From the sequence record NC_048172.1: 43,264 bases of DNA. One strand, given 5' to 3'. This document shows, piece by piece, positions 1 to 43,264 of this stretch (positions within the stretch are counted from its first letter, which is position 1; each line of letters starts with the position of its first letter). The translations under genes and the position numbers were made by a program. Below the pieces are notes generated by a model, which had not been told where the DNA came from, did no database searches, and worked only from the letters and a program-made list of their open reading frames with translations. The stretch is from Escherichia phage Minorna.

Positions 1-159
1 CGTTGAGGGTGAGGGAGGGCCTCGCGTGAGTATAACAAATTTCGAGTTCAGGTATACACCTGCGCAGGGGAGAAGCCCCTGGGATGTTCCAGGAGCTTCT
101 CTTGTACCTACTTGCAGCCACTAGAGAGTATCCGTGCACTCTAGGTGTCAGTAATATAA

Positions 160-1680
160 CTACCGCTGCGCTGATACCGTCCAGCTAAAGTATTGGTCCC
201 CCGATACATTATTACGAACACGTATAATAATATTCTGACCGGATACCTCAAACCAGAACGGGGCGTTGATATCTGTAGTAGGAGTTACCTGAACGTAGCG
301 ACCTTGTAAGGCGCGCGATATACCGGTAGGTACAGTAACCGAGTTGGTCCCTGAAGCTATCTTAGCTGCCCCAGTATTATAAGTAACATACTGCGGGCAG
401 TTCTCGATGGTGACAGCTGCATCGCTAGCATTACTTATTGCACCGTTTACGTTACCTCGGGCATCTACGTTAACGAACTTAACACCACTACCAATACCGT
501 CAGATATAAAGATCCCGTAACCTTGATTGTTAAACTCGAATACAGGAGTTGCACCAGCCTTAACGTTTGTGAAGTTCACATTCTGCACCCCGGCCCCTAA
601 CTCTATTCCGTGCTTCTGTCCGCGGGTTGCCATACTGTTAGCATTACAACTGATGTTACTGAAGTTAATGCCTCCTACATTATAACCTGTGAGCAGTATT
701 CCTGAGCCTTTATTGTTAACACAGGTCAGTCCGTTAAAGTTCAGGTTCTCAAGCCCACCATTCTCAGCATTAAGATGTACTCCAGGATGTAATGCAGTTG
801 TCCCACAAGAACTTCCCCAGCAACCGTTGAAGTTCAGGTCTGAGACACTGGCTCCCCCAGTAGGGGCAAACATTAACCCGCACTCCTTACAGGTATCGCC
901 TAAGATAGCAGTGTAGAAACTGCCTCTACATTTAGTAGCACCAGACGGTAGCCAGGCGTAACCATACTTCATTCCCAAACAGTCGATGTTAGACGCATAG
1001 ACGCCAGAGGCATTGACCTCCTTAACCCCACATCCTTTACCACCCCCTGACAGTACTAGGTTCTGCAGGAACACATCCTGAACTACAGCCGAGGAGGTAT
1101 CGCCTATCACAATAACATCTTCGCTAGTAGTTGCACCGTTAATGGTACAGTTGTTTACGCGGTAGATAAACTGCTGGGGACCGCCGTGCATCTTAAGGAA
1201 GTTATAGAAGGGACCATCTACACGAACATTCTCCAAGCATAAGTTGTATCCGTTAGTCCACGTAATGAAGTCGCCGCTTGTATGTGTCCCATCCACAATA
1301 ATTTGTAGGTCACGGATATGAACATTATTAATATTGGTAGATGCTGTACCGATGGCTGCAAAAGGCACGTTAATTGCAGAGTATAAAAGTACAGTGCTAC
1401 CCTGTCCTGCCCCCACCAAATGCACGTTATTATAGAATGTAAGAGAGCCCTTTAAAGTCCATGTACCAGAGGGTACAGTTACAGCCCCTCCTCCTAGGCT
1501 GTGAGCGTGATTAATCGCGGCTTGGAAGGCAGCACGCGAGTCAGTATTACCTGGAATAGCTCCGAAGTCTGCAACACTAATGTTATCCATTAGTTTAGAC
1601 TCCATGGTACGTTCAACTGCACCTGTTGCGGATGCTTTCCAGTTAACTAACCATGTAGCCACTTTGGTAAGATTTAGCAT
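160..1680 (-). CDS. tailspike / putative polysaccharide depolymerase (pectate-lyase-like beta-helix)
   Basis: 506-aa ORF, last gene in transcription order. N-terminal region (DISVADFGAIPGNTD..AFQAAINHA..GGGAVTVPSGTWTL) resembles the start of pectate-lyase-3 / right-handed beta-helix domains of phage tailspikes; remainder is Gly/Asn/Ser/Thr-rich. Only ~30 aa precede the enzymatic domain. Confidence 0.7.
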   Translation of the reverse strand: MLNLTKVATWLVNWKASATGAVERTMESKLMDNISVADFGAIPGNTDSRAAFQAAINHAHSLGGGAVTVPSGTWTLKGSLTFYNNVHLVGAGQGSTVLLYSAINVPFAAIGTASTNINNVHIRDLQIIVDGTHTSGDFITWTNGYNLCLENVRVDGPFYNFLKMHGGPQQFIYRVNNCTINGATTSEDVIVIGDTSSAVVQDVFLQNLVLSGGGKGCGVKEVNASGVYASNIDCLGMKYGYAWLPSGATKCRGSFYTAILGDTCKECGLMFAPTGGASVSDLNFNGCWGSSCGTTALHPGVHLNAENGGLENLNFNGLTCVNNKGSGILLTGYNVGGINFSNISCNANSMATRGQKHGIELGAGVQNVNFTNVKAGATPVFEFNNQGYGIFISDGIGSGVKFVNVDARGNVNGAISNASDAAVTIENCPQYVTYNTGAAKIASGTNSVTVPTGISRALQGRYVQVTPTTDINAPFWFEVSGQNIIIRVRNNVSGDQYFSWTVSAQR

Positions 1681-1689
1681 TCTGTTCCC

Positions 1690-2289
1690 TTATCTAGGTA
1701 TAGCAGCAACTGCTGCTTGCGTTGATTTGAATTCATTCCCTATAGCCTTAGATTCCCACATACGGCGCTCCCATAGGCCCCAGCATACCTTATTACGCTG
1801 CCCGTTAATATACTGAGAGCAGTCAAAGGTCCAGCGGTTGCCACCCTTGTACACCCAACCGGTGCCTGGGGATTTCTGCTGGTACTTACTAATGTAACGC
1901 CAGTTCAGCACAGCCTTTCCAGCCGCTGCGTAATCTAGGTTTTTGAGGTGCCGTTTCACGGCGCTGCCATTGAAGCCGGCTACGCCTACGTTGTAGATGA
2001 AGTCTACAGACCCTATCAGAGCCACGTCAGAGAGCTGCATAGGAAGCCCGTCAAGAGCCCTAGCATGTCCCCCTGCTGATTCTATCAGTTGCTTCTGACA
2101 GTCGCTCAGAGTGGCTCTCTGGCCCATTTTGACACCTTTTGTCTCCCCGTAGCAGATCGTAGGGATACCGGCACTGTCTTTGTAGGCCGTAAGGCTCAAA
2201 CCTTCATTGTGCTGGACTACCTCCGTAATAGCCCCGCCAAGCATAGTGGCCCCGGCGAGTGCGGCTATAACCCTAGTCCTTAAACTCAT
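1690..2289 (-). CDS. SAR endolysin (T4-lysozyme-like glycoside hydrolase, GH24-type)
   Basis: Catalytic E-x8-D-x5-T pattern (EGLSLTAYKDSAGIPTICYGET); N-terminal Gly/Ala-rich weakly hydrophobic segment (RTRVIAALAGATMLGGAI) typical of a signal-anchor-release domain. Start set at ATG 2289 (AAGGGGG about 9 nt upstream); the track ORF extends to 2313, where the SD would sit too close. Confidence 0.75.
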   Translation of the reverse strand: MSLRTRVIAALAGATMLGGAITEVVQHNEGLSLTAYKDSAGIPTICYGETKGVKMGQRATLSDCQKQLIESAGGHARALDGLPMQLSDVALIGSVDFIYNVGVAGFNGSAVKRHLKNLDYAAAGKAVLNWRYISKYQQKSPGTGWVYKGGNRWTFDCSQYINGQRNKVCWGLWERRMWESKAIGNEFKSTQAAVAAIPR

Positions 2290-2524
2290 ATTTAATAGCC
2301 CCCTTACGTGCATGCTCCTCTAGGAGCTTGTATGTGCGCCATTTATAGTACGCATTCCACGCCAGGGTTAGCACTGCACACACCGTCGCAGTGATGAAGC
2401 TGATAACACTCCAGTCCCAACTCATTAGCTCTGCCAACCAACCTCCTGAGACTGTAGCACCAGTAACAGCTGCTCCTGCCCGGGTAGCGAGGTCTGCCCC
2501 AACTACATCTCCCACTTTAATCAT
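2273..2524 (-). CDS. putative holin (pinholin-like, Gly/Ala-rich first segment plus one strong TMD)
   Basis: 83 aa; Gly/Ala-rich segment (RAGAAVTGATVSGGWLAEL) followed by hydrophobic helix (VISFITATVCAVLTLAW) and charged C-terminus; sits between spanin and SAR endolysin. Confidence 0.5.
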   Translation of the reverse strand: MIKVGDVVGADLATRAGAAVTGATVSGGWLAELMSWDWSVISFITATVCAVLTLAWNAYYKWRTYKLLEEHARKGAIKYEFKD

Positions 2525-2921
2525 CCTGCTGACCCTTCTTCCTAAATAGCTTACGAATCACCAGAATGGCCACTAGGAAGACCAAAGGGATGCTGGCCCC
2601 TGCTAATCCGGCGAGAATAAGACTGTAACTATCGTTGTTAACCACCTGTAGGCGCTCTGCCTGGATTGTGCCTGTACTAATAGTCTGCACTTGCTTCTTG
2701 CTAGAAGTATCCAGTGTACCTACGTTAGAATCCTGTACATCGGTTTTGTTGGTGGTGCTGGAGTCCACCTTATTATTCAGCCCGAGCATCTGTTTAGTAT
2801 TCTCAGCGCCAACCTGAGCAGATACTTCCGGCTTAGAACCAACTAAGCCGGTCAGTGCAGAGGTCGCTGAGCAACCAGTCAGAGTAACCGCGAGCAGTAA
2901 CCCAGCGACCAGTTTGCGCAT
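2517..2921 (-). CDS. unimolecular spanin (u-spanin, T1 gp11-like topology)
   Basis: 134 aa; N-terminal lipoprotein signal with lipobox (LAVTLTGC), Ser/Thr-rich periplasmic region, and C-terminal TMD (ILAGLAGASIPLVFLVAILVI) followed by RKLFRKKG; within the lysis cassette. Confidence 0.6.
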   Translation of the reverse strand: MRKLVAGLLLAVTLTGCSATSALTGLVGSKPEVSAQVGAENTKQMLGLNNKVDSSTTNKTDVQDSNVGTLDTSSKKQVQTISTGTIQAERLQVVNNDSYSLILAGLAGASIPLVFLVAILVIRKLFRKKGQQDD

Positions 2922-3103
2922 TAGCTAGCCGCCTTCACCGCTGCAATAGCAGCTTCCAGTGCGGCAACCTTAGTGTCGAACGCTGCACCAGTCTGGGCTA
3001 CGTTCTGAGGCTGCGTAAGGATTGCATACAGGTCCTTACCCAGAATGTTCAGTTGACGCAGCAGCTCCTGCTGCTGTGCTTGTGTTGCCTTAGCAATTGC
3101 CAT
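2921..3103 (-). CDS. hypothetical protein (60 aa, Ala/Gln-rich, helical)
   Basis: ORF in the gene-dense minus-strand array; stop overlaps the spanin start; no TMD. Confidence 0.4.
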   Translation of the reverse strand: MAIAKATQAQQQELLRQLNILGKDLYAILTQPQNVAQTGAAFDTKVAALEAAIAAVKAAS

Positions 3104-3116
3104 AGTAATTCTCCTA

Positions 3117-3494
3117 TTATGCTGCAGCAGCGTTAGTCGCTGCTACGAAGGCCGACTGTAGGGCCTTGAATGAGTTGTCGAAGTCCGTACCAGAACCCTC
3201 ACCTAGCGGCATACCTGTACCGGTGAGCGCTACGTAGCCGGTCTTGCTAAGCTGGAACAGCATGGAGAACAGTCGCGCCTGCAGGGTGCCATCATCCTTA
3301 AAGGATTCCCCGACAGCTGTAGCCGAGTAGCCTTGGGACTCCATGTAGGCAAAGAACGTGTTGAATTTATCCAGCGCACCCGTACCCACAAAGCCGACAT
3401 TGTAGTCAGGGGCCACCTCTTTCTCAAGGTTCTGGCTCTTGCCTACAATGGCGTACTGTACATCCGCAGATTTAGCCGCGATGATTGATGCCAT
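3117..3494 (-). CDS. hypothetical protein (125 aa)
   Basis: ORF immediately downstream of the large terminase gene; start overlaps the terminase stop; no recognisable motif. Confidence 0.5.
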   Translation of the reverse strand: MASIIAAKSADVQYAIVGKSQNLEKEVAPDYNVGFVGTGALDKFNTFFAYMESQGYSATAVGESFKDDGTLQARLFSMLFQLSKTGYVALTGTGMPLGEGSGTDFDNSFKALQSAFVAATNAAAA

Positions 3495-5350
3495 TATCGT
3501 CTTCCTCTATGTTGTTTGCCTCTACCCCGACCTTGCAGCCGTGCAGCGACTCCCCGCAACTGTTTCTGGACCATACCCTGTGCCCAGTCCAACGGGTTAT
3601 TGATGAATGCTAGTGCCTGCTTCTCAGACTCTCGTGCAGCTACCACTTTCTCATCTTCTACCAGATGCCCGTTCAGTACTGCTACCATCATAGCGATGGC
3701 GTCTGCTCGGTCATCCTTAGCCAAGCTACCCCGGTCATACGTAATACCTGCGAGCTGTGCGAACGCAGAGTACAACCAGCGACGATCTCGGGGGTATAGC
3801 ATACAAGTCCCAATATCATCGTGAATAGCACGCTCATGCACCACTAGGCGGTGTCGTCGAGTTACTGGACTGATTGTGTCTATGATACGACGTTCTTTCT
3901 GCGTGGTGTTGTTAATGTCACGCACACCAATACCAGCAAGGTGACGCTCTCGTAAGCGGTTCAGAATAAGCATAGACACGGTACCGTGCCCCATGTTACT
4001 CTCTACCACCATGTCAGAGATGTCTAACTCTACGCACAGGTCAATGAGCTTGTCGATATTCTCGGTGCTTACACCTCCTTGGAAGCCCCCAACTGAGAAC
4101 AGATGAATGTATGAGTTAGCAGCCCCGCCCGCAGCATAGGAGACTTCATCCCCACCACAACCAGCTGGGTCCACCACCAGCACCTTGTGCTGATACGGCA
4201 AGTGCATATCTCCGTAGAATGCCGGGAAGTACATCTGCTGACCCATAATCCCCTCATGCTCGTGCTGGTATAAGTACCGGCGGTCCGCAATGTAGGAGAA
4301 GGTCTCTGGGGAGGAATCCTGGCTACCAGAGTAAACCAGCATATCCGAAAGCTTGATACGTGTACGCATCTGGTCGGACAGGGTTGTGTCGAGCATGTAC
4401 TGCAACTGGAAGCCTTCTGGGCCGAAGTCCAACTCCTTCTCAATCAGCGCATCCTCATCGTAGCGACCCTTATCGGTGCTCTCCCCTAACGTCCCATCGA
4501 CGCCGAAGCCGGTGCGTTTATAGCCGCGCTCAATAAGCTCCCGGATATAAGGAGCAAGTGTACTTCCATATCGCTCTTCCATTTCAACAGACGGAATGCG
4601 CCCAGGCCACACGCGGACCTCGAAGCCACGTCCCGGCAGTGTTTTATAGATACTGTCCTTGGTCTGTGGTGTACCCAGGTACAGCGTATCCCCGTGCGTA
4701 CAGATGGCCGCGAAGTCTTTAGAAATCGTCAGCAGCTGCTCGCGCTGGGTTTGCGTTAAGCCGTTCTTGGTGGTCTCGATATCGTCCGGAATCAGTAGGT
4801 CCGCACGCTTCCCCTGTAGGGATGCAGTGATACCTACACAGGCTACGCTGGCGGACTTATCTAGAGGTTTCAGGTCACAGTGTACGTCGTAACCTTCAAA
4901 GGAGGTTCGGTCCCCACGTGTAGGGTCAGCCTTCAAGTAGCACAGCAGCGGCCAGGTTTCCAGCATACGAATAATTAAGTTTGCTACGTCGGAAGCCTGC
5001 TTCTCAGCACCCGACACAATCAGGATACGGCAGGATTGGTCCTGGATGAGCCTCCAGACAGCGTATAGCGCAGCTAGTGTAGACTTAGCCTCACCACGCT
5101 GTGCAGCCACCATGCGCTTCCTAGGGCCCTTCTGCATATACTCTGCAATGTCGGCTTGCATGTCCGTGAGCGTAAAGCCTAGGAAGCGCATACCTATATA
5201 TGCGAACTCCCTGAAATTACTGAGGGTAGCCGCCATCATCATGGCGATATCCTCGCGCTCCTCTTTGGGAATACTGCGCGGGTTCGCATTATAACCAGTA
5301 AGTTTCTGGTTGAGCATGCGCAGTCTTCGCGCAGTCTTCACCGATACCAT
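3494..5350 (-). CDS. terminase large subunit (T7 gp19-like DNA maturase B)
   Basis: 618-aa ORF at the position and size of T7-like large terminases, with ATPase-like N-terminal half and nuclease-like C-terminal half; directly follows the putative small subunit. Confidence 0.85.
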   Translation of the reverse strand: MVSVKTARRLRMLNQKLTGYNANPRSIPKEEREDIAMMMAATLSNFREFAYIGMRFLGFTLTDMQADIAEYMQKGPRKRMVAAQRGEAKSTLAALYAVWRLIQDQSCRILIVSGAEKQASDVANLIIRMLETWPLLCYLKADPTRGDRTSFEGYDVHCDLKPLDKSASVACVGITASLQGKRADLLIPDDIETTKNGLTQTQREQLLTISKDFAAICTHGDTLYLGTPQTKDSIYKTLPGRGFEVRVWPGRIPSVEMEERYGSTLAPYIRELIERGYKRTGFGVDGTLGESTDKGRYDEDALIEKELDFGPEGFQLQYMLDTTLSDQMRTRIKLSDMLVYSGSQDSSPETFSYIADRRYLYQHEHEGIMGQQMYFPAFYGDMHLPYQHKVLVVDPAGCGGDEVSYAAGGAANSYIHLFSVGGFQGGVSTENIDKLIDLCVELDISDMVVESNMGHGTVSMLILNRLRERHLAGIGVRDINNTTQKERRIIDTISPVTRRHRLVVHERAIHDDIGTCMLYPRDRRWLYSAFAQLAGITYDRGSLAKDDRADAIAMMVAVLNGHLVEDEKVVAARESEKQALAFINNPLDWAQGMVQKQLRGVAARLQGRGRGKQHRGRR

Positions 5351-5658
5351 TAGACAATTCCTTCTAGTAAGTCCTCAGAGTCTGAACCACTAATCTTGTT
5401 CAAAATCTCTTTCTTACGCGCCTCTCTGCGCGCCGCTAGTTCGTCATCGAATTCATCACGTAGCTCCTGCATCTCCTCGGAATCTGCATCGGCGGTGATG
5501 TCATTGTCTTTCAGGAACTTGGCAATAACAGATTTATCAGCAGCCGGTAAAGGGACCGCATCTTCCCCGGCCTGACGCAGCTCCTCAATAAGTGCCTCCG
5601 TGAACATGCGGTGCAGTTCGCTGAGTCGGCTACGCGTTCCTGCCTTGGATACAGCCAT
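5350..5658 (-). CDS. putative terminase small subunit (DNA maturase A)
   Basis: 102-aa acidic helical protein immediately upstream of, and translationally coupled to, the large terminase; assignment by position and size only. Confidence 0.5.
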   Translation of the reverse strand: MAVSKAGTRSRLSELHRMFTEALIEELRQAGEDAVPLPAADKSVIAKFLKDNDITADADSEEMQELRDEFDDELAARREARKKEILNKISGSDSEDLLEGIV

Positions 5659-5667
5659 AAACCCTCC

Positions 5668-6009
5668 TTACCAGCCCACGGTGTAAATCAGAGCACCCAC
5701 TGGGAGTTCACTGGCGAAAGTTACAGTAGCCCCGCTGAGCGTGTAGCTATAGCCGGGAATCTGAATAACCCCATTGATGTAGATATCTACATCCGTGTAG
5801 GTGTTAGTTAAGGTAAAGGTAGTCCCTGCCTTGGATACAGTCAGGTACGCCGATGTACGGACACCCGGCTTAAGCGGCTTACCCCCAGCAGTGCTGCCAT
5901 CTCCAATGGTCAAAGTGTTGCTAGTGGTCAGAAGAACCAACTCCCCGGCCTTCAACACCTTGGTTGCCACTACGGCATCAGCACCTCGGCGTAGTTGTAA
6001 AGTTGGCAT
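5668..6009 (-). CDS. small tail-fiber-like protein (paralog 2)
   Basis: 113 aa; N-terminus MPTLQLRRG..AGELVL..GDGSTAGGKP parallels the adjacent 149-aa ORF and resembles N-terminal motifs of phage fiber proteins. Confidence 0.5.
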   Translation of the reverse strand: MPTLQLRRGADAVVATKVLKAGELVLLTTSNTLTIGDGSTAGGKPLKPGVRTSAYLTVSKAGTTFTLTNTYTDVDIYINGVIQIPGYSYTLSGATVTFASELPVGALIYTVGW

Positions 6010-6021
6010 TTCTACCCCCTA

Positions 6022-6471
6022 TTAGGTAATGACACCCAGGTCAATATTTTGCAACGTAGTATTGATGGTAACAGCAGCTGAGCCGTCAAAGTTAGCTGTA
6101 CCACTCACGTCACCAGACAATGCAATAGCTCTGGCAGTAGTCAGCTTAGCAGCACTACCCGTGGTGTTGACACTAGCAGTACCGGTTAGCAAGTTTGCTG
6201 GTACATCGGTAACTGCAAACGTAACGTCAGCACTACCGTCGAAACTTTGAGGAGCCGCCGTAATACCGGAGAAGCCAATAGTTCGAGCAGTCTTCAGTTT
6301 ATCGGCGGTGGATGCCGGGGTACCGGCACCTACCGGGAAGCCACCTGCGGTTGTACCATCACCCACGTAGATAATTTTAGCGGTGCTGTCATACACCAGC
6401 TCCCCGGCAAGCGGGATATACTTAGAGACCTGGGCGGTAGTCCCACGTTTAAGTTGTAAAGTTGGCATCAA
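6022..6471 (-). CDS. small tail-fiber-like protein (paralog 1)
   Basis: 149 aa; N-terminus MMPTLQLKRG..AGELVY..GDGTTAGGFP; Thr/Ala/Gly-rich remainder; follows the fiber adaptor gene. Confidence 0.5.
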   Translation of the reverse strand: MMPTLQLKRGTTAQVSKYIPLAGELVYDSTAKIIYVGDGTTAGGFPVGAGTPASTADKLKTARTIGFSGITAAPQSFDGSADVTFAVTDVPANLLTGTASVNTTGSAAKLTTARAIALSGDVSGTANFDGSAAVTINTTLQNIDLGVIT

Positions 6472-7220
6472 AGTTCTCCTAAGTCCATGTTATATACATA
6501 CTCTTTTAAGTCGTCGAACTCAGACCGTGACACTGCATCCAAGTCCGTCGAATCCTGTCCGATACGCACAGACACTACTGTACCAGCCGGAATTGTCTCA
6601 GCCAGGATAATCTGGTTGTTCACAATACTGAACCCGTAACCGATATCCTGGTGCACCCCATCAAGATACAAGGTGGCACGAGTAAATCGGTACGGTGGGC
6701 TGATGATATTAGTCGGGACCGTGGTAACAGTACACCACGGGATAGTCACATCATCTGTGTTTATACCCTGCTCAAGCGCGGTTACACGGGCATCTACTAC
6801 ATCCAGCTGTCCCTTGTTTACAGCGTCTCCGGGATTAACACCATCCCCAAGATTGGTAATCCGGTAGCCGTTCATGCTTATATCCCCGTAGAATCCGGGG
6901 ATGGCCCTACCCTCCACCAGCTCTTGAGCTAAGTGTAAGAACTGTGTGTTTTGAGAGTCTACGTTCACCTCGATGAATGGGGAACCGCTAGCAAACTCAA
7001 TGTACAGATACTCGCGCTCAGTCTTGCGAATGAGCAGTACCGTCGTATCCGCTGTCAAGGCTGTGTTCAGCCTAATATTTGTAGAGCTGGTCCAGGTGTA
7101 CCCAGTGGTTTCAACGCCGTCGAGATATACATGAATATAGGACTTGTCCAAATATTCAATATCACACTGGATATCCTGGGTACCAGCTGGCTTGATTTGC
7201 TCTTGCCAGCTGTATGCCAT
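6468..7220 (-). CDS. tail fiber protein / adaptor (T7 gp17 N-terminal-domain-like, no large distal domain)
   Basis: 250-aa ORF directly after the internal virion protein genes, the canonical gp17 position; too short to carry a full receptor-binding domain. Confidence 0.6.
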   Translation of the reverse strand: MAYSWQEQIKPAGTQDIQCDIEYLDKSYIHVYLDGVETTGYTWTSSTNIRLNTALTADTTVLLIRKTEREYLYIEFASGSPFIEVNVDSQNTQFLHLAQELVEGRAIPGFYGDISMNGYRITNLGDGVNPGDAVNKGQLDVVDARVTALEQGINTDDVTIPWCTVTTVPTNIISPPYRFTRATLYLDGVHQDIGYGFSIVNNQIILAETIPAGTVVSVRIGQDSTDLDAVSRSEFDDLKEYVYNMDLGEL

Positions 7221-7221
7221 A

Positions 7222-10200
7222 TTAATCGTCTCCGAAGTTATTGATGATAGCTCGCGTAGGCGCGAATTCCTGGATTAACGGGACCTGCTTAGTGAAGGTC
7301 TGGATATCCATATCCCCAGTAGCCAGGGCTTGCACCGCACCCAACAGCCCGGTGACGTAGCCCATAGACGCCAGAGAATGACGCGGAGAGTCCCCAGTGA
7401 AGATATCCTGCAGAAGCGAGATACCACCGATGGCACTCATACCCATAACCGATTCAGCGATAAGCTTTTGAGTGTCGACCTCTTTGCCGTCCATACCGTG
7501 CTTCGCCATAGTTGCTAGAAGCATCAATGGGAACTGGTATGCCATGATGTGTGCAACCCCAATCCACCCGGCATCATTCAACTCGCGGCGCAGAATCTTG
7601 TTGGTGGCAGCCAGGGCGAAGCTCTGATAGCCGACAATTACTTTGCCGATAGGGTTGAACTGGGCGAAGTGCGAGGTCTCACCGGTACGTACTTGCTGCA
7701 CCAAATAGTCCATCATACGCGTCCCTACCACCTCAACTTGCATTTGCAGGTCCGGCTGGAACATAGCACCAGGATTAGCTTTGTTAGCAGCAATAGCCCG
7801 GTCAGCGATTTCACGAGTAAGACCGAAACGTTCCAGACGCTTAAACGCCTCAGCGTCGCCCTTGAACATCTGCTGGAGCTCGTCCGCTACAATACCTGAG
7901 TTAAGGTTAACCTGCAGTCGATGTACCATACTCATACCGTTGACGTGACGTGCAGCCTGTCCAACGTTCTGGGTGACGTTAAACCAGGAAGCCTGACGGG
8001 TCAGGTCCAAGTTATCGTCTGCGTAGGTATTCAACCAGCGGAAGCGCATCTCCTTCTGGATACTACCACGTAGGATTGCATCCAGACGACTAGCCATATC
8101 CGGAGTGCGAATAGCTACGGAACCTTCTTTAAACCAAGGCTGCTCACGCATACTGCGAAGTACTCGGGACATACCAAACTCTTTCAGCGCTAGGGCGGTG
8201 TCAGTAAGCTGGTACAACCCAGAGTTCTTAAGCATGGTAGCGTTGGCCATGTTACCGGCTGCACGGAGCAGGTCCGGCATCTGCCCGGCGTCGGCTGGTG
8301 CCCCACCTAAGATAAAGTCGATGGTGTCATTAACGGTCTTCTCCCACTTACCTGAATCGGCCAGGGCGTGTTTGGACTCATTAATCATTGTCTCCAGCAC
8401 CTTGAGGTCAGATATCCCAGCATAAGCCATACCCACACGACCTGACATTCGGTTAGTATAACCATGCATAACCTTGGCTACGTCAGTATCCATCAGATCC
8501 TGCATACGCATAACCTGACCGTCTACGATGTACTCTTTGTCCATGTTGAAGCGGGTACGTTGACGGAGGTTCTTAGCAGGCGAGGTGGCGCCAGATTCTC
8601 GGACATTACCTGCCAAGAAACTCTGGATTGCATCCTCGTCTACACCAGCATTACGCATGGCCATAACTACTTCATCATTACCCATACCATTGATGAGTTG
8701 CTTCCACATAGGACCAGAGGCCGAGGAGCGTCCGTTGTAGATACCGTCAACCATCTCCTTAGCAACACGTTGAACGACCTCAGGCTCCATAGATGGATAC
8801 ACATCACGCAGTGCCTGACGGAACAGATCCCGATAATTATCCAAGGAGCGACCATTTGCAATACCTTGGCGCATCTTATCGTAGCTGTACTGGCGAGGGA
8901 AGTAATAGTCCGATTTAATCAGAGTACCGTCATCCACCAGCCCGGCAGCAGTCATGTGATCGTGCCACTTACTGGCCCAGCCGGAGTTGCGGTATGCCTC
9001 TACTAGCGGAACCAAGTCAGAGTCCGGCAGAGGTACCGGGCGTCCATTAACCTCCGCGCTGTATGCAGAGTCCAGGTAACGGCCCAAGCGGGCTTCTAAG
9101 TCAGCGCGAGCTGCTCGGAAGTTGCTACGGTGGAAGAAGCGGTCTATGAAACCTACACCTTTGGCCTTAAGGGCACCAAGTATAGCGTCCTCAACTACAC
9201 TGGCACTAGCGTCCATCTCCAACGTAAGGTTACGCTTGAAGTCCACCACAGACGGTTTACGACCGCCTACAGCAGTAGCGTCAGATACTAGTAAGCGTGC
9301 CAGGTCCTCGCTACCCTCTGCGATGTTATCATACAGGGAGAACATAGTGGCGAACTTGCGCTTAGCAGTGTCCATCATAGCTTGGGCCTTCAAGGCCTCA
9401 TGCTTAACCGATGTATCCGCCAAGTCCTGGAAGGCCTCACTCCGGAAGCTCTGAGCTTGGTCTGCGTAGTCCTTTGCGGTCCACTTGACAGCATCCTCGT
9501 ACGCGTCCAGAACATCCTCCAGAGCGGACCCCTTGGTGCGAATCCCCAGGGCATTCATGATGTACTCACCAATCTGGCGGAGCATACTCCTACCAGTAGG
9601 AGATTGAGTTCTAGAGAGATACTCCACCCACTCAGGGCTATCACCTAGTCCTGCTAACATCTCGTGCACATCGCTTGCGTAGTACTTAAGCTTATCACTG
9701 AGGGTTGAATCAGCTGCTATTGCAGCGCGCACCTCTTCCAGCTTACTAGCAATTTCAGGATTCTGCTTGATGGCTCTGGTGGTGGCAGCGTGAATCAGCT
9801 CGTGCACTGCTACTCGGCTAGTGTCCGCATCCATAGCACGCAGAGCATCCCCGGCAGTAGTCCAGGTACTTCCGTTCGCTTTCTTAGGGGCACGTAAAGA
9901 TATAAAACCCCTATCAGTTGTTGATGCTGGTGAAAATCCGTAGTGACTACGGTTAGAAGAACCGGCCACCAGTTTAAAGTCGATATCCTGTACTGCGTCA
10001 CCCAGGGTGTCCAGGATAGCCTTCTGACCTTTAGATAAGTGTTCAGAGGTCTTGAGGAAACGGACTACGTCCTGCGCTTTCATGTTAACAGCAGCAGTGT
10101 TATTCCGGCGAACTTGGATAGGTTCATCCAGTACCTTAGTGAGTATTGTGTCCCCTTCTCCTACTCCTGTAACATTAGCATCCCTTGCTGTACGAGTTGT

Positions 10201-10920
10201 GGGCGCGTCCGGGTCAAACATAGGCTCACGCCCAGTGCGTGCCTTTGCTGCTGCTTTAGCAGCCTTAGACATATCCCAGAGCTGGTCTAGTCCAGCTACC
10301 CCTGCTACCAGAGCAGTGACTGCCGCAGACTGTCCCAATTGATCTTGTGCATAGACAGCTGTACCTACATCCGCTGCACGGATAGCAGTACGCACTGCTA
10401 AGCCAGCACGACCAGCGATACCCGCCGCTGACATCGGAGCCAGTATAAATGGAGCATCACCAGCCAGTGCACCGGCGAACCCAGCTACCGTGTTATCAGA
10501 CATCTGACGGTCACGGTCACGCTGTTCTAGCATAGCCTGAATGCGATAATTATAATCATCCAAGGACACCGCCCCGTGCAAGTAATCAATCTCTTCCTGA
10601 TTAGGGGTGTAGAGCTTAGCTCTGGAGTCGGTGCTTAGTTGTTTCTTAGCATCAAACCCCTGCTCTGGGATGAATGTTGGGGAGGAGGCCTTTCTAATGG
10701 CTGCAGCTATAATGCTGTTACCAACCCCAGCAGCAAAGCTTTCCCCTGCTGACGTCGCTGGGGTTTTAGCCTGGGCCAGTATAGATGAACGCTGTAGTGC
10801 ATTCAGCCCATCATCTCCTGCGTCATTCCAATCTACGCTTGCAGGCGCAGGTTTAAGTGTTGCGCCCTTAGCAGAATCCTTTTCCTGTGGATTCGGTTCT
10901 TGGTTCAGAAACTGAGCCAT
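7222..10920 (-). CDS. internal virion protein C (T7 gp16-like)
   Basis: 1232-aa ORF, third and largest of three consecutive large ORFs after tail tubular B, matching the gp14-gp15-gp16 order. Confidence 0.75.
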   Translation of the reverse strand: MAQFLNQEPNPQEKDSAKGATLKPAPASVDWNDAGDDGLNALQRSSILAQAKTPATSAGESFAAGVGNSIIAAAIRKASSPTFIPEQGFDAKKQLSTDSRAKLYTPNQEEIDYLHGAVSLDDYNYRIQAMLEQRDRDRQMSDNTVAGFAGALAGDAPFILAPMSAAGIAGRAGLAVRTAIRAADVGTAVYAQDQLGQSAAVTALVAGVAGLDQLWDMSKAAKAAAKARTGREPMFDPDAPTTRTARDANVTGVGEGDTILTKVLDEPIQVRRNNTAAVNMKAQDVVRFLKTSEHLSKGQKAILDTLGDAVQDIDFKLVAGSSNRSHYGFSPASTTDRGFISLRAPKKANGSTWTTAGDALRAMDADTSRVAVHELIHAATTRAIKQNPEIASKLEEVRAAIAADSTLSDKLKYYASDVHEMLAGLGDSPEWVEYLSRTQSPTGRSMLRQIGEYIMNALGIRTKGSALEDVLDAYEDAVKWTAKDYADQAQSFRSEAFQDLADTSVKHEALKAQAMMDTAKRKFATMFSLYDNIAEGSEDLARLLVSDATAVGGRKPSVVDFKRNLTLEMDASASVVEDAILGALKAKGVGFIDRFFHRSNFRAARADLEARLGRYLDSAYSAEVNGRPVPLPDSDLVPLVEAYRNSGWASKWHDHMTAAGLVDDGTLIKSDYYFPRQYSYDKMRQGIANGRSLDNYRDLFRQALRDVYPSMEPEVVQRVAKEMVDGIYNGRSSASGPMWKQLINGMGNDEVVMAMRNAGVDEDAIQSFLAGNVRESGATSPAKNLRQRTRFNMDKEYIVDGQVMRMQDLMDTDVAKVMHGYTNRMSGRVGMAYAGISDLKVLETMINESKHALADSGKWEKTVNDTIDFILGGAPADAGQMPDLLRAAGNMANATMLKNSGLYQLTDTALALKEFGMSRVLRSMREQPWFKEGSVAIRTPDMASRLDAILRGSIQKEMRFRWLNTYADDNLDLTRQASWFNVTQNVGQAARHVNGMSMVHRLQVNLNSGIVADELQQMFKGDAEAFKRLERFGLTREIADRAIAANKANPGAMFQPDLQMQVEVVGTRMMDYLVQQVRTGETSHFAQFNPIGKVIVGYQSFALAATNKILRRELNDAGWIGVAHIMAYQFPLMLLATMAKHGMDGKEVDTQKLIAESVMGMSAIGGISLLQDIFTGDSPRHSLASMGYVTGLLGAVQALATGDMDIQTFTKQVPLIQEFAPTRAIINNFGDD

Positions 10921-10949
10921 ATTATCTCCTAAAAGAATTTTGATAAGGG

Positions 10950-10967
10950 GAGGCCCCGAAGGGCCTC
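10950..10967 (-). promoter_or_regulatory. intergenic stem-loop with cUUCGg tetraloop (candidate attenuator / RNA processing site)
   Basis: Minus-strand RNA gaggccc-UUCG-gggccuc: 7-bp GC-rich stem closed on a UUCG loop, starting 3 nt after the stop of the gp15-like gene, followed by a moderately U-rich stretch and the GGAGA RBS of the next gene. Confidence 0.4.
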
Positions 10968-10969
10968 TG

Positions 10970-13654
10970 TTAGTGTGTTACCTCAAACATCCAGTTACGC
11001 AGTCCTTGCTCCAGATATTTCTTACGTTTAGGCTGTGCCTGCTTGTAAGCTGGAGTATTGCGCAGTGCTTGCCAAGCCTTACCTTGGGCCTCCGATACAG
11101 GATACTGGTAAGCCCCTACAGGGGTCTTAGATGCCTTACGTACCTGTGCCACGGCCTCTGCTACAGGGCCAGAACTCCCGTTGCCACCATGATAGTTCAA
11201 GTCAACCATAACCTTCAGGGCATCCGCAGAGGCGCTTAGGCCCTGCCCGCGCAGTTGCTTGTTCACGTTCGGGATGTACTGCTGCTCCAGAGAGGATTTC
11301 AGAATGCTGATACCGTCGTCGATAGTAACCTTCTTAGGAACAGGCATACCAGAGTTGTTGTGCAGACCAAAACCTACACTGCCATTACCTTTACCTTCCC
11401 GGAACCCTTCAAACTGCATGATATTGGCGAGAATCTCACTAAATAAAGAAGGTTCTACACCAGCCCCATTACGACCATTGACCTGAACACTTACAGCTCT
11501 GCCGTTGTCATGATCGTAGAAAGTAGCTGGGCGGATACCAACTTGCTCGCTGCCAATCTTCATCTCACCAGCCAGCGCCTTGTTGTAAGCATCCTGCGCA
11601 GTAGATTGAACATCCTGTAGATTCACAGACATAGTCTGAAAGGTACCCTTCTTGTCGAATACGGTGACAGTCATATTCTGTGCTGAGTTGCCTGCTGTAG
11701 CAGCCTGCACTACTACGCGCTCAAGGTTGCTTGGGTCGATTAAGGCGTTGACCTGGTTCTGAATCTGCTGCTGCAGAGACGACTTGAACTGCTCCTGGTC
11801 TCCTCGATAATCCCCCATTAGGGATTGAATAGAAGTCCCAGCTGGCAGGTACACGTGCCGAGGAGCCCCAGAGATATCTAACTCCAGCTTACGGGCTTGG
11901 ATGTTACCTTTGAGCATCGTGTTGATATCATCAGGATCCTTACCAACTAACGCCTCTGGGTTGTGATTGTATACGTACCGATACTCTTCCTCCATAGCGG
12001 CGCGCGCTTCCTGGCGCTGTGCGTCAGCTGTGCCGAAGAAGCTGAACCAATTAGCAGTGTGACTCGGATCCACCATTTTGTCTGTGGGGTTGCTACTGAT
12101 GTTGCTGTAGCGCCCGCTAGCCTTGTTACGGGCCTGGCGACGCAGGTCGTCCAGAATGGTGTTGCTAGCGTTATTGGGGTTCTGTGCAATGGCCTTCTGA
12201 ACCACCCCCTGCCACTCAGATGGGACTTCAGACAGCAGAGCCATCTTACCTAAGTCGGTACTGGTACTATACGCTTGGGCCCACAGGTTGATGCTATTGA
12301 CATTCTCCTTGGACACCTGCCCATCCTCACCTAACTGGTCCAGTGTAGTGAGGGTGCGTGCCATATCCGAGGACATGCGCTTGTGTGCTTCATTGATGGC
12401 CCACGCATCTTTACTATTGCTACCATAAGCCAGTAGCTGCAAGTTCCCCTCTGGAGTGTCTGGGAAGTTTTTGAGTACCTGTGACCGGGCCTTATCCAAA
12501 TCCCCTTTAAACATACCAGCTAAGGTGGATGTAGGAAGGTTTCCTGTGATGGCACTACGTAAAGCCTGTGTATCGGCAGTCTTCTCCCTGATAGTCTGAG
12601 CCTTGTTCCAGAACTCCATACTGGTGCCGGGGCTTAGTACATCCGTAGCAGATAGCTCAATCACGCGGTTGCGGATACGCTGCATCGTCTGCTCCTGCTC
12701 TTCTGGGGACTGCCCCTCCAGAGACTGAATTGCATCTGAGATTTCAAAGCGAGCCCGAGTCTCAATCTGAGCCCCAGCACGCTTAAATTCCTGATACAAG
12801 GCAGCATTAACGTCTACAGAGTTAACACCAAGCTCTTTAGTTGCCATTTCCTGCAACTGGTTGATGATTAGAGGGTCCTGAGTCTGCTGCGCTACACTGA
12901 CCAGATACTGCTTGGCCCGGTCCAATTTCTTGGACTTATCCAGGTGCTCAGCTGCCAGGATACTATCCAATCCTGTCTTAATTGACATCTGTGCAGCAGC
13001 ACCCTGCCCAGCATCCAGGCGCTGATAGAACTCATCAACGGAGGAGCTGAGCCCATGGTCCAGCGCACGGTCTGCTTGTACTACCGCAAACTCTGCGCGA
13101 CCCTTCTGGAAGGCCGTATAGTTCGCTAAGCTGGTTGCACGGAGCTGCTGCAGTATCGCTGTAGCGGACTGTTTGGACATATCCGGAAGATACATACCGA
13201 GCTTGTCAGACATAGCTTGAACATGCTCTTGCTCCTGCTGGTGGAATTCCTCATCAGTCAGTCCAGCCTCAGCTGCCTTCTTAGCGCGAGCAATACTATC
13301 CGTACGCCACTTAGCTAGAGAATCGTAGGCCGCAGCAGATACATAACCATCCTGGTAGGCTTCTCGTACAAATAGATTCTGCTTCTGTACTGCCTCATCT
13401 TTAGAGGCCATTGCATCTACTGCACCCTGGGCATCCATAGCACCTCGCACAGTGGCCGCTGCTGCATTTTCTTTTACTGCTGCATCAAACCCTATACCAA
13501 AGTCCTGGACGAAGCCAGAAAGTGCTGCAAGGCGGTTTGCTTTGGATGGGTCTACTGCTACATCCCCGACGGTAGAGGGTAAGTTAACCTCGTTGGCCTG
13601 CAATTGCACGCCGCCGATACTTAGACCCTGTCGGTTGGGTTGAATTACAGGCAT
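10970..13654 (-). CDS. internal virion protein B (T7 gp15-like)
   Basis: 894-aa ORF between the gp14-like and gp16-like genes; helical, Ala/Gln-rich. Confidence 0.7.
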   Translation of the reverse strand: MPVIQPNRQGLSIGGVQLQANEVNLPSTVGDVAVDPSKANRLAALSGFVQDFGIGFDAAVKENAAAATVRGAMDAQGAVDAMASKDEAVQKQNLFVREAYQDGYVSAAAYDSLAKWRTDSIARAKKAAEAGLTDEEFHQQEQEHVQAMSDKLGMYLPDMSKQSATAILQQLRATSLANYTAFQKGRAEFAVVQADRALDHGLSSSVDEFYQRLDAGQGAAAQMSIKTGLDSILAAEHLDKSKKLDRAKQYLVSVAQQTQDPLIINQLQEMATKELGVNSVDVNAALYQEFKRAGAQIETRARFEISDAIQSLEGQSPEEQEQTMQRIRNRVIELSATDVLSPGTSMEFWNKAQTIREKTADTQALRSAITGNLPTSTLAGMFKGDLDKARSQVLKNFPDTPEGNLQLLAYGSNSKDAWAINEAHKRMSSDMARTLTTLDQLGEDGQVSKENVNSINLWAQAYSTSTDLGKMALLSEVPSEWQGVVQKAIAQNPNNASNTILDDLRRQARNKASGRYSNISSNPTDKMVDPSHTANWFSFFGTADAQRQEARAAMEEEYRYVYNHNPEALVGKDPDDINTMLKGNIQARKLELDISGAPRHVYLPAGTSIQSLMGDYRGDQEQFKSSLQQQIQNQVNALIDPSNLERVVVQAATAGNSAQNMTVTVFDKKGTFQTMSVNLQDVQSTAQDAYNKALAGEMKIGSEQVGIRPATFYDHDNGRAVSVQVNGRNGAGVEPSLFSEILANIMQFEGFREGKGNGSVGFGLHNNSGMPVPKKVTIDDGISILKSSLEQQYIPNVNKQLRGQGLSASADALKVMVDLNYHGGNGSSGPVAEAVAQVRKASKTPVGAYQYPVSEAQGKAWQALRNTPAYKQAQPKRKKYLEQGLRNWMFEVTH

Positions 13655-13669
13655 TTACTTCCCCTTAGT

Positions 13670-14251
13670 TTACCAAGTGTGTACTTTACTGCTGCCTTTA
13701 CTGCCCCACAGGTCATACAAGAATGAATTATCCGCTGTAGGTTCCGAGGAGGTGTCAGTACTATCGGGAGTGCTCTTGGATAGTTCATTCCCTATGTATT
13801 GCCCGAGCAGCTGCCCACCAAAGCCCAAGGCGGCATTAAACATCTTGTCGTATCCGCTCTCCAGGTCCATATTGGCTAATCCGCTATCCACGGCCTTATC
13901 CACCATCATTCGGTAGCCCTCTTCCTGAGTGGCCTGCTGGGACCTGATTCCGGATACCTGACGATCTGCCACTGTATTCACGGTTGCTACGGCATCCTTA
14001 ACAGACGCCCCCATAGTACCGGACGCAGCAGCTTGCAGGCCTACCTGACTCTGCGCTTGCAGCTTCTGCTGTTGAACGTTGAACAGGGCAACCTCAGTCC
14101 GATCCCTGGACTGAGCACGTTGCAGCGCAATATCGTTAAGCTGCTTCGCTGTCTGCTGAATTACTGCTTTGTTACGTGCTTTGGCAACCTCAATCTGCGC
14201 CCCAGCACCAAGCAGTTTAGAGCCTGCTAAGGCGGCGACTGCCCACCACAT
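13670..14251 (-). CDS. internal virion protein A (T7 gp14-like)
   Basis: Position after tail tubular B; start set to ATG 14251 (GGAGG 7 nt upstream, TAATATG junction with the upstream stop); the track ORF is over-extended to 14308. Confidence 0.6.
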   Translation of the reverse strand: MWWAVAALAGSKLLGAGAQIEVAKARNKAVIQQTAKQLNDIALQRAQSRDRTEVALFNVQQQKLQAQSQVGLQAAASGTMGASVKDAVATVNTVADRQVSGIRSQQATQEEGYRMMVDKAVDSGLANMDLESGYDKMFNAALGFGGQLLGQYIGNELSKSTPDSTDTSSEPTADNSFLYDLWGSKGSSKVHTW

Positions 14252-14252
14252 A

Positions 14253-16631
14253 TTAAATCCTCCGTCTGCGTTGGTTGTAGCGCAGGATATAAGAGATATC
14301 CAGCACATTCAGCTCCTGAGAGCCTTTTGTATACAAAGTGATTTCGGTAGTGTCCGCGTTAGTACGGCACGGTACTGTGATGGTAGCCAAGTCCATACGC
14401 AAGGTCTGCCCCAGCGTCAGCTCCTTGGAGTTCATCAAGATACCTGTGAGTTCTCCACTCCAATCAACATCCCGGGGCGTATCCGTTACATGCACATCAA
14501 AGTGCCCAGAGTTACGTACTGCTACATCCAGACGCAGTAAGCGCACGTGCCCACTACCAACTAGCTTATCATTCTGATCCCGAAGTACTGGGGTAGTCAG
14601 AGTGAATGCGCTATTGTACCTGCGACCCAGGATATACTGCCCATCAGGAACACCCCGCACTACACTGAGCTTGTTTGTACCTGCAATATCCTTGAGACCC
14701 ACCTCAGTAGGCCCCATGGGGCTATTGGCTGGATACGTAAGGATTAAGTCCTCCTTGTATGTATCTGCCCAACCAACCGGACGCAGCACTGCTGGCACAT
14801 CTAGCACCCCTCCGCTTACGGTAACTTGCGTCTGCAAGTCCGAGTAGGCGTTCGTGTACTCCATGCCGAGGTTGTATCCCTCGCGTGGGTCCATAGACAG
14901 AATCAGGAGTTTATTGCCAGGGCTTGGCCCTTGTAAGTACAGGAACACCTCATCTTCGAGCGCCTGCACGCTCAGGATATTATACGGGAATGTCCACTGG
15001 TGCCAGGCTGCTTGCACCTTACCACCATCCTGTCCACCCCACATGAACTCATATACCAGCAGACCCTTGCGCTGTCCGGACATACGCACAAACGCCATAT
15101 TAGTGACACTGGAGTTTTGCATCTGCAGCACCCTCCCAGGGATATACCGAGGGAGGTGCACAGTCGCATCCTGCGTAGTATATTGTGAGGCAGTATACGG
15201 GGATGGGATAAGCTCCAGAATACCCGCGTAGCTGTTGTTGCGCTTGTTCGGGTAAATCACAGTCTGCCCAGCCATTACTGGCGTTACTCGGCTGTCACAT
15301 TCGTAGGTGCTAGTGATGCTAATACTGGCGTTGGTTGGAGTAAGCACTACTGACCCAGGCACCACGGCCTGCATACTGTTCGCAAACAGAACCAAGTCTC
15401 GGTTGAATTGTATAGCAGTACGGTACACGGAATCCTGGGCAGATGCCGAGCTAATGCTGATACGGTCCGTATCCAGCAGCGAAGTTACTGTAGAGCGATA
15501 GAATCGCTGATACAGCCCAGAGGCTGACATATCCACTACACTACCACTAAGCAGCACCAGACGGCCCTGGAATGCTGCTATACCTGTAATGTAGCCATTC
15601 TCAATAAACCCAGGATCCTGATTGTTTTCGTCGTTCCCAGCAAGACGCCCCTCCCATTCACGGGCAATGATGTTATCATCTGATGCCAGCTCCCTGGGCA
15701 TGTTAGTAATTTTGGAGATGCTACCATAGGCCCCAACTTCAGACCAGGTGCGGGAATTATAGTCGAACTGATACCACGCTGTCTCAGCTGAAGCTGTACC
15801 CACTTGACACATCGTGCCGTGAGCCTGTGCTGGTAGCTGTGCAGGGAGATCCTGTTCTTGATGAACCCTACTCTGCCCAGATGCCACGGCGTAGGTGTCT
15901 CCAGCAGACGTACTAACTACGAGATTAGGCAGCCCGGATATATACATATATCCCTCGAAACGGCTTATACTTCCACCAGCCGCCGTAATAGCTGAGCCTA
16001 TACCCCGACCATTAGGATCCCCGTCGATTAAGGCCCTAACTACATACGACGCGGAAACCCACTCTGCGGATTCGCTGTGACTTGCGTCAGGGGCATTGTA
16101 ATAACCTGATACGGAACCACCTGTCCAGGATACAGTAACCTCCCAGCGCTTCTGGAAGGCCACTGTCTTGATGTAGAAGAATCCCGTGGTGCTCGGGTCA
16201 ATTCGACCGGTGTTGTCCACGGTCGCATTTGGGGCCATCTCCGTATTCAGGATGTAGGTCAACCCAGCAATACTCGCAGTCTGGATAGAGGTCTGCCCTA
16301 CCGTTGTTACGAAGTACGGGTCGTTCCCGCTGTTTACAATGGATTTGCCATCCTTGGACAATAGCCACCAATTACCGTTACTGGTGTTAATCAGCAGGTG
16401 CCTACCGTCGGAACCACGCTCAACGTATTCTGTATACAGGGAGTCTAGGTCCGGATTGTCGATACTACTCTCCCATACAATCTCTGCTGGGGGTCGTCTA
16501 CGTATTCCGGATACCGGGTCACTGAGCATGTTCAGTTGCGCCCCAAGTTGCCCAGGTTGGCGCTCTCTTGGAATCTGCTGGGACACACCCTGGAGCAAAC
16601 TCTGAATGGTGCCTTCTAATGATTGCGCCAT
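14253..16631 (-). CDS. tail tubular protein B (T7 gp12-like)
   Basis: 792-aa ORF, size and position match T7 gp12 (about 794 aa), directly after tail tubular A. Confidence 0.8.
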   Translation of the reverse strand: MAQSLEGTIQSLLQGVSQQIPRERQPGQLGAQLNMLSDPVSGIRRRPPAEIVWESSIDNPDLDSLYTEYVERGSDGRHLLINTSNGNWWLLSKDGKSIVNSGNDPYFVTTVGQTSIQTASIAGLTYILNTEMAPNATVDNTGRIDPSTTGFFYIKTVAFQKRWEVTVSWTGGSVSGYYNAPDASHSESAEWVSASYVVRALIDGDPNGRGIGSAITAAGGSISRFEGYMYISGLPNLVVSTSAGDTYAVASGQSRVHQEQDLPAQLPAQAHGTMCQVGTASAETAWYQFDYNSRTWSEVGAYGSISKITNMPRELASDDNIIAREWEGRLAGNDENNQDPGFIENGYITGIAAFQGRLVLLSGSVVDMSASGLYQRFYRSTVTSLLDTDRISISSASAQDSVYRTAIQFNRDLVLFANSMQAVVPGSVVLTPTNASISITSTYECDSRVTPVMAGQTVIYPNKRNNSYAGILELIPSPYTASQYTTQDATVHLPRYIPGRVLQMQNSSVTNMAFVRMSGQRKGLLVYEFMWGGQDGGKVQAAWHQWTFPYNILSVQALEDEVFLYLQGPSPGNKLLILSMDPREGYNLGMEYTNAYSDLQTQVTVSGGVLDVPAVLRPVGWADTYKEDLILTYPANSPMGPTEVGLKDIAGTNKLSVVRGVPDGQYILGRRYNSAFTLTTPVLRDQNDKLVGSGHVRLLRLDVAVRNSGHFDVHVTDTPRDVDWSGELTGILMNSKELTLGQTLRMDLATITVPCRTNADTTEITLYTKGSQELNVLDISYILRYNQRRRRI

Positions 16632-16640
16632 AACCTCTCC

Positions 16641-17201
16641 TTAAATCATAAAGCGTGCACGACGAATACGACGTGCGAATCTGGTCTTGCTGGTACTGTA
16701 CTTCTGGTTACGCAGATGCTCTCGCAACACCAAGGACTTGTACCGCTCTGCCTCTGCAGCGTAGTTGGCGTAGTTACCGTCACTTCCGAGGTCATTCAGG
16801 TACACCTGCGCAGCAGTGTAGTTTGCAATCCACATGGCGGCATGCTCCGGAAGATCCTCAAAGTTAAGGTCCAGTACCACCTTAATCTTAACAGGGGAAT
16901 CGAAGTACTCGTCCTGCTCGACCAGGTTGTAAAGGTTTCCATCACGTACACCATACTTATTGTCGGAGCACGCATCATACACTGCTAGCTGGTTCCACGG
17001 AATTTTAATAAAACCATCAGTTGTAGGGGTAACCTCCCGCTCAACCACATTGAACCAGTAACCGGTACTGAGCAATCCTCGGCGATTACGCGCGAGCGCA
17101 GAACGTGCTAATCCCGCACTAAGGTTTGAAGTATTGATATCCATAACGCGAGATTCCCCTAGGGCTTCCAGCGTCAAATTAATGGCGTCTAACTCTCTCA
17201 T
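16641..17201 (-). CDS. tail tubular protein A (T7 gp11-like)
   Basis: Position after capsid and terminator; start set to ATG 17201 (MRELDAINLT..); the track ORF to 17321 would run through the terminator hairpin. Confidence 0.7.
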   Translation of the reverse strand: MRELDAINLTLEALGESRVMDINTSNLSAGLARSALARNRRGLLSTGYWFNVVEREVTPTTDGFIKIPWNQLAVYDACSDNKYGVRDGNLYNLVEQDEYFDSPVKIKVVLDLNFEDLPEHAAMWIANYTAAQVYLNDLGSDGNYANYAAEAERYKSLVLREHLRNQKYSTSKTRFARRIRRARFMI

Positions 17202-17246
17202 ATTTGTTCCTCTATTAAAGACCCCTAGGACCCTTAAGACAGGGAC

Positions 17247-17284
17247 AAAAAAAAAAGCCCCCGGCACCCGAAGGCACCAGGGGC
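17247..17284 (-). terminator. rho-independent terminator downstream of the capsid operon (T-phi-like)
   Basis: Minus-strand RNA gccccuggugcc-UUCG-ggugccgggggc followed by U10 (plus strand shows A10 at 17247-17256 then the hairpin): 12-bp stem including three G-U pairs, UUCG tetraloop, long U-tract. Confidence 0.85.
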
Positions 17285-17289
17285 GCATA

Positions 17290-17487
17290 TTACTCTTTAG
17301 TTTCTGTACCCGTCGCTGCATCAGCTACTGCATCAACAGCTTTGCGGGTACGCTTAGTAGCTTTACGGCCAGATTCTACCGAACCTACTTGAATGTGCTT
17401 CGCTACATCAGAGGCGGCCTTTACCGCCTCACGTTGAGCAGCGTTGGCCTGGAGAGTCTCCAGACCGAACACGGCGATTACTGCCAT
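17290..17487 (-). CDS. hypothetical small protein (65 aa) between capsid gene and terminator
   Basis: Own ATG with strong SD (tgattGGAGGttaaATG); Ala/Lys-rich; a TAA stop sits directly upstream of the ATG in this frame, so it is not a capsid frameshift extension. Confidence 0.5.
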   Translation of the reverse strand: MAVIAVFGLETLQANAAQREAVKAASDVAKHIQVGSVESGRKATKRTRKAVDAVADAATGTETKE

Positions 17488-17498
17488 TTAACCTCCAA

Positions 17499-18518
17499 TC
17501 AGACTTTGGTGGTGAAAGTGAACTTAGTCACTGCCGCTGTATCCGGACGGCGCAGACCGATGTTGTACATCGCGTAGCAGTCCAGAACGTTGTTGAACTC
17601 GCGCTGGTCATCCCAGATACGAGAAGTGAACGGCTTAGCCTCTACCGTCACCAGGGTCTTGGACTTGCTGAAAGTTACCATGCGGCACTTCGCATCATCC
17701 GCGGTAACGGTGTAAGCCGAACCCAGCGGGTGCGTACCAGCTTCGGTCGGGAACTCAGTGCACTCTACTACCGGCACACCGTTCATTTTCACAACTCGGC
17801 GATTCTTATAGCCATCGTCGTTAGTTGCGCCGAACTCGAGATTTAACAGCTTCGGATGCTCCAGCAGTCGGGAGTAGGTATCCACGTCCACCAGAGTAAT
17901 CATATCCATCAGCGGGGTCTTACGCTTGATGAGTTCATCGATACCAGCCTTGTGAGCCAGGTTGATGTTCATGGCGTTGGCTTCCATCTCAGCCTGAGTC
18001 AGCTGCTTATCCGGAGTGTTACCCGCTACGAGGATAGAGGCACCTACTTCGATACCGTCGTTGAACGCAGGCTTCAGGTGCGCTGGTGCAACCCAGGAAC
18101 GGCCCTTGATGAGCTGAATCAGGTGCGCCTGGTCGAAGGTCTCCGCGAATTCGGAACCGTTGTTCTGGCCCATCTCAGAGAGGAAGTCCGGACCAGTCCA
18201 GTCGTCCTGGTAGTCGATTGGGTTACGGATGTACAGCACCGTATCCACTACGATAATCATCTTATCGTTACGGACCGGAGTGCTATCCAGCGCTTCACCA
18301 GAACGACGACCCTTCACCGCAGAGGTATTCAGGCGGTCGATACGGTAGGTGTTAGAGCCGCTGATAGAGCGCTGGCTAGAGAGGCCTAGGAACAGCGCCT
18401 GGTACTGGAAGCGAGTGTCCACTTCGTTCTGGTACACTTCCAGGTGAATATCTACGTCGGACGCCGCGCCGCCCCAATGTGGACGAGTGTCACCAGCTTT
18501 ATAAATAGTATCTGCCAT
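17499..18518 (-). CDS. major capsid protein (T7 gp10-like)
   Basis: 339-aa ORF (T7 gp10A is about 345 aa) directly after the scaffold gene and followed by a strong terminator. Confidence 0.85.
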   Translation of the reverse strand: MADTIYKAGDTRPHWGGAASDVDIHLEVYQNEVDTRFQYQALFLGLSSQRSISGSNTYRIDRLNTSAVKGRRSGEALDSTPVRNDKMIIVVDTVLYIRNPIDYQDDWTGPDFLSEMGQNNGSEFAETFDQAHLIQLIKGRSWVAPAHLKPAFNDGIEVGASILVAGNTPDKQLTQAEMEANAMNINLAHKAGIDELIKRKTPLMDMITLVDVDTYSRLLEHPKLLNLEFGATNDDGYKNRRVVKMNGVPVVECTEFPTEAGTHPLGSAYTVTADDAKCRMVTFSKSKTLVTVEAKPFTSRIWDDQREFNNVLDCYAMYNIGLRRPDTAAVTKFTFTTKV

Positions 18519-18542
18519 GTATTACTTTCCTTTTAAATAATA

Positions 18543-19415
18543 TTAAAGACCTACGCGTTTACCGGCTTCACGGCGTGCGAGTAAATCGTGATAACGTTGA
18601 CTGAACTGCTGGGATTCCAAGCTTCGGTTCCCTGCCTCCTGACGCAGTTTAGCATACTCTACTTTGAAGTCCGCAGCGGACAAGGCATTGTTGCCAGGGA
18701 CACCACGTACCAATGGATTTGAGGTCTTGATAAGACCCATATCACGGCAGTAACCTGCCACCAACTCCGCTGCCTGTTTAAGCTCACCAGAATCAGCCAG
18801 GACACGTGCAGCCTTACGCAGAGGCTCTGGGGCCTTGGAATTAAACAGCTGCGCTGCTACCTCCCAATTCTCCTTCCCGCCTACGAGGTCATACGCTTCC
18901 TGTACAGCCTTAGTGGCTTGTCCCACCTGGTCTTCAAGATACGCCTTAGCCAGCAGCTCTGCATACGCAGCGTGCTCACCGAAGCGCTCTTTGATGAAGG
19001 CCGTATCGATTAGGTTAGGGTCCTGATACTCCAGGGCCTTACTAAGTGCCCGCACCATATCAGAGTCAGTTAACCCAGAGACTTTCTGCAACATAGCTAC
19101 ACCGGCGTCAATCGTCGGGTTGCCTGTTTGAGCCAGCTCCTGGGGCTGCTCTTTGGTGCTTTCACCACCCTTGTCATTAAGGGCCGCTTTTAGGGCTTCG
19201 ATATCCAGAGGAATCTGTGCTGGGGCTACTGCTGGAGCTACAGCAGGTGCAGGGGAATCTTTGCCCTGTTGCTGCTGCATAGAGATCTGCGCATCCTGCA
19301 CACCCTGATTATTTGGGGCGTTAAGAGGAGCGCCCAGGCCCGGAATCTTAGGGCCGCCTTGGTTCTCTACCTGGGTAGTTGTTACGTTAGTTTGAGTGGT
19401 TTCTACGCCGTCCAT
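18543..19415 (-). CDS. capsid assembly / scaffolding protein
   Basis: 290-aa acidic, Ala/Gln-rich helical protein between portal and major capsid genes. Confidence 0.7.
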   Translation of the reverse strand: MDGVETTQTNVTTTQVENQGGPKIPGLGAPLNAPNNQGVQDAQISMQQQQGKDSPAPAVAPAVAPAQIPLDIEALKAALNDKGGESTKEQPQELAQTGNPTIDAGVAMLQKVSGLTDSDMVRALSKALEYQDPNLIDTAFIKERFGEHAAYAELLAKAYLEDQVGQATKAVQEAYDLVGGKENWEVAAQLFNSKAPEPLRKAARVLADSGELKQAAELVAGYCRDMGLIKTSNPLVRGVPGNNALSAADFKVEYAKLRQEAGNRSLESQQFSQRYHDLLARREAGKRVGL

Positions 19416-19429
19416 TTATACCTCTGTTG

Positions 19430-21025
19430 TTAGCCCGGTAACAGGCCTAATTGTTGTCCCGCTACGGTAGGATCCGCTGCCTGGAGATCTTGTACCTGCG
19501 ACTGTGCTTGTGCTGCTGATGCCGCCGCTGCATTATCTTGAACTTGCTGCTTCTCTTGCAGTTGCTCTTCTGTGAGCATGAACGGTCCGCTTACGATACC
19601 GTATGCATCCAAGTACCAATCTACGCATGCATCCTCATTAAAGCGAGGAGTAAGCTGTTTGAGCACAGGAATAGCCAGCTGCATAGCCTGGGTAGCTTCT
19701 AGCAGTTTATCTGCTGCTGCTGCTTTAGCTAGTGCTGCAGTACCTACCATCACGTTGATATCCACTACGCCCTCGGTGAGATACACCTTGAACTTAGGAT
19801 ATGCCACGATAGTATACAGGTACGCGAGCTTACGCAGCCAGGAGTCACTGAGGATGCTGAATCCACCACCCATAGCGTACTCTGCCTCTTTAGCATTCTG
19901 ACGAATCTCATAAGCAGTTACACGCTCACCCTGTCGAGCATTACCAGTGTACATAAACGCACGAGCCAGTTTCTGCTCAAGCATCTGAATGTCGCTAGCA
20001 ATCCACTGAATCTTTTGAGCTGCACCACCCTCGTAAGCTGTTACAGGGGACTTGGTGTTACCATTACTACCACCACCACCAACCTGTACTGCCTCACCGG
20101 TCTCGGCTTGAGAGAACTCATCAACGTCTAAGCCGGAACTAGCATCAACCATAGGAATAAGGCGAGAAGCCTCAATCTCGTAGTTGGTCAACGCTTCGGT
20201 CAGCACAGACAGTCGCGCAAAGTCACCCGCATAGTCTTCCACCAGGCCGCGTCCGTAGTGCTCACCGTTAACCAGGTTCCACACCAATACGTTATACGGA
20301 AGTTCCAGCTCAGGGTAGGTGCTGCTCTCGCCTAGGCGACGGCCATCAACTTCTTGATACACCTCATAGCTTACTGCTTCTTCTCCATTTGGAAGGTGCT
20401 TAATCTTACGACAAGCGGCAGTGTAGATATCAATGTCGCTGTATGGGTCTCGACCATTGTAGTGTGCTTTTTGAATGTCTTCTGGGAGGTCCTGGATGCT
20501 GGCGCGCTCTTTGATAATGAGTCGCAGCACGTTCCCGCTACCATCCCTTCGAACGGTAAAGTTACGGACCGAGTAGATAATGGATTTCCCGGTTCTTTCA
20601 TCGATATACTCCAATGCGTTCCCGGTGATAAGCAGCAACTTCACAGCTTGAAGCTTCGCAGCGTATCCGTCCTTCTCAAATACCTTCTGAGAGGCGGTGT
20701 TCTCTACCTCGGATAAGCGGGATTCCGCAGTGCTAGAACTTCCCAGACTACTAATAAAGTTGTCAAGGGCTGCACTCTTAGAGAACCGAAAGAAGCTAGT
20801 ACCTTGCGGGAATAATGCACCTACAATTTTAGTCGCTGCTGTATTGACCAGCTGAGCACCTGTACTCTGATAGTCTCGACTAAGCTGCATACGCCGCCCA
20901 TCAGTATAGAGCTCTCGGGTAAAGATTGTAGGTAGCGTCCACTCAGCAAACTTCTCTGACGCATCCAGTACGCCAGCATCCTGGTCTCCCAGGAACAGTT
21001 CCGCTAATGTCTTTTTATAGTCCAA
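19430..21025 (-). CDS. portal (head-tail connector) protein, T7 gp8-like
   Basis: 531-aa ORF (T7 gp8 is about 536 aa), first large gene of the structural module, upstream of scaffold and capsid. Confidence 0.8.
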   Translation of the reverse strand: MDYKKTLAELFLGDQDAGVLDASEKFAEWTLPTIFTRELYTDGRRMQLSRDYQSTGAQLVNTAATKIVGALFPQGTSFFRFSKSAALDNFISSLGSSSTAESRLSEVENTASQKVFEKDGYAAKLQAVKLLLITGNALEYIDERTGKSIIYSVRNFTVRRDGSGNVLRLIIKERASIQDLPEDIQKAHYNGRDPYSDIDIYTAACRKIKHLPNGEEAVSYEVYQEVDGRRLGESSTYPELELPYNVLVWNLVNGEHYGRGLVEDYAGDFARLSVLTEALTNYEIEASRLIPMVDASSGLDVDEFSQAETGEAVQVGGGGSNGNTKSPVTAYEGGAAQKIQWIASDIQMLEQKLARAFMYTGNARQGERVTAYEIRQNAKEAEYAMGGGFSILSDSWLRKLAYLYTIVAYPKFKVYLTEGVVDINVMVGTAALAKAAAADKLLEATQAMQLAIPVLKQLTPRFNEDACVDWYLDAYGIVSGPFMLTEEQLQEKQQVQDNAAAASAAQAQSQVQDLQAADPTVAGQQLGLLPG

Positions 21026-21034
21026 GCTTCCTCC

Positions 21035-21298
21035 TTACAGGCCCAGGGGGTTGCTCTGCCCTGCCTGTCGCCGTTTCTTCTGCTCAGACGTAATTGCATC
21101 TGCAGATGCAGAGGCCGCCCCGGAGGGGTTGATCTCAGCAATATTGTCAGCTGCACTGTTCGCCTCTAAGGCTGCCTGCTGTTTTGCTGCCTCGGCCTGC
21201 TGCTCAGCCATGCGCTGCTGTTGTTCTAATCCTTCGTTATCAGTAAGGCCAAGCATATCCGTGGCCTTACCTAACAGTTTACCTAATCCACCGCTCAT
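21035..21298 (-). CDS. hypothetical protein (87 aa; possible small virion protein by position before the portal gene)
   Basis: Gln/Ala-rich helical ORF; contains the 16-bp palindrome TGCATCTGCAGATGCA in its coding sequence. Confidence 0.4.
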   Translation of the reverse strand: MSGGLGKLLGKATDMLGLTDNEGLEQQQRMAEQQAEAAKQQAALEANSAADNIAEINPSGAASASADAITSEQKKRRQAGQSNPLGL

Positions 21299-21735
21299 GC
21301 TGACCTCACTAAATGGTAAGTTGTTTTGTAAGTATTATCCGATGTATTGCGACTAATAGCGATGCGCCCAGCTCGCATACACTTAGCGATTGCTTGCAGA
21401 CCCTTCATAACTACAAGCATTGCCTCACTATTTCCTGGTTTCAATACGAAGAAGTCTGTGTACAACACAGGCTCTACGTAATGGCAGTCCTCTACAGCTT
21501 CTGGGTAGTAACTGACAGCACCTACTAAGTCGCCCCGGGAGTCATAGACTCCTAGTATATACTGTTTACCTAGTATACTTTTTAGTACTCTCCAATAGTG
21601 TTGCTCTGGAGCCAGGCCCCGACTAATGCCGTGGCCCAGTTCATGCAGTCGCTTCACTGCGTCTGTAATGTCGTCAGACTTATACAGAACCCTGAGAGTG
21701 TAGTCGGAAGTTTTACTAGTGTGTTTTAACTTCAT
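21295..21735 (-). CDS. hypothetical protein (146 aa)
   Basis: Start set to ATG 21735 (AGGAG 5 nt upstream); the track ORF to 21798 would overlap the upstream gene by about 40 nt. Confidence 0.45.
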   Translation of the reverse strand: MKLKHTSKTSDYTLRVLYKSDDITDAVKRLHELGHGISRGLAPEQHYWRVLKSILGKQYILGVYDSRGDLVGAVSYYPEAVEDCHYVEPVLYTDFFVLKPGNSEAMLVVMKGLQAIAKCMRAGRIAISRNTSDNTYKTTYHLVRSA

Positions 21736-21758
21736 TCCTACTCCTGTAACATTAAATT

Positions 21759-22097
21759 TTAGTAGGGTTCCCAAACCGGTATACCTGCCTTTCTGCACAG
21801 TTCAACCATACCAGCGGTCCCCCTTCCTCCAGGAAAGGCAACACAGTATTCAGGAAAGGCCAGGGATATCATGGCTGCGTTCCTACGTATACCCGCAGAT
21901 TTACCTTGTGCATCCCACAGTGCGGGCATACGCAGAACAAATACACCAGATTCCAGGGCCCACCTATCTGCCAGTGCATCCGCCCCTCTGGCATTTCCAT
22001 GTATCACTACAGATGGCTTGTTTGGCAGCATATCCATTGCGGTTTTTAGTGCTAGGTAGTCTGAGTAATCACGCCCACCAGTTACCAGTACTCTCAT
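21759..22097 (-). CDS. SLOG / YpsA-like (DUF2493-type) small protein
   Basis: 112 aa with pattern VLVTGGRDY..VVIHGNARGADALADRWA..FPGGRGT, which I recognise as the DUF2493/SLOG-family signature; immediately downstream of the RNAP gene. Confidence 0.55.
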   Translation of the reverse strand: MRVLVTGGRDYSDYLALKTAMDMLPNKPSVVIHGNARGADALADRWALESGVFVLRMPALWDAQGKSAGIRRNAAMISLAFPEYCVAFPGGRGTAGMVELCRKAGIPVWEPY

Positions 22098-22106
22098 ACG
22101 ATTCCC

Positions 22107-24575
22107 TCAACAAAAGAAGAATGGAGATTCCAGCACTTGTCGGATGTCCAAAGTACCGATTGCAGGCATCTCTAAATCTGTGAGGTCTGCCCCTGCTTCG
22201 GCAGCTGCCCGGGTAATATCTCCAAGCAGATCGTGCTCCTCGTACAACTTCACAAACTGTTCACGGATATGTCGGTGCAGGGCATCTACATCAGCCGCAT
22301 GAGTAGCCATTGAGTCGTGAATCGGGACAATATCCAGACCCTCTGCAGCACAGAGCACCATCATGAGGTGTGTGCTATCTAGGCTATGCACAAAGTTCGG
22401 AGCAATACCGGAGGCAGCCTTGCGCTTATTACAGGTCTTAAAGTCACGGTTGTGCACCAGCACGGCAGACAAGTTCATGCAGTCAATACGTACACGCACC
22501 TCCTCTCGTTGAGAGTACCGGTTCATCACTAGCCCACCTAGCGGGGTCTTCCACTGCAGATGCTGACTAGCAGGTACACGCCTAGCGAGGTTCTGCAGAT
22601 ACCCCATAGCTGCTGCTGCTGCCGGGTTAGCTTCCTCAATAGCGCTACGCATTCTAGGGGCAAGGTAGCAGGATAAGTTCCAGAGACTGTGCGTGTCTGT
22701 TCCTTCATACCCCTCTTCACAAGCACCTGCAAAGATGTAGTCGCTGCAGCTGCGCACCGTGGCGCTGTAGAAGTAGGTCATGCTAGGACGCTTGGTCATG
22801 CTTCGAGTGATTTTGTTCTCTCTCCAGTACGTGCTCTGGATAACGAAATCCTCTTTGTCCAGGTCCAGTATCACCTTCTCGTCCGTACGGCGCTTCACGT
22901 CCATATACAGGTCCGCTTTCTTGTCGTTACCCTCCCAGTACAAGTTAGTCAGGCGCCCGCCTACAGGGTCTCTCAGGAGCGCTGAGAGGTGCTGCCCACC
23001 TGAGTTTGTAGCATCCATAGCAACTGGGATTCGGCTAATATACTCTTCTGGGCATCCAGAACGTACAGCATTAACCAAGTCGATAGCGGCTGCCAGGAAG
23101 CACCAAGGGCTGTCGGCGGAGGTAAAAGCAGGGCAATCAAAAGGAGAATCCGCGAGCTGCTCAATCTCTGCAAAGTTTGCATCAACCCAAGCTGCACGGT
23201 CTTCGAATAGGGTTTTGTCATAACCAAAGCAGGTAGCGACGTGCACTTTAAGCCAGAATAACCCTCTCTCTCCCAGAGGTTTACCTCGTCCGAATTCAAG
23301 AAGTGCCTTCTGCAGATCAGAACCTTGGGGGTGCAGTGAGGACTTGAAGTACAGCCGGTATCGCCAATCCACACAGGTTGGGAAGTACAGGGCTTTCTCA
23401 TCTTTGAATTCCTCTGCCATCTCTAGCGTGGTCAATAGGCTACGTAGTTGCGACACACGCTTACGGTCAGCGCTGTACCAAAGAGACATACGCGTCTTCC
23501 ACTCTCCGAAGCGGTCGAGTTCCTCCTCGGTGTAATTCTCTTTTGGTACACCATCTAAGTACCACTCAGGTTTCGGCTCTGGCACTGAGCGCGGCATACC
23601 TACACCAATACCTAAGGCCCGTGCTTCTTGTACCAGTTCCAGTATTCGCTTATTAATGCGATAAGGAGTTTCCTGCGCCTTATTCAGTGCCTTCTTGATA
23701 CCGTCCGCAGACTTAAATGCTTCCGCTACTTCACGCAGTCTGGCGCGGTCAATGTGTGAGTTGTGGTACGTCCCACGGTTATCGATTGGGGTGAGGTATC
23801 CACCATCCCACAGTGTAGTATGTTGCACCGGCGGCACCAGCATCGGAGGCTTCATAGTTACAGTGTCAGCAGATTCCACTAACTGCTGAAATGCTTCCAT
23901 AACATTATCTGCGGGATAGAGCATACTCAAGTTCCCGCTACCAGTCTTCCATTGGAACAGCCCTGTCTCAAACACTGCGGAACACAGCAGACGTCCCACA
24001 GAAATATTCTGAGCGTTGGTCCAAGGCTCATGCCCATAGTGCACGTTCTCAGCACTGGCGCGGAGCGTACGCAGAATGTGCGTAGGCGACTTAGTACGGC
24101 GCTCAGTGAGGTATTCATATACCCGGTCCATATACGCTGGGGCAACATTACGCAGTTGTAGGGCCAGCAGCTCTGACTGTACATTCCTACCCAGAGCGGA
24201 CATCACTGCCTGTGCTGTCTGGCGGCGACTGGCGGACTCACCAGGGGCAACACTGAACGCCTCAAACATTGTGCACAGGCTCAGAGTAGTTAGGACATCC
24301 AAGGGGACTAAGCGTAGGAATCGGCGGTACTTTCCACCGATACCCGGGGCTTTGACATTACGCATTTCCTCAATGGCTGCAGAGGCCACGTCGTACGCAG
24401 AGGTTAGCATGCGCTGAGCCATAGGCAGGTTCATAATCCCGCCGTTTTGCAGAGCATCGGTAATCAATTTGCGAGCACGTTCAATGCCGCGAATCTTGTA
24501 GGTCTCTTCAAGCTCCAACTGACGTTCCACCAGCGCTTCATCTGGTACTACAACCGTATTCAGGGCGCTAATCAT
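22107..24575 (-). CDS. single-subunit DNA-directed RNA polymerase (T7-like)
   Basis: 822-aa ORF, the size of phiKMV-type single-subunit RNAPs, at the junction of replication and structural modules; AAGGAG SD upstream of the ATG. Confidence 0.85.
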   Translation of the reverse strand: MISALNTVVVPDEALVERQLELEETYKIRGIERARKLITDALQNGGIMNLPMAQRMLTSAYDVASAAIEEMRNVKAPGIGGKYRRFLRLVPLDVLTTLSLCTMFEAFSVAPGESASRRQTAQAVMSALGRNVQSELLALQLRNVAPAYMDRVYEYLTERRTKSPTHILRTLRASAENVHYGHEPWTNAQNISVGRLLCSAVFETGLFQWKTGSGNLSMLYPADNVMEAFQQLVESADTVTMKPPMLVPPVQHTTLWDGGYLTPIDNRGTYHNSHIDRARLREVAEAFKSADGIKKALNKAQETPYRINKRILELVQEARALGIGVGMPRSVPEPKPEWYLDGVPKENYTEEELDRFGEWKTRMSLWYSADRKRVSQLRSLLTTLEMAEEFKDEKALYFPTCVDWRYRLYFKSSLHPQGSDLQKALLEFGRGKPLGERGLFWLKVHVATCFGYDKTLFEDRAAWVDANFAEIEQLADSPFDCPAFTSADSPWCFLAAAIDLVNAVRSGCPEEYISRIPVAMDATNSGGQHLSALLRDPVGGRLTNLYWEGNDKKADLYMDVKRRTDEKVILDLDKEDFVIQSTYWRENKITRSMTKRPSMTYFYSATVRSCSDYIFAGACEEGYEGTDTHSLWNLSCYLAPRMRSAIEEANPAAAAAMGYLQNLARRVPASQHLQWKTPLGGLVMNRYSQREEVRVRIDCMNLSAVLVHNRDFKTCNKRKAASGIAPNFVHSLDSTHLMMVLCAAEGLDIVPIHDSMATHAADVDALHRHIREQFVKLYEEHDLLGDITRAAAEAGADLTDLEMPAIGTLDIRQVLESPFFFC

Positions 24576-24716
24576 AGGCGCTTAATCTCCTTGGTTATGT
24601 CCGGTATTTCTAATTACTGGTTTCGACTTAACCAGAGATTGTACATCTCCAGGTAGTCATTAGCGGAGCTTTCATCACCCCGCTCTATTGCTGCTTGCCA
24701 CATCCGGTGGCACCAC

Positions 24717-25031
24717 TCACTTGGAAGCATCTTCTCGCTGCTCTAATTCCAGAATAAACAAGGCGCAACACGCGGCGTGCGCTAGATGCGGAAGCCCGCT
24801 CTCGGTATCCGTTAACTCCCCATTAGCATGCGCCGTTAGGTGGCGCAGAAGCGCGGCTTTGTACCGAGACCGCCCCTCCTCAACAGTGTGCCAGCTATGT
24901 GCTGCATACTTCTGAGCTCCGAATGTAAGTACATCACTAATGCGGAGCAACGCATTAGGGCACCCATCCAGTAGCAGATCCATACGAGGTTTGCCTGCGT
25001 CATACTTCATACCAGTACCTACTGCGCTCAT
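24717..25031 (-). CDS. putative nucleotide pyrophosphohydrolase-like protein (MazG-like / dATP-dGTP diphosphohydrolase N-domain-like)
   Basis: 104 aa; MKYDAGKPRMDLL..FGAQKYAAHSW resembles the N-terminal signature of phage dNTP pyrophosphohydrolase-like proteins as I recall it; assignment tentative. Confidence 0.4.
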   Translation of the reverse strand: MSAVGTGMKYDAGKPRMDLLLDGCPNALLRISDVLTFGAQKYAAHSWHTVEEGRSRYKAALLRHLTAHANGELTDTESGLPHLAHAACCALFILELEQREDASK

Positions 25032-25522
25032 ACTAACTCCTCCACCCCATGAGATTTTAAATCGGTCCGATGTTCCGCCACGCCGTAGTCACATACAGCG
25101 TAAGTAGTGATACCCAGTCGGCGGAAATGCTCAATCACTGCAGGACTATCGTCCCAAGCTGCTACGATATTCTCTAACCCTACCTGGTTGCGCAGGAACT
25201 CCTCTTTGATAATGATGTCCTTTCGGTTGTCGCTGTGTGACCGCATAACCAGCTTGTGGTACATAACGAAGTTCCGCTCCAGCCAGGCCTCTGTTTCGGC
25301 TCTTACTATATCCGAGCGCCCCGTCAAGATAATAACTCGCAATCCTGCTCGCACCATGCTGTTACACACGTCGATAGTGTCCTGGAATGGAGGGTCATCC
25401 TTAGAGGCTCGGTTGAACTCGTTCCAACTATCGGTCAGATGCAAATCCACAGTGGGTAGCAAGTGCAAGCGATGCTTACCATCAGCTAGTGTGCCATCCA
25501 AATCAAAGATTGCTGTCTTCAC
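25028..25522 (-). CDS. HAD-family phosphatase (polynucleotide 3'-phosphatase-like)
   Basis: 164 aa beginning MKTAIFDLDGTLADG, the HAD motif I (DxDGT) at the extreme N-terminus. Confidence 0.6.
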   Translation of the reverse strand: MKTAIFDLDGTLADGKHRLHLLPTVDLHLTDSWNEFNRASKDDPPFQDTIDVCNSMVRAGLRVIILTGRSDIVRAETEAWLERNFVMYHKLVMRSHSDNRKDIIIKEEFLRNQVGLENIVAAWDDSPAVIEHFRRLGITTYAVCDYGVAEHRTDLKSHGVEELV

Positions 25523-25941
25523 TTAATAGTCTCCCGAGCTTTGCGTCGTGCTCTAGCCTTACGGGCCTTGAGCTTCTGTGCCTGTGCCAGTTCTTCCGGC
25601 GTCTTGTGCGTATAGTATAGCATATCCGTAGGTTCGCGGTCTAGGTAATCGGCGACCCTACGTAGAGATTCAGCAATAGCCCTAGAAGATTGCATGCTAC
25701 CAACAATCCAGCGCCCAGCGGCAGATGCCACTTTGCCTTCCCCTCCATTGCACGAGCGATGAAGAGCACCCCGAATACGCCCAGTAATATGATCGTGGTC
25801 AACGACAACAGAATCACCAGTTACCCCCTTGATTGTGAAGTCCAAAGGTTTTCCACAAAGGAGGCATATGCCCCCCTGGTCTTGGGCAAGCTTAATAGCC
25901 ACGGAGCGAATTTGTGCCCGTGTAATCTTTCTTAGGGCCAT
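25519..25941 (-). CDS. recombination endonuclease VII (Holliday junction resolvase-like)
   Basis: 140 aa with Cys cluster and His/Asp motif (CLLCGKPL..VVDHDHITGRIRGALHRSCN) as in endonuclease VII-type proteins; basic C-terminus. Confidence 0.7.
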   Translation of the reverse strand: MALRKITRAQIRSVAIKLAQDQGGICLLCGKPLDFTIKGVTGDSVVVDHDHITGRIRGALHRSCNGGEGKVASAAGRWIVGSMQSSRAIAESLRRVADYLDREPTDMLYYTHKTPEELAQAQKLKARKARARRKARETIK

Positions 25942-26135
25942 ACTTCAATCTCCCCCACTACATCCAGCATAGCATTGTCGTGAATGAGAGAATCCAAATG
26001 CTCAACTGTTCTTCGATGTGTTTTGGGTGCTCGTTCACGCAACGCGTCCAGAATAGTTTCCAGTTCATCATGTTTCCCCTCATAGTATAACTCAATCGCC
26101 CGCAGGCTCATTTCCTTCGCAGACATCTTCGCCAT
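25932..26135 (-). CDS. hypothetical protein (about 67 aa)
   Basis: Start set to ATG 26135 (AGGAG about 10 nt upstream); the track ORF to 26204 overlaps the exonuclease gene extensively. Confidence 0.4.
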   Translation of the reverse strand: MAKMSAKEMSLRAIELYYEGKHDELETILDALRERAPKTHRRTVEHLDSLIHDNAMLDVVGEIEVWP

Positions 26136-27060
26136 TGTCTGGGTGCTCCTGTATCCACTGTATGTGCTGTTTATGGTACTCGTGCAGCGACTGCACCCAG
26201 TCACGTAGACTGGGAGTAGTCAACAGTGACATCAGATACTGATAGGCAGAATCTGATTGGGAGCGTCGCAGGAACAGGCATTCAGCCTCTGCGAGTACAT
26301 CTTGGTTGTTTCTAGCATAAGCCGCTACAACGAACTCTGCGGCGTCTTGCTCTGAGGTAATAGGGTAGATAGCATCAAAGGCCGTTCGCTTGCCACAGGG
26401 CTTCCCATCAAGCAACGTGATGCCTTTGACGTTATCTGCGTCGTCTCCTGCTAGCATCTGCCACCAGAAGAACTTCAAGCCGTGTGCTCGTACAGGCATA
26501 GCCTGGGTGTCATCCCACTTAATCCATCCGAAGGGATCCTCCAGTGCAGGCCACACTGTACCGGTTGGGATATCAAACCGGGCCATAGGACTGAGCCAGG
26601 AATCTTTATCCTGTGACATCAGGATACCGCGCTCACCGAAGGCGTATGAATCCATTACGAACAGGTCATCCGCCTCGAAGAAGTCACTGCTAACCACCTG
26701 GATACCTTGCTCAGAATACTGGTCCGGGTTATCAATCAGGTGCCGCTTCAAAGGGGCCTTCAGTGGTAGCTCCTGCCGGTTAGCTCGCTGCCCCTGGTAG
26801 GGCTTAGCCGTAGGCAGGTGCCAGCGCAAGCACTTAGCACAGCCCGTAGGCGTTAGATACGCCACTGCTTCTGAGCAACCGACCAGGAACATATCCTCAA
26901 GCAGCAGCTGATAGAAGCGGCGTATCGCGGTATCTAGCCGTTTCACTGTAGCAGCGGCTTTGTACACGCAAAAGTCCGCATCATACAGCAGAATCTTCCC
27001 AGAGTTCTGCGGAGCTAACTGCTCTGGGAGCTGGGATAAGTCAACCCCGTTGATAATCAT
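26092..27060 (-). CDS. 5'-3' exonuclease (FEN/T7 gp6-like)
   Basis: 322 aa with ILLYDADF near the N-terminus, FEADDL, and a GDDADNVKGI helix-hairpin-helix-like motif, as in flap endonuclease/5'-3' exonuclease proteins. Confidence 0.75.
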   Translation of the reverse strand: MIINGVDLSQLPEQLAPQNSGKILLYDADFCVYKAAATVKRLDTAIRRFYQLLLEDMFLVGCSEAVAYLTPTGCAKCLRWHLPTAKPYQGQRANRQELPLKAPLKRHLIDNPDQYSEQGIQVVSSDFFEADDLFVMDSYAFGERGILMSQDKDSWLSPMARFDIPTGTVWPALEDPFGWIKWDDTQAMPVRAHGLKFFWWQMLAGDDADNVKGITLLDGKPCGKRTAFDAIYPITSEQDAAEFVVAAYARNNQDVLAEAECLFLRRSQSDSAYQYLMSLLTTPSLRDWVQSLHEYHKQHIQWIQEHPDNGEDVCEGNEPAGD

Positions 27061-27218
27061 TAGCGCCCCGTAATATCGCGGGCCTTCTTATCGGCCCAGT
27101 TAACCCAACGTTCAGCCCACTTCGCCTTTGTGAGTTTATCACACAGATAGCAGAGCCCCGCCAAGGGGATTAGTGGGAGAATCAAAACTACGTAAATCGC
27201 ACGCTGTAAGTATAGCAT
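27060..27218 (-). CDS. small membrane protein (52 aa), absent from the ORF track (below 60 aa)
   Basis: ATG at 27218-27216 shares its A with the upstream TGA stop; its TAA stop overlaps the exonuclease ATG (TAATG); translation MLYLQRAIYVVLILPLIPLAGLCYLCDKLTKAKWAERWVNWADKKARDITGR has one hydrophobic helix. Confidence 0.35.
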   Translation of the reverse strand: MLYLQRAIYVVLILPLIPLAGLCYLCDKLTKAKWAERWVNWADKKARDITGR

Positions 27219-27598
27219 CAGCACGACTCCAACTCAGACAGCACCAGCACGGTACCAAGCATGTCCCCGATTACTTCCGGCGTACGCAGGCTCTGGTCTA
27301 CATCGTAGATACAGGAACCAATCTCCGCCAACCCGATACTGAGAGTACCTACGATGCGGATAACTGCCAGATCGTCCCCCTTCAACTTATCGGCATGTGC
27401 CGCCAGGTCGTTGTGTTCCTTGAAGGCGGTAGCGGCCAGCTCCAGATCCATACCGTATAGGGCAGCCAGTTTATCCAGCGCATCATAGAGTGTGCCCAAC
27501 TCATCACCATCTACAACATAATCATGCGCCGAGTCGTATACCACTGAAGCTACAGCTTTAGCCAGATTCTTGTATGCATCTAATACTTTATCCATCAA
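27218..27598 (-). CDS. hypothetical protein (126 aa, acidic)
   Basis: ORF in the coupled gene array; no recognisable motif. Confidence 0.5.
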   Translation of the reverse strand: MMDKVLDAYKNLAKAVASVVYDSAHDYVVDGDELGTLYDALDKLAALYGMDLELAATAFKEHNDLAAHADKLKGDDLAVIRIVGTLSIGLAEIGSCIYDVDQSLRTPEVIGDMLGTVLVLSELESC

Positions 27599-27853
27599 TC
27601 ATACCCCCAGAAAGTTTACTACTTCATCACGCTTAGCGCGCAGTTTATCAGCCTGTTCAGCGCACTTAGCCGCTTCAGCTTTGCTGCGTTTGGAGTCTTC
27701 TACTCGTGCCTCGGATTGTGCCGCCAGGCGCACCGCATCATCTGCAAACTTAATCGACAACTGCTCATTCAGTTGTGCCTTAGCGTCAGCACGTTTAGCT
27801 TCTGCTGTATAAGCTACACTTAGGAGTTTGGTGAGAATCTTGATGATATTCAT
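27599..27853 (-). CDS. hypothetical coiled-coil protein (84 aa)
   Basis: Lys/Ala/Glu-rich helical ORF. Confidence 0.45.
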   Translation of the reverse strand: MNIIKILTKLLSVAYTAEAKRADAKAQLNEQLSIKFADDAVRLAAQSEARVEDSKRSKAEAAKCAEQADKLRAKRDEVVNFLGV

Positions 27854-27866
27854 AGGCTTCCTCTAA

Positions 27867-27882
27867 GGCCCCAGGCGGGGCC
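27867..27882 (-). promoter_or_regulatory. intergenic GC hairpin (6-bp stem, 4-nt loop) just upstream of an RBS
   Basis: Plus strand ggcccc-aggc-ggggcc at 27867-27882, between the stop of the 280-aa gene and the SD of the next gene; no U-tract. Confidence 0.3.
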
Positions 27883-27905
27883 GTATTAGTTAGTAATAGG
27901 GTTGC

Positions 27906-28748
27906 TTAGGCTTGCGGTGCAGCAGGCGCTACAGGAGCCGCTGGAGCCACTGGCGCTGCCGGTGCTACAGGGGCGCTTGGTGCTGTTGGTGCTACTGGAG
28001 CACTCGGTGCCGCTGGCGCAGTGGGCGCAGCCGGGGCCTGCATAGACTGAGGGCTCGGAACCGAACCAGCGTTCAGCATAATATCCAGGGCACTGCCCGG
28101 GAAGTCTACAGCCTTGTACATATCCTCCTGAATCCAGTTCTTGCTCTTACCGTCGTCCTTGGTCCCCTCAATATATAAGCTATCCCAGGTTTCCTTGGTC
28201 GGGTTGTTCCACAAGAACAGCTTAATCTCGGAAGCATCCAGCTCAGGCATTTTAATCGGCTCACCGGTATTCGGGTCGAACTTCGGAATCGGACGGATTG
28301 CCGCGAGGTCTACAATGTTAGACTTCTTACCTGCTGCGCTGGTGTGCTCATCCAGCGGGAACACAAACGCCTGTCCCAGTCGCTGCGCAGCGTGCTTAAT
28401 GCTGCCATCGTAGTTGAGCTTGTCGAAGAACTTCTTGAAGCCCGCGCGCTCAAAGTTGCTGATGGTCATCGGATATGGACGAATACGCTTAACCTCACCG
28501 TTCGGGCCGTACACCACAATCCCGATGCGAACGTTCGGCGCGGCAGGCTTACCGGTAGGCTTACCACCTTTAGTCGGCAGGCGCTTACCAATTTCCACGT
28601 ACTCAGTAAAGTAACCGTAGTACTCACCCTTCGGCAGAAGCACATCCTCATACGCACCACCCTGGGCGGTCTCAGTCATATCAACTTCTTGAGTTTCAAT
28701 CGCAGCAGCAACCAGGGAGTTCAGAGTGTCCAGTGCATTCATAGTCAT
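27906..28748 (-). CDS. hypothetical protein with C-terminal Pro/Ala-rich repeat tail (possible DNA-binding protein)
   Basis: 280 aa; globular N-terminal part followed by about 43 aa of (A/V/T/S)PAAP-type repeats. Confidence 0.55.
   Translation of the reverse strand: MTMNALDTLNSLVAAAIETQEVDMTETAQGGAYEDVLLPKGEYYGYFTEYVEIGKRLPTKGGKPTGKPAAPNVRIGIVVYGPNGEVKRIRPYPMTISNFERAGFKKFFDKLNYDGSIKHAAQRLGQAFVFPLDEHTSAAGKKSNIVDLAAIRPIPKFDPNTGEPIKMPELDASEIKLFLWNNPTKETWDSLYIEGTKDDGKSKNWIQEDMYKAVDFPGSALDIMLNAGSVPSPQSMQAPAAPTAPAAPSAPVAPTAPSAPVAPAAPVAPAAPVAPAAPQA
27909..28037 (-). repeat. imperfect in-frame tandem DNA repeat encoding the Pro/Ala-rich tail
   Basis: Plus-strand series of gcNggNgc(c/t)ac(t/a)gg-like units (gctacaggagccgctggagccactggcgctgccggtgctacagg...). 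Confidence 0.7.
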
Positions 28749-28799
28749 ATAATTACGTCCTCGTTTAGTTCAAGTAATATTTACGTGCAGATGCAGGGC

Positions 28800-28964
28800 T
28801 TAGAGTTTTGAAGCGACGGCGGCGGCAACGAACACCAGGATTATAGCCAGCGCAGCAGGGCCCCAGAACGGGAGCAGCACCCACAGCCAAGACCAGGTGA
28901 TAACTCCGGTCAGTTTCAAGGTTACAAAGATAAGGCCCAGTACAGAACAGATTCCCATTTTCAT
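28800..28964 (-). CDS. small hydrophobic membrane protein (2 predicted TM helices)
   Basis: Translation MKMGICSVLGLIFVTLKLTGVITWSWLWVLLPFWGPAALAIILVFVAAAVASKL; start set to ATG 28964 (GAGGTG upstream; alternative ATG 28958); track ORF extends to 29006. Confidence 0.45.
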   Translation of the reverse strand: MKMGICSVLGLIFVTLKLTGVITWSWLWVLLPFWGPAALAIILVFVAAAVASKL

Positions 28965-28977
28965 AATCACCTCTACG

Positions 28978-29958
28978 TTATTTAGAACGGCCAACCCAAC
29001 GACCATCGTCGTCGAGCAGCATCGGAATTAGCTGCGGACAACCCTCTGTGATTACCAGTACGCCTAGGATTGGTTTCTTACGGGCTAACCTACCGTATGC
29101 AAAGGCCAGACTCTTACGGTCAATCAAGCAGCCTGCATACGCGCCAAAATATAGTGCCGTCGAAGACGCTGCATACTGAACTTCGAACCGCCCATGCTCG
29201 TGACCGAGAACCAGTGAAGTGCGCTCATGGGACGCATTAAGCATGAAGTCACCTGATACTTGATGCTGGAAGCGGACAGGTCCCAGCGGTGTATTAAGTA
29301 CCCAAGCATCGGCCCACGACCATGCCGGAGCACCGTGCTCAGGGAACAAGATATCGCGGTACTTCTTAATAAATTGCACCGGCAAACCGTGAGCCTTGGC
29401 GCGACGATACACCAGACTCCCGTGATTGGAATCGCATACGAGAAGATTCGGGAAGAGTTCATGCAGCTGCTCCAGTACTAACTTAGCCTTCTCCAGTTCC
29501 ACCCCGGCGCTATCCAGGTTCGGGTTGCTTTCGTGGAATGAAATAGCGTGGCCGTCAGTCTCATCCCCAACTTGTACAACCATATCCGGGCAGTAAGTGT
29601 CTCGGACAGACTCTAAGAAGTCCATAGCGTCTACGTGGGTGTAAGGGGCATGCAGATCCCCTACCACTAAGATGCGGTGACACACCTCCGGGACGAAGGT
29701 TTTACCTAGGTCATCAGTCGGACTTGGCTGTATAAGCTTTAATGCCTCCTTCATATGTGACACAGCCTTGCCCTTGCTACCACCGTGATCTAGGAATATG
29801 CTGCGCCAATACTTAACCATCTGACGATATACTACTGGCTCACTTAACCCAGCCAGCTTATTATAGGCAGCTGCAGCATCCACGTTAGAGCTATACTTGC
29901 TCAGGATGTCTACATGTTGTTCTTTGGTGAACAGCTTTATTGTGTTTAACTTAGGCAT
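28978..29958 (-). CDS. calcineurin-like metallophosphoesterase
   Basis: 326 aa with ordered metallophosphatase motifs: VVGDLHAP (GDxH), VQVGDETDGH (GDxxD), DSNHG (GNH), GHEHG. Confidence 0.7.
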   Translation of the reverse strand: MPKLNTIKLFTKEQHVDILSKYSSNVDAAAAYNKLAGLSEPVVYRQMVKYWRSIFLDHGGSKGKAVSHMKEALKLIQPSPTDDLGKTFVPEVCHRILVVGDLHAPYTHVDAMDFLESVRDTYCPDMVVQVGDETDGHAISFHESNPNLDSAGVELEKAKLVLEQLHELFPNLLVCDSNHGSLVYRRAKAHGLPVQFIKKYRDILFPEHGAPAWSWADAWVLNTPLGPVRFQHQVSGDFMLNASHERTSLVLGHEHGRFEVQYAASSTALYFGAYAGCLIDRKSLAFAYGRLARKKPILGVLVITEGCPQLIPMLLDDDGRWVGRSK

Positions 29959-30385
29959 TCCAGCTCCTGTTACTTATTACGTCACTGATTACGTGTACAC
30001 CTACACCATACTTATTGGCGAAGTATTGTCGCACACCTTTCTTGTAAGGGATATAGTTATTTCTAATATCCTGCACAGCATCCCAAGATAGCTTCGCTTT
30101 TGGGTTTCTCTCTCCACGCACATCCGGGTTCCTTCCACGTTCCGCACGGTCTCTCATATTATCTAAATGTGTCCCCAGCACGAGGTGTTCTGGATTAATA
30201 CATCTAGGATTATCACAGGTATGCCTAACAGATAAGCCAGCTATAACATCTAAGCTTAGCCCGTTATGTTCTGCATACACCACCCTGTGTAGCAGTTCTA
30301 AGCGCTTGGTTGGTTTGTACCAAGCCCTACGATAGCCATTCTTATTAAGGCATTTAGTATACCCGTGGTCAATACACATCGACAT
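29951..30385 (-). CDS. HNH homing endonuclease
   Basis: 144 aa with HRVVYAEHNG..VRHTCDNPRCINPEHLVLGTHLDNM, a typical phage HNH nuclease motif; preceded by a 160-nt AT-rich non-coding segment. Confidence 0.8.
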   Translation of the reverse strand: MSMCIDHGYTKCLNKNGYRRAWYKPTKRLELLHRVVYAEHNGLSLDVIAGLSVRHTCDNPRCINPEHLVLGTHLDNMRDRAERGRNPDVRGERNPKAKLSWDAVQDIRNNYIPYKKGVRQYFANKYGVGVHVISDVISNRSWNA

Positions 30386-30546
30386 TTGGTATCCTCTTAT
30401 GTTGTTCCTACTCGTATCACATTAATTCTCGGTAAATCACAGAATCAAGCCAGAGTCAACAAATAATTTTATTTAATTATCTGCTTGACCCCAGCTAATT
30501 CTCGTGTTACCCTAACCCCCTACACCGCCCAAGGGTCCACCTATCA

Positions 30547-30768
30547 TCACTCCGCGATGAGCTTGTACTCTCCAGCGAAGAAGGTGATGCCGTCCCCAGG
30601 CTTCTCTGAATTATTGTCTGGATTCATTAACTCCACCTCCCAGAATTCGGGGTCATAAGATATCACACGATGCTGAGTGCCTGGTGCAAAGTAATCACGA
30701 TGTCTAGGTTCTAAGGGTTCCGGCCCAAGTCCCAGTATCTCCACAATACTACCCGGTTTAATAGTCAT
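30547..30768 (-). CDS. hypothetical protein (73 aa)
   Basis: Small ORF directly after the DNA polymerase gene; start overlaps the polymerase stop. Confidence 0.45.
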   Translation of the reverse strand: MTIKPGSIVEILGLGPEPLEPRHRDYFAPGTQHRVISYDPEFWEVELMNPDNNSEKPGDGITFFAGEYKLIAE

Positions 30769-33131
30769 TCTACTTTCTCCTTACTGTACATGCTTGTACC
30801 CATTTCAGCTTCCGCTGGGAACGGGACTTCGCCAATGATGCCGTAGTTAGGCCAGAGCTGGTGAATACGCTTAGGTGCATCCTCCATACACTGCTTAACT
30901 AACAGGCTCGCTTCTCTGCCTACTTCCGGATTAGCACTATCCAGATACAATGCATCGTGCACGTTCGTAATCAAGCACACCTGATTATTGAACCAATCCC
31001 GTGCCAGCATTGCACGCAGAACCATACCAGCTGCTACCGCCATCAGGAAGAATGCCTCACCCTGACACCAGTAGTTAGCCATCTCAGTTTCTTTGTAGTC
31101 CATCACCTTTTGTTTGCGCTGGCCAGGGACTACTTCCTTCCACTGCTCCTTCTGGCGGAAACTGTACCGTGCACCAGCTGGGCTGGTCCAGGTGCCAATG
31201 CGGTAGATGCGGTAGCTGCCATCATCCGCTTGCTCCCGGTAAATGCGCCCAGCCGCCCCGGTGCGCTCTACCTCCTCCTTTACTACCGCCCGGAATCCGA
31301 TGGTGTCTGGGAACAGCTTCGCCTCGTTATCCAGGAACGACTGCGCATACTCCACTGTACAGCCTGTAGCAAACGCAATCCCTTTAGCCGTAGCCCCGTA
31401 CTGTGCAGCAAAGCTCGGAGGCTTAATGTCCGTACGCTGCTGCTTCCAGTATTTGTAGTCCGGCCCATCTGCGTTGTGGCAGAGGTCGTACATCTCTTCG
31501 TAGGTTTTGCCCTCCTTGAACGCTAGGCGGTAGCAGTGCATATCCGTGCCGTTCTGCAGCAAACCCAACAGCTTCCTGTCTCCGGTGTGAACACAAGACA
31601 TAACCACTTCCAGGGCAGAGTAGTCAACCTCAGTGATACGACCGGATTCACCGAAACGGGAAGTGAACATCTGTTTTACTTTACTAGTTCCATCTCGCGG
31701 GAGATTCTGGAGGTTTGGGTTAGAGCCAGATAGTCTCCCGGTAACAGTAGCACAGGTGTTGAGGCGGTGGTGGATAACACCCGAACCATCAAGGTTCTGA
31801 GGTATAACATATTGGAGCATGCCTGAGGTCTTTTTAATTGACCCATCTTCGTTATACTCCGTTCGTAGATAGTAAGTTCCTGTATCCTTTTCCAGAGCGC
31901 CGAGTTCGTTCACCAATCGACAGAACTCAAATCCATGACGTGCTAGGGCTTCCATTGCATCTGTGCTGGTGCTGTAGATTGGTGTCCCATCCTGCAAGCA
32001 CCGAGCTTGCCTGAACTCCCCACGCTCAGCGTATTTCTCTCGGAGCACCTCTGGGAGTTCTTGGATGTTAACTAGGCCTGGACAGAAGTAGAGGTCGTCC
32101 TCCCACTTGAGTTTCTCCTCTTCAGTGTCCACTCGGAACACTTTTGGTAGGCCCTTGTTCTTCCCTGCTTTGTAGGTTACATAATTGTGTGGTCCAGATA
32201 CGTCGGTGCTATCACAAGGTACGAATGTTCCGTCAGTGCCCTGCACCAGGTACGCATCACACTTAACGTACTGTGGAGGGTCGTATGGTACTTTCTTGCG
32301 ATACTTGATAGGGCCACCGTATACCAGTGCAGACATATGGAAGTCCGAGCCGAAGTTGAAATCCAGTGTCTCCGGCAAGTCCTTCGGGATGTATTGTTGC
32401 AGCTCCTTCTTAATCTCCAGGATACGCTGCTCCTGCTCCTCTTGGTTCTTGCGAGCAATGGGCATATTCACGAACAGACCGAACCATTCGCAGTAGGCCC
32501 AGGCCAGTAAGGCATCCATGCGCTCCCACACATACTGCATCTGATTACGCTGGGCGAACGTAGCGCACTGGCCGTAGAAGCACAGGGCCGTGTTCGGTAT
32601 ATCCCCATTCACTAGGTAGTCATGCAATAGCATAGGATCAATCTGGGAGGTTAATACACCTTGATCCCAGAGAATCTTAACCCCATCTACTTTGTGCGTA
32701 CCGCCGTACTTAGGAGCCGTCTCGTCCAGTGACGGATACATGCTCTGAAAGTCCGAGGCGATGTATTCTCCGTGCATCGTGCAGAACACCCTGCCGCCGC
32801 GCTTGAGGAAGGCCTCAAACTGCTGCCGCTGGTACGTGAGAAACCAAGAAATCTCATAGGCTGCGTTGTGCGCAACAATAAGCCAGCAATCTTCTGGGAT
32901 ATGAAACCACCGGCAGCCTTCTGCTGCACTGTTTCCCGCCAAGAAATCAGCTCTTGAATTGAAGCGCACCGATTGAGTCGCACCAACAGTGGTAGTACCG
33001 TCAGCCTGTGTCGTGTCGATACGCCATGCTGACTCAACAACATAGTTGTCAGGGCAGTATGGGCTTGCTTTAGAGCCATAATATTCATGGTTCTCTGTCT
33101 CCAAGTCGATGTGCATTATGCTGGTTGTCAT
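30765..33131 (-). CDS. DNA polymerase (family A, with 3'-5' exonuclease domain)
   Basis: 788 aa; N-terminal Exo I-like HIDLETE; Pol A fingers motif VTGRLSGSNPNLQNLP; position after the helicase gene. Confidence 0.85.
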   Translation of the reverse strand: MTTSIMHIDLETENHEYYGSKASPYCPDNYVVESAWRIDTTQADGTTTVGATQSVRFNSRADFLAGNSAAEGCRWFHIPEDCWLIVAHNAAYEISWFLTYQRQQFEAFLKRGGRVFCTMHGEYIASDFQSMYPSLDETAPKYGGTHKVDGVKILWDQGVLTSQIDPMLLHDYLVNGDIPNTALCFYGQCATFAQRNQMQYVWERMDALLAWAYCEWFGLFVNMPIARKNQEEQEQRILEIKKELQQYIPKDLPETLDFNFGSDFHMSALVYGGPIKYRKKVPYDPPQYVKCDAYLVQGTDGTFVPCDSTDVSGPHNYVTYKAGKNKGLPKVFRVDTEEEKLKWEDDLYFCPGLVNIQELPEVLREKYAERGEFRQARCLQDGTPIYSTSTDAMEALARHGFEFCRLVNELGALEKDTGTYYLRTEYNEDGSIKKTSGMLQYVIPQNLDGSGVIHHRLNTCATVTGRLSGSNPNLQNLPRDGTSKVKQMFTSRFGESGRITEVDYSALEVVMSCVHTGDRKLLGLLQNGTDMHCYRLAFKEGKTYEEMYDLCHNADGPDYKYWKQQRTDIKPPSFAAQYGATAKGIAFATGCTVEYAQSFLDNEAKLFPDTIGFRAVVKEEVERTGAAGRIYREQADDGSYRIYRIGTWTSPAGARYSFRQKEQWKEVVPGQRKQKVMDYKETEMANYWCQGEAFFLMAVAAGMVLRAMLARDWFNNQVCLITNVHDALYLDSANPEVGREASLLVKQCMEDAPKRIHQLWPNYGIIGEVPFPAEAEMGTSMYSKEKVE

Positions 33132-33316
33132 ACTACACGCATCTCCCCTACGTAAAAGTCTTCGTGCGGAACGTTGTAGTGTTTGCGGCTATCATTCAAC
33201 CAATACGCAGCAAGCTCCGCGTGGTATCGGTCTTTGAAACACCCCAACACCTCCTCGCCGTAATCCTCATAGTCCCAGCTATAGCTATACATCAGCATGT
33301 ATATCTTCATTTCCAT
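33128..33316 (-). CDS. hypothetical protein (62 aa)
   Basis: Small ORF translationally coupled to the DNA polymerase gene. Confidence 0.45.
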   Translation of the reverse strand: MEMKIYMLMYSYSWDYEDYGEEVLGCFKDRYHAELAAYWLNDSRKHYNVPHEDFYVGEMRVV

Positions 33317-33462
33317 TTAGCCCTCCGAGCCTTGTTAATTGCCAAGTGCACAATCAGCTGGCTGCTATCCAGTGCGAACCGTTTACGGAAAGTACCTGCA
33401 GATGCAGCGTACGCCTTGATTACCTCATCGTCGAGATAGTTAATGTCTAGTGGTTTAAGCAT
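33307..33462 (-). CDS. small ORF (51 aa), absent from the ORF track
   Basis: ATG at 33462 with AGGAGG 6 nt upstream; stop overlaps the next gene start; contains the CTGCATCTGCA motif in its coding sequence. Confidence 0.35.
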   Translation of the reverse strand: MLKPLDINYLDDEVIKAYAASAGTFRKRFALDSSQLIVHLAINKARRAKWK

Positions 33463-33480
33463 GGTAGCCTCCTATGTACC

Positions 33481-33510
33481 TACATAGCGCCCTCTAGGAA
33501 GGCGCTAGGG
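33481..33510 (-). promoter_or_regulatory. conserved dyad element, copy 3 (tagcgcc-N9-ggcgcta)
   Basis: Plus strand tacatagcgccctctaggaaggcgctaggg; shares ACATAGCGCCC and the GCTA arm with the elements at 40691 and 41467; 19 nt upstream of the ATG at 33462, just after the helicase stop. Confidence 0.45.
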
Positions 33511-33513
33511 AAG

Positions 33514-34794
33514 TCACCTGTTAATCTGCCCTTCGTTAAAGCGGCACCTACCTGGGTCGAATGCCACCTCGAATTGCAGGAGCGATTCTTTACCAGATAG
33601 TGCCATCTTATTCTTCGGCGTACTGATACCACGAATGTTTTGCATATGCGGCTGCTCATTCCTGTCCAAGCACCCCATCATAATCGCCAAATCCAAAGCA
33701 CCTTGTACACCAATCTTACTCTGTTTCATTGCCGTGAGCGGAGGGAACAGTAGGTTGTAACCTTCGAGTGAAAGCTGCATAGTACCGATAACGGCACAGT
33801 CATTCTCACACCCCAAGATACGCAGCTCCTGCCACTTCGCTTCTAGATTCTGGTGCTCACTCTCCATAGTACCACCACGGATGTTCGCCACCATATCAAT
33901 GATGATTACCGCTGGGCGCATCTCCTCCATGAGCGTAGAGATTTGAGCCATCGTAAGGGAGTGCGCTGCCTTGATACGGATGCGGTCTGCCCTACCTACT
34001 TTCTCCAGATAGGCTGGCACAAACTCTTGCTTACTGTGCCTGTCCTTAATCTCAGCCAGAGTCCAATGCAGCGCCGCTTGGTATACCCTCGGCACAGTAC
34101 GCGTCGCCGGGCCTTCATTAACCAGCCATAGAATCGGACGATCCCCGTACACTTCCGGTTGCTGCTGCATCTGCTTAGCGAAGTCCACAGCAATAGCAGC
34201 GAGTAGGCTAGTTTTACCAGAATCAACAGGGGCAGCCACAGCAATACAATCACCACCACGAAGCCCACGGATGCTATTAGAGAGTTGCTCAAACACACCC
34301 AGCTTAAGACCGCCACTTTCATCAGTCGCGGCAAGTATCTCATCAACACTTCCGCTCTCCCATTCCAGTAGCGAATCATGAACAGCAGCACCATCACCGT
34401 ACTTGCGCTGGAGGTGCTTCATCTCCAGCAGGTAATCAACTTCCTCCCCGTCTTGGTAGCGCTGCGTGAGCGCTGCGACCTCTCCACTGTACGCCAGCTC
34501 GTTCAGGGTCTGGACAATCCCCACCACAGAATCCTGCGGCACGGCTTGTACTCCCCGCATAAGCTCGTCCATGATTACCCTCTCTTCCCGGGATAAGTGT
34601 CCGGCCCGGAGATTGAGCATGCTCTGCATTGCATCCCACTGCACCTCCTGGTGCTCTGGGTACGTGTTCCAGTACAGCCCTACCCAGTCAAGTAGGTTCG
34701 AGGTATCAGGGGCGAGCATGCTCTTGGGTATCTGCTCTCGCAGTCGGTTCCAGACCTTCTGCGTGCACATTGCCTTGACTACTATTAGGTCCAA
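33514..34794 (-). CDS. replicative DNA helicase (DnaB-like)
   Basis: 426 aa with Walker A-like AAPVDSGKTSLLAAIAV and DnaB-like C-terminal architecture; adjacent to the primase region. Confidence 0.8.
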   Translation of the reverse strand: MDLIVVKAMCTQKVWNRLREQIPKSMLAPDTSNLLDWVGLYWNTYPEHQEVQWDAMQSMLNLRAGHLSREERVIMDELMRGVQAVPQDSVVGIVQTLNELAYSGEVAALTQRYQDGEEVDYLLEMKHLQRKYGDGAAVHDSLLEWESGSVDEILAATDESGGLKLGVFEQLSNSIRGLRGGDCIAVAAPVDSGKTSLLAAIAVDFAKQMQQQPEVYGDRPILWLVNEGPATRTVPRVYQAALHWTLAEIKDRHSKQEFVPAYLEKVGRADRIRIKAAHSLTMAQISTLMEEMRPAVIIIDMVANIRGGTMESEHQNLEAKWQELRILGCENDCAVIGTMQLSLEGYNLLFPPLTAMKQSKIGVQGALDLAIMMGCLDRNEQPHMQNIRGISTPKNKMALSGKESLLQFEVAFDPGRCRFNEGQINR

Positions 34795-35019
34795 TTATAC
34801 AATCTCCACTCTGATAGTTCTGTTTGGGCCACCAACTTCATGAACATAGTGACGGAAGTATTCTAACTGCAGTCGCCGCTTTGCATCTTCCAGTGCTTGG
34901 TGGTACTGTACCAGCTTACGCTCCTCCTGCTTGCTACGGCAGTATCCACACTTAAGGTCGTGCCAGGAGCGATAACCTTTTCCACAGTCACAAACATGGC
35001 TAATTAATTGTACGCCCAT
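34795..35019 (-). CDS. hypothetical zinc-ribbon protein (74 aa)
   Basis: Two Cys pairs (CDCGKGY..CGYCRSK) suggest a zinc ribbon. Confidence 0.45.
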   Translation of the reverse strand: MGVQLISHVCDCGKGYRSWHDLKCGYCRSKQEERKLVQYHQALEDAKRRLQLEYFRHYVHEVGGPNRTIRVEIV

Positions 35020-35225
35020 TAAACCTCCACTTTGTAGATGGCACTCTTTCTAGCATGCGCTCGACACAGGCTCTCTGCCTCATGAAGGTTGGGGTACGTG
35101 TTAATACCTACCCCACGCCCGGATCTGCACAGTTGCCACCAGCGCACCGGAAACCACCAGAACTTAACCTGCGCCTCAAATCCTGCGTAGTTGTCCTGCA
35201 CTACTCTGTACTTATTCTTAAACAT
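35019..35225 (-). CDS. hypothetical protein (68 aa)
   Basis: Small basic ORF coupled to neighbours. Confidence 0.4.
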   Translation of the reverse strand: MFKNKYRVVQDNYAGFEAQVKFWWFPVRWWQLCRSGRGVGINTYPNLHEAESLCRAHARKSAIYKVEV

Positions 35226-36006
35226 TCAAAGCCTCTAGTATCTCTTTGATTTCTGCGTCCTTCGGGTCCGCAGCGAAGTAGTGTTCTCGGCATTGCATGA
35301 ACGGGCGCAGCGCTTTGCGTGCCGCTGCTACCCCAGCATGCCCTGCCAGGTCATTGTCCAGCATTAGAATCACTTCCGGGCGATTCTGAATCAGCCAGGC
35401 CCTTAGCTGCGTGGGCAAGCGTGTACCCAGCATAGCTATAGCCTGCACGTTCAACGCACTGTAGCTCGTAACTGCGTGCTGTATCTTCCGGGCTGAGAGT
35501 AAGTCCTCGGTGAGCACGACCTTTAGAGGTGCGGCCGCAGCTACAGCCGGTGCTACGGCAGGTGCCGCGACAGCGAAAGCTATTGGCTGGCCGTACATTA
35601 CCCACTTCGGTTGCTGCCGGGCATGAACAGCACGGCCCAGTACAGCACCCCCGACACAGAATAGTATCCGCTGTTTCTCGTTGCTCCACTCTGCATCCTC
35701 CACCATTTCAGGCATGATTCCTTTTGAAGCAAGGAATCCGTAAATAAAACTCTGCGTTTCCGCAGGCGCTTGGCTAATGCAAATTGCATCTGCAGGTGCA
35801 GAGGGCTGCACCCTCGGCTCTTCCTGTAACTGTATGCGCTGGTACTGCTTGCGCTCCTTGCCTACCTGTTTGCAGCGGTGGCAATAGTATTCCCAGGCAT
35901 CCGGGTTATTGTAGAGCACCCCGGCGGCGTCCCTGCCGCAGCACCGAAAGCGTGCCCTCTGCCCCACGGCCAGGCGCTTGCACGCTCTAAGCCAGGGTTG
36001 GTCCAT
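35218..36006 (-). CDS. DNA primase (zinc-binding N-terminus plus TOPRIM domain)
   Basis: 262 aa; N-terminal Cys pairs (RCCGRD..CHRCKQ) and TOPRIM-like acidic motifs (VVLTEDLLSARK..ILMLDNDLAGHAG). Confidence 0.75.
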   Translation of the reverse strand: MDQPWLRACKRLAVGQRARFRCCGRDAAGVLYNNPDAWEYYCHRCKQVGKERKQYQRIQLQEEPRVQPSAPADAICISQAPAETQSFIYGFLASKGIMPEMVEDAEWSNEKQRILFCVGGAVLGRAVHARQQPKWVMYGQPIAFAVAAPAVAPAVAAAAPLKVVLTEDLLSARKIQHAVTSYSALNVQAIAMLGTRLPTQLRAWLIQNRPEVILMLDNDLAGHAGVAAARKALRPFMQCREHYFAADPKDAEIKEILEALNV

Positions 36007-36212
36007 TACTTTAATCTCATAGTTGTGGCATATGCGAAGTTAGGTTGCCGGAGAATCATGGGCTCACTCAACAGCACCGGGGCCCCGTCGTGTAGGTAAA
36101 ATATATCCCCGCTAGGAGATTTTATGGCCCAGTAACTTGTTGTGCCCCAGGTAAATGGGACAGCCGTCCTGATAGTGTTGGGTACGGTGTTGTAATTTAT
36201 AGTACTAGACAT
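36006..36212 (-). CDS. hypothetical protein (68 aa)
   Basis: Small ORF in the coupled array. Confidence 0.4.
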   Translation of the reverse strand: MSSTINYNTVPNTIRTAVPFTWGTTSYWAIKSPSGDIFYLHDGAPVLLSEPMILRQPNFAYATTMRLK

Positions 36213-36678
36213 GTGCTTTCCCCTTGCGTTTGATATCCATAGCCATGCGACGAAGGTCGTGTGCTAATTGCAGGGCTGCGTCGGGACTCATATTAATACC
36301 GATCTCCCGCTCCGCCCGGGTGCTGTTCTTTCTAGGAACTACTCCGATGTAGAGTAGGTTCTCATCAGTCCAACTGCATCTTTCTAGGACTAGCCGCTGA
36401 TCGTTGCCGTGGTCGCGCTTGGAGTTCATGTAAGCCACACTAGCTGGAACCGGTGGCAGCTCGTCGTCAGGCTCTTGGTACAGTTTGAAGTTAGGTGCAT
36501 ACCACGGGCAACAGTCATAGTCGATAGTAAAGTTATCCAACTGCAGCCAGTGGCCGCTTGAGGTCATAGCTGTAACTGTGTAGTAATCAAAATCCCCTTG
36601 GTGCTTCTTAAACGGCGAGCGGTCGTCGGGTGATTTGCGTACTACTTTATCACCAATTTTAAACTTAGACATAATCAA
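36205..36678 (-). CDS. hypothetical protein (157 aa)
   Basis: ATGA-type overlap with the upstream peptidase-like gene; no recognisable motif. Confidence 0.5.
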   Translation of the reverse strand: MIMSKFKIGDKVVRKSPDDRSPFKKHQGDFDYYTVTAMTSSGHWLQLDNFTIDYDCCPWYAPNFKLYQEPDDELPPVPASVAYMNSKRDHGNDQRLVLERCSWTDENLLYIGVVPRKNSTRAEREIGINMSPDAALQLAHDLRRMAMDIKRKGKAHV

Positions 36679-37709
36679 CCCTCCACAATATTATCGTATC
36701 CACCCCAGTCCTCTACAACTCGGGTGCCTAGTTCAATCAGTTCTTCTTTGAAGCCATAATCAGAATACACCATGATGTATTCCGCCGCCCTTGCTGGGTT
36801 ATCTAGCACCCAGCTAATCAGTTGCTGCTTAGAAAGTTGTGACACCTCCTTAAACGCTGCTAGTAAATGCGGATCTTCCGCAGGGGGAACATCCAGGGGC
36901 ATCGTTAGGGGATGCGTATAGGCAGATAACCACGTATCCGGTTCCACTACTTTAGGATCACGCTCAATCGGCAGGTGCTTGAATGTACCTGGACTGAGTA
37001 CGTGCTCCAGTACGCTGCCAAGAATGCTAAGGTCCAGCACCTCATCCGGAGTATGCTCGTGCATGTACCCTACACCTACGTTAGTGCATTCCGGGATAAT
37101 CTGCATGAACTCAGCGGAGTCCGTGTATACCCCTTTCTGTAAGTGCGCATCCGTTCGTCCTAATCGGGCCGCCAGCTCCTTTGCAAACGTATCAGAACAG
37201 CAACGTTGGTATCGTTGATGCGTAATGATCCCATCCCCACGGCGGTCAAAGCTAATCATTGCCTTGACCCCAGTCCAGAAGCCAGTATCATCTTTTGCGG
37301 ATGCACTGCTACCCTCACAGCCTACTTCTTCATCCACGAAGAAGCAGTAGCGTCCATGTACTCCCTGCCTAATCATCTCCAGCATCAAGTAGATACCAGC
37401 ACCACAGTCTGCACCTAGACAGTCCGCCACCTGTGGATTCCGCAGGAACATTACACCCTTGTTAGTGATTGCAATGTCTGGCGCAGCGCTACCAGGCCGG
37501 GCCACTGTATCCAGATGTGAAGTAAACGCTACATCACTCTGTTCAGAGCCGCCAATAAGCACAAAGTAGTTACCATGAGCGTCTCTTACATAGTGCTCTG
37601 CACCAGCAAGAGCGCTACTAAGTAGCGGCTCAAACCATTTGGTACTACCCCAGCTAGGTCGGTGCGTTGTTAGTATCTTTGTTAGTAGTTTAAGGTCAAC
37701 ACCATACAT
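36675..37709 (-). CDS. putative zinc metallopeptidase-like protein (M20/M28/M42 aminopeptidase-like fold)
   Basis: 344 aa with metal-ligand-like motifs in the order expected for co-catalytic aminopeptidases: TSHLDTV (HxD), GADCGAG, FFVDEEVGCEGS (EE pair), GYMHEHTPDE (distal His/Glu). By-eye motif match only. Confidence 0.5.
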   Translation of the reverse strand: MYGVDLKLLTKILTTHRPSWGSTKWFEPLLSSALAGAEHYVRDAHGNYFVLIGGSEQSDVAFTSHLDTVARPGSAAPDIAITNKGVMFLRNPQVADCLGADCGAGIYLMLEMIRQGVHGRYCFFVDEEVGCEGSSASAKDDTGFWTGVKAMISFDRRGDGIITHQRYQRCCSDTFAKELAARLGRTDAHLQKGVYTDSAEFMQIIPECTNVGVGYMHEHTPDEVLDLSILGSVLEHVLSPGTFKHLPIERDPKVVEPDTWLSAYTHPLTMPLDVPPAEDPHLLAAFKEVSQLSKQQLISWVLDNPARAAEYIMVYSDYGFKEELIELGTRVVEDWGGYDNIVEG

Positions 37710-39409
37710 TAAGCTGCCTCCTGTTCTGCTTTAGCTTCTTTGTCTTCTTCGGCTTCTTCATTACCGAGGTAGGGCTCATCCAATACGGACGCAGCATACT
37801 CCGTGAGAATCATACCGTGCACGGGGTGCTCTTCGGCATGCACACTCAGAACATTGTACCCTTGTACGCACACCATTGGCTCTTCATCATGCACTGTACC
37901 CTCTACAGCACAATGTTCTACGTCCCGGTCAAGTACCCAAGAGTCGTGGTAGTCAGACCATGAGCAATCCCATGATGGGTACACTACGCTGCGGCCCACT
38001 ACCTGTACGTAAGTATCACCGATGCAGTGCGGGCATACATAACCACCGTCACAAGCTACGTACATGTCATCCTCGTCGAAGCGTCCCCCGCACTCTACAC
38101 AAGCGCTGCGACCATCATCAATCCAAATGTACCCATCAGCGTCCTGCGCTTCGTAGTCGTAACAGTCGCAGATACAGAATGCATCCCCGCCCAATTCATC
38201 CACCCCGTCTTGGTTCCCATCCAAGTACGGCATAAGCACGGCACCGTCATGCTCTGGGTGCGGGATACGCGCCAGCGTTGCACCATCTAAGCAGTCTGTA
38301 TCTAGCTCATACCCATTAGCACGTAGAATGGCGTCCGCAGCATCCCCGTATGCACGGACGTATTCATTGGTTTCGATGTTAACGATAGCGCGGGCGTGCA
38401 CTTTAAAATCATCGCCAAAAAGTTCACCAGTATACTGGATGAACAAGCGCAGCCCATTATCCGGCAAGCCGTGACTAGTCGTGGCATATACACGCACCGG
38501 GCTAGCCTCGAAGTCGTATCCGGTCATGCAGCTACGAGGACCATTCTCGTATGCGTAGTACCACTCCCGTTCGGTCTTACAAAGATATGTAGTAGGCTCC
38601 ACGTTCATAGCTTTGAGGTCTTCAATACATTCCCGGAAGTCTACACCGCCTCCGTAATAATTAGCGAGCAACTTGCCTGCCCGCATCTCTACACAGCGAT
38701 ACTCAGTAACAGCGGCGTAGTCTTTGTGTAATCGCGGCTGCCCCAGCATTACTACAGGCTCACCGTTGCGGAAGCCAAAACCTAGAGGGATTGCAAATCT
38801 AGACACTACAAATCCGTGCAACTGCATAAGCAAGGTTGCTGCCCAAGAGTCCCCATCATACACACTGTACCCACGAAGGTATTTGGCCCGGAGGGAGTGA
38901 GTAGGTGCTAGCATAATCTCTTCGAACAACTCTATAGCCTGTTTGTGCACCTTGTATCCGGTAAAGTATTGGACCGCTTCTACTACACGCTCTGTAACTA
39001 CATCAGGGCCATCATAGAAGGTTCTGCTAGATAAACCGAATGCTTGGTCGCAGGTACCTGCACAGTCAAAGAGCTTATACAGGAGAGTGTCACTAATATC
39101 AACCGTGCCCAGCGGCCCAACATACCCACCCAAATCCTCTCCTGCAGCTGTAAAGTTGCCGAGTGCTACAATATACCCCGGCAGCACCCTTGAAAACATA
39201 TAAAAGCCATTCAAAAGCGCACGGGTTTTGTTACTTTGCACGCGCGCACGGCCTTGAGTTGATAGGCAGGGAAGTTGGCACCAGTAATCCCCGGAAGAGT
39301 ACATACTATCCTTCAGTGGGAGAGCATTGGCCCCTTCTGGAAATTTGATGGTCCAACTCTCATAGGCAGGTACTTTTACGTCTACGGTTACTTTGTTAGT
39401 CTCTTGCAT
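37709..39409 (-). CDS. large early hypothetical protein, acidic with Cys-rich C-terminal region (566 aa)
   Basis: Largest early ORF; start set to ATG 39409 (GGAGA about 8 nt upstream) because the track ORF to 39703 overlaps the upstream gene by about 250 nt; C-terminal region has CxC and CxxC clusters (CICDC..CVECGG..CPHC) in a strongly acidic context; Glu/Ala-rich tail. Confidence 0.55.
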   Translation of the reverse strand: MQETNKVTVDVKVPAYESWTIKFPEGANALPLKDSMYSSGDYWCQLPCLSTQGRARVQSNKTRALLNGFYMFSRVLPGYIVALGNFTAAGEDLGGYVGPLGTVDISDTLLYKLFDCAGTCDQAFGLSSRTFYDGPDVVTERVVEAVQYFTGYKVHKQAIELFEEIMLAPTHSLRAKYLRGYSVYDGDSWAATLLMQLHGFVVSRFAIPLGFGFRNGEPVVMLGQPRLHKDYAAVTEYRCVEMRAGKLLANYYGGGVDFRECIEDLKAMNVEPTTYLCKTEREWYYAYENGPRSCMTGYDFEASPVRVYATTSHGLPDNGLRLFIQYTGELFGDDFKVHARAIVNIETNEYVRAYGDAADAILRANGYELDTDCLDGATLARIPHPEHDGAVLMPYLDGNQDGVDELGGDAFCICDCYDYEAQDADGYIWIDDGRSACVECGGRFDEDDMYVACDGGYVCPHCIGDTYVQVVGRSVVYPSWDCSWSDYHDSWVLDRDVEHCAVEGTVHDEEPMVCVQGYNVLSVHAEEHPVHGMILTEYAASVLDEPYLGNEEAEEDKEAKAEQEAA

Positions 39410-39455
39410 TTTCTTTGTCTCCGGTGTTAATAGTATCTCATCATGTATTAAAAGT

Positions 39456-39800
39456 TCAGCGCGCATACCACGCAGAGAGCTGTCGCTGCTTATAGTATGA
39501 GCGCACAGCCGCCCTAAATCTTGTATACGCTCCACGATACCCATACCGTAGCAGTGCTGCGACCACATCGAACGCAATGTGCTCTTGCAATCTGCGCGCG
39601 GCAGACTCTGTATACTCTCGATAGGTTGTGAGAACAGTGCCAGTACCCTCTTTTCTAACGCGGAGTAATCGACGCTCAACTGGTACGATTTGCTTGAGTT
39701 CATTAGGAACCTCTTTGAATGTTTCCCAAGTGCAGCCGCACTTGCCTTGTGTTTCCAGCAAGCGCCAACACAGTAGCGCTGTTTCGTCTACTGTGAGCAT
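39456..39800 (-). CDS. hypothetical early protein (114 aa)
   Basis: Arg-rich small ORF in the early array. Confidence 0.5.
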   Translation of the reverse strand: MLTVDETALLCWRLLETQGKCGCTWETFKEVPNELKQIVPVERRLLRVRKEGTGTVLTTYREYTESAARRLQEHIAFDVVAALLRYGYRGAYTRFRAAVRSYYKQRQLSAWYAR

Positions 39801-39802
39801 AT

Positions 39803-40006
39803 TTAATCCTTGAATACTACGTTGCGGGCCACGAGGGTAATCCCACTACCAGCTACTACATCGCCAACTGTGGCATGTGCCTGCATCCACCCACCATACA
39901 CTTTGAGGTATAACTCGGCGGGTTTGTGCAGCGCGTTATGCAGTTGCACTCGGTACAGTACCCCGTACTGACTCTTGTACAAGTCATACTTAACTAGTTC
40001 ATTCAT
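39803..40006 (-). CDS. hypothetical early protein (67 aa)
   Basis: ATG overlaps the upstream stop in an ATGA arrangement. Confidence 0.45.
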   Translation of the reverse strand: MNELVKYDLYKSQYGVLYRVQLHNALHKPAELYLKVYGGWMQAHATVGDVVAGSGITLVARNVVFKD

Positions 40007-40182
40007 ATTACACCTCGCACATTAAAACGTTGACAGTAACCGCGCAGGGTCATACCCAGCCGCTTTGCTTGTTTCTCATAGTGCTGGCGCAGCGCTGCTT
40101 TTGCGGTGTACTCCCGCGCCAGTCCGTCGATTGTTGGTTGCTGCTTACGCATCAGCAGCACCTCAGGATTCTTTCCGTACAT
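40003..40182 (-). CDS. small early ORF (59 aa), absent from the ORF track
   Basis: ATG 40182 with GAGGT 6 nt upstream; stop overlaps the next start; fills an otherwise unexplained 180-nt gap in a tightly packed array. Confidence 0.3.
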   Translation of the reverse strand: MYGKNPEVLLMRKQQPTIDGLAREYTAKAALRQHYEKQAKRLGMTLRGYCQRFNVRGVI

Positions 40183-40189
40183 CTTTACC

Positions 40190-40453
40190 TCAAATATCGT
40201 TGTTGCTTACACCGTCCACGGTCAGAGTTACAGCGATGTTGGGTTCTTGCTCTCGCACCGCCTTAAGTAGGCGAATACCTAACGCCTTGCAACCTCCCTC
40301 TGGATTCTCAAAGAGGTCATACTCAGGGCGCGGTTGCTGCTCTTGATGCTGCCCTTGTTGAACGTGTACAGTGCAATAGGGCACTGGGTTATTCACGTCG
40401 TTGCCTAGCACCAGCATGGCGCTGGTAACAATGATGTTGACAATACTAGTCAT
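40190..40453 (-). CDS. hypothetical early protein (about 87 aa)
   Basis: Start set to ATG 40453 (GGAGA 7 nt upstream); track ORF extends to 40483 and would overlap the upstream gene. Confidence 0.45.
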   Translation of the reverse strand: MTSIVNIIVTSAMLVLGNDVNNPVPYCTVHVQQGQHQEQQPRPEYDLFENPEGGCKALGIRLLKAVREQEPNIAVTLTVDGVSNNDI

Positions 40454-40667
40454 AAAGTTGTCTCCAGTCGGTAACAATACCAAGATTCACGGCGTCCAGC
40501 AAAGTACGCGCCGCCATTTCGGTGCAAGTATCTACGAGATCTAAAGGGGATTCCTGATTGGTGTCGCGGTCAGAGAATATCATTACAGTGTAGTTGTACT
40601 CTGTATGCACTTGATTGCACCATATGGGCCAGAGTACATGCCCCGGATAGATTAGCTTTGCTTTCAT
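40446..40667 (-). CDS. hypothetical early protein (73 aa)
   Basis: ATG preceded by GAGGT and by the conserved dyad element 24 nt upstream. Confidence 0.5.
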   Translation of the reverse strand: MKAKLIYPGHVLWPIWCNQVHTEYNYTVMIFSDRDTNQESPLDLVDTCTEMAARTLLDAVNLGIVTDWRQLYD

Positions 40668-40690
40668 TTGAAACCTCGTTGTTAACGGTA

Positions 40691-40720
40691 TTCACATAGC
40701 GCCCCGCAGGACGCTATAGG
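40691..40720 (-). promoter_or_regulatory. conserved dyad element, copy 1 (atagcg-N10-cgctat)
   Basis: Plus strand ttcacatagcgccccgcaggacgctatagg; 26 of 30 nt identical to copy 2, with a compensatory pair change in the stem; lies in a 188-nt intergenic gap; a perfect TATAAT (minus strand, 40732-40727) sits just upstream. Confidence 0.5.
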
Positions 40721-40855
40721 CTTACCATTATACGTATTCTCCCAATCCCTCATAGTGCCACCTGTTATGGCGGCCTCGGGTTGGCACATCAAAGGCGTCA
40801 GAGTCGTTAGCTGCCGGAATCAGTGCTCACCACTTGATAGCTTGAATCTTATAAA

Positions 40856-41431
40856 TCATGCCGCTACCTTCAAAGTTGCATCCAGCACAGCGCGTACATC
40901 CACGCCCTGACTGATAAGCATAGATACCAAATCAGAGTCGCTCACCCCAGTTTCTTTAGCCTTCTTGATAGCGTTTTTAACGCGCCCCAGAGCTTGCAGA
41001 CGCACTGCATCGGCATCAAGGGCATCATTCTTCACCTGCTCTGCTTCGGCGTTGTACAGGGCCATACAAGCGCTATAGAAGCTGGCCACAATCACTTCAC
41101 GGCCTTGCTTGTCAGCTTGTTTATAGTCCAAACGCATAGTGTCCAGTTCAATGCCCAGCTTTTCAGCCGACGCATAGCACTTTTTAGCGTGGAATTCGTA
41201 CTTGCCCGATTCCTTGTTGAACTTGATAGGCAGCAGTGTACGCAGCACCATATCGAAATCGGCGGCATCACTGCGCTGCATATCCGTCGCCCAAGAAACG
41301 TTGCTACTAATCAGGCCGTGGAACAGAGCGCTGATAGTAATATTGCGTTTTGCTTCCACTACATCGCCCAGCGCCTTGCGAATGCTGCCAGCAGCGGTTA
41401 ATTTGAATACTCTACCAGTTGAATGAGTCAT
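40856..41431 (-). CDS. hypothetical early protein (191 aa)
   Basis: Second gene of the early region; GAGGT 5 nt upstream of the ATG; no recognisable motif. Confidence 0.55.
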   Translation of the reverse strand: MTHSTGRVFKLTAAGSIRKALGDVVEAKRNITISALFHGLISSNVSWATDMQRSDAADFDMVLRTLLPIKFNKESGKYEFHAKKCYASAEKLGIELDTMRLDYKQADKQGREVIVASFYSACMALYNAEAEQVKNDALDADAVRLQALGRVKNAIKKAKETGVSDSDLVSMLISQGVDVRAVLDATLKVAA

Positions 41432-41466
41432 GATGCACCTCTTTGATTGGTTGTTTAGGTAATTAC

Positions 41467-41496
41467 TTCACATAGCACCCCATAGGATGCTATAGG
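41467..41496 (-). promoter_or_regulatory. conserved dyad element, copy 2 (atagca-N10-tgctat)
   Basis: Plus strand ttcacatagcaccccataggatgctatagg; relative to copy 1 the stem changes G/C to A/T at paired positions; 36 nt upstream of the ATG at 41431. Confidence 0.5.
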
Positions 41497-41502
41497 CTGT
41501 AA

Positions 41503-41718
41503 TTAGCGTCCGAACTGCCCAGCAGTATACCAGCCTTGTGGCACCTTGCTACTTCCCCTTGTTTTGGTCTTACCGCGTACATTCGTACTAAACGTCGCAG
41601 ATTGCTTCATCCGCATATACCCAGCACGATTCAGCGCATCCCGGCGTTTTCTCAATTCAGGACCGGATAACTTCTCGAGTCCAGCGAACTGTTGTGCTAA
41701 CTTCTCACGATATTTCAT
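41503..41718 (-). CDS. first early gene, small basic protein (71 aa)
   Basis: ATG 41718 preceded by GAGGAGG; the track ORF (41733) begins at an in-frame TTG lying inside the SD, so it is over-extended. Confidence 0.5.
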   Translation of the reverse strand: MKYREKLAQQFAGLEKLSGPELRKRRDALNRAGYMRMKQSATFSTNVRGKTKTRGSSKVPQGWYTAGQFGR

Positions 41719-42266
41719 TGTGTACCTCCTCAAAGTTAATGATTAACGCCCTAGCAGTATTTAGCAGGACGCTAATTCTTAACCTTGTTGCCCACTGCAC
41801 TACCGTGGAACCTGTGGTTCAGGTCTCGGCGCTATTCTTTTAAGGGGCAGCGCCTCAGCGCCCCAGCCGTTTGTCATCTCGGCCCTTGATGTTACTTCTG
41901 AACTGCACTGATTATCTAGGATTGGTCGTCATCGTACCAGTCAAGGTACTGGGCCTCCCCGCAAATCAGCTTACTACGCCTTGCTTGCTTACTAAGTTAC
42001 TGCTTATCGCTCAGCTTGTCAATCACTTTCTTTCGTTCGGTCATCCGGTGCTTCATACGCCACCGGCAGCTACTGCGTGGGCTTTCCCTCCCTCCCGAAC
42101 TACTTTGATTTGTTTACCGTGTCCGCATACTCCGGTAAACGGTGCTTTCCCTAGCGGGTATCCGGCAGGCTTCGCGGTTCCTATCCGTTCCCCCTTTGGC
42201 GCGTCCTTGTATCACTCCCCGCCGTGTCGCGCCTTCCGTTGCGCCTCCTCCGTATTGCTTGGATTC

Positions 42267-42295
42267 AATCTAGCCTATGTTCTTCGCGGTGTCAA
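42267..42295 (-). promoter_or_regulatory. candidate sigma70-type early promoter (TTGACA-N17-TAGATT on the minus strand)
   Basis: Plus-strand tgtcaa at 42290-42295 and aatcta at 42267-42272; correctly oriented and spaced for minus-strand transcription toward the early genes. By-eye hexamer match only. Confidence 0.25.
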
Positions 42296-42499
42296 CCCTT
42301 TTTGTTGAGTATATAACCCTTCACACTATCTAGCCTTAATCCGGCGGAGTCTCCCGACTCTGCCCCGTTCAGCGCCTCAGCGCCTCCCGGTGATTGAACT
42401 ATAGCGCCAATAAACCAAAGGAAGCAAGCACTTTTTTAAACTTTTTATCACTAGGAGCAAAAAGGGTAAGCAGGGCAATGATTTAGCCAATGCCTCCAT

Positions 42500-42549
42500 T
42501 CTAGGGATAGCTCTAGGGATAGCCCAATACTAGCCAATACTAACTAATA
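42500..42549. repeat. tandem 12-mer tctagggatagc x2 followed by ccaatacta(g/a)-type tandem units
   Basis: Plus strand tctagggatagctctagggatagc then ccaatactagccaatactaactaatac. Confidence 0.85.
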
Positions 42550-42771
42550 CCATTTAACGCTACACAAAGCAGAGCGCAGTGACGTAACGGGAGTGGAGTC
42601 ACGGAGCGATGCGGTGACTGTGTAGGTAATGCTTACTCCCTACGGTCGTAATATAGGGCATTACTAGGGGATACTAGTGAATAGTAGTAAGTAGTATGTA
42701 TCTAGTGCCCTAAAACCCTCCTACTCGTGTAACATCATTTCTAAATAGCTTTCGAATGAAAGTAAGGGGAA

Positions 42772-42792
42772 AGGGATAGCTCTAGGGATAGC
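42772..42792. repeat. second copy of the gggatagc-tctagggatagc repeat
   Basis: Plus strand agggatagctctagggatagc, about 270 nt from the first copy. Confidence 0.85.
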
Positions 42793-42879
42793 AAAGGATA
42801 ACGCTAGGTGGCGGATAGTGGAAGTGCGCCCTAGTGGGGAGCGCGCAGCGTAGCATATAATCGGCACAATGTAAAGCAC

Positions 42880-42913
42880 TAGAGATAACCCTAGAGATAG
42901 CTCTAGAGATAGC
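42880..42913. repeat. variant repeat ctagagataaccctagagatagctctagagatagc
   Basis: Same CTAG-(G/A)GATA(G/A)C unit family with G to A variants; agagataaccctag recurs at 43051-43064. Confidence 0.85.
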
Positions 42914-43050
42914 ATATAGACGCACTAGCAGCGCACTGGGCGGCCCACTCGGCACATACTATGGCCCACTACTGGCCCACTGGGCGGCCCGCTAGAGGTC
43001 CGCAAAATAAGCAAGGCAGAGCGCACCTCTACGCCCCACAGAGAGCACGC

Positions 43051-43091
43051 AGAGATAACCCTAGTGCCCCTCAGTGCCTCCCTAGTGCCTC
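43051..43091. repeat. tandem ccctagtgcc-like units
   Basis: Plus strand agagataaccctagtgcccctcagtgcctccctagtgcctc. Confidence 0.8.
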
Positions 43092-43187
43092 TACGAGAGG
43101 CGCATAGTGATAGGCATAGGGTTACCCTAGTGATAGCCATTAAGGCGCGCAGGGAGCTTCTGCGGCCCTCCTAGAGCGCCCTCAGCT

Positions 43188-43211
43188 GGCCATCTAGACG
43201 TCTAGACGGCC
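43188..43211. repeat. 24-bp near-perfect palindrome (ggccatctagacgtctagacggcc) at the extreme end
   Basis: Perfect 12-bp core ctagacgtctag at 43194-43205; one mismatch in the outer arms; immediately followed by a C13 homopolymer (43210-43222) and a ccccc-tat-gggggg inverted repeat (43241-43254). Confidence 0.85.
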
Positions 43212-43264
43212 CCCCCCCCCCCTCCTTTATACGCTAGGCACCCCCTATGGGGGGCAATTGGGCG

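Follow-up and report, generated by a model that had tools for sequence, protein, structure and literature searches.

The window analysed here, that is the whole stretch of 43,264 nucleotides, codes in one direction: 61 minus-strand ORFs, selected greedily, cover 96.7% of it, and PHROG families were matched by 55 of the 58 minus-strand ORFs tested vs none of the 10 longest plus-strand ORFs, which served as the negative control. The credible genes all lie on the minus strand, in keeping with the strand uniformity claimed by an earlier note on this DNA, and so do all features given below. The reverse complement of the window is colinear with phage KP34 (NC_013649; type of the genus Drulisvirus): 18 segments, all in order and none rearranged, span KP34 nt 16 to 43608, and gene order is identical from end to end; relative to the KP34 convention the window is thus written in reverse complement, as that note had stated. 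The gene order runs from early genes through DNA metabolism, RNA polymerase, structural genes, terminase and lysis cassette to a tailspike.

Small early genes of unassigned function occupy 39456..41733 (41503-41718, 71 aa; 40856-41431, 191 aa; 40446-40667, 73 aa; 40190-40453, 87 aa; 40003-40182, 59 aa; 39803-40006, 67 aa; 39456-39800, 114 aa); each matches a PHROG family of unknown function with E 1e-21 to 1e-105, and the sole Pfam match is DUF7267, on the 59-aa product. They are followed by a large conserved early protein (37709..39703; phrog_6980, 1058 bits; 586 aa if it starts at 39469, 664 aa if at 39703), which matches no Pfam family and is 60% identical in amino acid sequence to KP34 gp10. 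Next come a peptidase-like protein (344 aa, 36675..37709; phrog_4191, E 1e-143), a DNA primase 93% identical to KP34 gp14 (262 aa, 35218..36006; phrog_47, E 1e-35), a DnaB-like replicative helicase (426 aa, 33514..34794; phrog_19, E 3e-71), a family A DNA polymerase (788 aa, 30765..33131; phrog_9556, E 1e-150; phrog_17, E 1e-136), an HNH homing endonuclease (144 aa, 29951..30385; phrog_6254, E 2e-27), a metallo-phosphoesterase (326 aa, 28978..29958; phrog_221, E 9e-106), a 5'-3' exonuclease (322 aa, 26092..27060; phrog_107, E 4e-69), endonuclease VII (140 aa, 25519..25941; phrog_423, E 9e-45), an accessory protein with a HAD-type PNKP phosphatase domain (164 aa, 25028..25522; Pfam HAD_PNKP, E 3e-21) and a protein with a dATP/dGTP diphosphohydrolase N-terminal domain (dGTP_diPhyd_N, 104 aa, 24717..25031; Pfam PF18909, E 4e-34). 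The HNH gene has no match at its site in the related phages AV102 and SFN6B, and Klebsiella phages, for example KpV71, carry copies that are identical or nearly so; the phosphatase-domain gene has no match in KP34 or SFN6B.

RNA polymerase and transcription signals

A T7-type single-subunit DNA-dependent RNA polymerase (RNAP; 822 aa, 22107..24575; Pfam RNA_pol, E 4e-90, plus RPOL_N) is homologous to T7 RNAP over its full length (E 2e-69 against T7 RNAP structures, residues 13-821) and 95.6% identical in amino acid sequence to the biochemically characterised KP34 enzyme, with Y603 conserved. Its gene is flanked by the endonuclease VII, phosphatase and dGTP_diPhyd_N genes on one side and the portal-scaffold-capsid block on the other, and occupies 18690-21158 in genome sense, or 43-49% of the length, bearing out its proposed position between the replication and structural modules. 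The RNAP stop codon is separated from the next promoter by a SLOG/YAcAr-family gene (112 aa, 21759..22097; Pfam PF10686, E 2e-14), whose product is 100% identical to that of AV102 and absent from SFN6B and KP34.

The promoters of KP34 RNAP were defined in vitro (PMC6834552). The strong KP34 promoter S1 recurs exactly (TAATGTTACAGGAGTA) at the head of the structural block (21739..21754), orthologous to the site defined experimentally at KP34 nt 22197-22212, and again inside the internal core gene (10162-10177; ortholog of KP34 nt 33721-33736). A variant of the strong promoter S2, TGATGTTACACGAGTA, one base off the KP34 16-mer, is found in the left-end non-coding region (42722-42737), and a homologue of the KP34 "weak" promoter, with one mismatch, inside the 3' end of the RNAP gene (22135-22154). 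A fourth element resembling a promoter, TAATGTGATACGAGTA and then GGA, is intergenic and downstream of the polymerase block (30409..30424); it is conserved at 16 of 16 positions at the orthologous sites in AV102, SFN6B and KP34 (nt 12983), and is not among the KP34 promoters given in the accessible portion of Lu et al. 2019. A strong intrinsic terminator (12-bp stem with 9 GC pairs, then T10; 17257..17284) follows the capsid gene and a 65-aa ORF (17290-17487), and KP34 has an annotated terminator at the matching position, 26623-26660.

Structural, receptor-binding and lysis genes

The late region opens with two small genes (21035..21735) for a 146-aa protein (phrog_5167) and an 87-aa virion structural protein. 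The virion module is T7-like, with portal or head-tail connector (531 aa, 19430..21025; phrog_449, E 4e-159), scaffolding protein (290 aa, 18543..19415; phrog_1018, E 2e-67), major capsid protein (339 aa, 17499..18518; phrog_267, E 4e-95), tail tubular proteins A (16641..17201, start according to the AV102 annotation; phrog_446, E 5e-61) and B (792 aa, 14253..16631; phrog_457, E 1e-231), internal virion proteins A (13670..14251; phrog_4295, E 1e-79) and B (894 aa, 10970..13654; phrog_2083, 1082 bits), and an internal core or ejectosome protein (1232 aa, 7222..10920; phrog_342, E 1e-238). The small (5350-5658; phrog_891, E 2e-30) and large (3494-5350; phrog_38, E 9e-115) terminase subunits are likewise of T7 type.

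Ahead of the terminase genes lie a tail-fibre adaptor with the T7 gp17 N-terminal domain (250 aa, 6468..7220; Pfam Phage_T7_tail, E 3e-17; phrog_2710) and two small paralogous proteins (5668..6471: 149 aa, 6022-6471; 113 aa, 5668-6009), both of which begin with the major tropism determinant N-terminal domain Mtd_N (Pfam PF18454, E 3e-12 and 4e-9) and are probably small tail fibres. Among 50,697 phage records the 149-aa protein has a close match in AV102 only; more distantly it matches tail fibres from Pseudomonas phage Ep4 and from cyanophages. The last gene encodes a tailspike with a pectate-lyase-like beta-helix (506 aa, 160..1680; Pfam PF12708, E 2e-14), which is 98.8% identical to that of AV102 and, over residues 11-504, 43% identical to the C-terminal portion of a tail fibre from a Kuravirus.

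The lysis cassette (1690..2921) has the KP34 order of unimolecular spanin (2517-2921; lipobox LTGC and a C-terminal transmembrane domain, TMD), holin (2273-2524; one TMD) and an endolysin of the lysozyme family (1690-2289; Pfam Phage_lysozyme; SAR-like hydrophobic segment at the N-terminus), all three matching PHROG lysis families.

Genome ends

A BLAST search of the KP34 ends against the junction of the circularised window aligned KP34 nt 1 at 15 nt ahead of the window break and KP34 nt 216 at window 43019. A predicted direct terminal repeat (DTR) of ~261 nt, in single copy and homologous to the annotated 216-bp KP34 repeat, would accordingly consist of a main part at 43019..43264, with a C13 homopolymer (G13 in genome sense) at 43210-43222, and of positions 1..15 (CCCTCACCCTCAACG in genome sense); since these 15 nt would be its first, the window break would fall 15 nt inside the repeat. 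AV102 is continuous across the junction (window 42261-43264 corresponds to AV102 2-998, and window 1 to AV102 999). As judged from the sequence, the window is not terminus-to-terminus, and its two ends adjoin in relatives; the window holds no duplicated terminal repeat, and therefore the repeat and the exact termini of Minorna are placed by homology. Next to the predicted repeat, in genome sense, comes the left-end non-coding region (41734..43018), where the ORFs called have no PHROG match and which contains short repeats of the AGGGATAGCTCTAGGGATAGC family (42503-42913) and a sigma-70-like promoter (42267-42295).

Identity and relatives

The tailspike and RNAP are exactly the Minorna proteins QBP07052.1 and QBP07075.1, and the two published closure primers map to window positions 42842 and 282, on either side of its junction. 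The genome of Escherichia phage Minorna (43,264 bp; MK598851 / NC_048172.1) agrees with the window in length, GC and orientation, and no difference between them was detected in these comparisons. Its 2019 announcement states that length, 51% GC, a lack of tRNAs and a lysis cassette "at the beginning"; ICTV and NCBI list it as species Drulisvirus minorna, genus Drulisvirus, subfamily Slopekvirinae. The genome is thus already published, and there is nothing fundamentally new in the sequence.

By our own BLAST-based approximation of VIRIDIC, intergenomic nucleotide similarity is 92% to AV102, 77% to SFN6B, 68% to KP34 and 2.9% to phiKMV. AV102 (OR352933), whose authors name Minorna as nearest relative, is colinear over 97.4% of the length, falls under the 95% species line and has in common with Minorna the tailspike, the small Mtd_N proteins, the SLOG gene and the PNKP phosphatase; it lacks the HNH endonuclease and a 62-aa ORF (33128-33316) of Minorna, diverges more in the left half (90.5% vs 96.5%), and its record was opened 998 nt away. 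KP34, a phage of Klebsiella, differs in having a single 307-aa tail-fibre/adaptor protein, an unrelated 630-aa capsule-depolymerase tailspike and five HNH genes at other sites, and in lacking the SLOG, PNKP and 149-aa Mtd_N genes.

Discussion

We conclude with very high confidence that the window is the complete genome of Minorna, a single unit length that includes the terminal repeat once, and that this phage is a strictly lytic podovirus, KP34-like and within the T7 supergroup. The T7-like placement proposed earlier is upheld by the RNAP and the virion module; however, in T7 (Studiervirinae) the RNAP gene is early, near the left end and upstream of the DNA-metabolism genes, and apart from a TAAT start the promoters of the two phages are unrelated in sequence. 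The label "phiKMV-type" holds for the architecture and not for the lineage. In phiKMV (NC_005045) as in Minorna, the RNAP gene ends the DNA-metabolism block and adjoins the structural genes, coding is on one strand, and a multi-ORF tail-fibre region precedes the terminase genes; there are 16 colinear homologues at 25-46% amino acid identity, including RNAP (34%), DNA polymerase (45%) and terminase (46%), and phiKMV too has terminal repeats (DTR of 414 bp). Membership in the phiKMV group proper (Phikmvvirus, Krylovirinae) can nevertheless hardly be entertained, and the 2.9% nucleotide similarity refutes it for genus and subfamily alike: no Pseudomonas phiKMV-like records are among the megablast matches, phiKMV has a DNA ligase and different promoters where those of Minorna are KP34-type, and its lysis genes are ordered holin-endolysin-Rz/Rz1 vs spanin-holin-endolysin here. 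Minorna belongs with KP34.

A contig that is chimeric, host-derived or part of a temperate element is just as improbable, the HNH homing endonuclease being the sole mobile-looking element and nothing else favouring such an origin. Whole-genome comparison shows one genome in unbroken colinearity with KP34, AV102 and SFN6B, GC is uniform (0.48-0.55 across the window), cumulative GC skew drops monotonically without inflection, and the authors of the announcement reported closure PCR. The virulent lifestyle and absence of lysogeny genes that the earlier note had claimed agree with what was found: no PHROG integration and excision or repressor families (integrase, excisionase, repressor) among the tested minus-strand ORFs, no HTH or integrase Pfam domains in the small ORFs, no tRNA genes in the window, and zero megablast matches of both window halves to 5,426 complete E. 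coli genomes. Very unlikely, if a shade less so, is the announcement's own description of Minorna as a T1-like myophage that packages by a headful mechanism. It draws on TEM, on relatives called "T1-like" and on a PhageTerm "headful" call, and the unimolecular spanin is of a type first described in T1. However, no tail sheath, tube, baseplate or tape-measure families occur among the 58 ORFs, a T7-type RNAP and a T7-like virion module are present, the nucleotide matches, 298 and 266 in number, all come from Drulisvirus-like podophages (Klebsiella, Escherichia and Vibrio phages), and the official taxonomy is Drulisvirus; on sequence grounds, this gene content contradicts both "myophage" and "T1-like". 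Headful packaging, in turn, is at odds with the terminal repeats found in KP34 (216 bp) and fHe-Kpn01 (222 bp, as its abstract states). Moreover, the left end of KP34, which was determined experimentally, has its homologous site 15 nt from the window break. An arbitrary opening would fall so near with a chance of ~30/43264, a hint of a fixed end picked up by PhageTerm on one side only; to decide on the headful claim, the reads are needed.

For a KP34-like Minorna, we infer the timing of transcription, promoter use and lysis mechanism from the biology of KP34 and T7. Starting at the left end (the right end of the window), host RNA polymerase would transcribe the early genes and those for DNA metabolism, and would thereby make the phage RNAP, whose gene is the last of that block. 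The phage enzyme would then fire from three strong promoters of KP34 type, T(A/G)ATGTTACAGGAGTA, one heading the structural block, one within the internal core gene and one near the left end, which would jointly drive the capsid, tail, ejectosome, terminase, lysis and tailspike genes, while the terminator after the capsid gene may raise capsid mRNA relative to the downstream genes. Lysis would proceed via the holin, a SAR-type endolysin and the unimolecular spanin.

The earlier forecast of where novelty would lie holds only in part: the regulatory motifs are the KP34 RNAP promoters, which were already characterised, and the lysis cassette is conserved (99-100% identity to AV102, 87-96% to KP34). 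Variation is found in the genes for receptor binding, in a few accessory genes and in the left half of the genome. The tailspike would be the main host-range determinant, and the adaptor, the two small Mtd_N proteins and the beta-helix tailspike would together set the host range of Minorna.

Coding layout and gene order

The coding capacity of the window resides on its minus strand. Among the 70 ORFs of at least 100 aa the long ones all lie on that strand, and 61 minus-strand ORFs, taken as a greedy non-overlapping set, cover 96.7% of the 43,264 bases. When 58 minus-strand ORFs were scanned against PHROGs (and 30 of those 58 against Pfam), 55 were assigned to a phage family, the three exceptions being a 45-aa ORF and two that lie in the left-end non-coding DNA; a control scan of the plus strand, covering its ten longest ORFs (136-189 aa), returned no PHROG family. 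One-strand gene placement, a trait of the T7 supergroup (formerly Autographiviridae, today the order Autographivirales), is thus seen in the family matches, in the plus-strand control and in the ORF coverage. GC content ranges from 0.48 to 0.55 along the window, and since GC skew is negative in each 2-kb window, cumulative skew falls steadily without inflection, a pattern that fits a single replicon with one direction of transcription. A tRNA scan of the window returned zero genes.

Read in genome sense, i.e. along the minus strand from position 43264 downwards, the window opens with about 1.5 kb of non-coding DNA, followed by seven small early genes and a conserved protein of 586-664 aa, all without assigned function, and a peptidase. 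There follow the genes for primase, DnaB-like helicase and family A DNA polymerase, then HNH endonuclease, metallo-phosphoesterase, 5'-3' exonuclease and endonuclease VII, then a PNKP-type phosphatase, a dGTP_diPhyd_N protein, the RNA polymerase (22107-24575) and a small SLOG-family gene. Portal, scaffold, major capsid, tail tubular A and B and three internal virion proteins come next, making up a T7-like podovirus virion module, and the genome closes with the tail-fibre adaptor, two small Mtd_N proteins, small and large terminase, spanin, holin, endolysin and a beta-helix tailspike (160-1680).

Three of these genes deserve separate mention. The largest early gene (37709-39703, minus strand) has an ambiguous start, hence its range of 586-664 aa, and overlaps a 114-aa ORF upstream; it belongs to phrog_6980, is kept across KP34-like phages and carries no Pfam domain. 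The HNH homing endonuclease (29951-30385, minus strand) is missing at the same site in Escherichia phage AV102 and Shigella phage SFN6B, whereas the corresponding position of phiHAO78-1 is taken by an HNH gene and four to five such genes occur elsewhere in the genomes of other relatives; it looks like a typical presence/absence polymorphism. The 112-aa SLOG/YAcAr-family gene (21759-22097, minus strand) sits between the RNA polymerase stop codon and the late promoter S1, is 100% identical in AV102 and is missing from KP34, SFN6B and phiHAO78-1. SLOG domains are tied to nucleotide signalling and conflict systems.

The RNA polymerase, at 822 aa, is of the single-subunit T7 type, another trait of the T7 supergroup: it matches Pfam RNA_pol (E 4e-90, 303 bits) and RPOL_N, and solved T7 RNA polymerase structures align with its residues 13-821 (E 2e-69). 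In genome sense its gene spans 18690-21158 (43-49% of the genome length), between endonuclease VII/PNKP and portal, which is the phiKMV-type arrangement. PMC6834552 describes this mid-genome site as typical of phiKMV-like viruses and places the RNA polymerase gene of T7, SP6 and Syn5 ahead of the DNA-metabolism genes, so that in this respect Minorna is unlike those three phages.

Relatives and classification

Megablast of the two window halves matched 298 and 266 phage records, almost all of them KP34-type podophages of Klebsiella, Escherichia, Shigella and Vibrio. The closest relative is AV102, colinear across 97.4% of the window, with a circular permutation of 998 nt relative to it. In a VIRIDIC-like calculation, intergenomic similarity came to 92.0% for AV102, 77.0% for SFN6B (an ICTV species), 68.1% for KP34 and 2.9% for phiKMV. 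In the AV102 paper, Minorna (NC_048172.1) is given as the phage nearest to AV102, with 95% cover and 96.5% identity, in agreement with our 92% similarity. With the Klebsiella phage KP34, 18 ordered segments spanning KP34 nt 16 to nt 43608 align with the reverse complement of the window, and a near-complete protein set is held in common, the RNA polymerases being 95.6% identical; with phiKMV there are only 16 protein matches, at 25-46% identity, although their order is conserved.

The genus criterion of the ICTV is a nucleotide similarity of about 70% or more across the genome. Against this figure, 2.9% to phiKMV rules out the genus Phikmvvirus (Krylovirinae), whereas the values for AV102 and SFN6B place the window within Drulisvirus (Slopekvirinae), whose type KP34 stands at 68.1%. 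Two further Drulisvirus traits are present, namely KP34-type RNA polymerase promoters at conserved positions and a spanin-holin-endolysin cassette followed by a terminal tailspike gene. The lineage is therefore that of KP34, and what is common with phiKMV is the architecture only. NCBI taxonomy lists Minorna under Autographivirales, Autoscriptoviridae, Slopekvirinae, Drulisvirus, Drulisvirus minorna, and the window belongs to that species: its tailspike and RNA polymerase match two Minorna proteins exactly (QBP07052.1 and QBP07075.1), with length, GC content and closure primers concordant. The genome is thus already published, ICTV-classified and of a well-studied kind.

Other origins of the window were also considered. 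A chimeric contig is ruled out by the ordered alignment with KP34 together with near-complete protein sharing. Neither window half had any match in 5,426 complete E. coli genomes, so the sequence is neither a prophage nor a piece of host DNA. A temperate phage is likewise rejected: none of the 58 scanned ORFs fell into the PHROG category of integration and excision, and no integrase, recombinase, excisionase or repressor-type HTH domain was found among the PHROG- and Pfam-scanned ORFs.

The earlier note had read the window as one reverse-complemented, virulent, T7-like genome of phiKMV type, and had proposed whole-genome comparison as the check, with chimeric or host-derived sequence as the outcome that would speak against it. 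The comparison bears this out: one KP34-type genome was found, its reverse complement colinear with KP34, with uniform strand usage, no lysogeny genes and the RNA polymerase between replication-type and structural genes, and nothing chimeric or host-derived came to light. The term phiKMV-type holds for the architecture (RNA polymerase position, 16 proteins in order) and not for the lineage.

Genome termini and packaging

KP34 has an annotated direct terminal repeat of 216 bp, whereas neither self-BLAST nor a repeat search found duplicated ends in the window. We therefore placed the repeat by homology, joining the window ends and aligning both ends of KP34 to the junction. KP34 nt 1 aligns 15 nt before the window break and KP34 nt 216 at window position 43019, the unique right arm of KP34 crosses the break directly into the repeat, and AV102 is continuous across it. 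These junction alignments suggest that the window is one unit length holding a single, collapsed copy of the predicted repeat, rather than a terminus-to-terminus molecule. By this homology the repeat would measure about 261 bp (window 15-1 plus 43264-43019), with the window opened 15 nt inside it.

The predicted repeat conflicts with the 'headful packaging' assigned to Minorna by PhageTerm (PMC6554615). If the phage were truly headful (pac), without fixed direct terminal repeats, it would have to be so despite carrying sequence homologous to the KP34 repeat, and would represent a T7-supergroup phage with a changed DNA-end strategy; we consider this very improbable. The probability that an arbitrary opening falls within ±15 nt of the KP34-homologous terminus is about 7e-4, and we suspect a real fixed end that PhageTerm caught on one side only. 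Among metagenome and Logan contigs of independent origin with the same tailspike, which were compared for common end positions, a 43,533-bp scaffold ends 217 nt beyond the tailspike stop codon, 58 nt past the window break, and two short contigs continue beyond the tailspike gene for over 1.5 kb.

The predicted repeat contains a C13 homopolymer (43210-43222; G13 in genome sense) some 42 nt from the end of the window; the run is C9 in AV102 and interrupted in KP34. This C13 tract is likely a site of sequencing or assembly uncertainty and could also account for an assembly break at the window end. The closure-PCR primers of PMC6554615 map to 282-302 and 42842-42861, flanking the junction, and both match the plus strand, so that as printed they would give no amplification across it; presumably one was printed as its own reverse complement.

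Promoters, terminator and lysis cassette

A 19-mer occurs in four minus-strand copies in the window and has no match in 100 window shuffles. Its core is the strong promoter of the KP34 RNA polymerase, T(A/G)ATGTTACAGGAGTA, which PMC6834552 places at KP34 nt 475, 22197 and 33721 on the basis of in vitro transcription and 5'-RACE. The S1 variant is present in two exact copies, one (21739-21754) immediately preceding the first late gene and the other (10162-10177) within the internal core gene; a copy of the S2 variant with one change (G to C) lies near the left end at 42722-42737 on the minus strand; and the 'weak' promoter, with one mismatch, falls within the 3' end of the RNA polymerase gene (22135-22154). 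All occupy orthologous positions in AV102, SFN6B and KP34. A strong intrinsic terminator (17257-17284; 12-bp stem, T10) lies immediately downstream of the capsid gene and a 65-aa ORF, and KP34 has an annotated terminator at the matching place. Given this orthologous placement, the regulatory motifs are known elements, conserved as expected.

Position 11 of the S2 copy is C rather than G (TGATGTTACACGAGTA), unlike in AV102, SFN6B and KP34. The same C is found in a fourth promoter-like 16-mer at 30409-30424 (minus strand; TAATGTGATACGAGTA followed by GGA), which suggests that this position of the promoter tolerates G or C. The fourth element differs at three positions from the KP34 strong promoter and is conserved in 16/16 positions in the corresponding intergenic region of AV102, SFN6B and KP34 (nt 12983); this site is not among the KP34 promoters listed in the accessible part of PMC6834552 (nt 475, 22197, 33721 and ~22144-22163). 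The element may serve as promoter for a portion of the middle genes, but its conservation alone is not proof, because its flanks are also conserved.

In each of the three segments the sigma-70 promoter scan yielded fewer sites than its shuffled controls did, with a single plausible early-region site at 42267-42295. The non-coding left end (42503-42913) carries short direct repeats of the AGGGATAGCTCTAGGGATAGC family (four copies) and repeats rich in CACT(A/G)G, and KP34 shows about 70-74% nucleotide identity across this region.

In the lysis cassette, the spanin combines a lipobox (LTGC) with a C-terminal transmembrane segment and is therefore a unimolecular spanin. The holin has a single hydrophobic segment, and the endolysin is of the lysozyme family with an N-terminal Gly/Ala-rich hydrophobic segment of SAR type. 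The cassette is 99-100% identical to that of AV102 and 87-96% identical to that of KP34.

The receptor-binding module

The distinctive portion of the genome is its receptor-binding genes. The adaptor (250 aa) carries the T7 tail-fibre N-terminal domain and is followed by two small Mtd_N proteins. The tailspike (160-1680, minus strand), a pectate-lyase-like beta-helix, has high identity with AV102 only; its next relative is the 1096-aa tail fibre of Kuravirus WFI101126, matched in its C-terminal part at 43% over residues 11-504. This similarity indicates that a receptor-binding module was exchanged between unrelated E. coli podophage groups, and we regard the receptor-binding gene differences as ordinary modular exchange of host-range genes.

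The two Mtd_N genes (149 and 113 aa) are adjacent and in the same frame at 5668-6471 on the minus strand, flanked by the genes for the tail-fibre adaptor and the terminase subunits, and each begins with the major tropism determinant N-terminal domain. AV102 is the sole close match of the 149-aa protein among 50,697 phage records, its distant matches being tail fibres of Pseudomonas phage Ep4 and of cyanophages. KP34 and SFN6B do not have the 149-aa gene and match the 113-aa gene weakly and partially. Both proteins probably act as additional small fibres within the receptor-binding complex.

Consequences for the published description

The 2019 announcement of Minorna (PMC6554615) reported a 43,264-bp genome with 51% GC, no tRNAs and a lysis cassette 'at the beginning', and labelled the phage a T1-like myophage with headful packaging. 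No sheath, tube, baseplate or tape-measure gene was found among the 58 PHROG-scanned ORFs, and no T1-like record among the nucleotide matches of either window half. Without contractile-tail genes, and with a T7-like virion module and a T7-type RNA polymerase served by KP34 promoters, gene content and the current taxonomy contradict the 'myophage' and 'T1-like' labels and cast doubt on 'headful'; we argue that none of the three should be propagated.

Taken together, the observation in the earlier note is confirmed and its interpretation supported, with refinements on lineage, the collapsed repeat and the conservation of regulatory and lysis elements. It had also expected novelty in the regulatory motifs and in the host-range and lysis cassettes: the motifs and the lysis cassette proved conserved and known, whereas the receptor-binding genes are indeed distinctive. 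The discovery value of this result is small, and its practical use lies in framing and correction. Other findings in the window, be they promoters, terminator, lysis cassette or the anchor-plus-tailspike receptor-binding system, are to be judged against KP34 biology, and the variable parts worth attention are the receptor-binding module that only AV102 shares, some accessory genes and the conserved fourth promoter-like element.

Follow-up and report, generated by a model that had tools for sequence, protein, structure and literature searches.

Two receptor-binding proteins have been described in the KP34viruses (Latka 2019, PMC6872550). RBP1, of about 300 aa, consists of an anchor and a T4gp10-like fragment; RBP2 is a beta-helix protein with an N-terminal heptapeptide, and it is encoded 5-8 genes away from RBP1, with DNA maturases and the endolysin among the genes between. 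In KP34 itself they are a 307-aa tail fibre and the gp57 depolymerase (PMC6872550). In phage KP32, the incorporation of RBP2 needs both the branching domain and the conserved peptide. In K1E, K1-5 and SP6, which belong to another subfamily (Molineuxvirinae), a gp37 adaptor carries the gp46 and gp47 tailspikes (Leiman et al. 2007), which are encoded at the genome end past the lysis genes and attached by peptides of 7-11 residues. Shigella phage HRP29 (8ES4; Subramanian et al. 2024) has a T7-like tail with an enzymatic tailspike, gp52, borne by the gp44 adaptor; this spike is described as Sf6/P22-like, and the gp44/gp52 complex was purified. Gp44 of 8ES4 has been named the HRP29 tailspike adapter (bioRxiv 10.64898/2026.05.12.724579). 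In the KP34-like Pectobacterium phage PhiM1 (8VBX, PMC11440229) the spike is gp39, and the fibre gp47 'adapts trimers of spike protein'. The phiKMV-like phage Ar-KM (bioRxiv 10.64898/2026.05.18.726046) combines a 251-aa short fibre, gp44, made of a beta-barrel, a coiled coil and a knob, with gp45-47; the gp44 knob receives the N-terminal helix of the protein encoded next, and small variable ORFs follow the fibre gene.

How does Escherichia phage Minorna compare with these systems? It is placed as Drulisvirus minorna in the genus Drulisvirus, a KP34-like podovirus (NCBI taxonomy). The whole stretch of DNA analysed here, called the window, is the reverse complement of the published 43,264-bp Minorna genome, and all genes cited below lie on its minus strand. 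One of them, at 160..1680 (stop codon included), encodes a protein of 506 aa. It is highly probable that this protein is the virion tailspike (RBP2), that it sits on a 250-aa adaptor through a short N-terminal peptide, and that its gene is a swappable host-range gene. The layout is that of the 'KP34viruses group A' of Latka et al. 2019 (PMC6872550) and also that of K1E/K1-5/SP6. An adaptor with a short-peptide tailspike is already described for the genus; the reading is supported and it is not new. As in KP34, RBP1 has an anchor and a knob without enzymatic domain, and a beta-helix RBP2 with a very short docking peptide comes last, past the terminase, hypothetical and lysis genes, in a variable cassette. 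Unlike KP34, the Minorna peptide reads MLNLTKV and not MALxxLV, RBP1 has 250 aa instead of about 300 and a DLG motif at its C-terminus, its gene is followed by two additional fibre-like ORFs of the Mtd_N kind, and the host is E. coli. The difference from K1E/K1-5/SP6 is that those phages have two terminal spikes per adaptor and Minorna has one.

The gene order was confirmed on the sequence. The first-pass annotation had placed the receptor-binding-type gene last, separated from the adaptor by terminase and lysis genes, and indeed it is the final gene in the direction of transcription, with 159 ORF-free nt beyond it. Nine ORFs lie between the adaptor and spike genes. Seven are of the group A kind: the small terminase (5350-5658), the large terminase (3494-5350), two capsid decoration proteins of 125 aa (3117-3494) and 60 aa (2921-3103), the spanin (2517-2921), the holin (2273-2524) and the endolysin (1690-2313). 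The decoration proteins were assigned from PDB entries 8ELD (Gp47/Gp48, their homologues in HRP29) and 23sf (gp6/gp5), the others from Pfam and the annotation of phage AV102. The remaining two are small fibre-like ORFs of 148 aa and 113 aa. A scan of ORFs of at least 200 aa found genes such as those for RNA polymerase, DNA polymerase, helicase, portal, tube and nozzle, which agrees with the earlier statement that there is no second large receptor-binding gene.

The gene itself is real, as indicated by the 25 synonymous against 6 nonsynonymous codon differences from its AV102 homologue, a pattern of purifying selection. The product is 100% identical to the Minorna protein already annotated as 'pectate lyase superfamily protein'. 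An AAGGGA ribosome-binding site precedes the ATG. There is an in-frame stop codon upstream, and the start used is the first possible one after that stop; therefore a longer N-terminus is impossible, and a hidden upstream extension of the ORF was rejected. The start codon lies 9 nt past the endolysin stop. A scan for promoters and terminators found numbers equal or close to those in shuffled sequence, and thus no evidence of separate regulation of the spike. This proximity, the lack of a visible promoter and the lack of an anchor domain would also suit a soluble enzyme, encoded at the end of the lysis cassette, translated in coupling with the endolysin and freed at lysis. Such a role is highly improbable, however: a virion tailspike occupies the same gene position across the genus, virion tailspikes of Vectrevirus share the conserved N-terminal peptide, and other virion proteins, namely those of capsid decoration, are likewise encoded after the terminase.

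The 506-aa product also has the fold expected of a virion tailspike, and the beta-helix predicted in the first-pass annotation is present. Pfam domain PF12708 matches aa 34-233 (E 1.8e-14), and the AlphaFold2 model is confident (pLDDT 87.7, pTM 0.80). When the model was compared with solved structures by Foldseek, the tailspikes of Sf6, HK620, Det7 and CBA120 (TSP3) were matched with E of 1e-12 to 1e-8; those of Sf6 and HK620 were best, with E about 1e-12 and TM of 0.5-0.6. The strand pattern of the model, together with Foldseek and phmmer matches, delimits a right-handed parallel beta-helix body at aa ~34-425 (406..1581), presumed to be the domain that binds and cleaves polysaccharide. A C-terminal beta-sandwich follows at aa ~430-506 (163..393) according to the secondary structure of the model and BLASTP; it is kept with the body in all full-length homologues, whose BLASTP alignments reach residues 500-506. 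A C-terminal intramolecular chaperone was considered and rejected, as there is no Peptidase_S74 match and homologues align to the last residues. The combination of beta-helix and beta-sandwich is that of the O-antigen tailspikes of P22, Sf6 and HK620, but the sequence identity to them is only about 15%, and Minorna has no P22-type head-binding domain. No PDB chain of HRP29 matched the spike by sequence, and a search with the spike of KPV811 found no solved Drulisvirus spike chain in the PDB.

What does the beta-helix do? Most likely the spike cleaves a surface polysaccharide of E. coli, either O-antigen or capsule. Across 14 homologues Asp202 is invariant and Asp233 and Asp262 are nearly so, and the three are conserved even in homologues with as little as 22% identity, a pattern consistent with acid catalysis at the active site. 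Note that AlgE4 and AlgE6 epimerases are also among the Foldseek and phmmer matches of the body, and that by sequence the solved structures most similar to the spike are mannuronan C5-epimerases. The protein might bind its receptor without cleaving it, or modify it without chain cleavage, for example by epimerisation, and 'depolymerase' would be the wrong name. That no catalytic residues are assignable and that all close homologues found are uncharacterised would leave room for this reading, but the fold of the whole protein is closest to the hydrolytic O-antigen tailspikes, and with the conserved aspartates this makes a non-cleaving protein unlikely. As to the sugar, the spike DNA has no prophage counterpart among 5,426 complete E. 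coli genomes, and therefore no O-type can be inferred; papers on Minorna and AV102 report no receptor, serotype or halo data.

The first-pass annotation had further noted that the protein has almost no N-terminal anchor, and this holds. In BLASTP, similarity to homologues with other N-terminal modules (P0002 and P0004-P0011) starts at residue 11-20, and therefore any anchor can take up no more than about 10-19 aa. Residues 1-11 are disordered in the model (pLDDT <50). Codons 1-19 (1624..1680; MLNLTKVATWLVNWKASAT), delimited by the BLASTP onset and pLDDT, are the sole part of the spike absent from those homologues, and they encode a putative docking peptide. Its sequence MLNLTKV does not match the heptapeptide MALxxLV of the Klebsiella Drulisviruses. 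RBP2 starts elsewhere are MALTDLV (KPV811), MALVRNI (IK_ECO1), MALTNLI (SFN6B) and MALVENI (L013). A similar N-terminus is found in P0003, in Raoultella phage P3a and in gp53 of Vectrevirus LL11, whose peptides are nearer to MLNLTKV than the MAL-type starts are. With LL11 gp53, the second terminal tailspike of a K1-5-like phage, identity is 42% over aa 4-88 of the Minorna spike.

The partner of this peptide would be the protein at the gp17 position (6468..7220), a truncated RBP1 that was recognised by PF03906, a YadA_stalk motif and its PDB homologues. It had been described as only 250 aa long, and it carries no receptor-binding domain: Pfam finds only the T7 tail-fibre N-terminal domain (PF03906, aa 13-141) and the short YadA_stalk motif. 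Its parts are a gp17-type anchor (aa 1-~141), a short coiled coil, a knob or 'branching' domain (~aa 156-225) and a C-terminal tail ending in MDLGEL. Residues 1-225 match Gp44 of PDB 8ES4 (260 aa) with E 2e-82, which makes HRP29 a phage with a close homologue of this adaptor. Further PDB matches are tail fiber gp9 of 23sh (E 5e-100) and gp47 of 8VBX, which has the same anchor and knob. Vectrevirus tail-fibre proteins belong to the same family, as does a Vibrio phage entry with the annotation 'K1E endosialidase adaptor protein', and with the adaptor of K1E/K1-5/SP6 identity is ~35% over aa 38-221. With Ar-KM, similarity of sequence is detectable only in the N-terminal barrel (9s0y, E 8e-9), and that phage, unlike Minorna, binds pili and has no beta-helix spike. 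The knob block is conserved in KPV811, SFN6B and IK_ECO1 and is homologous to the knobs of 23sh, 8ES4 and 8VBX; T4 gp10 was not among the PDB sequences found with a profile of the adaptor, so the label 'T4gp10-like' was not reproduced. A beta-helix in the 506-aa protein and no receptor-binding domain in the 250-aa protein together support the proposed architecture of an adaptor plus a tailspike.

Two small tail-fibre-like ORFs (5668..6468), overlooked in the first-pass annotation, directly follow the adaptor gene. The first (6022..6468, 148 aa) has an Mtd_N beta-prism (PF18454, E 3e-12) and two fibre-shaft repeats. Its ATG overlaps the adaptor stop codon, its C-terminal region resembles the Dec protein of phage L (6e3c, E 1e-6), and the protein ends in IDLGVIT; it is annotated 'tail fiber protein' in AV102 and has 57% identity to its counterpart in the metagenomic relative L013. 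The second (5668..6009, 113 aa) has an Mtd_N beta-prism (PF18454, E 4e-9) and a domain homologous to the adaptor knob. It matches positions 193-247 of phrog_2710, PDB 9k4a (E 3e-8) and the knob regions of 8VBX, 23sh and 8ES4, and has 57% identity to counterparts in L013-L015; an AlphaFold2 model from a 4-sequence alignment had pLDDT 47 and was unusable.

Since the 113-aa protein shares homology with the adaptor knob in its C-terminal half, it could offer an alternative docking site for the spike, which would then sit at the tip of a chain running from the adaptor through the 148-aa to the 113-aa protein. The three proteins are conserved together as a set, as such a chain would have it. Against this, the spike of the contig L008 is 78% identical and has the same N-terminal peptide, although Mtd_N ORFs are absent there and the tail-fibre gene directly adjoins that of the small terminase; in the Klebsiella Drulisviruses, too, spikes are docked in the absence of such ORFs. 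Docking at that tip is decidedly unlikely, and the adaptor knob is preferred as the site. The two small proteins may make up a second fibre built of segments. The C-terminus of the adaptor reads DLGxx, and the next protein, of 148 aa, opens with the beta-prism; this protein too has DLGxx at its C-terminus, and after it comes the 113-aa protein with the same beta-prism and a knob-like tip. In PhiM1, gp47 is 534 aa long and its distal fibre is covalently continuous after the knob; the Minorna equivalent may be separate small proteins. We tentatively suggest, as a possibility that is itself doubtful, that Minorna, AV102 and L013-L015 build a second receptor-binding structure from three polypeptides, each DLG tail docked in the next beta-prism. 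Because these proteins are encoded beside the adaptor, the earlier designation of the spike as prime determinant of host specificity may not be the full account.

Is the spike gene exchanged as a cassette? Comparison with relatives bears out this earlier suggestion. DNA similarity to about 250 relatives breaks at window positions 117 and 1678-1735, at the borders of the ORF. When positions 1-1700 were used as query, 218 records matched, and among the matches listed all except AV102 were confined to 1-117, a terminal sequence conserved across the genus that bounds the exchanged cassette on the left. The adaptor set of Minorna recurs in L013, yet the spike there is an unrelated protein of 517 aa; spike bodies 78-82% identical to that of Minorna occur in L008 and in two unrelated phage types. 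A single, self-contained gene, bounded by the endolysin gene and the conserved genome terminus, encodes the entire spike, and thus it would serve as a host-range module.

These results give a scenario for the virion. Six trimers of the 250-aa adaptor would be held on the tail by the gp17-type N-terminal anchor domain. By analogy with HRP29, PhiM1 and KP32, one tailspike trimer would dock non-covalently on each C-terminal knob through its N-terminal peptide of ~10-19 residues. The beta-helix body would bind and most likely cleave O-antigen or capsule of E. coli, giving the nozzle access to the outer membrane. Recombination swaps the spike gene as one unit. We infer the docking itself, the assembly into trimers, the catalysis and which sugar is the target.

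The finding as stated matters little, since the genome is published, the gene is annotated and KP34-like phages are well known to have this architecture. Minorna is one of few Drulisviruses infecting E. coli, and with spike bodies of ~82% identity in unrelated phage types, its spike would be a ready-made module for host-range engineering once the sugar target is known. The conserved trio of the adaptor and two small proteins is the only element that may be instructive on podovirus fibre assembly. If the three-polypeptide structure is true, a C-terminal DLG tail docked in the N-terminal beta-prism of the next protein would link fibre segments in a manner not described before, and the virion would be a dual-receptor machine built of non-covalent modules only.

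Is the 506-aa product of the ORF at 160..1680 (minus strand), the last gene of the genome, really a spike? The Minorna record annotates it, at 100% identity, as 'pectate lyase superfamily protein', and its existence, length and position are as the first-pass annotation gave them. The ATG at 1680 lies 9 nt past the endolysin stop and has a ribosome-binding site, AAGGGA. A longer N-terminus was also considered, and an upstream extension of the ORF is impossible. Only 159 nt lie downstream, within which window 1-117 is a terminal sequence conserved in the genus. Compared with Escherichia phage AV102, the nearest phage record in the collection searched (97% over window 1-8000), the ORF differs at 25 codons synonymously and at 6 nonsynonymously; it is therefore a real gene under purifying selection. 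After AV102 come about 250 Drulisviruses, mostly of Klebsiella, at 85-93%.

The protein was expected to fold as a beta-helix, and it does. Pfam places PF12708 (pectate-lyase-like) at aa 34-233 (E 1.8e-14). An AlphaFold2 model from an alignment of 14 sequences (mean pLDDT 87.7, pTM 0.80) has residues 1-11 disordered, the rungs of a beta-helix over about aa 65-425, and a C-terminal beta-sandwich at 430-506. The top Foldseek matches of the model in the PDB are two O-antigen tailspikes, those of phages Sf6 and HK620 (E about 1e-12, TM 0.5-0.6). Next come epimerase modules (AlgE4/AlgE6) and the tailspikes Det7, CBA120 TSP3 and phi297. By sequence only the first rungs match a solved structure, that of AlgE epimerases. 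Homologues down to 22% identity all have Asp202 and nearly all have Asp233 and Asp262, which makes the three candidate active-site residues. Apart from AV102, the phages with the nearest homologues are E. coli phages of 77 kb, whose tail-fibre proteins (43% identity) are uncharacterised, and no prophage counterpart was found in the complete E. coli genomes searched. The published papers on Minorna (PMC6554615) and AV102 give no receptor data.

How is such a spike attached to the particle? Its body recurs behind N-terminal modules of very different kinds: Calx-beta plus Tail_spike_N in homologue P0002 (864 aa, 82% identity), Tail_spike_N in P0004 (739 aa, 82%), a T7 gp17 anchor in P0006 and P0010 (48% and 31%), a long unrelated region in P0007 (43%) and collagen-like repeats in P0011 (33%). 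Since the BLASTP alignments to all six begin at spike residue 11-20, the part specific to the attachment type is only about 10-19 residues, MLNLTKVATWLVNWKASAT. This accords, as does the disorder of residues 1-11, with the earlier remark that the spike has almost no N-terminal anchor. The same type of N-terminus is found in P0003 (MIQLTKVASW...), a 78% identical 506-aa spike of a Drulisvirus contig, and Raoultella phage P3a has it on its terminal spike (MAKLTRVTDW...). The K1-5-like phage LL11 encodes two spikes past its lysis genes, and the second of these, gp53, also has it (42% identity over aa 4-88). The heptapeptide of Klebsiella Drulisviruses, MALxxLV, differs from the Minorna N-terminus. 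Just ahead of the beta-helix, aa 19-31 (window 1624-1590, minus strand; TGAVERTMESKLMD) recur at the junctions of module and body in P0002-P0011. The TGAVERTMESKLMD segment may be a recombination hotspot, in the manner of a motif described as conserved where anchor domains end (PMC10408124).

Exchange of the spike cassette, which had been proposed from the Minorna sequence, is directly supported by comparison with relatives. With window 1-1700 as query 218 records match, and AV102 alone covers the spike ORF; the matches of the remaining records listed lie wholly inside window 1-117. In pairwise BLAST the similarity resumes on the right at 1678 (IK_ECO1), 1727 (KPV811) and 1735 (SFN6B), and the same locus in these phages holds unrelated spikes of 707, 563 and 598 aa. 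L013, a metagenomic relative at a greater distance (its large terminase is 76% identical and its adaptor 62%), ends in an unrelated 517-aa protein starting MALVENI, and another Drulisvirus contig, L008, carries a 78%-identical spike alongside a different RBP1. Two further phage contigs hold spike bodies 82% identical to that of Minorna: one, of 62 kb, encodes a P22-type portal and SU10-type adaptor proteins, and the other measures about 46 kb. Such horizontal transfer among E. coli phage genera has been documented (PMC10408124).

The gene at the gp17 position (6468..7220, minus strand) encodes 250 aa, in which Pfam finds the N-terminal domain of T7 tail fibres (aa 13-141) and a short stalk motif. 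It matches the solved structures 23sh 'tail fiber gp9' (E 5e-100), 8ES4 Gp44 (E 2e-82, over aa 1-225) and 8VBX gp47. Gp44 has been named the HRP29 tailspike adapter (bioRxiv 10.64898/2026.05.12.724579), and an HRP29 gp44/gp52 complex is reported to have been purified. The family extends to tail-fibre proteins of Vectrevirus and to a record from a Vibrio phage with the annotation 'K1E endosialidase adaptor protein'. A C-terminal knob block (about aa 156-225) is kept in KPV811, SFN6B and IK_ECO1. We found no sign of, and no room for, a receptor-binding domain in the 250 aa, and the homology with Gp44 supports the proposed role as adaptor. The layout is the one that Latka et al. 2019 (PMC6872550) described for KP34viruses group A and compared to K1E, K1-5 and SP6. 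In that group RBP1, of about 300 aa, combines a T7-type anchor with a T4gp10-like fragment and lacks an enzymatic domain; RBP2 opens with a conserved heptapeptide and has a beta-helix; and five to eight genes (maturases, hypothetical proteins, endolysin) lie between the two. In KP32, engineering showed that RBP2 incorporation needs the branching domain and the conserved peptide (PMC13352976). Cryo-EM of the phiKMV-like phage Ar-KM shows a 251-aa fibre whose knob takes up the N-terminal helix of the protein encoded next (bioRxiv 10.64898/2026.05.18.726046). In view of these reports, the adaptor-plus-tailspike reading of the first-pass annotation is supported and re-derives a known model; the Minorna spike and adaptor are an ordinary case, in a genome already published, of an architecture that is well described.

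Several features of the surrounding genome should be noticed. All genes of the window lie on the minus strand, and some of the larger ORFs are assigned by Pfam (single-subunit RNA polymerase, family A DNA polymerase, DnaB-like helicase, portal, tube, nozzle). The genome announcement described Minorna as a T1-like myophage with headful packaging (PMC6554615). Its gene content and the NCBI taxonomy (Drulisvirus minorna, Slopekvirinae) assign it to Drulisvirus, whose members are T7-like podoviruses; terminal repeats are annotated in some relatives, e.g. KpV71. At 30001-31000, close to the DNA polymerase gene start, G+C falls locally to 0.456 against about 0.52, and GC skew is strongly negative. 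Two 'hypothetical proteins' encoded after the large terminase, both on the minus strand, are capsid decoration proteins by their matches: 60 aa at 2921-3103 (PDB 8ELD Gp48, E 5e-20; 23sf gp5, E 5e-29) and 125 aa at 3117-3494 (8ELD Gp47, E 1e-40; 23sf gp6, E 1e-60). The genome paper predicted two transmembrane domains in the endolysin (1690-2313, minus strand; PMC6554615). A 134-aa protein (2517-2921, minus strand) has a lipoprotein signal and a hydrophobic C-terminal stretch, as fits a unimolecular spanin.

What follows the adaptor gene? In KPV811, SFN6B and IK_ECO1 one tail-fibre gene (318-502 aa) adjoins the small terminase. DNA similarity to them runs out around adaptor codons 125-147 (window 6780-6853), and in Minorna two extra ORFs then follow. 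Both Mtd_N ORFs (window 5668-6468, minus strand) had been overlooked in the first pass; the loci compared with them were 7787-9345 in L013 and 3995-5748 in a further record, L006. The 148-aa protein (6022..6468, minus strand) consists of an Mtd_N beta-prism and two fibre-shaft repeats, and in the 113-aa protein (5668..6009, minus strand) an Mtd_N beta-prism is joined by a homologue of the adaptor's knob domain. Together with the adaptor they form a trio that recurs with the same sizes (251/149/114 aa) and 57-62% identity in the metagenomic contigs L013-L015. In Minorna and L013 a ...DLGxx ending is common to the adaptor and the 148-aa protein, each time with an Mtd_N start immediately after it, and Pseudomonas phage Ep4 has the same junction, ...LDFGSL followed by an Mtd_N fibre. 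IK_ECO1 carries a fibre-like extension past the knob in one polypeptide, while Minorna has separate small proteins; PhiM1 gp47 is likewise a long fibre (534 aa). Because of these domains, their conservation, the DLGxx/Mtd_N junctions and the covalent equivalents in IK_ECO1 and PhiM1, we suspect that Minorna has a short segmented fibre besides its spike. The 148-aa gene differs from that of AV102 at 4 codons synonymously and at 10 nonsynonymously, with the changes grouped in the fibre repeats; all other genes of window 1-7220 that are about as long or longer differ mostly by synonymous changes. These counts would fit either diversifying selection on the 148-aa gene or a relaxation of its constraint. 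The trio of the adaptor, the 148-aa and the 113-aa proteins is the sole lead here worth pursuing.

Follow-up and report, generated by a model that had tools for sequence, protein, structure and literature searches.

A predicted u-spanin, pinholin-like holin and SAR endolysin form the lysis cassette of the Drulisvirus Escherichia phage Minorna

By what route would Escherichia phage Minorna lyse its host? The stretch of DNA analysed here, hereafter the window, comprises 43,264 nucleotides (NC_048172.1), and the original prediction held that three mutually overlapping genes within it encode a u-spanin, a pinholin-like protein and a SAR endolysin. An open reading frame check bears out the overlap and the limits of the region, with the three lysis genes filling positions 1690–2921 of the minus strand (Table 1). 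At a probability of roughly 0.88, we read this region as the late lysis cassette of a KP34-like (Drulisvirus) podophage that uses the pinholin, SAR-endolysin and u-spanin pathway of phages 21 and T1.

The window is that of a Drulisvirus (Autographiviridae, Slopekvirinae), and the label 'T7-like' given to the phage earlier is therefore imprecise. Across positions 1400–3600 it shares 98.1% nucleotide identity with Escherichia phage AV102, in which the counterparts of the three genes are annotated as endolysin, holin and putative spanin. Collinearity with AV102 extends over the remainder of the window, phage RNA polymerase included. No fewer than 247 phage records contain the cassette itself at 80% nucleotide identity or more.

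Matches to PHROG families, with E-values of 2e-50 for the spanin, 2e-16 for the holin (phrog_20) and 6e-35 for the endolysin, indicate that the three ORFs are real genes and not chance reading frames. The spanin and holin genes overlap by 8 nt (ATGATTAA). For the holin and endolysin genes the overlap is 17 nt counted from the conserved ATG at 2289, and 41 nt if the ORF finder's ATG at 2313 is used, which would yield a 207-aa endolysin. We rejected ATG 2313 because this codon reads AGG in KpV475 and AttikonH4, and so take the endolysin to be 199 aa long (1690..2289). A ribosome-binding site, AAGGGGG, precedes the better supported ATG 2289 by 9 nt, and the annotation of AV102 agrees with the 199-aa product.

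Table 1. Coordinates of the three lysis genes and of the features predicted within their products.
Feature	Position in window	Strand	Evidence
Predicted u-spanin gene, 134 aa, T1 gp11 family	2517..2921	-	phrog_1804 'Rz-like spanin', E 2e-50; T1 gp11 similarity
Predicted lipoprotein signal peptide of spanin, residues 1-17, lipobox LTGC	2871..2921	-	Regular expression, hydropathy, Pfam LPAM_1
Predicted C-terminal inner-membrane helix of spanin, residues 101-122	2556..2621	-	Kyte-Doolittle (KD) 2.5; AlphaFold helix 98-132
Holin gene, 83 aa, P21 S-like (putative pinholin)	2273..2524	-	Pfam PF04971, phrog_20, EssD match
Gly/Ala-rich weak N-terminal segment of holin, about residues 16-33, putative releasable TMD1	2426..2479	-	Composition, EssD alignment
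Strong membrane helix of holin, residues 38-60, putative pore-lining TMD2	2345..2413	-	KD 1.81
Endolysin gene, 199 aa, GH24 lysozyme, predicted N-terminal SAR domain, phage 21 R type	1690..2289	-	Pfam Phage_lysozyme, PDB 3HDE, LysKpV475
SAR-like N-terminal segment of endolysin, residues 7-25	2215..2271	-	KD 1.79, 42% Gly+Ala, no Cys
Catalytic triad of endolysin, E29-X8-D38-X5-T44	2158..2205	-	Invariant in alignment

The 134-aa protein was predicted to be a u-spanin with an N-terminal lipobox and a C-terminal TMD, and its homology agrees with that proposal: it is 40% identical to T1 gp11 over 125 of its 134 residues (E 7e-26). T1 gp11 can replace lambda Rz/Rz1 in complementation and serves as the experimentally validated prototype of the u-spanins. 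Kongari et al. (2018; PMC6139136) define the T1 gp11 family by a lipobox of the form [LVI][ASTVI][GAS]C and a C-terminal TM helix, together with identity to a member of no less than 40% across 40% or more of the length, and report that periplasmic Cys is absent from all u-spanins. The Minorna protein has the lipobox, +2 sorting residue and C-terminal helix of this family, reaches the identity threshold and lacks periplasmic Cys. Its LTGC motif occupies residues 14–17, with Cys17, the sole Cys of the protein, as the predicted lipidated residue, and position +2 is Ser18 and not Asp, which fits outer-membrane sorting. The Pfam LPAM_1 model scores 20.3 bits (cut-off 20). In an alignment of six spanin homologues, T1 gp11 among them, L14, G16, C17 and S18 are invariant. 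At the other end of the protein, a basic tail, RKLFRKK, directly follows the membrane helix.

Closer relatives share this protein at high identity. It is 100% identical in amino acid sequence to the 'putative spanin' of AV102, 94–97% identical to the spanins of Klebsiella Drulisvirus phages (94% to that of F19) and 49% identical to the homologue of phage vB_EcoS-26046I. The spanins of KP34, F19 and NTUH-K2044-K1-1 have been placed in the T1 gp11 family, all members of which but two lie in cassettes with a pinholin and a SAR endolysin (Kongari et al., 2018; PMC6139136). The periplasmic domain of the family is described in the same study as a short helix followed by at least four beta strands. 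An AlphaFold2 model built on the six-sequence alignment (mean pLDDT 50) has helix 98–132 as its only confident part; residues 16–97, with pLDDT below 50 on this alignment, contain just a short helix at 20–23. A sequence search of the PDB with the spanin returned nothing meaningful.

Phage lipoproteins with other roles are known, superinfection exclusion by T1 Cor or T5 Llp for example, and some records name homologues of the 134-aa protein just 'lipoprotein'. We consider such a non-spanin role extremely improbable for the Minorna protein, given its extensive similarity to a prototype that replaces Rz/Rz1, a C-terminal membrane helix that, beside the lipobox, implies a two-membrane topology, and the overlap of its gene with the holin gene. 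Moreover, the cassette offers no other spanin candidate. From 1500 to 3600, no second lipobox ORF occurs on the coding strand, in line with the earlier remark that no embedded Rz1-like ORF was obvious by eye. An embedded or overlapping Rz1-like lipoprotein was rejected accordingly; the four pattern matches on the plus strand are antisense and have no signal-peptide layout. Identification of the 134-aa protein as a predicted u-spanin of the T1 gp11 family is thus supported.

The endolysin is a phage lysozyme (Pfam PF00959, 3.2e-20), and its closest solved structure is that of the phage 21 SAR endolysin (PDB 3HDE, 2.7e-10). Because the alignment to 3HDE begins at residue 2, it takes in the anchor as well, in agreement with the proposal of a Gly/Ala-rich, SAR-like N-terminus ahead of an E-D-T core. 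A basic stretch, MSLRTR, is followed by VIAALAGATMLGGAITEVV (42% Gly+Ala, KD 1.79), compared with 53% Gly+Ala and KD 2.11 in the anchor of RrrD, and the segment aligns with the SAR segments of phage 21 R and RrrD. E29, D38 and T44 are invariant among the endolysins of Minorna, KpV475, PhiM1, T1 (gp12) and RrrD. Cys occurs only at positions 46, 64, 157 and 169, none of them in the anchor. Asp in the triad and a Cys-free anchor are marks of the phage 21 refolding type, while P1 Lyz is controlled by disulfide caging. With an anchor that lacks Cys and Asp at the second triad position, the Minorna enzyme should be regulated by refolding as in phage 21. It is 87% identical to LysKpV475, which has been produced as a recombinant protein and assayed only for external antibacterial (lytic) activity.

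The same N-terminus could be read as an ordinary cleavable Sec signal peptide, which would release a soluble periplasmic enzyme with no releasable anchor. It has the layout of an n-region, an h-region and small residues (MSLRTR, VIAALAGATML, GGA), and the motifs AGA and GGA could in principle be signal-peptidase sites. The anchors of 3HDE and of the K-12 homologue RrrD, with which it aligns from residue 2, nevertheless contain AxA-like motifs as well. M1, S2, L3, A10 and G13 are invariant in T1 gp12, RrrD, PhiM1 and KpV475, which suggests a role for the N-terminus beyond export, and the Gly+Ala content also argues against cleavage. Published analyses of the genus call the enzyme a SAR endolysin, and the holin would serve no purpose if the lysozyme were freely active in the periplasm. 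We therefore judge cleavage highly improbable. A SAR endolysin like phage 21 R is the supported identification, with SAR release suggested by homology.

The layout ascribed to the 83-aa protein, pinholin-like with a Gly/Ala-rich segment and one strong helix at residues 38–60, also stands, and both layout and composition resemble those of EssD, an S21 homologue. The match to Pfam PF04971 (P21 holin S, Phage_holin_2_1), which spans residues 27–66, is marginal and just reaches the threshold (26.1 bits, cut-off 26, E 8.7e-6). The same domain is present in 29 of 35 database homologues of the holin, and five of the six aligned relatives match it. BLASTP matches the protein directly to EssD (E 9e-5), and in an alignment its N-terminal segment lies under TMD1 of EssD. 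That segment, however, carries D11, R15 and E32. The C-terminal tail is basic (net charge +3), and the protein is 93% identical to the KpV475 holin. Searching the PDB by sequence with the holin gave nothing meaningful. Pinholins are defined by channels of about 2 nm that depolarise the membrane and offer no passage to folded endolysin. We infer such behaviour here from homology, and the identification of the protein as a pinholin-like member of the P21 S family is supported.

Could the 83-aa protein instead be a canonical large-hole holin, of class II or of single-helix class III? The motif for a dual start (holin and antiholin) is absent: the single start reads MIKVGD (MKSMDK in EssD), Met does not recur until residue 34, and there is no earlier in-frame start. 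A dual start is typical of S21; it is not needed for pinholin function. SAR endolysins, for their part, can also be paired with large-hole holins, phage P1 being an example, a point that counts for this alternative, as does a Pfam score 0.1 bit over the cut-off. Eriksson et al. (2015; PMC4411677) predicted one membrane helix in the KP34-like holin and called it class III, an assignment that conflicts with the GenBank annotation of phage Pone, where the holin is class II. The best 19-residue N-terminal window (residues 7–25) has KD 1.06 and 47% Gly+Ala, compared with 0.68 and 37% for TMD1 of EssD, and this S21-type TMD1 is experimentally releasable; the Minorna segment is the more hydrophobic of the two, so that topology software would be expected to predict one helix for S21 too. 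The link to S21 through PF04971 in homologues and aligned relatives, together with the direct match to EssD, likewise speaks against a large-hole holin, and the holins of cassettes with T1 gp11-family spanins are classed as pinholins (Kongari et al., 2018; PMC6139136). We regard the large-hole reading as unlikely. Quite unlikely, too, is a protein with a truly single helix, a soluble or periplasmic Gly/Ala-rich arm and no antiholin isoform; if real, it would be related to the S21 pinholin but differ from it in topology, would have a single start and would have its timing set in another way.

Taken as a pinholin, SAR-endolysin and u-spanin cassette, the three genes suggest the following course of lysis. 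The genes, motifs and homology are established directly, and each dynamic step is one that we infer. By homology to phage 21 R, the endolysin would be exported by the host Sec system and held inactive at the inner membrane, tethered by its weakly hydrophobic anchor. The 83-aa holin, judging from its family membership and layout, would build up in the same membrane until small channels, opened at a set time, collapse the proton-motive force. Depolarisation would then free the anchor, and the endolysin would refold and cut the peptidoglycan. Throughout, the spanin would be fixed at both membranes, the outer through the lipid on Cys17 and the inner through its C-terminal helix. Once the peptidoglycan mesh is gone, it would be free to destroy the outer membrane, with membrane fusion as the probable means. 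What has been shown is Rz/Rz1 complementation by T1 gp11, and the fusion step is a model.

How does this arrangement compare with known cassettes? The order u-spanin, pinholin, SAR endolysin was described as genus-defining for KP34-like phages on the basis of five phages, and the KP34 counterparts are KP34p54 (spanin), p55 (holin) and p56 (endolysin) (Eriksson et al., 2015; PMC4411677). Minorna shares with KP34 and other Drulisvirus phages the order capsid decoration genes, u-spanin, holin, SAR endolysin and tailspike, the product sizes of 134, 83 and about 200 aa, and the gene overlaps. No functional difference from them emerges. What sets Minorna apart is an extra, non-conserved in-frame ATG ahead of the start of the endolysin gene, and its nearest relatives are labelled with E. 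coli, not Klebsiella, as host. The same cassette has been described in PhiM1-like phages (Buttimer, 2018).

The T1 module is given in the literature as pinholin, SAR endolysin and u-spanin, and T1 gp11, gp12 and gp13 are each similar to their counterpart here, with like topologies. T1 gp12 is 29% identical to the endolysin, the MSL N-terminus included (E 2e-14), and T1 gp13 resembles the holin in its C-terminal half (E 2e-6). The gene order is permuted, running holin-endolysin-spanin in T1 but spanin-holin-endolysin in Minorna, and T1 is a siphophage (Drexlerviridae), unlike this podophage. Relative to T1 gp12, the Minorna endolysin extends further at its C-terminus and contains about 30 inserted residues, two of them Cys (C157, C169).

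In phage 21 and DLP12, S21 (EssD) belongs to the same Pfam family as the holin and has a two-segment layout that the holin putatively shares, and R21 (RrrD), with its SAR anchor and E-D-T triad aligned, is the closest solved relative of the endolysin. Those systems differ in having a two-component embedded spanin (RzpD/RzoD), whereas Minorna has a single-protein spanin, and phage 21 has a dual-start holin/antiholin where Minorna has a single holin start. Phage phiKMV, also of the Autographiviridae, follows the same pinholin and SAR-endolysin logic; its gp44–47 are given as pinholin, SAR endolysin, Rz and Rz1 (Briers et al., 2011, as cited by Eriksson et al., 2015; PMC4411677). Both this two-component spanin and the order holin-endolysin-Rz-Rz1 are unlike the cassette described here. 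Between the KP34 and phiKMV cassettes, similarity is just about 30%, at 22% coverage (Eriksson et al., 2015; PMC4411677).

Identification of the cassette is correct but already known, having been described in 2015 and being present in hundreds of sequenced phages. The original prediction considered the combination of three non-canonical components noteworthy; it is instead the defining cassette of KP34-like phages (PMC4411677) and the norm in the T1 gp11 family (PMC6139136). As a discovery it carries little weight, since the cassette, its order and its three unusual components have been a published hallmark of KP34-like phages since 2015. Its use lies in annotation: many records still give as 'hypothetical' not only the spanin and the holin but also the two capsid decoration proteins encoded upstream. 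Drulisvirus phages are in wide use in work on phage therapy against Klebsiella and E. coli, and their endolysins are under development as antibacterials.

Immediately upstream, a 60-aa gene overlaps the start of the spanin gene by 1 nt (TAATG). This translational coupling led us to weigh it as a fourth lysis component, which we rejected, since both it and a 125-aa gene match capsid decoration proteins of solved structure. The matches of these two small 'hypothetical' genes are to gp5/gp6 of PDB 23sf and Gp48/Gp47 of 8eld.

Over 1400-3600, the Minorna genome shares 98.1% identity with Escherichia phage AV102, a Drulisvirus (Autographiviridae, Slopekvirinae), and 80-95% with at least 246 further phage records, most of them from Drulisvirus phages of Klebsiella. 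Collinearity with AV102 also holds in the far half of the window, which encodes the RNA polymerase and DNA polymerase of the phage. Three consecutive minus-strand ORFs occupy 1690-2921, confirming the three-gene cassette and supporting the earlier identification of its members as lysis genes. AV102 labels them endolysin, holin, and putative spanin, and other records call the last 'u-spanin'. The genes overlap one another as originally described, by 8 nt (spanin/holin) and 17 nt (holin/endolysin). A 60-aa gene ahead of the cassette runs into the spanin start at TAATG, coupling the two translationally.

Lysis genes of the Minorna cassette and their neighbors.
Feature	Coordinates	Strand	Basis or remark
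Spanin ORF, 134 aa	2921..2517	-	ORF finder
Holin ORF, 83 aa	2524..2273	-	ORF finder
Lysozyme (endolysin) ORF	ends 1690	-	ORF finder
125-aa gene	3117-3494	-	between large terminase and spanin
60-aa gene	2921-3103	-	between large terminase and spanin
506-aa protein gene	160-1680	-	downstream of endolysin; pectate-lyase-like domain PF12708, 1.8e-14

The 134-aa protein has the unimolecular-spanin topology that had been proposed for it. Its N-terminus, MRKLVAGLLLAVTLTGC, comprises a basic n-region, a hydrophobic core, and the lipobox LTGC, followed by a Ser that fits outer-membrane sorting (the Pfam lipoprotein attachment-site model gives 20.3 bits, barely above its cut-off of 20). A strongly hydrophobic helix (Kyte-Doolittle 2.5) spans residues 101-122, and RKLFRKK comes after it. 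The protein matches phrog_1804 'Rz-like spanin' (2e-50) and T1 gp11 (40% identity over 125 residues, E 7e-26), and when aligned with homologs from Klebsiella phages KpV475 and AttikonH4 and from phages PAS7, PhiM1, and T1, the lipobox residues, a Q-x-GAENTKQ motif (Q36, G38-Q44), and the C-terminal helix and basic tail are invariant or conserved. Its sole cysteine is the lipidated one, which agrees with the finding of Kongari et al. (2018) that no u-spanin has a periplasmic Cys. The coding strand in 1500-3600 contains no second ORF with a lipoprotein signal and thus no hidden Rz1, the embedded gene that the original prediction had considered. A lipoprotein other than a spanin is very unlikely: the protein is homologous to gp11, its topology involves both membranes, and the cassette offers no alternative spanin candidate. 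Homologs occur in 1,139 phage records (tblastn), many of them T1-like siphophages (39-49% identity). U-spanins are the rarer type, as stated at the outset: Kongari et al. (2018) count them in 58 of 677 genomes, vs 528 with two-component spanins.

The 83-aa protein matches phrog_20 holin (2e-16) and scores 26.1 bits for Pfam Phage_holin_2_1 (the family of phage 21 holin S), 0.1 bit above the cut-off of 26. The same domain is precomputed in 29 of 35 database homologs and matched by five of six aligned relatives, including EssD, the E. coli K-12 homolog of S21 (2e-35); direct BLASTP against EssD gives E 9e-5. As in S21, a weakly hydrophobic Gly/Ala/Ser/Thr-rich segment (about residues 16-33), which aligns under EssD TMD1, is joined by a short loop to a strong helix at residues 38-60, and a basic tail with a net charge of +3 comes next. 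With a Kyte-Doolittle value of 1.06 vs 0.68, this segment exceeds EssD TMD1 in hydrophobicity, and on a membrane-insertion scale neither rates as a stable helix. This is probably why Eriksson et al. (2015) predicted a single helix and termed the holin 'class III'. Layout and family argue for the pinholin-like protein first suggested; a large-hole holin is possible but disfavored by the family membership. A single start codon sets the gene apart from S21 and leaves no dual-start antiholin.

For the endolysin, the ATG at 2289 is conserved and preceded by an AAGGGGG ribosome-binding site at a distance of 9 nt, and annotations of relatives use it as the start. The ORF finder starts at ATG 2313 (2311-2313, minus strand), in frame 24 nt upstream, and for this reason calls a 207-aa product; AV102 has the same ATG, and the codon is AGG in KpV475 and AttikonH4. 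We therefore rejected ATG 2313, which is probably not used, and take the endolysin to be 199 aa. It matches Pfam Phage_lysozyme (3.2e-20), and the closest solved structures are 3HDE (SAR endolysin of phage 21, full length) and 4ZPU (RrrD of E. coli, the K-12 homolog of phage 21 R). Both alignments start at residue 2 and so include the N-terminal anchor, where MSLRTR is followed by VIAALAGATMLGGAITEVV, which lacks Cys and is less Gly/Ala-rich and less hydrophobic than the RrrD anchor (42% vs 53% Gly+Ala; KD 1.79 vs 2.11). The E-X8-D-X5-T triad (E29, D38, T44) is invariant, as are anchor residues M1, S2, L3, A10, and G13. These features bear out the predicted SAR-type enzyme with an E-D-T core, and conservation in the alignment with proven SAR anchors makes a cleavable signal peptide improbable. 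LysKpV475, to which the protein is 87% identical, is a recombinant 'SAR-endolysin' that acts on Gram-negative bacteria from outside (PMC11170124), external activity being what was assayed. Relative to phage 21 R/RrrD and T1 gp12, Drulisvirus and PhiM1 endolysins have a C-terminal tail ~20 residues longer and a ~30-residue insertion before the GLWERR motif (together within 1690-1880, minus strand, residues about 137-199); the insertion holds two conserved cysteines, C157 and C169, which could possibly form a periplasmic disulfide.

The cassette most likely works by the pinholin/SAR-endolysin/spanin route (reviewed in PMC9636201), although we infer all of its dynamic steps by homology. The endolysin would be exported and kept inactive on the inner membrane until the holin triggers and depolarizes it; the anchor would then leave the membrane and the enzyme refold and degrade peptidoglycan. 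The spanin, bridging the periplasm from its outer-membrane lipid anchor to its inner-membrane helix, would be freed from the peptidoglycan mesh and disrupt the outer membrane, probably by fusing both membranes. The fusion step is a model for u-spanins, for which Kongari et al. (2018) present one experimentally established result, complementation of lambda Rz/Rz1 by T1 gp11.

The combination of components, originally held to be noteworthy, is already known and ordinary for Drulisvirus. In KP34, SU503, SU552A, NTUH-K2044-K1-1, and F19, Eriksson et al. (2015; PMC4411677) described a unimolecular spanin, an 83-residue holin, and an endolysin with an N-terminal SAR domain, in that order, concluded from the SAR domain that the holins are 'in fact pinholins', and made the cassette a criterion of the KP34-like genus. 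Buttimer et al. (2018) reported the identical type in PhiM1-like Pectobacterium phages. Kongari et al. (2018; PMC6139136) count KP34, F19, NTUH-K2044-K1-1, and LIMElight among the members of the T1 gp11 family, all but two of which lie in pinholin and SAR endolysin cassettes. For the lysis module of T1, too, the published description names a pinholin, a SAR endolysin, and a u-spanin; each Minorna protein resembles its own T1 counterpart, and the cassette is in effect a gene-order permutation of that module. Together, these descriptions make the three-component combination the rule for the T1 gp11 spanin family.

Most records, among them AV102, KpV475, and AttikonH4, label the 125-aa and 60-aa genes 'hypothetical protein'. 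Their products match the solved capsid decoration proteins PDB 23sf gp6 (E 1.3e-60) and gp5 (E 4.5e-29), as well as 8eld Gp47 and Gp48, and by homology these are structural, not lysis, genes. In the more distant Slopekvirinae phage vB_EcoP_PAS7 (L006 1771-4324), no 125-aa decoration gene separates the terminase from the 60-aa gene, and the lysis cassette is split: the 60-aa gene, spanin, and holin are followed by an extra 81-aa hypothetical gene and a tail fiber gene, then the endolysin. The domain in the 506-aa protein points to a tailspike or depolymerase. Among the matches listed, AV102 alone shows nucleotide similarity at the start of this gene, and similarity to the others begins at the endolysin, a pattern that fits receptor-binding-protein swapping in an E. 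coli-infecting Drulisvirus.

Follow-up and report, generated by a model that had tools for sequence, protein, structure and literature searches.

What are the two small open reading frames that lie side by side between the tail-fibre adaptor and the small terminase of this phage, and how are they related to each other? We examined them within the whole stretch of DNA analysed (the window), a complete 43,264-bp podophage genome whose genes are read on the minus strand (IMG/VR entry UViG_2974544971_000001). The window and Escherichia phage AV102 (Autographiviridae, Slopekvirinae, Drulisvirus) share 97% identity, and the window phage is a Drulisvirus-like E. coli podophage. An earlier note on this DNA had proposed that the pair arose by local duplication of a small tail-associated protein and may diversify receptor interaction or tail decoration.

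The placement of the pair given in that note is confirmed (Table 1), as are two frames on the minus strand. The length of the second (ORF-B, 113 aa) stands, while the first (ORF-A), given as 149 aa, is better described as 148 aa. Its preferred start is the ATG at 6468, which overlaps the TGA stop of the adaptor (TGATG) and is preceded by GGAG 7 nt upstream; the same start is annotated in AV102. ORF-B starts 12 nt after ORF-A with its own ribosome-binding site, and no promoter-like or terminator-like sites were found on the coding strand between adaptor, ORF-A and ORF-B. Both genes are intact in AV102, where their annotations read merely 'tail fiber protein' and 'hypothetical protein'. On this sequence evidence, both genes are functional, and with the adaptor they share a transcript and are coupled in translation. 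A frameshift fusion of adaptor and ORF-A is ruled out, since the junction varies by lineage (1-nt overlap, 4-nt overlap or 10-nt gap).

Downstream of the small terminase lie the large terminase, two small ORFs, the spanin, holin and endolysin genes and then a tailspike gene. From its position and by analogy with KP34 and HRP29, this 506-aa tailspike, the enzymatic receptor-binding protein (RBP), is presumed to dock on a branching domain. We found no Mtd_N head (the domain common to ORF-A and ORF-B) in the tailspike.

Table 1. Features of the fibre region and the tailspike gene, in coordinates of the window
Feature	Position	Strand	Remarks
gp16-like ejection protein	7222-10920	minus	
T7-gp17-type tailspike/tail-fibre adaptor, 250 aa	6468..7220	minus	Pfam PF03906, E 2.7e-17
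Adaptor tail motif D-L-G-E-L-COOH (codons)	6471..6485	minus	TTA GGA GAA is also the ORF-A Shine-Dalgarno
ORF-A, 148 aa	6022..6468	minus	Mtd_N head, two fibre repeats (shaft), C-terminal tail motif
Mtd_N domain of ORF-A, residues 5-40	6349..6456	minus	Pfam PF18454, 46.7 bits, E 3e-12
Two ~45-aa fibre repeats of ORF-A, about residues 52-141	6046..6315	minus	Consensus K-L-x-T-A-R…F-D-G-S-A-x-V
ORF-A C-terminal tail I-D-L-G-V-I-T-COOH	6025..6045	minus	Kept in every orthologue and length variant
ORF-B, 113 aa	5668..6009	minus	Mtd_N head, one branching/XD-type beta-domain, without tail motif
Mtd_N domain of ORF-B, residues 5-40	5890..5997	minus	Pfam PF18454, 36.6 bits, E 4.3e-9
Beta-sandwich 'bead' of ORF-B, residues 52-113	5671..5856	minus	Same domain type as the adaptor branching region
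Small terminase	5350-5658	minus	
Pectate-lyase-type tailspike, 506 aa, after the lysis genes	160..1680	minus	Pfam PF12708, E 1.8e-14

A common head followed by different modules

The N-terminal motif that the earlier note had seen in both proteins is significant by pairwise alignment, with 26 of 53 residues identical (BLASTP, E 5e-13), and the two genes are identical in their first 17 nt. In both proteins this region exceeds the gathering score (26.3 bits) of the Pfam family Mtd_N (PF18454), and a six-frame search of the window found the domain in these two frames only. Mtd_N is the trimer-forming N-terminal beta-prism of the BPP-1 receptor-binding protein Mtd and of phage hyaluronidase fibres. 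The predicted protomer fold agrees with that beta-prism: 44 residues of the ORF-B AF2 model superpose on Mtd (1yu4_A) at 1.1 A, and the Mtd_N segments of ORF-A reach pLDDT 76-85 in an AF2 pseudo-trimer (below). The T7 gp17-type anchor (PF03906) is absent from ORF-A and ORF-B and found in the adaptor only, and a search of NCBIfam gave no match for either protein.

Past about residue 50 the two sequences are unrelated, a divergence that had likewise been noticed. The rest of ORF-A is a shaft of two tandem copies of a tail-fibre repeat of about 40-45 aa (K-L-x-T-A-R…F-D-G-S). Similar repeats occur in the C-terminus of the phage L protein Dec (PDB 6e3c_C, E 1e-6), in PHROG long-tail-fibre families (E down to 1e-14; phrog_11011, E 1.1e-14) and in the fibre of phage IK_ECO1 (E 7e-4). 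While the best PHROG match of ORF-A is named 'head decoration protein', we rejected a role in capsid decoration: the PHROG and Dec matches most likely reflect the common fibre repeat. ORF-A orthologues come in lengths of 96, 133, 148-150 and 235-240 aa; their repeat content differs and the head and tail are always kept, as expected for a spacer.

The remainder of ORF-B is a beta-domain of about 60 aa that is homologous to the C-terminal domain of the window's own adaptor (E 1e-4, 26% identity) and to positions 193-247 of phrog_2710. It belongs to the T4gp10-like/XD branching domains by homology. Residues 51-111 match the equivalent regions of solved adaptors and tailspike N-termini, including a K1 depolymerase (HRP29 gp44 residues 163-221, E 9.9e-12; PhiM1 gp47, E 3.6e-13; 9k4a_A, E 5.7e-14), and weakly CBA120 TSP4-N; the fold is common with the XD domains of the CBA120 tailspikes. 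The AF2 model of ORF-B is compact (pLDDT 93). The same type of bead is also used elsewhere as a generic tandem shaft module (P0077, P0055). Longer proteins carry related N-termini: P0167 (467 aa) matches nearly the whole ORF-B profile, and P0069 (1278 aa) starts with an Mtd_N head.

The adaptor begins with a gp17-type anchor, continues through a coiled coil to a branching-type beta-domain at about residues 175-220 and closes with an extension of 20 aa. It matches HRP29 gp44 (8es4_G, E 1.9e-82) and '23sh_r tail fiber gp9' (E 4.9e-100) in the PDB. Among 497 phage records, the extension past about residue 231 is found in AV102 only.

Thus homology (Mtd_N heads, the fibre repeats of ORF-A, the adaptor-like bead of ORF-B) supports the view of small, fibre-like, tail-associated proteins. 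The proposed duplication of one such protein is not supported: only the head of about 50 aa is common, and the C-terminal halves are different modules. Furthermore, the pair is old, with A and B orthologues adjacent in other lineages. Within one genome the A and B heads are generally 41-54% identical (80% in lineages L013 and L015), and orthologues across genomes are more alike than these paralogues. By these comparisons, the ORF-A/ORF-B pair is not a recent local duplication.

C-terminal tails and their Mtd_N neighbours

The adaptor and ORF-A end alike (…YNMDLGEL and …NIDLGVIT), with a motif that we define as hydrophobic-[DN]-hydrophobic-G-x-hydrophobic followed by 0-2 residues and the C-terminus. 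ORF-B ends …YTVGW, without the motif. Across all frames of at least 60 codons in the window, the adaptor and ORF-A are the only carriers. The tails of ORF-A orthologues read DLDLGTL, DIDLGVL, DVDLGVLT and NIDLGVL.

In a hand-collected set (the adaptors of five lineages with A and B, all ORF-A orthologues, Ep4, BV72, GP100 and BPP-1 Bbp9), wherever a gene has an Mtd_N head, the protein encoded immediately before it ends in the motif. For example, the adaptors of Ep4, pphageBV72 and GP100 end …PLDFG(S/A)L or …PLDMGVLP, and BPP-1 Bbp9, encoded upstream of mtd, ends …GLADLGGIA. In the L016 cluster …PLDMGTL closes a 216-aa anchor, and a pectate-lyase gene separates the anchor gene from that of the Mtd_N fibre. 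The motif is absent from ORF-B and from the adaptors of relatives without A and B (F19, phiHAO78-1, IK_ECO1).

We also scanned 79 further IMG/VR loci, found with a six-sequence alignment of Mtd_N heads and falling into 16 lineage groups. The motif as fixed beforehand lies upstream of the head in two of the 16 groups against a background of 0.85% (P about 0.008 by our own binomial estimate); a relaxed motif, defined after seeing the data, does so in 10 of the 16 against 2.2%. Almost all motif-bearing frames at these loci are directly upstream of the Mtd_N start, and the tails are often doubled (…NLDFGTFASPVGFTLDLGSF). Some groups depart from this pattern. In a large marine group with Mtd_N heads, the upstream ORF ends …KQFLKKRK and no neighbour within 4 kb bears the motif, and the neighbour of streptococcal hylP matches the motif in part only (…IILDGGKK).

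The same junction can be found inside single chains, where the motif stands just before an internal Mtd_N: …YDFGTFLAPASQRF followed by RLRRG in L074, …SDFGTFTNPTPARF followed by RLRRG in P0069, and …LLIDGPRY followed by QHRRG in P0089. The internal Mtd_N repeats of P0056, P0068 and P0085 have no motif before them. L021 and L066 are further three-gene series with the same pattern as the window. In L021, a 288-aa anchor (…DYGEL) is followed by a 95-aa A-like spacer (…DLGTLA) and a 185-aa protein of Mtd_N plus knob, the knob having its homologue at the tip of the 502-aa fibre that the sister phage IK_ECO1 makes as a single chain. This homology indicates that modules found in one polypeptide in IK_ECO1 are split elsewhere and joined by these connectors.

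Since the codons for LGE in the adaptor tail double as the Shine-Dalgarno sequence of ORF-A, part of the conservation of that tail could stem from the nucleotide sequence. Such a constraint is ruled out, however, as the only cause of the motif: the ORF-A tail lies 25 nt from the next start, which has a separate Shine-Dalgarno sequence, and the single-chain junctions would also be left unexplained.

To model the junction, we fused three adaptor tails and three ORF-A heads by GGGGS linkers into an AF2 pseudo-trimer, with a paired alignment of 23 rows (lineages). The model folds heads and tail helix well (pLDDT 76-85 and 85, respectively), and no docking of tail to head is predicted, the DLGEL residues staying below 50; the linkers fused to the C-termini may have interfered.

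One may ask whether tail motif and Mtd_N head form a general plug-and-socket junction by which unrelated phage groups concatenate the trimeric fibre modules of consecutive genes. We regard this generalisation as somewhat doubtful but worth stating. The users would be Autographiviridae, Zobellviridae-like phages, marine phages and the Rauchvirus BPP-1, in which the junction would be the way that Mtd is fixed to the Bbp9 fibre. ORF-A would then be a free-standing 'extension lead' with both plug and socket, and it could in principle add to itself to give fibres of adjustable length.

Conservation and the candidate jointed side fibre

Among 50,697 phage records in GenBank, AV102 alone carries either gene. 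The other Drulisvirus-related records, about 250, have a fibre or adaptor of 300-500 aa and then the terminase directly. A basic Drulisvirus tail can thus do without the pair, which only one sequenced relative in about 250 carries. Metagenomes extend this distribution: adaptor, ORF-A (148-150 aa) and ORF-B (112-114 aa) are found at similar sizes in at least five diverged lineages. At least three of the lineages are Drulisvirus-like (adaptor 251-252 aa, ORF-A 148-150 aa, ORF-B 114 aa), with A and B orthologues 57-68% identical to those of the window. In two distant backbones (L013/L015 and L014) the pair stands behind unrelated anchors. At the same place, the Pseudomonas phages Ep4, pphageBV72 and GP100 have an adaptor followed by an Mtd_N-headed fibre of 292-307 aa.

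Between lineages, A, B and the adaptor are 57-68% identical and gp16 61-64%, whereas the tailspike is swapped (24-26%). A and B, at about 60-65%, thus keep step with core structural proteins such as gp16 and the adaptor, and the tailspike does not, which argues against them as the main determinant of specificity. Lineages L010 and L011 display the reverse: the tailspike is identical and the block from adaptor through A and B to the small terminase is 73-84% identical, so that the block moves as one recombination unit.

ORF-B has a dN/dS of 0.13 (L013 versus L015), and between L010 and L011 dN is 0.14 and 0.22 with dS saturated; as judged from these rates, A and B are under purifying selection at depth. 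At close range ORF-A behaves differently. Compared with AV102 its dN/dS is 0.89, and its shaft has 10 nonsynonymous and five synonymous codon changes (p = 1e-5 versus other genes), all 10 amino-acid differences falling in the fibre repeats. This excess fits an exposed surface or short-term relaxed constraint. As to a role in diversifying receptor interaction, A and B may be contributors, the excess of changes in the ORF-A shaft being the observation to note here.

How do the three proteins work together? The most likely mechanism, to which we give about an even chance of being right, is that adaptor, ORF-A and ORF-B make up a three-part, jointed side fibre whose parts are chained non-covalently. 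The anchor domain of the adaptor would sit on the tail, with one chain at each of the six tail positions, and the adaptor's C-terminal tail (…NMDLGEL-COOH) would be gripped by the Mtd_N head of an ORF-A trimer. ORF-A would serve as a spacer of variable length, and its own tail (…NIDLGVIT-COOH), of the same type, would in turn be gripped by the Mtd_N head of ORF-B. Having no tail, ORF-B would end the chain as a distal platform or cap that presents a second copy of the type of domain on which adaptors dock the tailspike. The partner of this distal domain may be a second tailspike trimer, the sole tailspike moved outward, or the host surface. The chain is supported by the tail motif upstream of Mtd_N heads, the single-chain junctions, the L021 series and the co-inherited block.

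A related reading concerns the tailspike itself: the chain would be an arm that carries the 506-aa tailspike on the XD-type domain of ORF-B, so that the enzyme is moved outward by a tunable spacer or doubled to two trimers per fibre. We find this rather unlikely, since the adaptor keeps its own branching domain in every lineage with A and B and phiHAO78-1 has the same tailspike N-terminus as L013 without A and B; moreover, the low identity between the beads of ORF-B and adaptor and the use of this bead type as a generic shaft module weaken the case. Somewhat less likely still is that A and B are two independent mini-fibres, docking separately on the same adaptor site through their similar heads as alternative or mixed short appendages, with the ORF-A motif a mere fibre-repeat end. 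Homologous heads, particularly those of L013/L015, could indeed recognise one socket, and the pseudo-trimer without tail-to-head docking is in keeping with this. Nevertheless, the ORF-A tail persists whatever the length of the variant, and similar tails end adaptors whose preceding folds (coiled coil, knob) are unrelated; L021 and L066 repeat the three-gene pattern, and Dec of phage L, which has the same fibre repeat, shows no matching motif where its chain ends in the alignment (residue 137).

Other explanations place A and B outside the particle or deny them a function. Chaperones are often encoded by small genes directly downstream of fibre genes (T4 gp38; Tfa of lambda, Mu and P2), a position that A and B also hold, and the two could be assembly chaperones or scaffolds of tail-fibre morphogenesis that are absent from the virion. 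This is very unlikely: no chaperone family (Tfa, gp38, Caudo_TAP and similar) was matched in Pfam, PHROGs or NCBIfam, and all matched domains are structural virion ones (Mtd, the Dec stalk, adaptor and tailspike N-domains). Alternatively, A and B could be decaying, functionless N-terminal stumps of longer RBP genes after module exchange. Some support comes from related fibres with an Mtd_N head, which have about twice the length and carry a receptor-binding knob; P0167 and P0069 begin with matching regions, and the near-neutral comparison of ORF-A with AV102 would be compatible with decay. We consider it highly improbable and rejected it on conservation and dN/dS, as sizes are preserved across lineages at 57-68% identity under purifying selection at depth; in addition, the ribosome-binding sites are intact, the genes are coupled and the ORF-B model is compact.

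Host range is set by branched, multi-part receptor-binding complexes, which are the main target of phage engineering. Two connectors are known in T7-like podophages, the gp17-type anchor and the pair of branching domain and conserved peptide. If the jointed chain is real, a short C-terminal tail plugged into an Mtd_N head would be a third type, mobile between backbones. It would bring with it a ready-made spacer module of naturally variable length (ORF-A) and a simple handle to add or extend fibre modules in synthetic phages, and it would suggest how the diversity-generating Mtd sits on its fibre. Should there be no such chain, what remains is a conserved small accessory that some E. coli Drulisvirus-like phages carry and that has so far gone unannotated.

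Comparison with known host-recognition systems

In the 'anchor-branch' type of KP34, HRP29 and PhiM1, a short adaptor (truncated RBP1) docks the tailspike via a T4gp10-like branching domain, and secondary RBPs may bear further branching domains (Latka et al. 2019, PMC6872550; 2026, PMC13352976; PDB 8ES4, 8VBX). The 250-aa adaptor of the window is a member of this type by its match to HRP29 gp44, the tailspike likewise follows the lysis genes, and ORF-B has the same type of beta-domain. However, known members go from adaptor to terminase directly (F19), whereas the window's adaptor has an extra C-terminal tail and is followed by two Mtd_N-headed proteins with neither an enzymatic nor a knob domain. 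ORF-B looks like a secondary RBP with branching domain that has been reduced to the head and that domain. The bead can also be compared with the XD2-XD3 tailspike-assembly domains of CBA120 TSP4 and T4 gp10 (PDB 7RFV, 7REJ) and has its fold in common with the CBA120 ones, but sequence similarity is marginal (E 0.016), and the CBA120 domains lie within a full-length tailspike on a myovirus baseplate.

BPP-1 Mtd (PDB 1YU0) starts with the same domain as ORF-A and ORF-B, and the Bbp9 protein encoded upstream has a tail of the same kind. Mtd is nevertheless a 381-aa protein with a beta-sandwich and a C-type-lectin variable domain, the target of a diversifying retroelement. The alignments to Mtd cover its residues 5-133 (ORF-A) and 5-94 (ORF-B) only, neither protein has a lectin domain, and the window holds no direct repeat pair of at least 30 nt that could be template and variable repeats; a full-length Mtd or a target of a diversity-generating retroelement (DGR) was therefore rejected. 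None of the solved structures shows how the Mtd_N head of Mtd is mounted. A literature search on Bbp9/Mtd and PF18454/Mtd_N, its results swamped by 'mtDNA', found no relevant structural work, and a search for AV102 found no paper.

The arrangement of an adaptor followed by a protein with the same head and one fibre repeat recurs in Ep4 (Slopekvirinae), pphageBV72 (Krylovirinae) and GP100 (Zobellviridae). There a single fibre ends in a globular receptor-binding tip and is followed by the tailspike gene, whereas the window has two shorter proteins and no knob.

The closest functional analogue of the proposed fibre is that of the phiKMV-like phage Ar-KM. Its 251-aa gp44 anchor grips the N-terminus of the product of the next ORF, and the products of three downstream ORFs (gp45, gp46, gp47) are present in virions (bioRxiv 10.64898/2026.05.18.726046). 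In both phages a fibre of about 250 aa, encoded before the terminase, would anchor the products of the next small ORFs, the attachment element being the N-terminus of the next protein; the Ar-KM complex is flexible and multi-part. The attachment itself differs: in Ar-KM a single hydrophobic gp45 helix plugs into the gp44 knob with a 3:1 mismatch (bioRxiv 10.64898/2026.05.18.726046), without Mtd_N heads or a motif at the C-terminal tail, and ORF-A and ORF-B have no homologues among the proteins involved. Set beside these systems, the module of adaptor, ORF-A and ORF-B is most likely an uncommon variant of the known host-recognition apparatus of phages.

Tail motif beside Mtd_N heads

The order of anchor, spacer, Mtd_N-plus-knob protein and tailspike is found in a phage other than Minorna (L021). 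Its 288-aa anchor ends in SVDYGEL and is followed by a 95-aa spacer resembling ORF-A, a 185-aa Mtd_N-plus-knob protein and a pectate-lyase tailspike. The tip of the single-chain fibre of phage IK_ECO1 is homologous to this knob (E 8e-13).

The motif can also be joined to the head within one polypeptide. For two IMG/VR loci (L074 and L078) and two protein representatives (P0069 and P0089), it lies immediately N-terminal to an internal Mtd_N, with junctions (boundary marked by a slash) such as ...YDFGTFLAPASQRF/RLRRG, ...SDFGTFTNPTPARF/RLRRG and ...LLIDGPRY/QHRRG; P0089 itself ends in ...GLVDGGNF. The hyaluronidase HylP of Streptococcus prophage 315.4 has an Mtd_N-like head, and the tail protein directly upstream ends in ...PQIILDGGKK, which matches the motif in part only.

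Mtd_N-headed proteins of around 455 aa are furthermore encoded by a large marine-looking group (L028, L034, L036-L041, L043 and more than 25 further IMG/VR loci). The preceding ORF (around 115-145 aa) ends in ...KQFLKKRK, and no neighbour bearing the tail motif was found in this group within the 4 kb searched.

Coordinates of the features discussed
Feature	Sequence	Position
Shine-Dalgarno of ORF-A	window	6471-6479
Within the ORF-A shaft, residues 75-141	window	6046-6245
22-nt repeat, small terminase start	window	5636-5657
22-nt repeat, within ORF-B	window	5822-5843
Anchor to tailspike	L021 (IMGVR_UViG_3300011609_000019)	2819-6071
Tail protein and HylP	L099 (Streptococcus prophage 315.4)	1360-3504

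Variation and apparent exchange around ORF-A

ORF-A is translationally coupled to the adaptor: its Shine-Dalgarno consists of the adaptor codons TTA GGA GAA, which encode L-G-E of the C-terminal motif, and the adaptor TGA stop overlaps the ORF-A ATG. Compared with Escherichia phage AV102, all amino-acid differences in ORF-A (10/10) are located in the shaft, and residues 1-74 are unchanged. The shaft displays 10 nonsynonymous and 5 synonymous codon differences (Fisher p = 1e-5 relative to other genes).

The genes from gp16 to the tailspike form a mosaic when two metagenome contigs (L010 and L011) are compared. Protein identity is 100% for the tailspike and 95% for gp16 and terL, and only 73-84% for the adaptor, ORF-A, ORF-B and terS, with saturated synonymous divergence. 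These four genes appear to have been swapped together as a single recombination unit.

We also found a 22-nt direct repeat (20/22 match, copies 186 nt apart), both copies of which encode V-S-K-A-G-T; it may reflect chance or microhomology. The window (1-43264) contains no tRNA genes and no direct repeats of at least 30 nt, and the record as given thus has no visible terminal repeat.

ORF-B bead in other proteins and a weak match of Mtd_N

The ORF-B bead (signature ...Y-x-N-G-x-x-Q-x-x-x-x-D-Y-T...) is found in long tandem arrays of up to 15 copies in three large fibre proteins (P0077, P0055 and P0093). Accordingly, rather than being confined to branching sites, it doubles as a generic shaft unit. 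Searched against PDB, the Mtd_N profile (alignment A1) weakly matches gpD, the head-decoration protein of phage lambda (residues 15-42, E 0.012), a sequence similarity hinting at a trimeric beta element common to both.

Follow-up and report, generated by a model that had tools for sequence, protein, structure and literature searches.

Intercistronic hairpins that stabilise mRNA are known to set differential expression within operons, as described for the malE-malF REP sequences, the Rhodobacter puf operon and the pap operon. In the RNA phage MS2, translation starts are controlled by long-distance RNA interactions, examples of which are the Min Jou interaction and the maturation-gene leader. 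Podophages have to draw on one long transcript for three ejection proteins whose ratios are fixed, and to our knowledge the means by which this is achieved is not known outside T7. At the level of transcription, class I terminators of phage and bacterial RNA polymerases consist of a hairpin and then U-rich sequence (PMC11347151), and class II signals consist of HATCTGTT and then T-rich sequence (PMC11347151; PMC9624206). The strong promoters of the KP34 RNA polymerase (RNAP) have been defined experimentally, and a class I-type hairpin stops this enzyme in vitro (PMC6834552); a post-capsid terminator has also been published for the Kp34likevirus group (PMC4411677). At the level of processing, host RNase III acts on T7, T3 and lambda mRNAs and has a minimum double-stranded region of about 22 nt (PMC5371410).

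The DNA analysed here, hereafter the window, is the 43,264-nt sequence of Escherichia phage Minorna (NC_048172.1), a complete genome of a KP34-like (Drulisvirus) podophage in which every gene lies on the minus strand. For the region searched, the closest GenBank relative is Escherichia phage AV102, with 98.7% identity over 1.1 kb. A preliminary description made from the letters of the sequence had pointed to a hairpin between a gp15-like and a gp16-like gene. PHROG matches confirmed this gene pair, the minus-strand orientation of which had been left unstated. The gp15-like internal virion protein B gene (ORF 13654-10970, minus strand; 894 aa) matches phrog_2083, “internal virion lysozyme motif” (E=0), and ends at a TAA stop codon at 10970..10972 (-). 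The gp16-like internal virion protein C gene (ORF 10920-7222, minus strand; 1232 aa) matches phrog_342, “internal virion protein with endolysin domain” (E=1e-238), and starts at an AUG at 10918..10920 (-). The interval 10921-10969 singled out earlier is exactly the 49-nt intergenic spacer, and the Shine-Dalgarno (SD) sequence expected there for the gp16-like gene, AGGAG, is present at 10926..10930 (-). On the coding (minus) strand the junction reads ...CAC TAA CA GAGGCCC UUCG GGGCCUC CCCUUAUCAAAAUUCUUUU AGGAG AUAAU AUG. The other late-gene gaps of this genome range from -56 to +24 nt, which makes the structured 49-nt gap an outlier.

Exact KP34-type strong promoters follow the RNAP gene closely (21754-21739 (-)) and also occur within the gp16-like ORF, 795 nt downstream of the gp15-like stop codon (10162..10177 (-); TAATGTTACAGGAGTA); a further one, with one mismatch, was found by promoter search at 42737-42722 (-). 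When the whole window was searched for the KP34 promoter T(A/G)ATGTTACAGGAGTA or the weak-promoter sequence with up to three mismatches, these three sites and three weak sites elsewhere were recovered, and none fell in the spacer. A canonical post-capsid terminator, which is the published Kp34likevirus terminator, lies at 17257..17284 (-) and comprises a 12-bp stem, a UUCG loop and a U10 tail. The positions of this terminator and of the KP34 promoters place the junction hairpin in the middle of a late polycistronic transcript.

The hairpin itself, GAGGCCC-UUCG-GGGCCUC, occupies 10950..10967 (-). Its 7-bp stem is perfect, with six G:C pairs and one A:U pair, and the isolated structure has a dG of -14.1 kcal/mol and a pair probability of about 1.0. 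The first description of the hairpin is thus accurate; the stem starts 2 nt beyond the gp15-like stop codon. Taken alone, the hairpin is statistically unremarkable. The window holds 31 perfect stems of at least 7 bp per strand, just one other of which has six G:C pairs out of seven, and the z-scores of the junction fold are only -1.2 to -1.6. What marks the hairpin as more than a chance structure is the comparison across lineages, since its position is kept there with differing stems. A covariance model of the junction gave one match above noise in the window (82.5 bits), with two others at about 11 bits (E>5), and recovered the relatives. Rfam yielded no match in the window at gathering thresholds, and one 13-bit chance match to the stem in a permissive scan. 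Two smaller candidate features were rejected: the anti-SD sequence CCUCC in the 3' arm of the hairpin, considered as a mask of the SD, is not conserved in the L063 lineage or the Koutsourovirus group, and an RNase E motif (RN|WUU) found in the window is, by eye, absent from the Koutsourovirus and Vibrio versions.

Among 67 relatives from IMG/VR, a database with few relatives from Vibrio, Proteus and Erwinia, the stem is invariant in the close group, the loop is UUCG, UCCG or UCCA, and the outermost pair is broken in one genome. Counted over lineages, at least 10 have a hairpin at this junction, with stems that differ in sequence. Beyond the close group, it is AGGGGC-UUCG/CUCG-GCCCCU in Koutsourovirus, GGGGCC-GUGU-GGCCCC in L063, GGGCC-CUAGC-GGCCC in Cronobacter phage Peggy, GGGGC-AUUU-GCCCC in Vibrio phages (Maculvirus), GGGCGG-UUCG-CCGCCC in Pantoea phage LIMElight (Limelightvirus) and GGGCGA-UACG-UCGCCC in Erwinia phage Micant. 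P64441 and ECO121 have 7-bp stems with loops of 7-8 nt, and the Proteus and Providencia phages have GAGGGUAG-UUCUGUG-CUACCCUC, with a longer stem in Providencia PSTRCR_114. A UUCG loop is therefore not required, as relatives carry UCCG, UCCA, CUCG, GUGU, AUUU, UACG or longer loops. In an ungapped alignment of the six tetraloop lineages, with segments centred on the fold by hand, five of the seven stem pairs are altered in both partners, and the share of paired cells is 91%, as against 69% in shuffles (0/500) and 37-65% in slid controls. The conservation in related phages that had been proposed as a check is thus borne out by both position and covariation, and the hairpin is supported as a probable conserved functional element at the boundary between the gp15-like and gp16-like genes. 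Folding of the complete intergenic regions gave negative z-scores in 10/10 lineages (-0.6 to -4.1). In the centroid structures of these regions, the junction hairpin is dominant and the gp16-like SD and AUG are unpaired in all 10 lineages, while a UUAUCA tract downstream of the hairpin is unpaired in nine.

The element also persists where the junction has been interrupted: L061 has acquired an HNH homing endonuclease gene, and Providencia PS3 a small ORF, behind the gp15-like stop codon, and in both cases the hairpin remains with the leader. Among the junctions compared, it is absent from LUZ19 (3-nt gap), J8-65 (overlapping genes), LKA1 (10 nt), AS11 (9 nt) and T7 (26 nt without a hairpin). 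With the exception of T7, the gp15-like and gp16-like genes of these relatives overlap or lie 3-10 nt apart, which is a geometry of translational coupling. The GenBank records of Kpn BHU1 and BHU2 lack the entire spacer; both are short genomes from one laboratory, BHU1 being labelled partial, and the loss may be an artefact or a sign that the element is dispensable.

As the hairpin had been put forward as a partial terminator or attenuator, its flank was compared with known termination signals. The sequence right after the stem, CCCUUAUC, has three U among its first 8 nt, and the tail CCCUUAUCAAAAUUC scores 0.48 against 6.04 for the post-capsid terminator. The d'Aubenton-Carafa discriminant is -32.6 for the hairpin of the window and negative for 11/11 junction hairpins (-51 to -7), against +76.9 for the post-capsid terminator; in none of these 11 hairpins does a U-run follow the stem, and a simple terminator scan of the window did not list the junction hairpin. 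The class II sequence HATCTGTT does not occur at the junction either, where UUAUCAAAAUUCUUUU has only TATC in common with it; the motif containing TATC is conserved because it pairs with the GCU-AAG codons, and a class II-like signal was rejected. Judged on its sequence, the hairpin is not a canonical transcription terminator, and the terminator or attenuator proposal is not supported. It might still be a leaky terminator or pause site for the single-subunit RNAP of the phage, one that drops some transcripts before the gp16-like gene; the promoter 795 nt downstream would restore the distal late genes, and only full-length gp16-like mRNA would fall. Such a role would suit a GC-rich hairpin placed right after a stop codon, with a UUCG loop shared with the phage's own terminator, and KP34 RNAP does halt at a class I-type hairpin in vitro (PMC6834552). 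It would also suit the exact strong promoter at 10177-10162 in the gp16-like ORF and the ratio of 4:8 for the gp16-like and gp15-like proteins in the virion of a related phage. The record of Proteus phage PM16 annotates a “putative rho-independent terminator” at the same junction, and a strong hairpin is present at the SP6 junction too. Against this, the U-rich sequence that class I termination needs (PMC11347151) is represented by only three U in the first 8 nt, class II HATCTGTT is absent, and the discriminant is negative in all 11 lineages. A U-run was never acquired over deep divergence, though these phages have built canonical terminators elsewhere, and the tail is accounted for by pairing with coding sequence. 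In addition, the hairpin of P64441 and ECO121 is preceded, at a distance of about 25 nt, by a consensus sigma-70-like promoter, which would serve no purpose if termination were efficient. We therefore regard leaky termination as unlikely.

The tract first described as moderately U-rich is not the tail of a terminator but the 5' partner in a conserved long-range helix with codons 13-19 of the gp16-like gene. This strand, H5' (CCCUUAUCAAAAUUCUUUU, 10931..10949 (-)), abuts the hairpin and contains an invariant UUAUCA core, and its partner, H3' (AAAAGGAUUCUGCUAAGGG, 10865..10883 (-)), comprises the E-K-D-S-A-K-G codons (13-19). The helix encloses the SD, the AUG and the first 12 gp16-like codons in a loop of about 50 nt. 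The SD lies directly 3' of H5', and in the MFE fold of the window its GGA pairs with UCC of codons 10-11; across lineages, the SD begins 0-2 nt after the helix end, and in several of them it pairs with UCC or UCCUC of the same codons. A tentative second local hairpin, HP2 (GGCGCA-11 nt-UGCGCC, 10844..10866 (-); dG -8.5, p ~0.78), overlaps the end of H3' and competes with the long-range helix.

Anchoring of the junctions on the ATG revealed an invariant UUAUCA-N5-(C)UUU-SD tract that is in register with the ATG rather than with the hairpin. The UUAUCA tract lies 25-28 nt upstream of the ATG, and the UUACUA variant of the Proteus and Providencia phages lies 29 nt upstream. The motif TTATCA-N5-CTTT is unique in the window; a generic ribosome-binding site (RBS) context was rejected, as neither CTTT+SD nor TTATCA-N5-CTTT occurs at any other gene of the window. 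Two further interpretations of TTATCA were rejected by eye. As a -35 element, its downstream -10 is not conserved across genera and the start would fall inside the ORF; as a DnaA box or IHF site, it misfits in register and consensus, and the G:U wobbles of the helix indicate RNA, not DNA.

The pairing of the tract with gp16-like codons 13-19 was proposed by RNAalifold on 11 diverse junctions, and RNAduplex placed the best coding-sequence partner of the leader tract at +36 to +70 in 11/12 lineages. Since some hairpins were out of register in MAFFT/RNAalifold alignments of raw junctions, these were replaced by the covariance model and by equal-length anchored alignments. In fixed register, 15-17 of the 19 positions pair in 82/82 loci, which represent 17 distinct strand pairs. 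In the anchored ungapped alignment, for which anchoring was manual and the coding-sequence anchor was picked by maximising pairs, always on homologous codons, 10 of the 19 pairs change on both sides (0/500 shuffles). Paired cells amount to 86.1%, whereas shuffles give 73.3% and slid controls 36-51%, and the covariation score is 0.360 against 0.152; as the lineages are related, these cell counts overstate independent events, which we estimate at no fewer than about a dozen compensatory changes. The core itself covaries, UUAUCA:UGCUAA being replaced by UUACUA:UAGUAA or UUACUA:GAGUAA in the Proteus and Providencia phages, and the LIMElight core UUAUCA:UGAUAA is a perfect match. The G:U wobbles assign the structure to the mRNA strand. 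Long-range pairing around the RBS is thus accompanied by covariation, as expected of a translational control element based on long-distance interaction.

Thermodynamic models, which leave out ribosomes and proteins, gave a graded picture of the helix. When about 275 nt of native sequence was folded without constraints, the helix was part of the MFE structure in 10/11 lineages. Its mean pair probability is 0.48-0.88 in nine other lineages and 0.09 in L063, which takes an alternative register; in the window the ensemble probability is only 0.2-0.33, and the competitors are HP2 and a local AAUCC..GGAUU hairpin. The closed state is favoured in 11/11 lineages by 1.6-11.8 kcal/mol. It raises the cost of opening the SD..AUG region in 8/11 lineages (median +1.8 kcal/mol; +1.3 kcal/mol in the window) and has small or no effect in 3/11. 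Ranked by opening energy among 31 window genes, the ribosome-binding region of the gp16-like gene comes only in the middle, and simple RBS occlusion was therefore rejected.

The helix explains a marked island of conservation. From the stop codon to about +125 nt, that is, the spacer and the first ~25 codons with synonymous sites included, the sequence is near-invariant in 55-56 distinct close relatives, in which about half of the flanking columns vary; the island ends at HP2, which marks its 3' edge. In GenBank, a 116-nt element is at least 95% identical in 247 of 261 matching records, and in 213 of these 247 the surrounding 1.1 kb is only 60-80% identical. It is conceivable that the island is kept for reasons unrelated to RNA, for instance because it links mosaic modules in recombination or is targeted by homing endonucleases, with the hairpin carried along and having no regulatory role of its own. 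The spacer does behave as an insertion hot-spot, having received the HNH gene (L061), the small ORF (Providencia PS3) and a promoter-like cassette (P64441/ECO121), and the sharp limits of the island and the BHU1 and BHU2 records without a spacer would agree with this idea. However, the hairpin and the helix each show compensatory changes in both partners of a pair between genera, which indicates selection on RNA pairing, not on sequence, the G:U wobbles are strand-specific, and hairpins of unrelated sequence recur at the same position. A purely non-RNA origin of the island is accordingly very improbable.

The reading that we favour, although we give it slightly less than an even chance, is that the hairpin is an RNA-level barrier before a structured leader that tunes gp16-like output. 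An RNA-level role is suggested by its free sequence, its fixed position and the frequency of stable UNCG-type loops. The hairpin would be a stable barrier, free in stem sequence, that parts the gp15-like cistron from the gp16-like leader. It could occupy the footprint of ribosomes terminating 2 nt upstream, prevent mispairing between upstream sequence and the A/U-rich strand, and block 3'-to-5' decay of the gp12-gp15 message. The long-range helix would clamp the initiation region, and gp16-like output would be set by its own initiation site and not by coupling to gp15-like translation. The predicted outcome is less gp16-like than gp15-like protein, as the virion needs. A step-down of expression at this junction makes biological sense because the phiKMV-like phage Ar-KM packages its gp16-like, gp15-like and gp14-like proteins at 4:8:8 (bioRxiv 10.64898/2026.05.18.726046). 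The coupling geometry of the two genes in relatives that lack the element also speaks for a role in dosage. We infer all of these functional consequences, including the direction, 5'-to-3' or 3'-to-5', in which the barrier would act. The hairpin always lies between the preceding ORF and H5', at 13-21 nt from the helix in P64441 and ECO121 and at roughly 30-65 nt in the Proteus and Providencia phages, and it is not adjacent to the stop codon in every lineage. Because of this variable spacing from both helix and stop codon, capping and footprint-buffer roles cannot apply in all lineages. The stem-loop is intercistronic, stands 3' of the more abundant product and is free in sequence and conserved in position, features expected of an mRNA-stabilising hairpin. 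The RNA processing or stability element that the preliminary description had offered as a fallback is viable.

Processing by host RNase III is a serious rival to the barrier reading, even if we judge it rather improbable. The long-range helix, perhaps stacked on the hairpin, would be an RNase III site as in T7 and T3 late mRNAs; cleavage would free the gp16-like initiation region and leave the gp12-gp15 message with the hairpin as its protective 3' terminus, and translation of the downstream genes would still be possible. The duplex is imperfect, 19-23 nt long with conserved 1x1 mismatches, or about two helical turns, and the processing of T7, T3 and lambda mRNAs provides the precedent (PMC5371410). 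However far apart the two lie, each lineage has a stable hairpin 5' of the helix, as would suit a block to 3' exonucleases, and the irregular 12+6-bp hairpin of SP6 at the same junction resembles a T7-type site. On the other side, the core of 19 positions contains 15-17 pairs and falls short of the 22-nt minimum (PMC5371410); RNAduplex extensions reach 21-23 nt when mismatches are included, and the helix may stack on the 7-bp hairpin. Moreover, a simple local hairpin would serve such a purpose, the enclosure of the RBS is left unexplained, and a double-strand cut would fall inside the ORF. A further proposal, which extends the barrier reading and which we consider doubtful, is that a translational switch, made up of the hairpin, the helix and their local competitors (AAUCC..GGAUU and HP2), restricts the ribosome load per gp16-like mRNA, either through a kinetic window on nascent RNA prior to closure of the clamp, by analogy with the MS2 maturation gene, or as an operator at which unassembled ejection protein represses its own synthesis. 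The near-isoenergetic alternative fold predicted in the window could be indicative of such a switch.

We rate the junction architecture as a putative structured cis-regulatory mRNA leader. The hairpin alone is an ordinary intercistronic stem-loop, and in the literature on this junction we found no description beyond automated terminator predictions; the combination of a barrier hairpin with a covarying clamp between leader and coding sequence at the gp16-like start, common to at least seven genera, appears to be undescribed. If the switch reading is true, it would represent an undescribed class of cis-regulatory RNA that sets ejectosome stoichiometry in at least seven podophage genera. The junction contains the most strongly conserved non-coding nucleotides of the region in about 250 Klebsiella and Escherichia phages of therapeutic type, and the covarying RNA architecture extends to phages of Vibrio, Pantoea, Erwinia, Proteus and Providencia. 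It offers a mutable handle on gp16-like dosage and is a candidate for a new RNA family. Phage engineering calls for caution here: the spacer is a natural insertion site, and recoding the first 20 gp16-like codons or trimming the spacer would be expected to break the structure.

Compared with the described systems, the junction shares different features with each. Class I terminators of the T7 type, such as T7 Tphi and the Kp34likevirus post-capsid terminator, are likewise GC-rich stem-loops that follow a structural gene in late polycistronic RNA synthesised by a single-subunit RNAP, and the post-capsid terminator of this phage (17284-17257) has the same UUCG loop. The two hairpins nevertheless differ in the U content of the first 8 nt (8/8 in the terminator and 3/8 at the junction), in the discriminant (+77 and -33) and in stem length (12 and 7 bp), and the 3' flank of the junction hairpin, unlike that of class I terminators, pairs with the downstream ORF. 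With the RNase III R-sites of T7 and T3, the junction has in common an intercistronic structure in a T7-like late message, an imperfect duplex of about two turns and a hairpin that would end the upstream mRNA. It departs from them in that its duplex is long-range, has a 19-bp core, involves coding sequence and encloses the RBS in a ~50-nt loop, and the T7 15/16 junction itself carries no such element. The SP6 gp36/gp37 hairpin, which is irregular and lies in a 66-nt gap, agrees in position, in its strong stem and in its lack of a U-run, and its junction shows no leader-coding duplex above chance. Proteus phage PM16 matches in position, strong stem, absence of a U-run and presence of the long-range helix, with a UUACUA core and a hairpin about 65 nt upstream of the helix as its differences. 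The stabilising hairpins of malE-malF REP, puf and pap are also stable stem-loops right 3' of the cistron needed in larger amount, with free sequence and fixed position; the junction hairpin differs in being a single copy, not a repeat, and in being coupled to a conserved downstream leader. In MS2, as at the junction, conserved long-range pairing flanks an RBS, and a kinetic window may arise from alternative local hairpins. Here, in contrast, the partner strand lies within the ORF of the regulated gene itself, the SD is not fully sequestered, the mRNA is that of a DNA phage, and the predicted effect on translation is modest.

The gp15-like/gp16-like junction lies within an island of near-invariant nucleotide sequence with sharp limits, which extends from the gp15-like stop to approximately codon 25 of the gp16-like gene (window 10844-10975, minus strand). 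The island is at least 95% identical in 247 GenBank phages, whereas its flanks are mostly 60-80% identical in the same phages, and even the synonymous sites of the gp16-like start region are near-invariant within it. A tentative second hairpin, HP2 (10866-10844, minus strand; GGCGCA-11 nt-UGCGCC), is positioned at the 3' edge of the island, and folding predictions indicated that it competes with the long-range helix between the leader segment H5' (10949-10931) and the coding segment H3' (10883-10865).

The stretch at 10865-10901 (minus strand), along with its neighbouring segments, has the appearance of a four-part alternative-pairing set. Two segments around the gp16-like start are Shine-Dalgarno (SD)-like, namely the SD itself (AGGAG, 10930-10926) and H3' (AAGGAUU), and two are anti-SD-like, namely H5' (AAUUCUU) and codons 10-11 (AAUCC). 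In this putative scheme, a closed state would combine H5':H3' with SD:UCC, and an open state would combine AAUCC:GGAUU with HP2; the two are predicted to be almost isoenergetic in the window.

The spacer between the two genes is also an insertion hot-spot among relatives. In locus L061, a gene for an HNH homing endonuclease (HSCDNPACINPRHL motif; 2260-2629), bordered by CGGAGG on one side and TGGTCC on the other, was found just past the gp15-like stop, and in Providencia phage PS3 a 65-aa ORF occupies the spacer (L083 2304-2501); in both, the hairpin and leader are intact downstream of the insert. The P64441/ECO121 group carries an inserted cassette at the same junction (L070 1960-2092; L084 2236-2376; also L064 and L065), upstream of that lineage's own junction hairpin. 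This cassette contains a consensus sigma-70-like promoter (TTGACG-17 nt-TATAAT) set within an inverted repeat, AAGGGTTT...AAACCCTT, which encloses an inner ATCATG/CATGAT hairpin.

The entire 49-nt spacer is missing from the records of Klebsiella phages Kpn BHU1 (OL979478) and Kpn BHU2 (OL979479). In Kpn BHU1 the start codon directly follows the stop codon (TAAATG, L085 2245-2250), and in Kpn BHU2 the match to the element begins only at the ATG. Both records originate from a single laboratory, and each is short compared with its relatives; that of BHU1 is labelled 'partial genome'. The absence of the spacer reflects either an artefact of assembly or a naturally occurring coupling variant.

An exact match to the strong KP34-type phage promoter, TAATGTTACAGGAGTA, was observed within the gp16-like ORF (10162-10177, minus strand), 745 nt past its start. 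RNA begun there cannot encode the full-length gp16-like protein; such transcripts would supply the tail-fibre, terminase and lysis genes. Two more copies are present on the minus strand, an exact one at 21739-21754 and one with a single mismatch at 42722-42737. In addition, AGCATCCTATGGGGTGCTATGTGAAGTAATTACC, which is found on the minus strand at approximately 41440-41480 and precedes the ORF that begins at 41431, matches the conserved Kp34likevirus hairpin motif, for which the proposed role is that of 'putative phage promoter' or of a nick site (Eriksson et al., PMC4411677); the site is not among the promoters mapped later for KP34 RNAP.

The canonical post-capsid terminator (17257-17284, minus strand) has a 12-bp stem, a UUCG loop and a U10 tail, and is of exactly the same type as the terminator published for Kp34likevirus. 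As the mechanical ORF 16641-17321 spans it, the true start of the gene for tail tubular protein A must be downstream of the terminator.

In Proteus phage PM16 (NC_027342), the start annotated for gp37, ATGTATACAC... (L073 2049), is probably incorrect: 66 nt further downstream (approximately L073 2115) comes the conserved start ATGGCTAAGTTTTTAAAT, together with its SD and the UUACUA leader tract. At the equivalent gp36/gp37 junction of Salmonella phage SP6 (gap L089 6554-6619), no UTR-CDS duplex above chance was detected. The gap holds a strong irregular hairpin lacking a U-run (-20.4 kcal/mol), whose 12-bp inner stem, internal loop and 6-bp outer stem give it a shape like that of a T7-type RNase III site.

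Follow-up and report, generated by a model that had tools for sequence, protein, structure and literature searches.

What closes the run of highly expressed head genes in Escherichia phage Minorna, and what is the small open reading frame (ORF) lodged between the capsid gene and that closing point? The window, which is the whole stretch of 43,264 nt that was analysed, is the complete genome of a Drulisvirus (KP34-like; Autographiviridae, Slopekvirinae), and every gene lies on the minus strand. Its nearest relatives over the queried region, with 94-96% identity, are Escherichia phage ZH5, Klebsiella phage KPV811 and Shigella phage SFN6B, all of them Drulisvirus. The locus is probably the end of the head-gene transcription unit, made of an intrinsic terminator and a separate cistron for a virion-associated accessory protein. 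Its features are collected in Table 1. The comparison set consists of 56 related loci from IMG/VR, in which the capsid stop could be located in 55 and the hairpin parsed in 52. The capsid protein itself is near-identical to the chain deposited as "major capsid protein gp17" in PDB 23sf (E 1e-214) and is also close to HRP29 Gp37 (8eld) and PhiM1 gp38 (8vb0).

Table 1. Features of the Minorna capsid-tail junction and the decoration-protein genes of this phage group, with positions in the 43,264-nt window
Feature	Position	Strand	Basis
Major capsid protein gene, 339 aa, final large gene ahead of the predicted terminator	17499-18518	-	ORF list; phrog_267 major head protein, E 4e-95
Junction: capsid TGA (17501-17499), 11 nt with GGAGG, TAA in the small-ORF frame abutting the ATG	17488-17501	-	sequence
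Small ORF, 65 aa (MAVIAVFGLETLQANAAQREAVKAASDVAKHIQVGSVESGRKATKRTRKAVDAVADAATGTETKE)	17290-17487	-	phrog_7403, E 7e-37
Predicted terminator hairpin, 12-bp stem, C(UUCG)G tetraloop	17257-17284	-	sequence, RNA fold, conservation
U10 tract of the predicted terminator	17247-17256	-	sequence
45-nt spacer from the U-run to the tail tubular protein A start, with RBS AGAGGAAC	17202-17246	-	sequence
Tail tubular protein A (adaptor, T7 gp11 homolog), first gene past the predicted terminator	16641-17201	-	Pfam PF17212 Tube, E 3.5e-25; phrog_446
Decoration-protein genes of the phage group, verified by structure: 60 aa (2921-3103) and 125 aa (3117-3494)	2921-3494	-	phmmer to PDB chains

Five nucleotides past the TAA of the small ORF, the minus strand reads GCCCCTGGTGCC-TTCG-GGTGCCGGGGGC followed by T10, which corresponds in RNA to GCCCCUGGUGCC-UUCG-GGUGCCGGGGGC and then U10 (17284-17247). 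The 12 pairs of the stem comprise nine G-C and three G-U pairs, and the hairpin RNA has a minimum free energy of -25.8 kcal/mol, with z = -3.0 against shuffled sequences. The three G-U pairs make the hairpin strand-specific, and the fold of the antisense strand is weak (-15.2 kcal/mol) because these pairs turn into C-A mismatches. The element therefore joins a stable GC-rich stem-loop in the sense orientation to an uninterrupted U-run directly 3' of the stem, the two marks of an intrinsic terminator, and carries all sequence hallmarks of a strong one. Whole-genome scans returned no second site with both a long stem and a true T-run, and this site is by far the best terminator-like site of the genome; a search of the whole 43,264-nt stretch against Rfam families gave zero matches. 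The earlier note on this DNA, made from the letters alone, had described a terminator with a 12-bp stem, a UUCG loop and U10, had called it the clearest regulatory signal, and had proposed RNA folding and terminator prediction as checks; the sequence, the folding energy and the scans, with no rival site, all agree with that description.

The element is conserved well beyond Minorna. It is kept in 56 of the 56 Drulisvirus loci, including those with DNA inserted upstream: the interval from the small ORF to the hairpin has gained about 180 nt of non-coding DNA in two loci (L059, L060) and a 115-aa gene in two others (L026, L054), and all four retain the terminator. All 52 parsed loci share one and the same 5' arm and loop, and the sole polymorphism of the hairpin is an A/G change in the 3' arm, which preserves the pairing as U-A or U-G; the U-G variant occurs in 8 of the 52, Minorna among them. 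Since the stem is invariant within the genus, there is no covariation there except this one change. Per-site diversity is 0.011 in the hairpin, and the third positions of small-ORF codons, at 0.178, are 16-fold more diverse; the U-run measures 7-12 T among the 52 relatives.

The same element had already been published and annotated. Eriksson 2015 (Viruses 7:1804, Table 3; PMC4411677) lists it as the single Rho-independent terminator of KP34-like phages, common to KP34, SU503, SU552A, F19 and NTUH-K2044-K1-1, and SU503 and KpV48 carry it as an annotation in GenBank. The KP34 form in that table is GCCCCTGGTGCCTTCGGGTGCCAGGGGC followed by a T-run; Minorna has G for A at one base of the 3' arm, and NTUH-K2044-K1-1 differs from KP34 in the same way (PMC4411677). 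Long-read transcriptomics of the T7-like phage LUZ100 found a strong terminator directly past the capsid gene, as in T7 (PMC10134795). Our literature search found no Drulisvirus transcriptome or transcript-end data.

Between lineages, the structure is held at the same position though the sequence of the stem differs among genera. Hairpins of unrelated sequence with a U-run were folded in the interval between the capsid and tail tubular A genes of PAS7, Entb_48, PM16, KF2 and T7, and stem-loop sequences stand at the equivalent position in phiKMV, Percy and PP16, with a terminator annotation in phiKMV and Percy. The earlier note had matched the Minorna element by position to T-phi of T7, and gene order upholds this: both phages present the capsid gene, a coding stretch in the -1 frame, a hairpin with a U-run and then the gene of tail tubular protein A. 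The ribosome-binding site (RBS) of this next gene is also alike, of a GAGGAAC type, being AGAGGAACAAATATG in Minorna and AAGGAGGAACTATATG in T7, so the correspondence to T-phi is supported by synteny. The Minorna stem is unrelated in sequence to that of T-phi and is shorter, perfect and UUCG-capped, the folding energies are comparable (-28.2 kcal/mol for T-phi and -25.8 kcal/mol for Minorna), and the U-run is of 10 in Minorna and 6 in T-phi. By analogy, the hairpin with U10, read in the sense orientation, may be classed as an intrinsic terminator of the T-phi type (class I), at which the phage RNA polymerase would terminate.

UUCG tetraloop hairpins are an efficient block to 3' exonucleases, a property that would also fit a role of this hairpin mainly as a 3'-end stabiliser, or as a processing site, of the capsid mRNA rather than as a stop to transcription. 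UUCG-capped hairpins are found past the capsid genes of several genera, and those of LIMElight, Loshitsa2 and PP16 have no long U-run, as such a role would allow. Against this, intrinsic termination has its signature in the conserved tract of 7-12 U that abuts the Drulisvirus stem, and stabilisation does not require such a tract. The two roles are compatible with each other, and a hairpin that serves mainly to stabilise or process the RNA is very unlikely.

If the element is an intrinsic terminator, the phage RNA polymerase, whose gene lies at 22107-24575, would transcribe the head genes at a high level, and the hairpin with U10 would stop most of the transcripts that arrive through the portal, scaffold, capsid and small-ORF genes. 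A stable UUCG-capped hairpin would then be left at the 3' end of the very abundant capsid mRNA and would protect it. The 17 kb of late genes downstream, for which no promoter was identified (PMC4411677), encode tail, internal-virion, terminase, decoration and lysis functions and would be fed by read-through, perhaps together with initiation at an unrecognised site within the conserved 45-nt spacer. This spacer is nearly invariant, with a per-site diversity of 0.021 where third positions of small-ORF codons show 0.178, and it folds no better than shuffled sequences (z = -0.15). A repeated phage promoter was considered for it and rejected: no further copies occur elsewhere in the genome, and it bears no relation to the KP34 motif from the literature, whose occurrences in Minorna are at 40691-40721 and 41467-41497.

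Upstream of the terminator, the minus-strand junction reads AAA GTC TGA TTGGAGGTTAA ATG GCA, in which TTGGAGGTTAA is the 11-nt gap between the capsid stop and the small ORF. The Shine-Dalgarno (SD) sequence GGAGG (17496-17492) lies 4 nt ahead of the ATG (17487-17485), a rather short spacing, and the 65 codons end at TAA 17292-17290. Relative to the capsid gene, the ORF is shifted to the -1 frame, in which one TAA abuts the ATG and a second lies 13 codons upstream. Conservation of the 11-nt gap and of TTGGAGGTT extends to 53 of the 55 loci with a locatable capsid stop, which are all those in which both genes abut, and the conserved gap fixes the -1 frame relation. Foreign genes inserted on either side leave the small ORF intact with its own SD, as in one locus (L019) where an 87-aa gene lies between it and the capsid gene.

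The small ORF evolves as a protein-coding gene. Read in its own frame it has a dN/dS of 0.12, whereas the two alternative frames give 2.0 and 3.6, and per-site diversity at codon positions 1, 2 and 3 is 0.032, 0.026 and 0.178. Residues 1-49 are about 90% conserved and the acidic tail is variable; the Minorna clade has the 65-aa form with a slightly longer acidic tail, and most relatives have 60 aa. The protein matches phrog_7403, a family of unknown function, over its full length (E 6.9e-37, residues 1-59, 60-position profile). Its 203 homologs are 59-65 aa long, and among the homolog matches listed the near-complete contigs (about 40-49 kb) are all Drulisvirus-sized and the rest are short fragments. 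The ORF is present in 247 phage records, essentially all Drulisvirus-like, and an exhaustive HMMER search of 1.8 billion representatives recovered one single cluster. On this comparative evidence, the small ORF is a genuine, separately initiated, protein-coding cistron under purifying selection. The earlier note was right to place a 65-aa ORF, in the -1 frame and with its own SD (GGAGG at 4-nt spacing), after the capsid stop and ahead of the terminator, and it had held that a lack of both peptide evidence and conservation would speak against the ORF; the dN/dS of 0.12 attests conservation, and a relative's homolog, fHeKpn01 gp43, is annotated as verified by LC-MS/MS.

The -1 frame raises the question of whether some or all of the small-ORF product arises by frameshifting as an extension of the capsid protein, a minor longer species in the manner of T7 gp10B. 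In T7 the gp10B extension of about 57 aa is likewise in the -1 frame and occupies the interval between the capsid stop and the terminator, so the architecture of 10A stop, -1-frame extension and T-phi matches that of Minorna. The -1 frame and the 11-nt gap are conserved across Drulisvirus, and the -1 frame is open for 37-51 codons into the capsid gene in about 30 relatives, KP34 included; an extra 42-kDa band was seen in KP34, for which frameshifting was speculated (PMC3082699). In Minorna, however, no fusion of capsid protein and small ORF is possible because TAA directly precedes the ATG, an arrangement found in 14 of the 56 loci. In about ten other loci the -1 frame meets a stop 6-13 codons upstream, among them loci with a TAA at 12-13 codons, and in the remainder it stays open for 25-51 codons.

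The slippery sequence of T7 is G GUU UUC, and the last 60 codons of the capsid gene, searched in 53 loci, contain neither a sequence of this kind nor an X XXY YYZ heptamer; the open part of the -1 frame also has no conserved single-slip site. PAS7 and PM16 have the analogous ORF in the 0 frame after a 9-nt gap, which shows that the genera do not share one frame relation, and in L019 the small ORF has its own SD though it is separated from the capsid gene. A frameshift fusion is thus refuted for Minorna by the in-frame TAA and is unsupported elsewhere, and for the group as a whole it is extremely improbable; the 42-kDa band of KP34 is left without sequence support as a frameshift product (PMC3082699). 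That the small ORF gives a separate product and not a frameshift extension, as the earlier note had concluded, is therefore upheld by the TAA abutting the ATG and by the lack of a slippery heptamer in 53 relatives. The Minorna ORF is free-standing, with its own SD, ATG and closing TAA, whereas the T7 extension is made by frameshifting. Both products are rich in Ala and carry a basic stretch close to an acidic C-terminal end, but they differ in overall charge, with a pI of 9.3 for the Minorna protein and of 4.7 for the T7 10B tail. Homology to the T7 10B extension was rejected, with short low-complexity matches only and nothing significant.

The small protein has a hydrophobic N-terminus, an Ala-rich helical middle, a basic cluster GRKATKRTRKA and the acidic tail. 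Its homolog gp43 in fHeKpn01 (vB_KpnP_fHeKpn01) begins MAVIATFGLETLQ and shares about 85% identity with it over the first 50 residues; the GenBank note of gp43 records it as virion-associated, verified by LC-MS/MS, and as a "putative structural protein", and the virion association in a relative is taken from this note. Proteus phage PM16 gp32, a positional analog, bears the product name "virion protein". The AF2 monomer of the small protein is one long helix of low confidence (pLDDT 59), and a tethered-dimer model gives a strand-helix-helix arrangement, also of low confidence (pLDDT 32). A Pfam search of the protein found no domain, the best hit being DUF6894 at E 0.34. The idea that its N-terminus mimics the C-terminal strand of the capsid protein (AAVTKFTF; AVVFKVE in T7) was tested and dropped, as the alignments scored no better than random windows of the phage proteome, of which a fraction of 0.07-0.98 scored at least as high.

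The earlier note had offered the product as a candidate decoration or minor capsid protein, and the two halves of that proposal fared differently. An ordered decoration or cement protein at defined sites outside the capsid lattice would accord with a gene that adjoins the capsid gene and is co-transcribed with it, with the virion annotations of fHeKpn01 gp43 and PM16, and with a size near that of the known 60-aa helical decoration protein; the Ar-KM preprint also mentions, on a phiKMV-like capsid, one further decoration component that had yet to be identified. The decoration proteins of this group are helical "claw" dimers at two-fold axes (PMC11440229; Ar-KM preprint), known in KP34-related podophages as alpha-claw/alpha-paw proteins (HRP29 Gp47/Gp48, PhiM1 gp43/gp44, Ar-KM gp54/gp55). 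Alpha-claw proteins fold as a helix-turn-helix hairpin, two of which pair into a four-helix bundle; they resemble the small protein in being small (about 60 aa), predicted helical and virion-associated, but they are encoded past the terminase genes, and the small ORF follows the capsid gene.

The decoration proteins modelled on near-identical or related capsids are indeed other products. In phmmer, the Minorna ORFs 2921-3103 and 3117-3494 match PDB 23sf gp5 (E 1e-25) and gp6 (E 5e-58), and the same ORFs also match Gp48 and Gp47 of HRP29 (8eld). Paralogy of the small protein with these two helical proteins was rejected, BLASTP giving no alignment to either. Neither the small protein nor any of five positional analogs has a match among PDB chains, and the small protein is absent from the chains of 23sf/23sg/23sh and 8eld/8em6, an absence that rests on what the depositors modelled; the literature search found no cryo-EM paper for Drulisvirus. 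phiKMV, moreover, has no ORF at the post-capsid position. The small protein is thus probably not one of the ordered decoration proteins of the capsid, and the chance that it holds defined lattice sites is slight; the decoration half of the proposal falls to these other gene products and to the lack of a PDB match, and the product may still be a minor virion-associated protein.

The absence from the atomic models (23sf/23sg/23sh, HRP29) also means that the mass-spectrometric signal could be carry-over of an abundant non-structural protein. The product would then be an assembly helper, a nucleic-acid-binding factor or a regulator, detected as a contaminant or through sticking by its basic tail. 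Its high expected expression from the capsid mRNA, the K/R/A-rich tail shared by the analogs (pI 9.3-10.3), the GenBank record that names one homolog a "putative transcriptional regulator" and the strand-helix-helix topology of the tethered dimer, at a pLDDT of 32, could all be read in this way. Two independent records, those of fHeKpn01 and PM16, nevertheless name the protein or its analog as a virion protein; Pfam gives no DNA-binding domain (best DUF6894, E 0.34), and the N-terminal strand is wholly hydrophobic, unlike the DNA-reading strands of ribbon-helix-helix proteins. A non-structural role is unlikely. The best guess is a flexible or low-occupancy, basic-tailed, capsid-associated accessory protein, which in position and composition may be likened to the T7 gp10B tail.

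Comparable ORFs follow the capsid gene in other genera. Post-capsid ORFs of 42-72 aa are found in Entb_48, PAS7, PM16, LIMElight, Loshitsa2, KF2 and Fri1, and those of PAS7, Entb_48, LIMElight, Loshitsa2 and KF2 are basic. The two post-capsid ORFs of Fri1 look different and were not scored for charge. Since phiKMV, PP16 and Percy have no ORF at this position, the post-capsid ORF is not a universal requirement. Most analogs have an MA[VIL][LI]..[FYIL] start, a helical middle, a K/R/A-rich end and a short acidic tip. In hhalign, residues 1-25 of the small protein stand in register with the Loshitsa2/LIMElight/PM16 group, a match that is suggestive only (P = 0.0066, probability 6%), and the comparison with the PAS7/Entb_48 group gave P = 0.012 over 11 residues. 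A multi-genus profile search added only about 26 proteins with no informative names. Common descent with the analogs is plausible, though the homology signal is weak.

One could go further and regard the small protein as the free-standing counterpart of the T7 gp10B tail, with the capsid gene, a 40-70-aa Ala/Lys/Arg-rich peptide and the terminator forming an ancient module of Autographiviridae, though this is unlikely. The peptide would then be decoded as a separate -1-frame cistron in Drulisvirus, Entb_48 and KF2, as a separate 0-frame cistron in PAS7 and PM16, and by programmed frameshift in T7, and would act as a flexible, capsid-linked, polyanion-binding appendage that is invisible to cryo-EM averaging.

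For the separate cistron of an accessory protein, the SD directly past the capsid stop makes coupling of termination and reinitiation likely. Ribosomes that finish the capsid gene would reinitiate on the small ORF, which would tie its output to capsid production, and the product would travel with purified virions, though not as an ordered component of the lattice.

The small ORF belongs to a known family of hypothetical proteins with a proteomic note. The finding is correct but ordinary and largely known, and it matters little beyond annotation. For annotators, it brings a correction: the true decoration proteins are encoded 14 kb away, past the terminase genes. In KP34-like therapeutic Klebsiella phages the terminator is a landmark, with strongly expressed head genes on one side and genes for the tail, packaging and lysis on the other, and it is a useful part for the engineering of such phages. 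Residual interest lies in the near-invariance of the 45-nt spacer and in the small protein: its strong conservation, its probable output at close to capsid levels and its report in virions stand against its absence from three structural atlases. Siting this protein and finding the ligand of its basic tail would complete the parts list of a genus that is widely used in therapy.

Between the U-run of the terminator and the start codon of tail tubular A lies a 45-nt spacer that is nearly invariant among the compared capsid-to-tail loci, with a diversity of 0.021 per site (n = 51 loci) against 0.178 per site at adjacent third codon positions. Its sequence occurs only once in the genome, and a significant fold was looked for in the 45 nt and not found. 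One possibility is that the spacer serves as a late promoter or start site; it may instead be a region for translation control, or the target of a homing endonuclease, its uniformity arising via gene conversion. In many relatives, an HNH/AP2 homing-endonuclease gene is inserted precisely where the tail tubular A gene begins, and the insert captures the RBS and first codons (MREL...) of that tail gene. In the insert-bearing relatives, the annotated tail gene has an N-terminal extension overlapping the 3' end of the endonuclease. The insert is not present in the window, where the tail tubular A gene (16641-17201) is intact.

Nine IMG/VR contigs (L027, L033, L035, L038, L047, L051, L054, L055 and L059) start or stop ~70-1000 nt downstream of the post-capsid small ORF. 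They come from one metagenome (3300045988), with one from 3300029531, and one of the nine stops within an over-long poly-T. These ends are probably due to assembly breakage at the homopolymer and at the HNH presence/absence polymorphism, and not to a biological genome end.

In some Drulisviruses, an inserted gene of ~108-115 aa (MKDIRNIITG...EYGTEVWHKRCTG...) separates the small ORF from the terminator, and a homolog lies at the matching place in an Enterobacter phage. In the loci with the 87-aa gene (L019) or with the ~180 nt of apparently non-coding DNA (L059/L060), the terminator is unbroken, and so are the small ORF and its SD. The region around the small ORF and terminator is an insertion hotspot.

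Two virion-related ORFs encoded elsewhere in the window are homologs of structurally verified capsid decoration proteins, namely gp5 and gp6 of PDB 23sf and Gp48 and Gp47 of phage HRP29; both are labelled hypothetical in most GenBank relatives. The product of the 87-aa ORF before the portal gene is a virion component observed structurally, because it matches 'gp20' of PDB 23sg; the RefSeq name of its KPV811 counterpart is virion structural protein. Both window copies of the conserved KP34-like motif, proposed earlier to be a phage promoter or nick site, lie within the early region.

Coordinates of features in the window (Minorna) and, locus by locus, in relatives
Feature	Coordinates	Genome or locus	Strand	Match or remark
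Decoration-protein homolog, 60 aa	2921-3103	Minorna	-	PDB 23sf gp5, HRP29 Gp48
Decoration-protein homolog, 125 aa	3117-3494	Minorna	-	PDB 23sf gp6, HRP29 Gp47
Spacer, U-run to tail tubular A start codon	17202-17246	Minorna	-	same element in L005-L058
87-aa ORF between RNA-polymerase region and portal gene	21035-21298	Minorna	-	PDB 23sg chain 'gp20', E 5e-41
Published KP34-like conserved motif GCCTATAGC.TCCTA.GGGG.GCTATGTGAA, copy 1	40691-40721	Minorna	-	
Same motif, copy 2	41467-41497	Minorna	-	
Sigma-70-like promoter	42295-42267	Minorna	-	TTGACA-17-TAGATT
HNH/AP2 insert	~1780-2400	L006-L009, L011, L014, L016, L021, L031, L049, L051-L053, L056, L058, L060		
HNH/AP2 insert	1095-1562	SFN6B (L004)		
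~108-115-aa inserted gene	1718-2065	L026, L054		
Homolog of ~108-115-aa inserted gene	1970-2296	Enterobacter phage Entb_48 (L062)		matching place
87-aa gene between capsid gene and small ORF	1238-1501	L019 (myPSH1235-like)		
~180 nt apparently non-coding DNA between small ORF and terminator	1672-1854	L059/L060		
Hairpin between capsid gene and small ORF	1661-1701	LIMElight (L064)		
Hairpin between capsid gene and small ORF	1265-1310	Loshitsa2 (L070)		
Hairpin between capsid gene and small ORF	1037-1091	Fri1 (L069)		

The order of the small ORF and the main hairpin varies across genera, since in LIMElight, Loshitsa2 and Fri1 the hairpin precedes the small ORF, in a gap of 46-55 nt after the capsid gene, and a weaker second hairpin is found 3' of the small ORF. 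The intergenic region after the Loshitsa2 capsid gene holds two tRNA genes as well. The post-capsid hairpin of the window is capped by a C(UUCG)G tetraloop (17266-17275, minus strand), and the same cap is found in Vibrio KF2, Pectobacterium PP16, Erwinia Loshitsa2 and Pseudomonas phiKMV (L066, L068, L070 and L067). Its presence on post-capsid hairpins of several otherwise unrelated genera suggests recurrent selection for the extra-stable C(UUCG)G loop.
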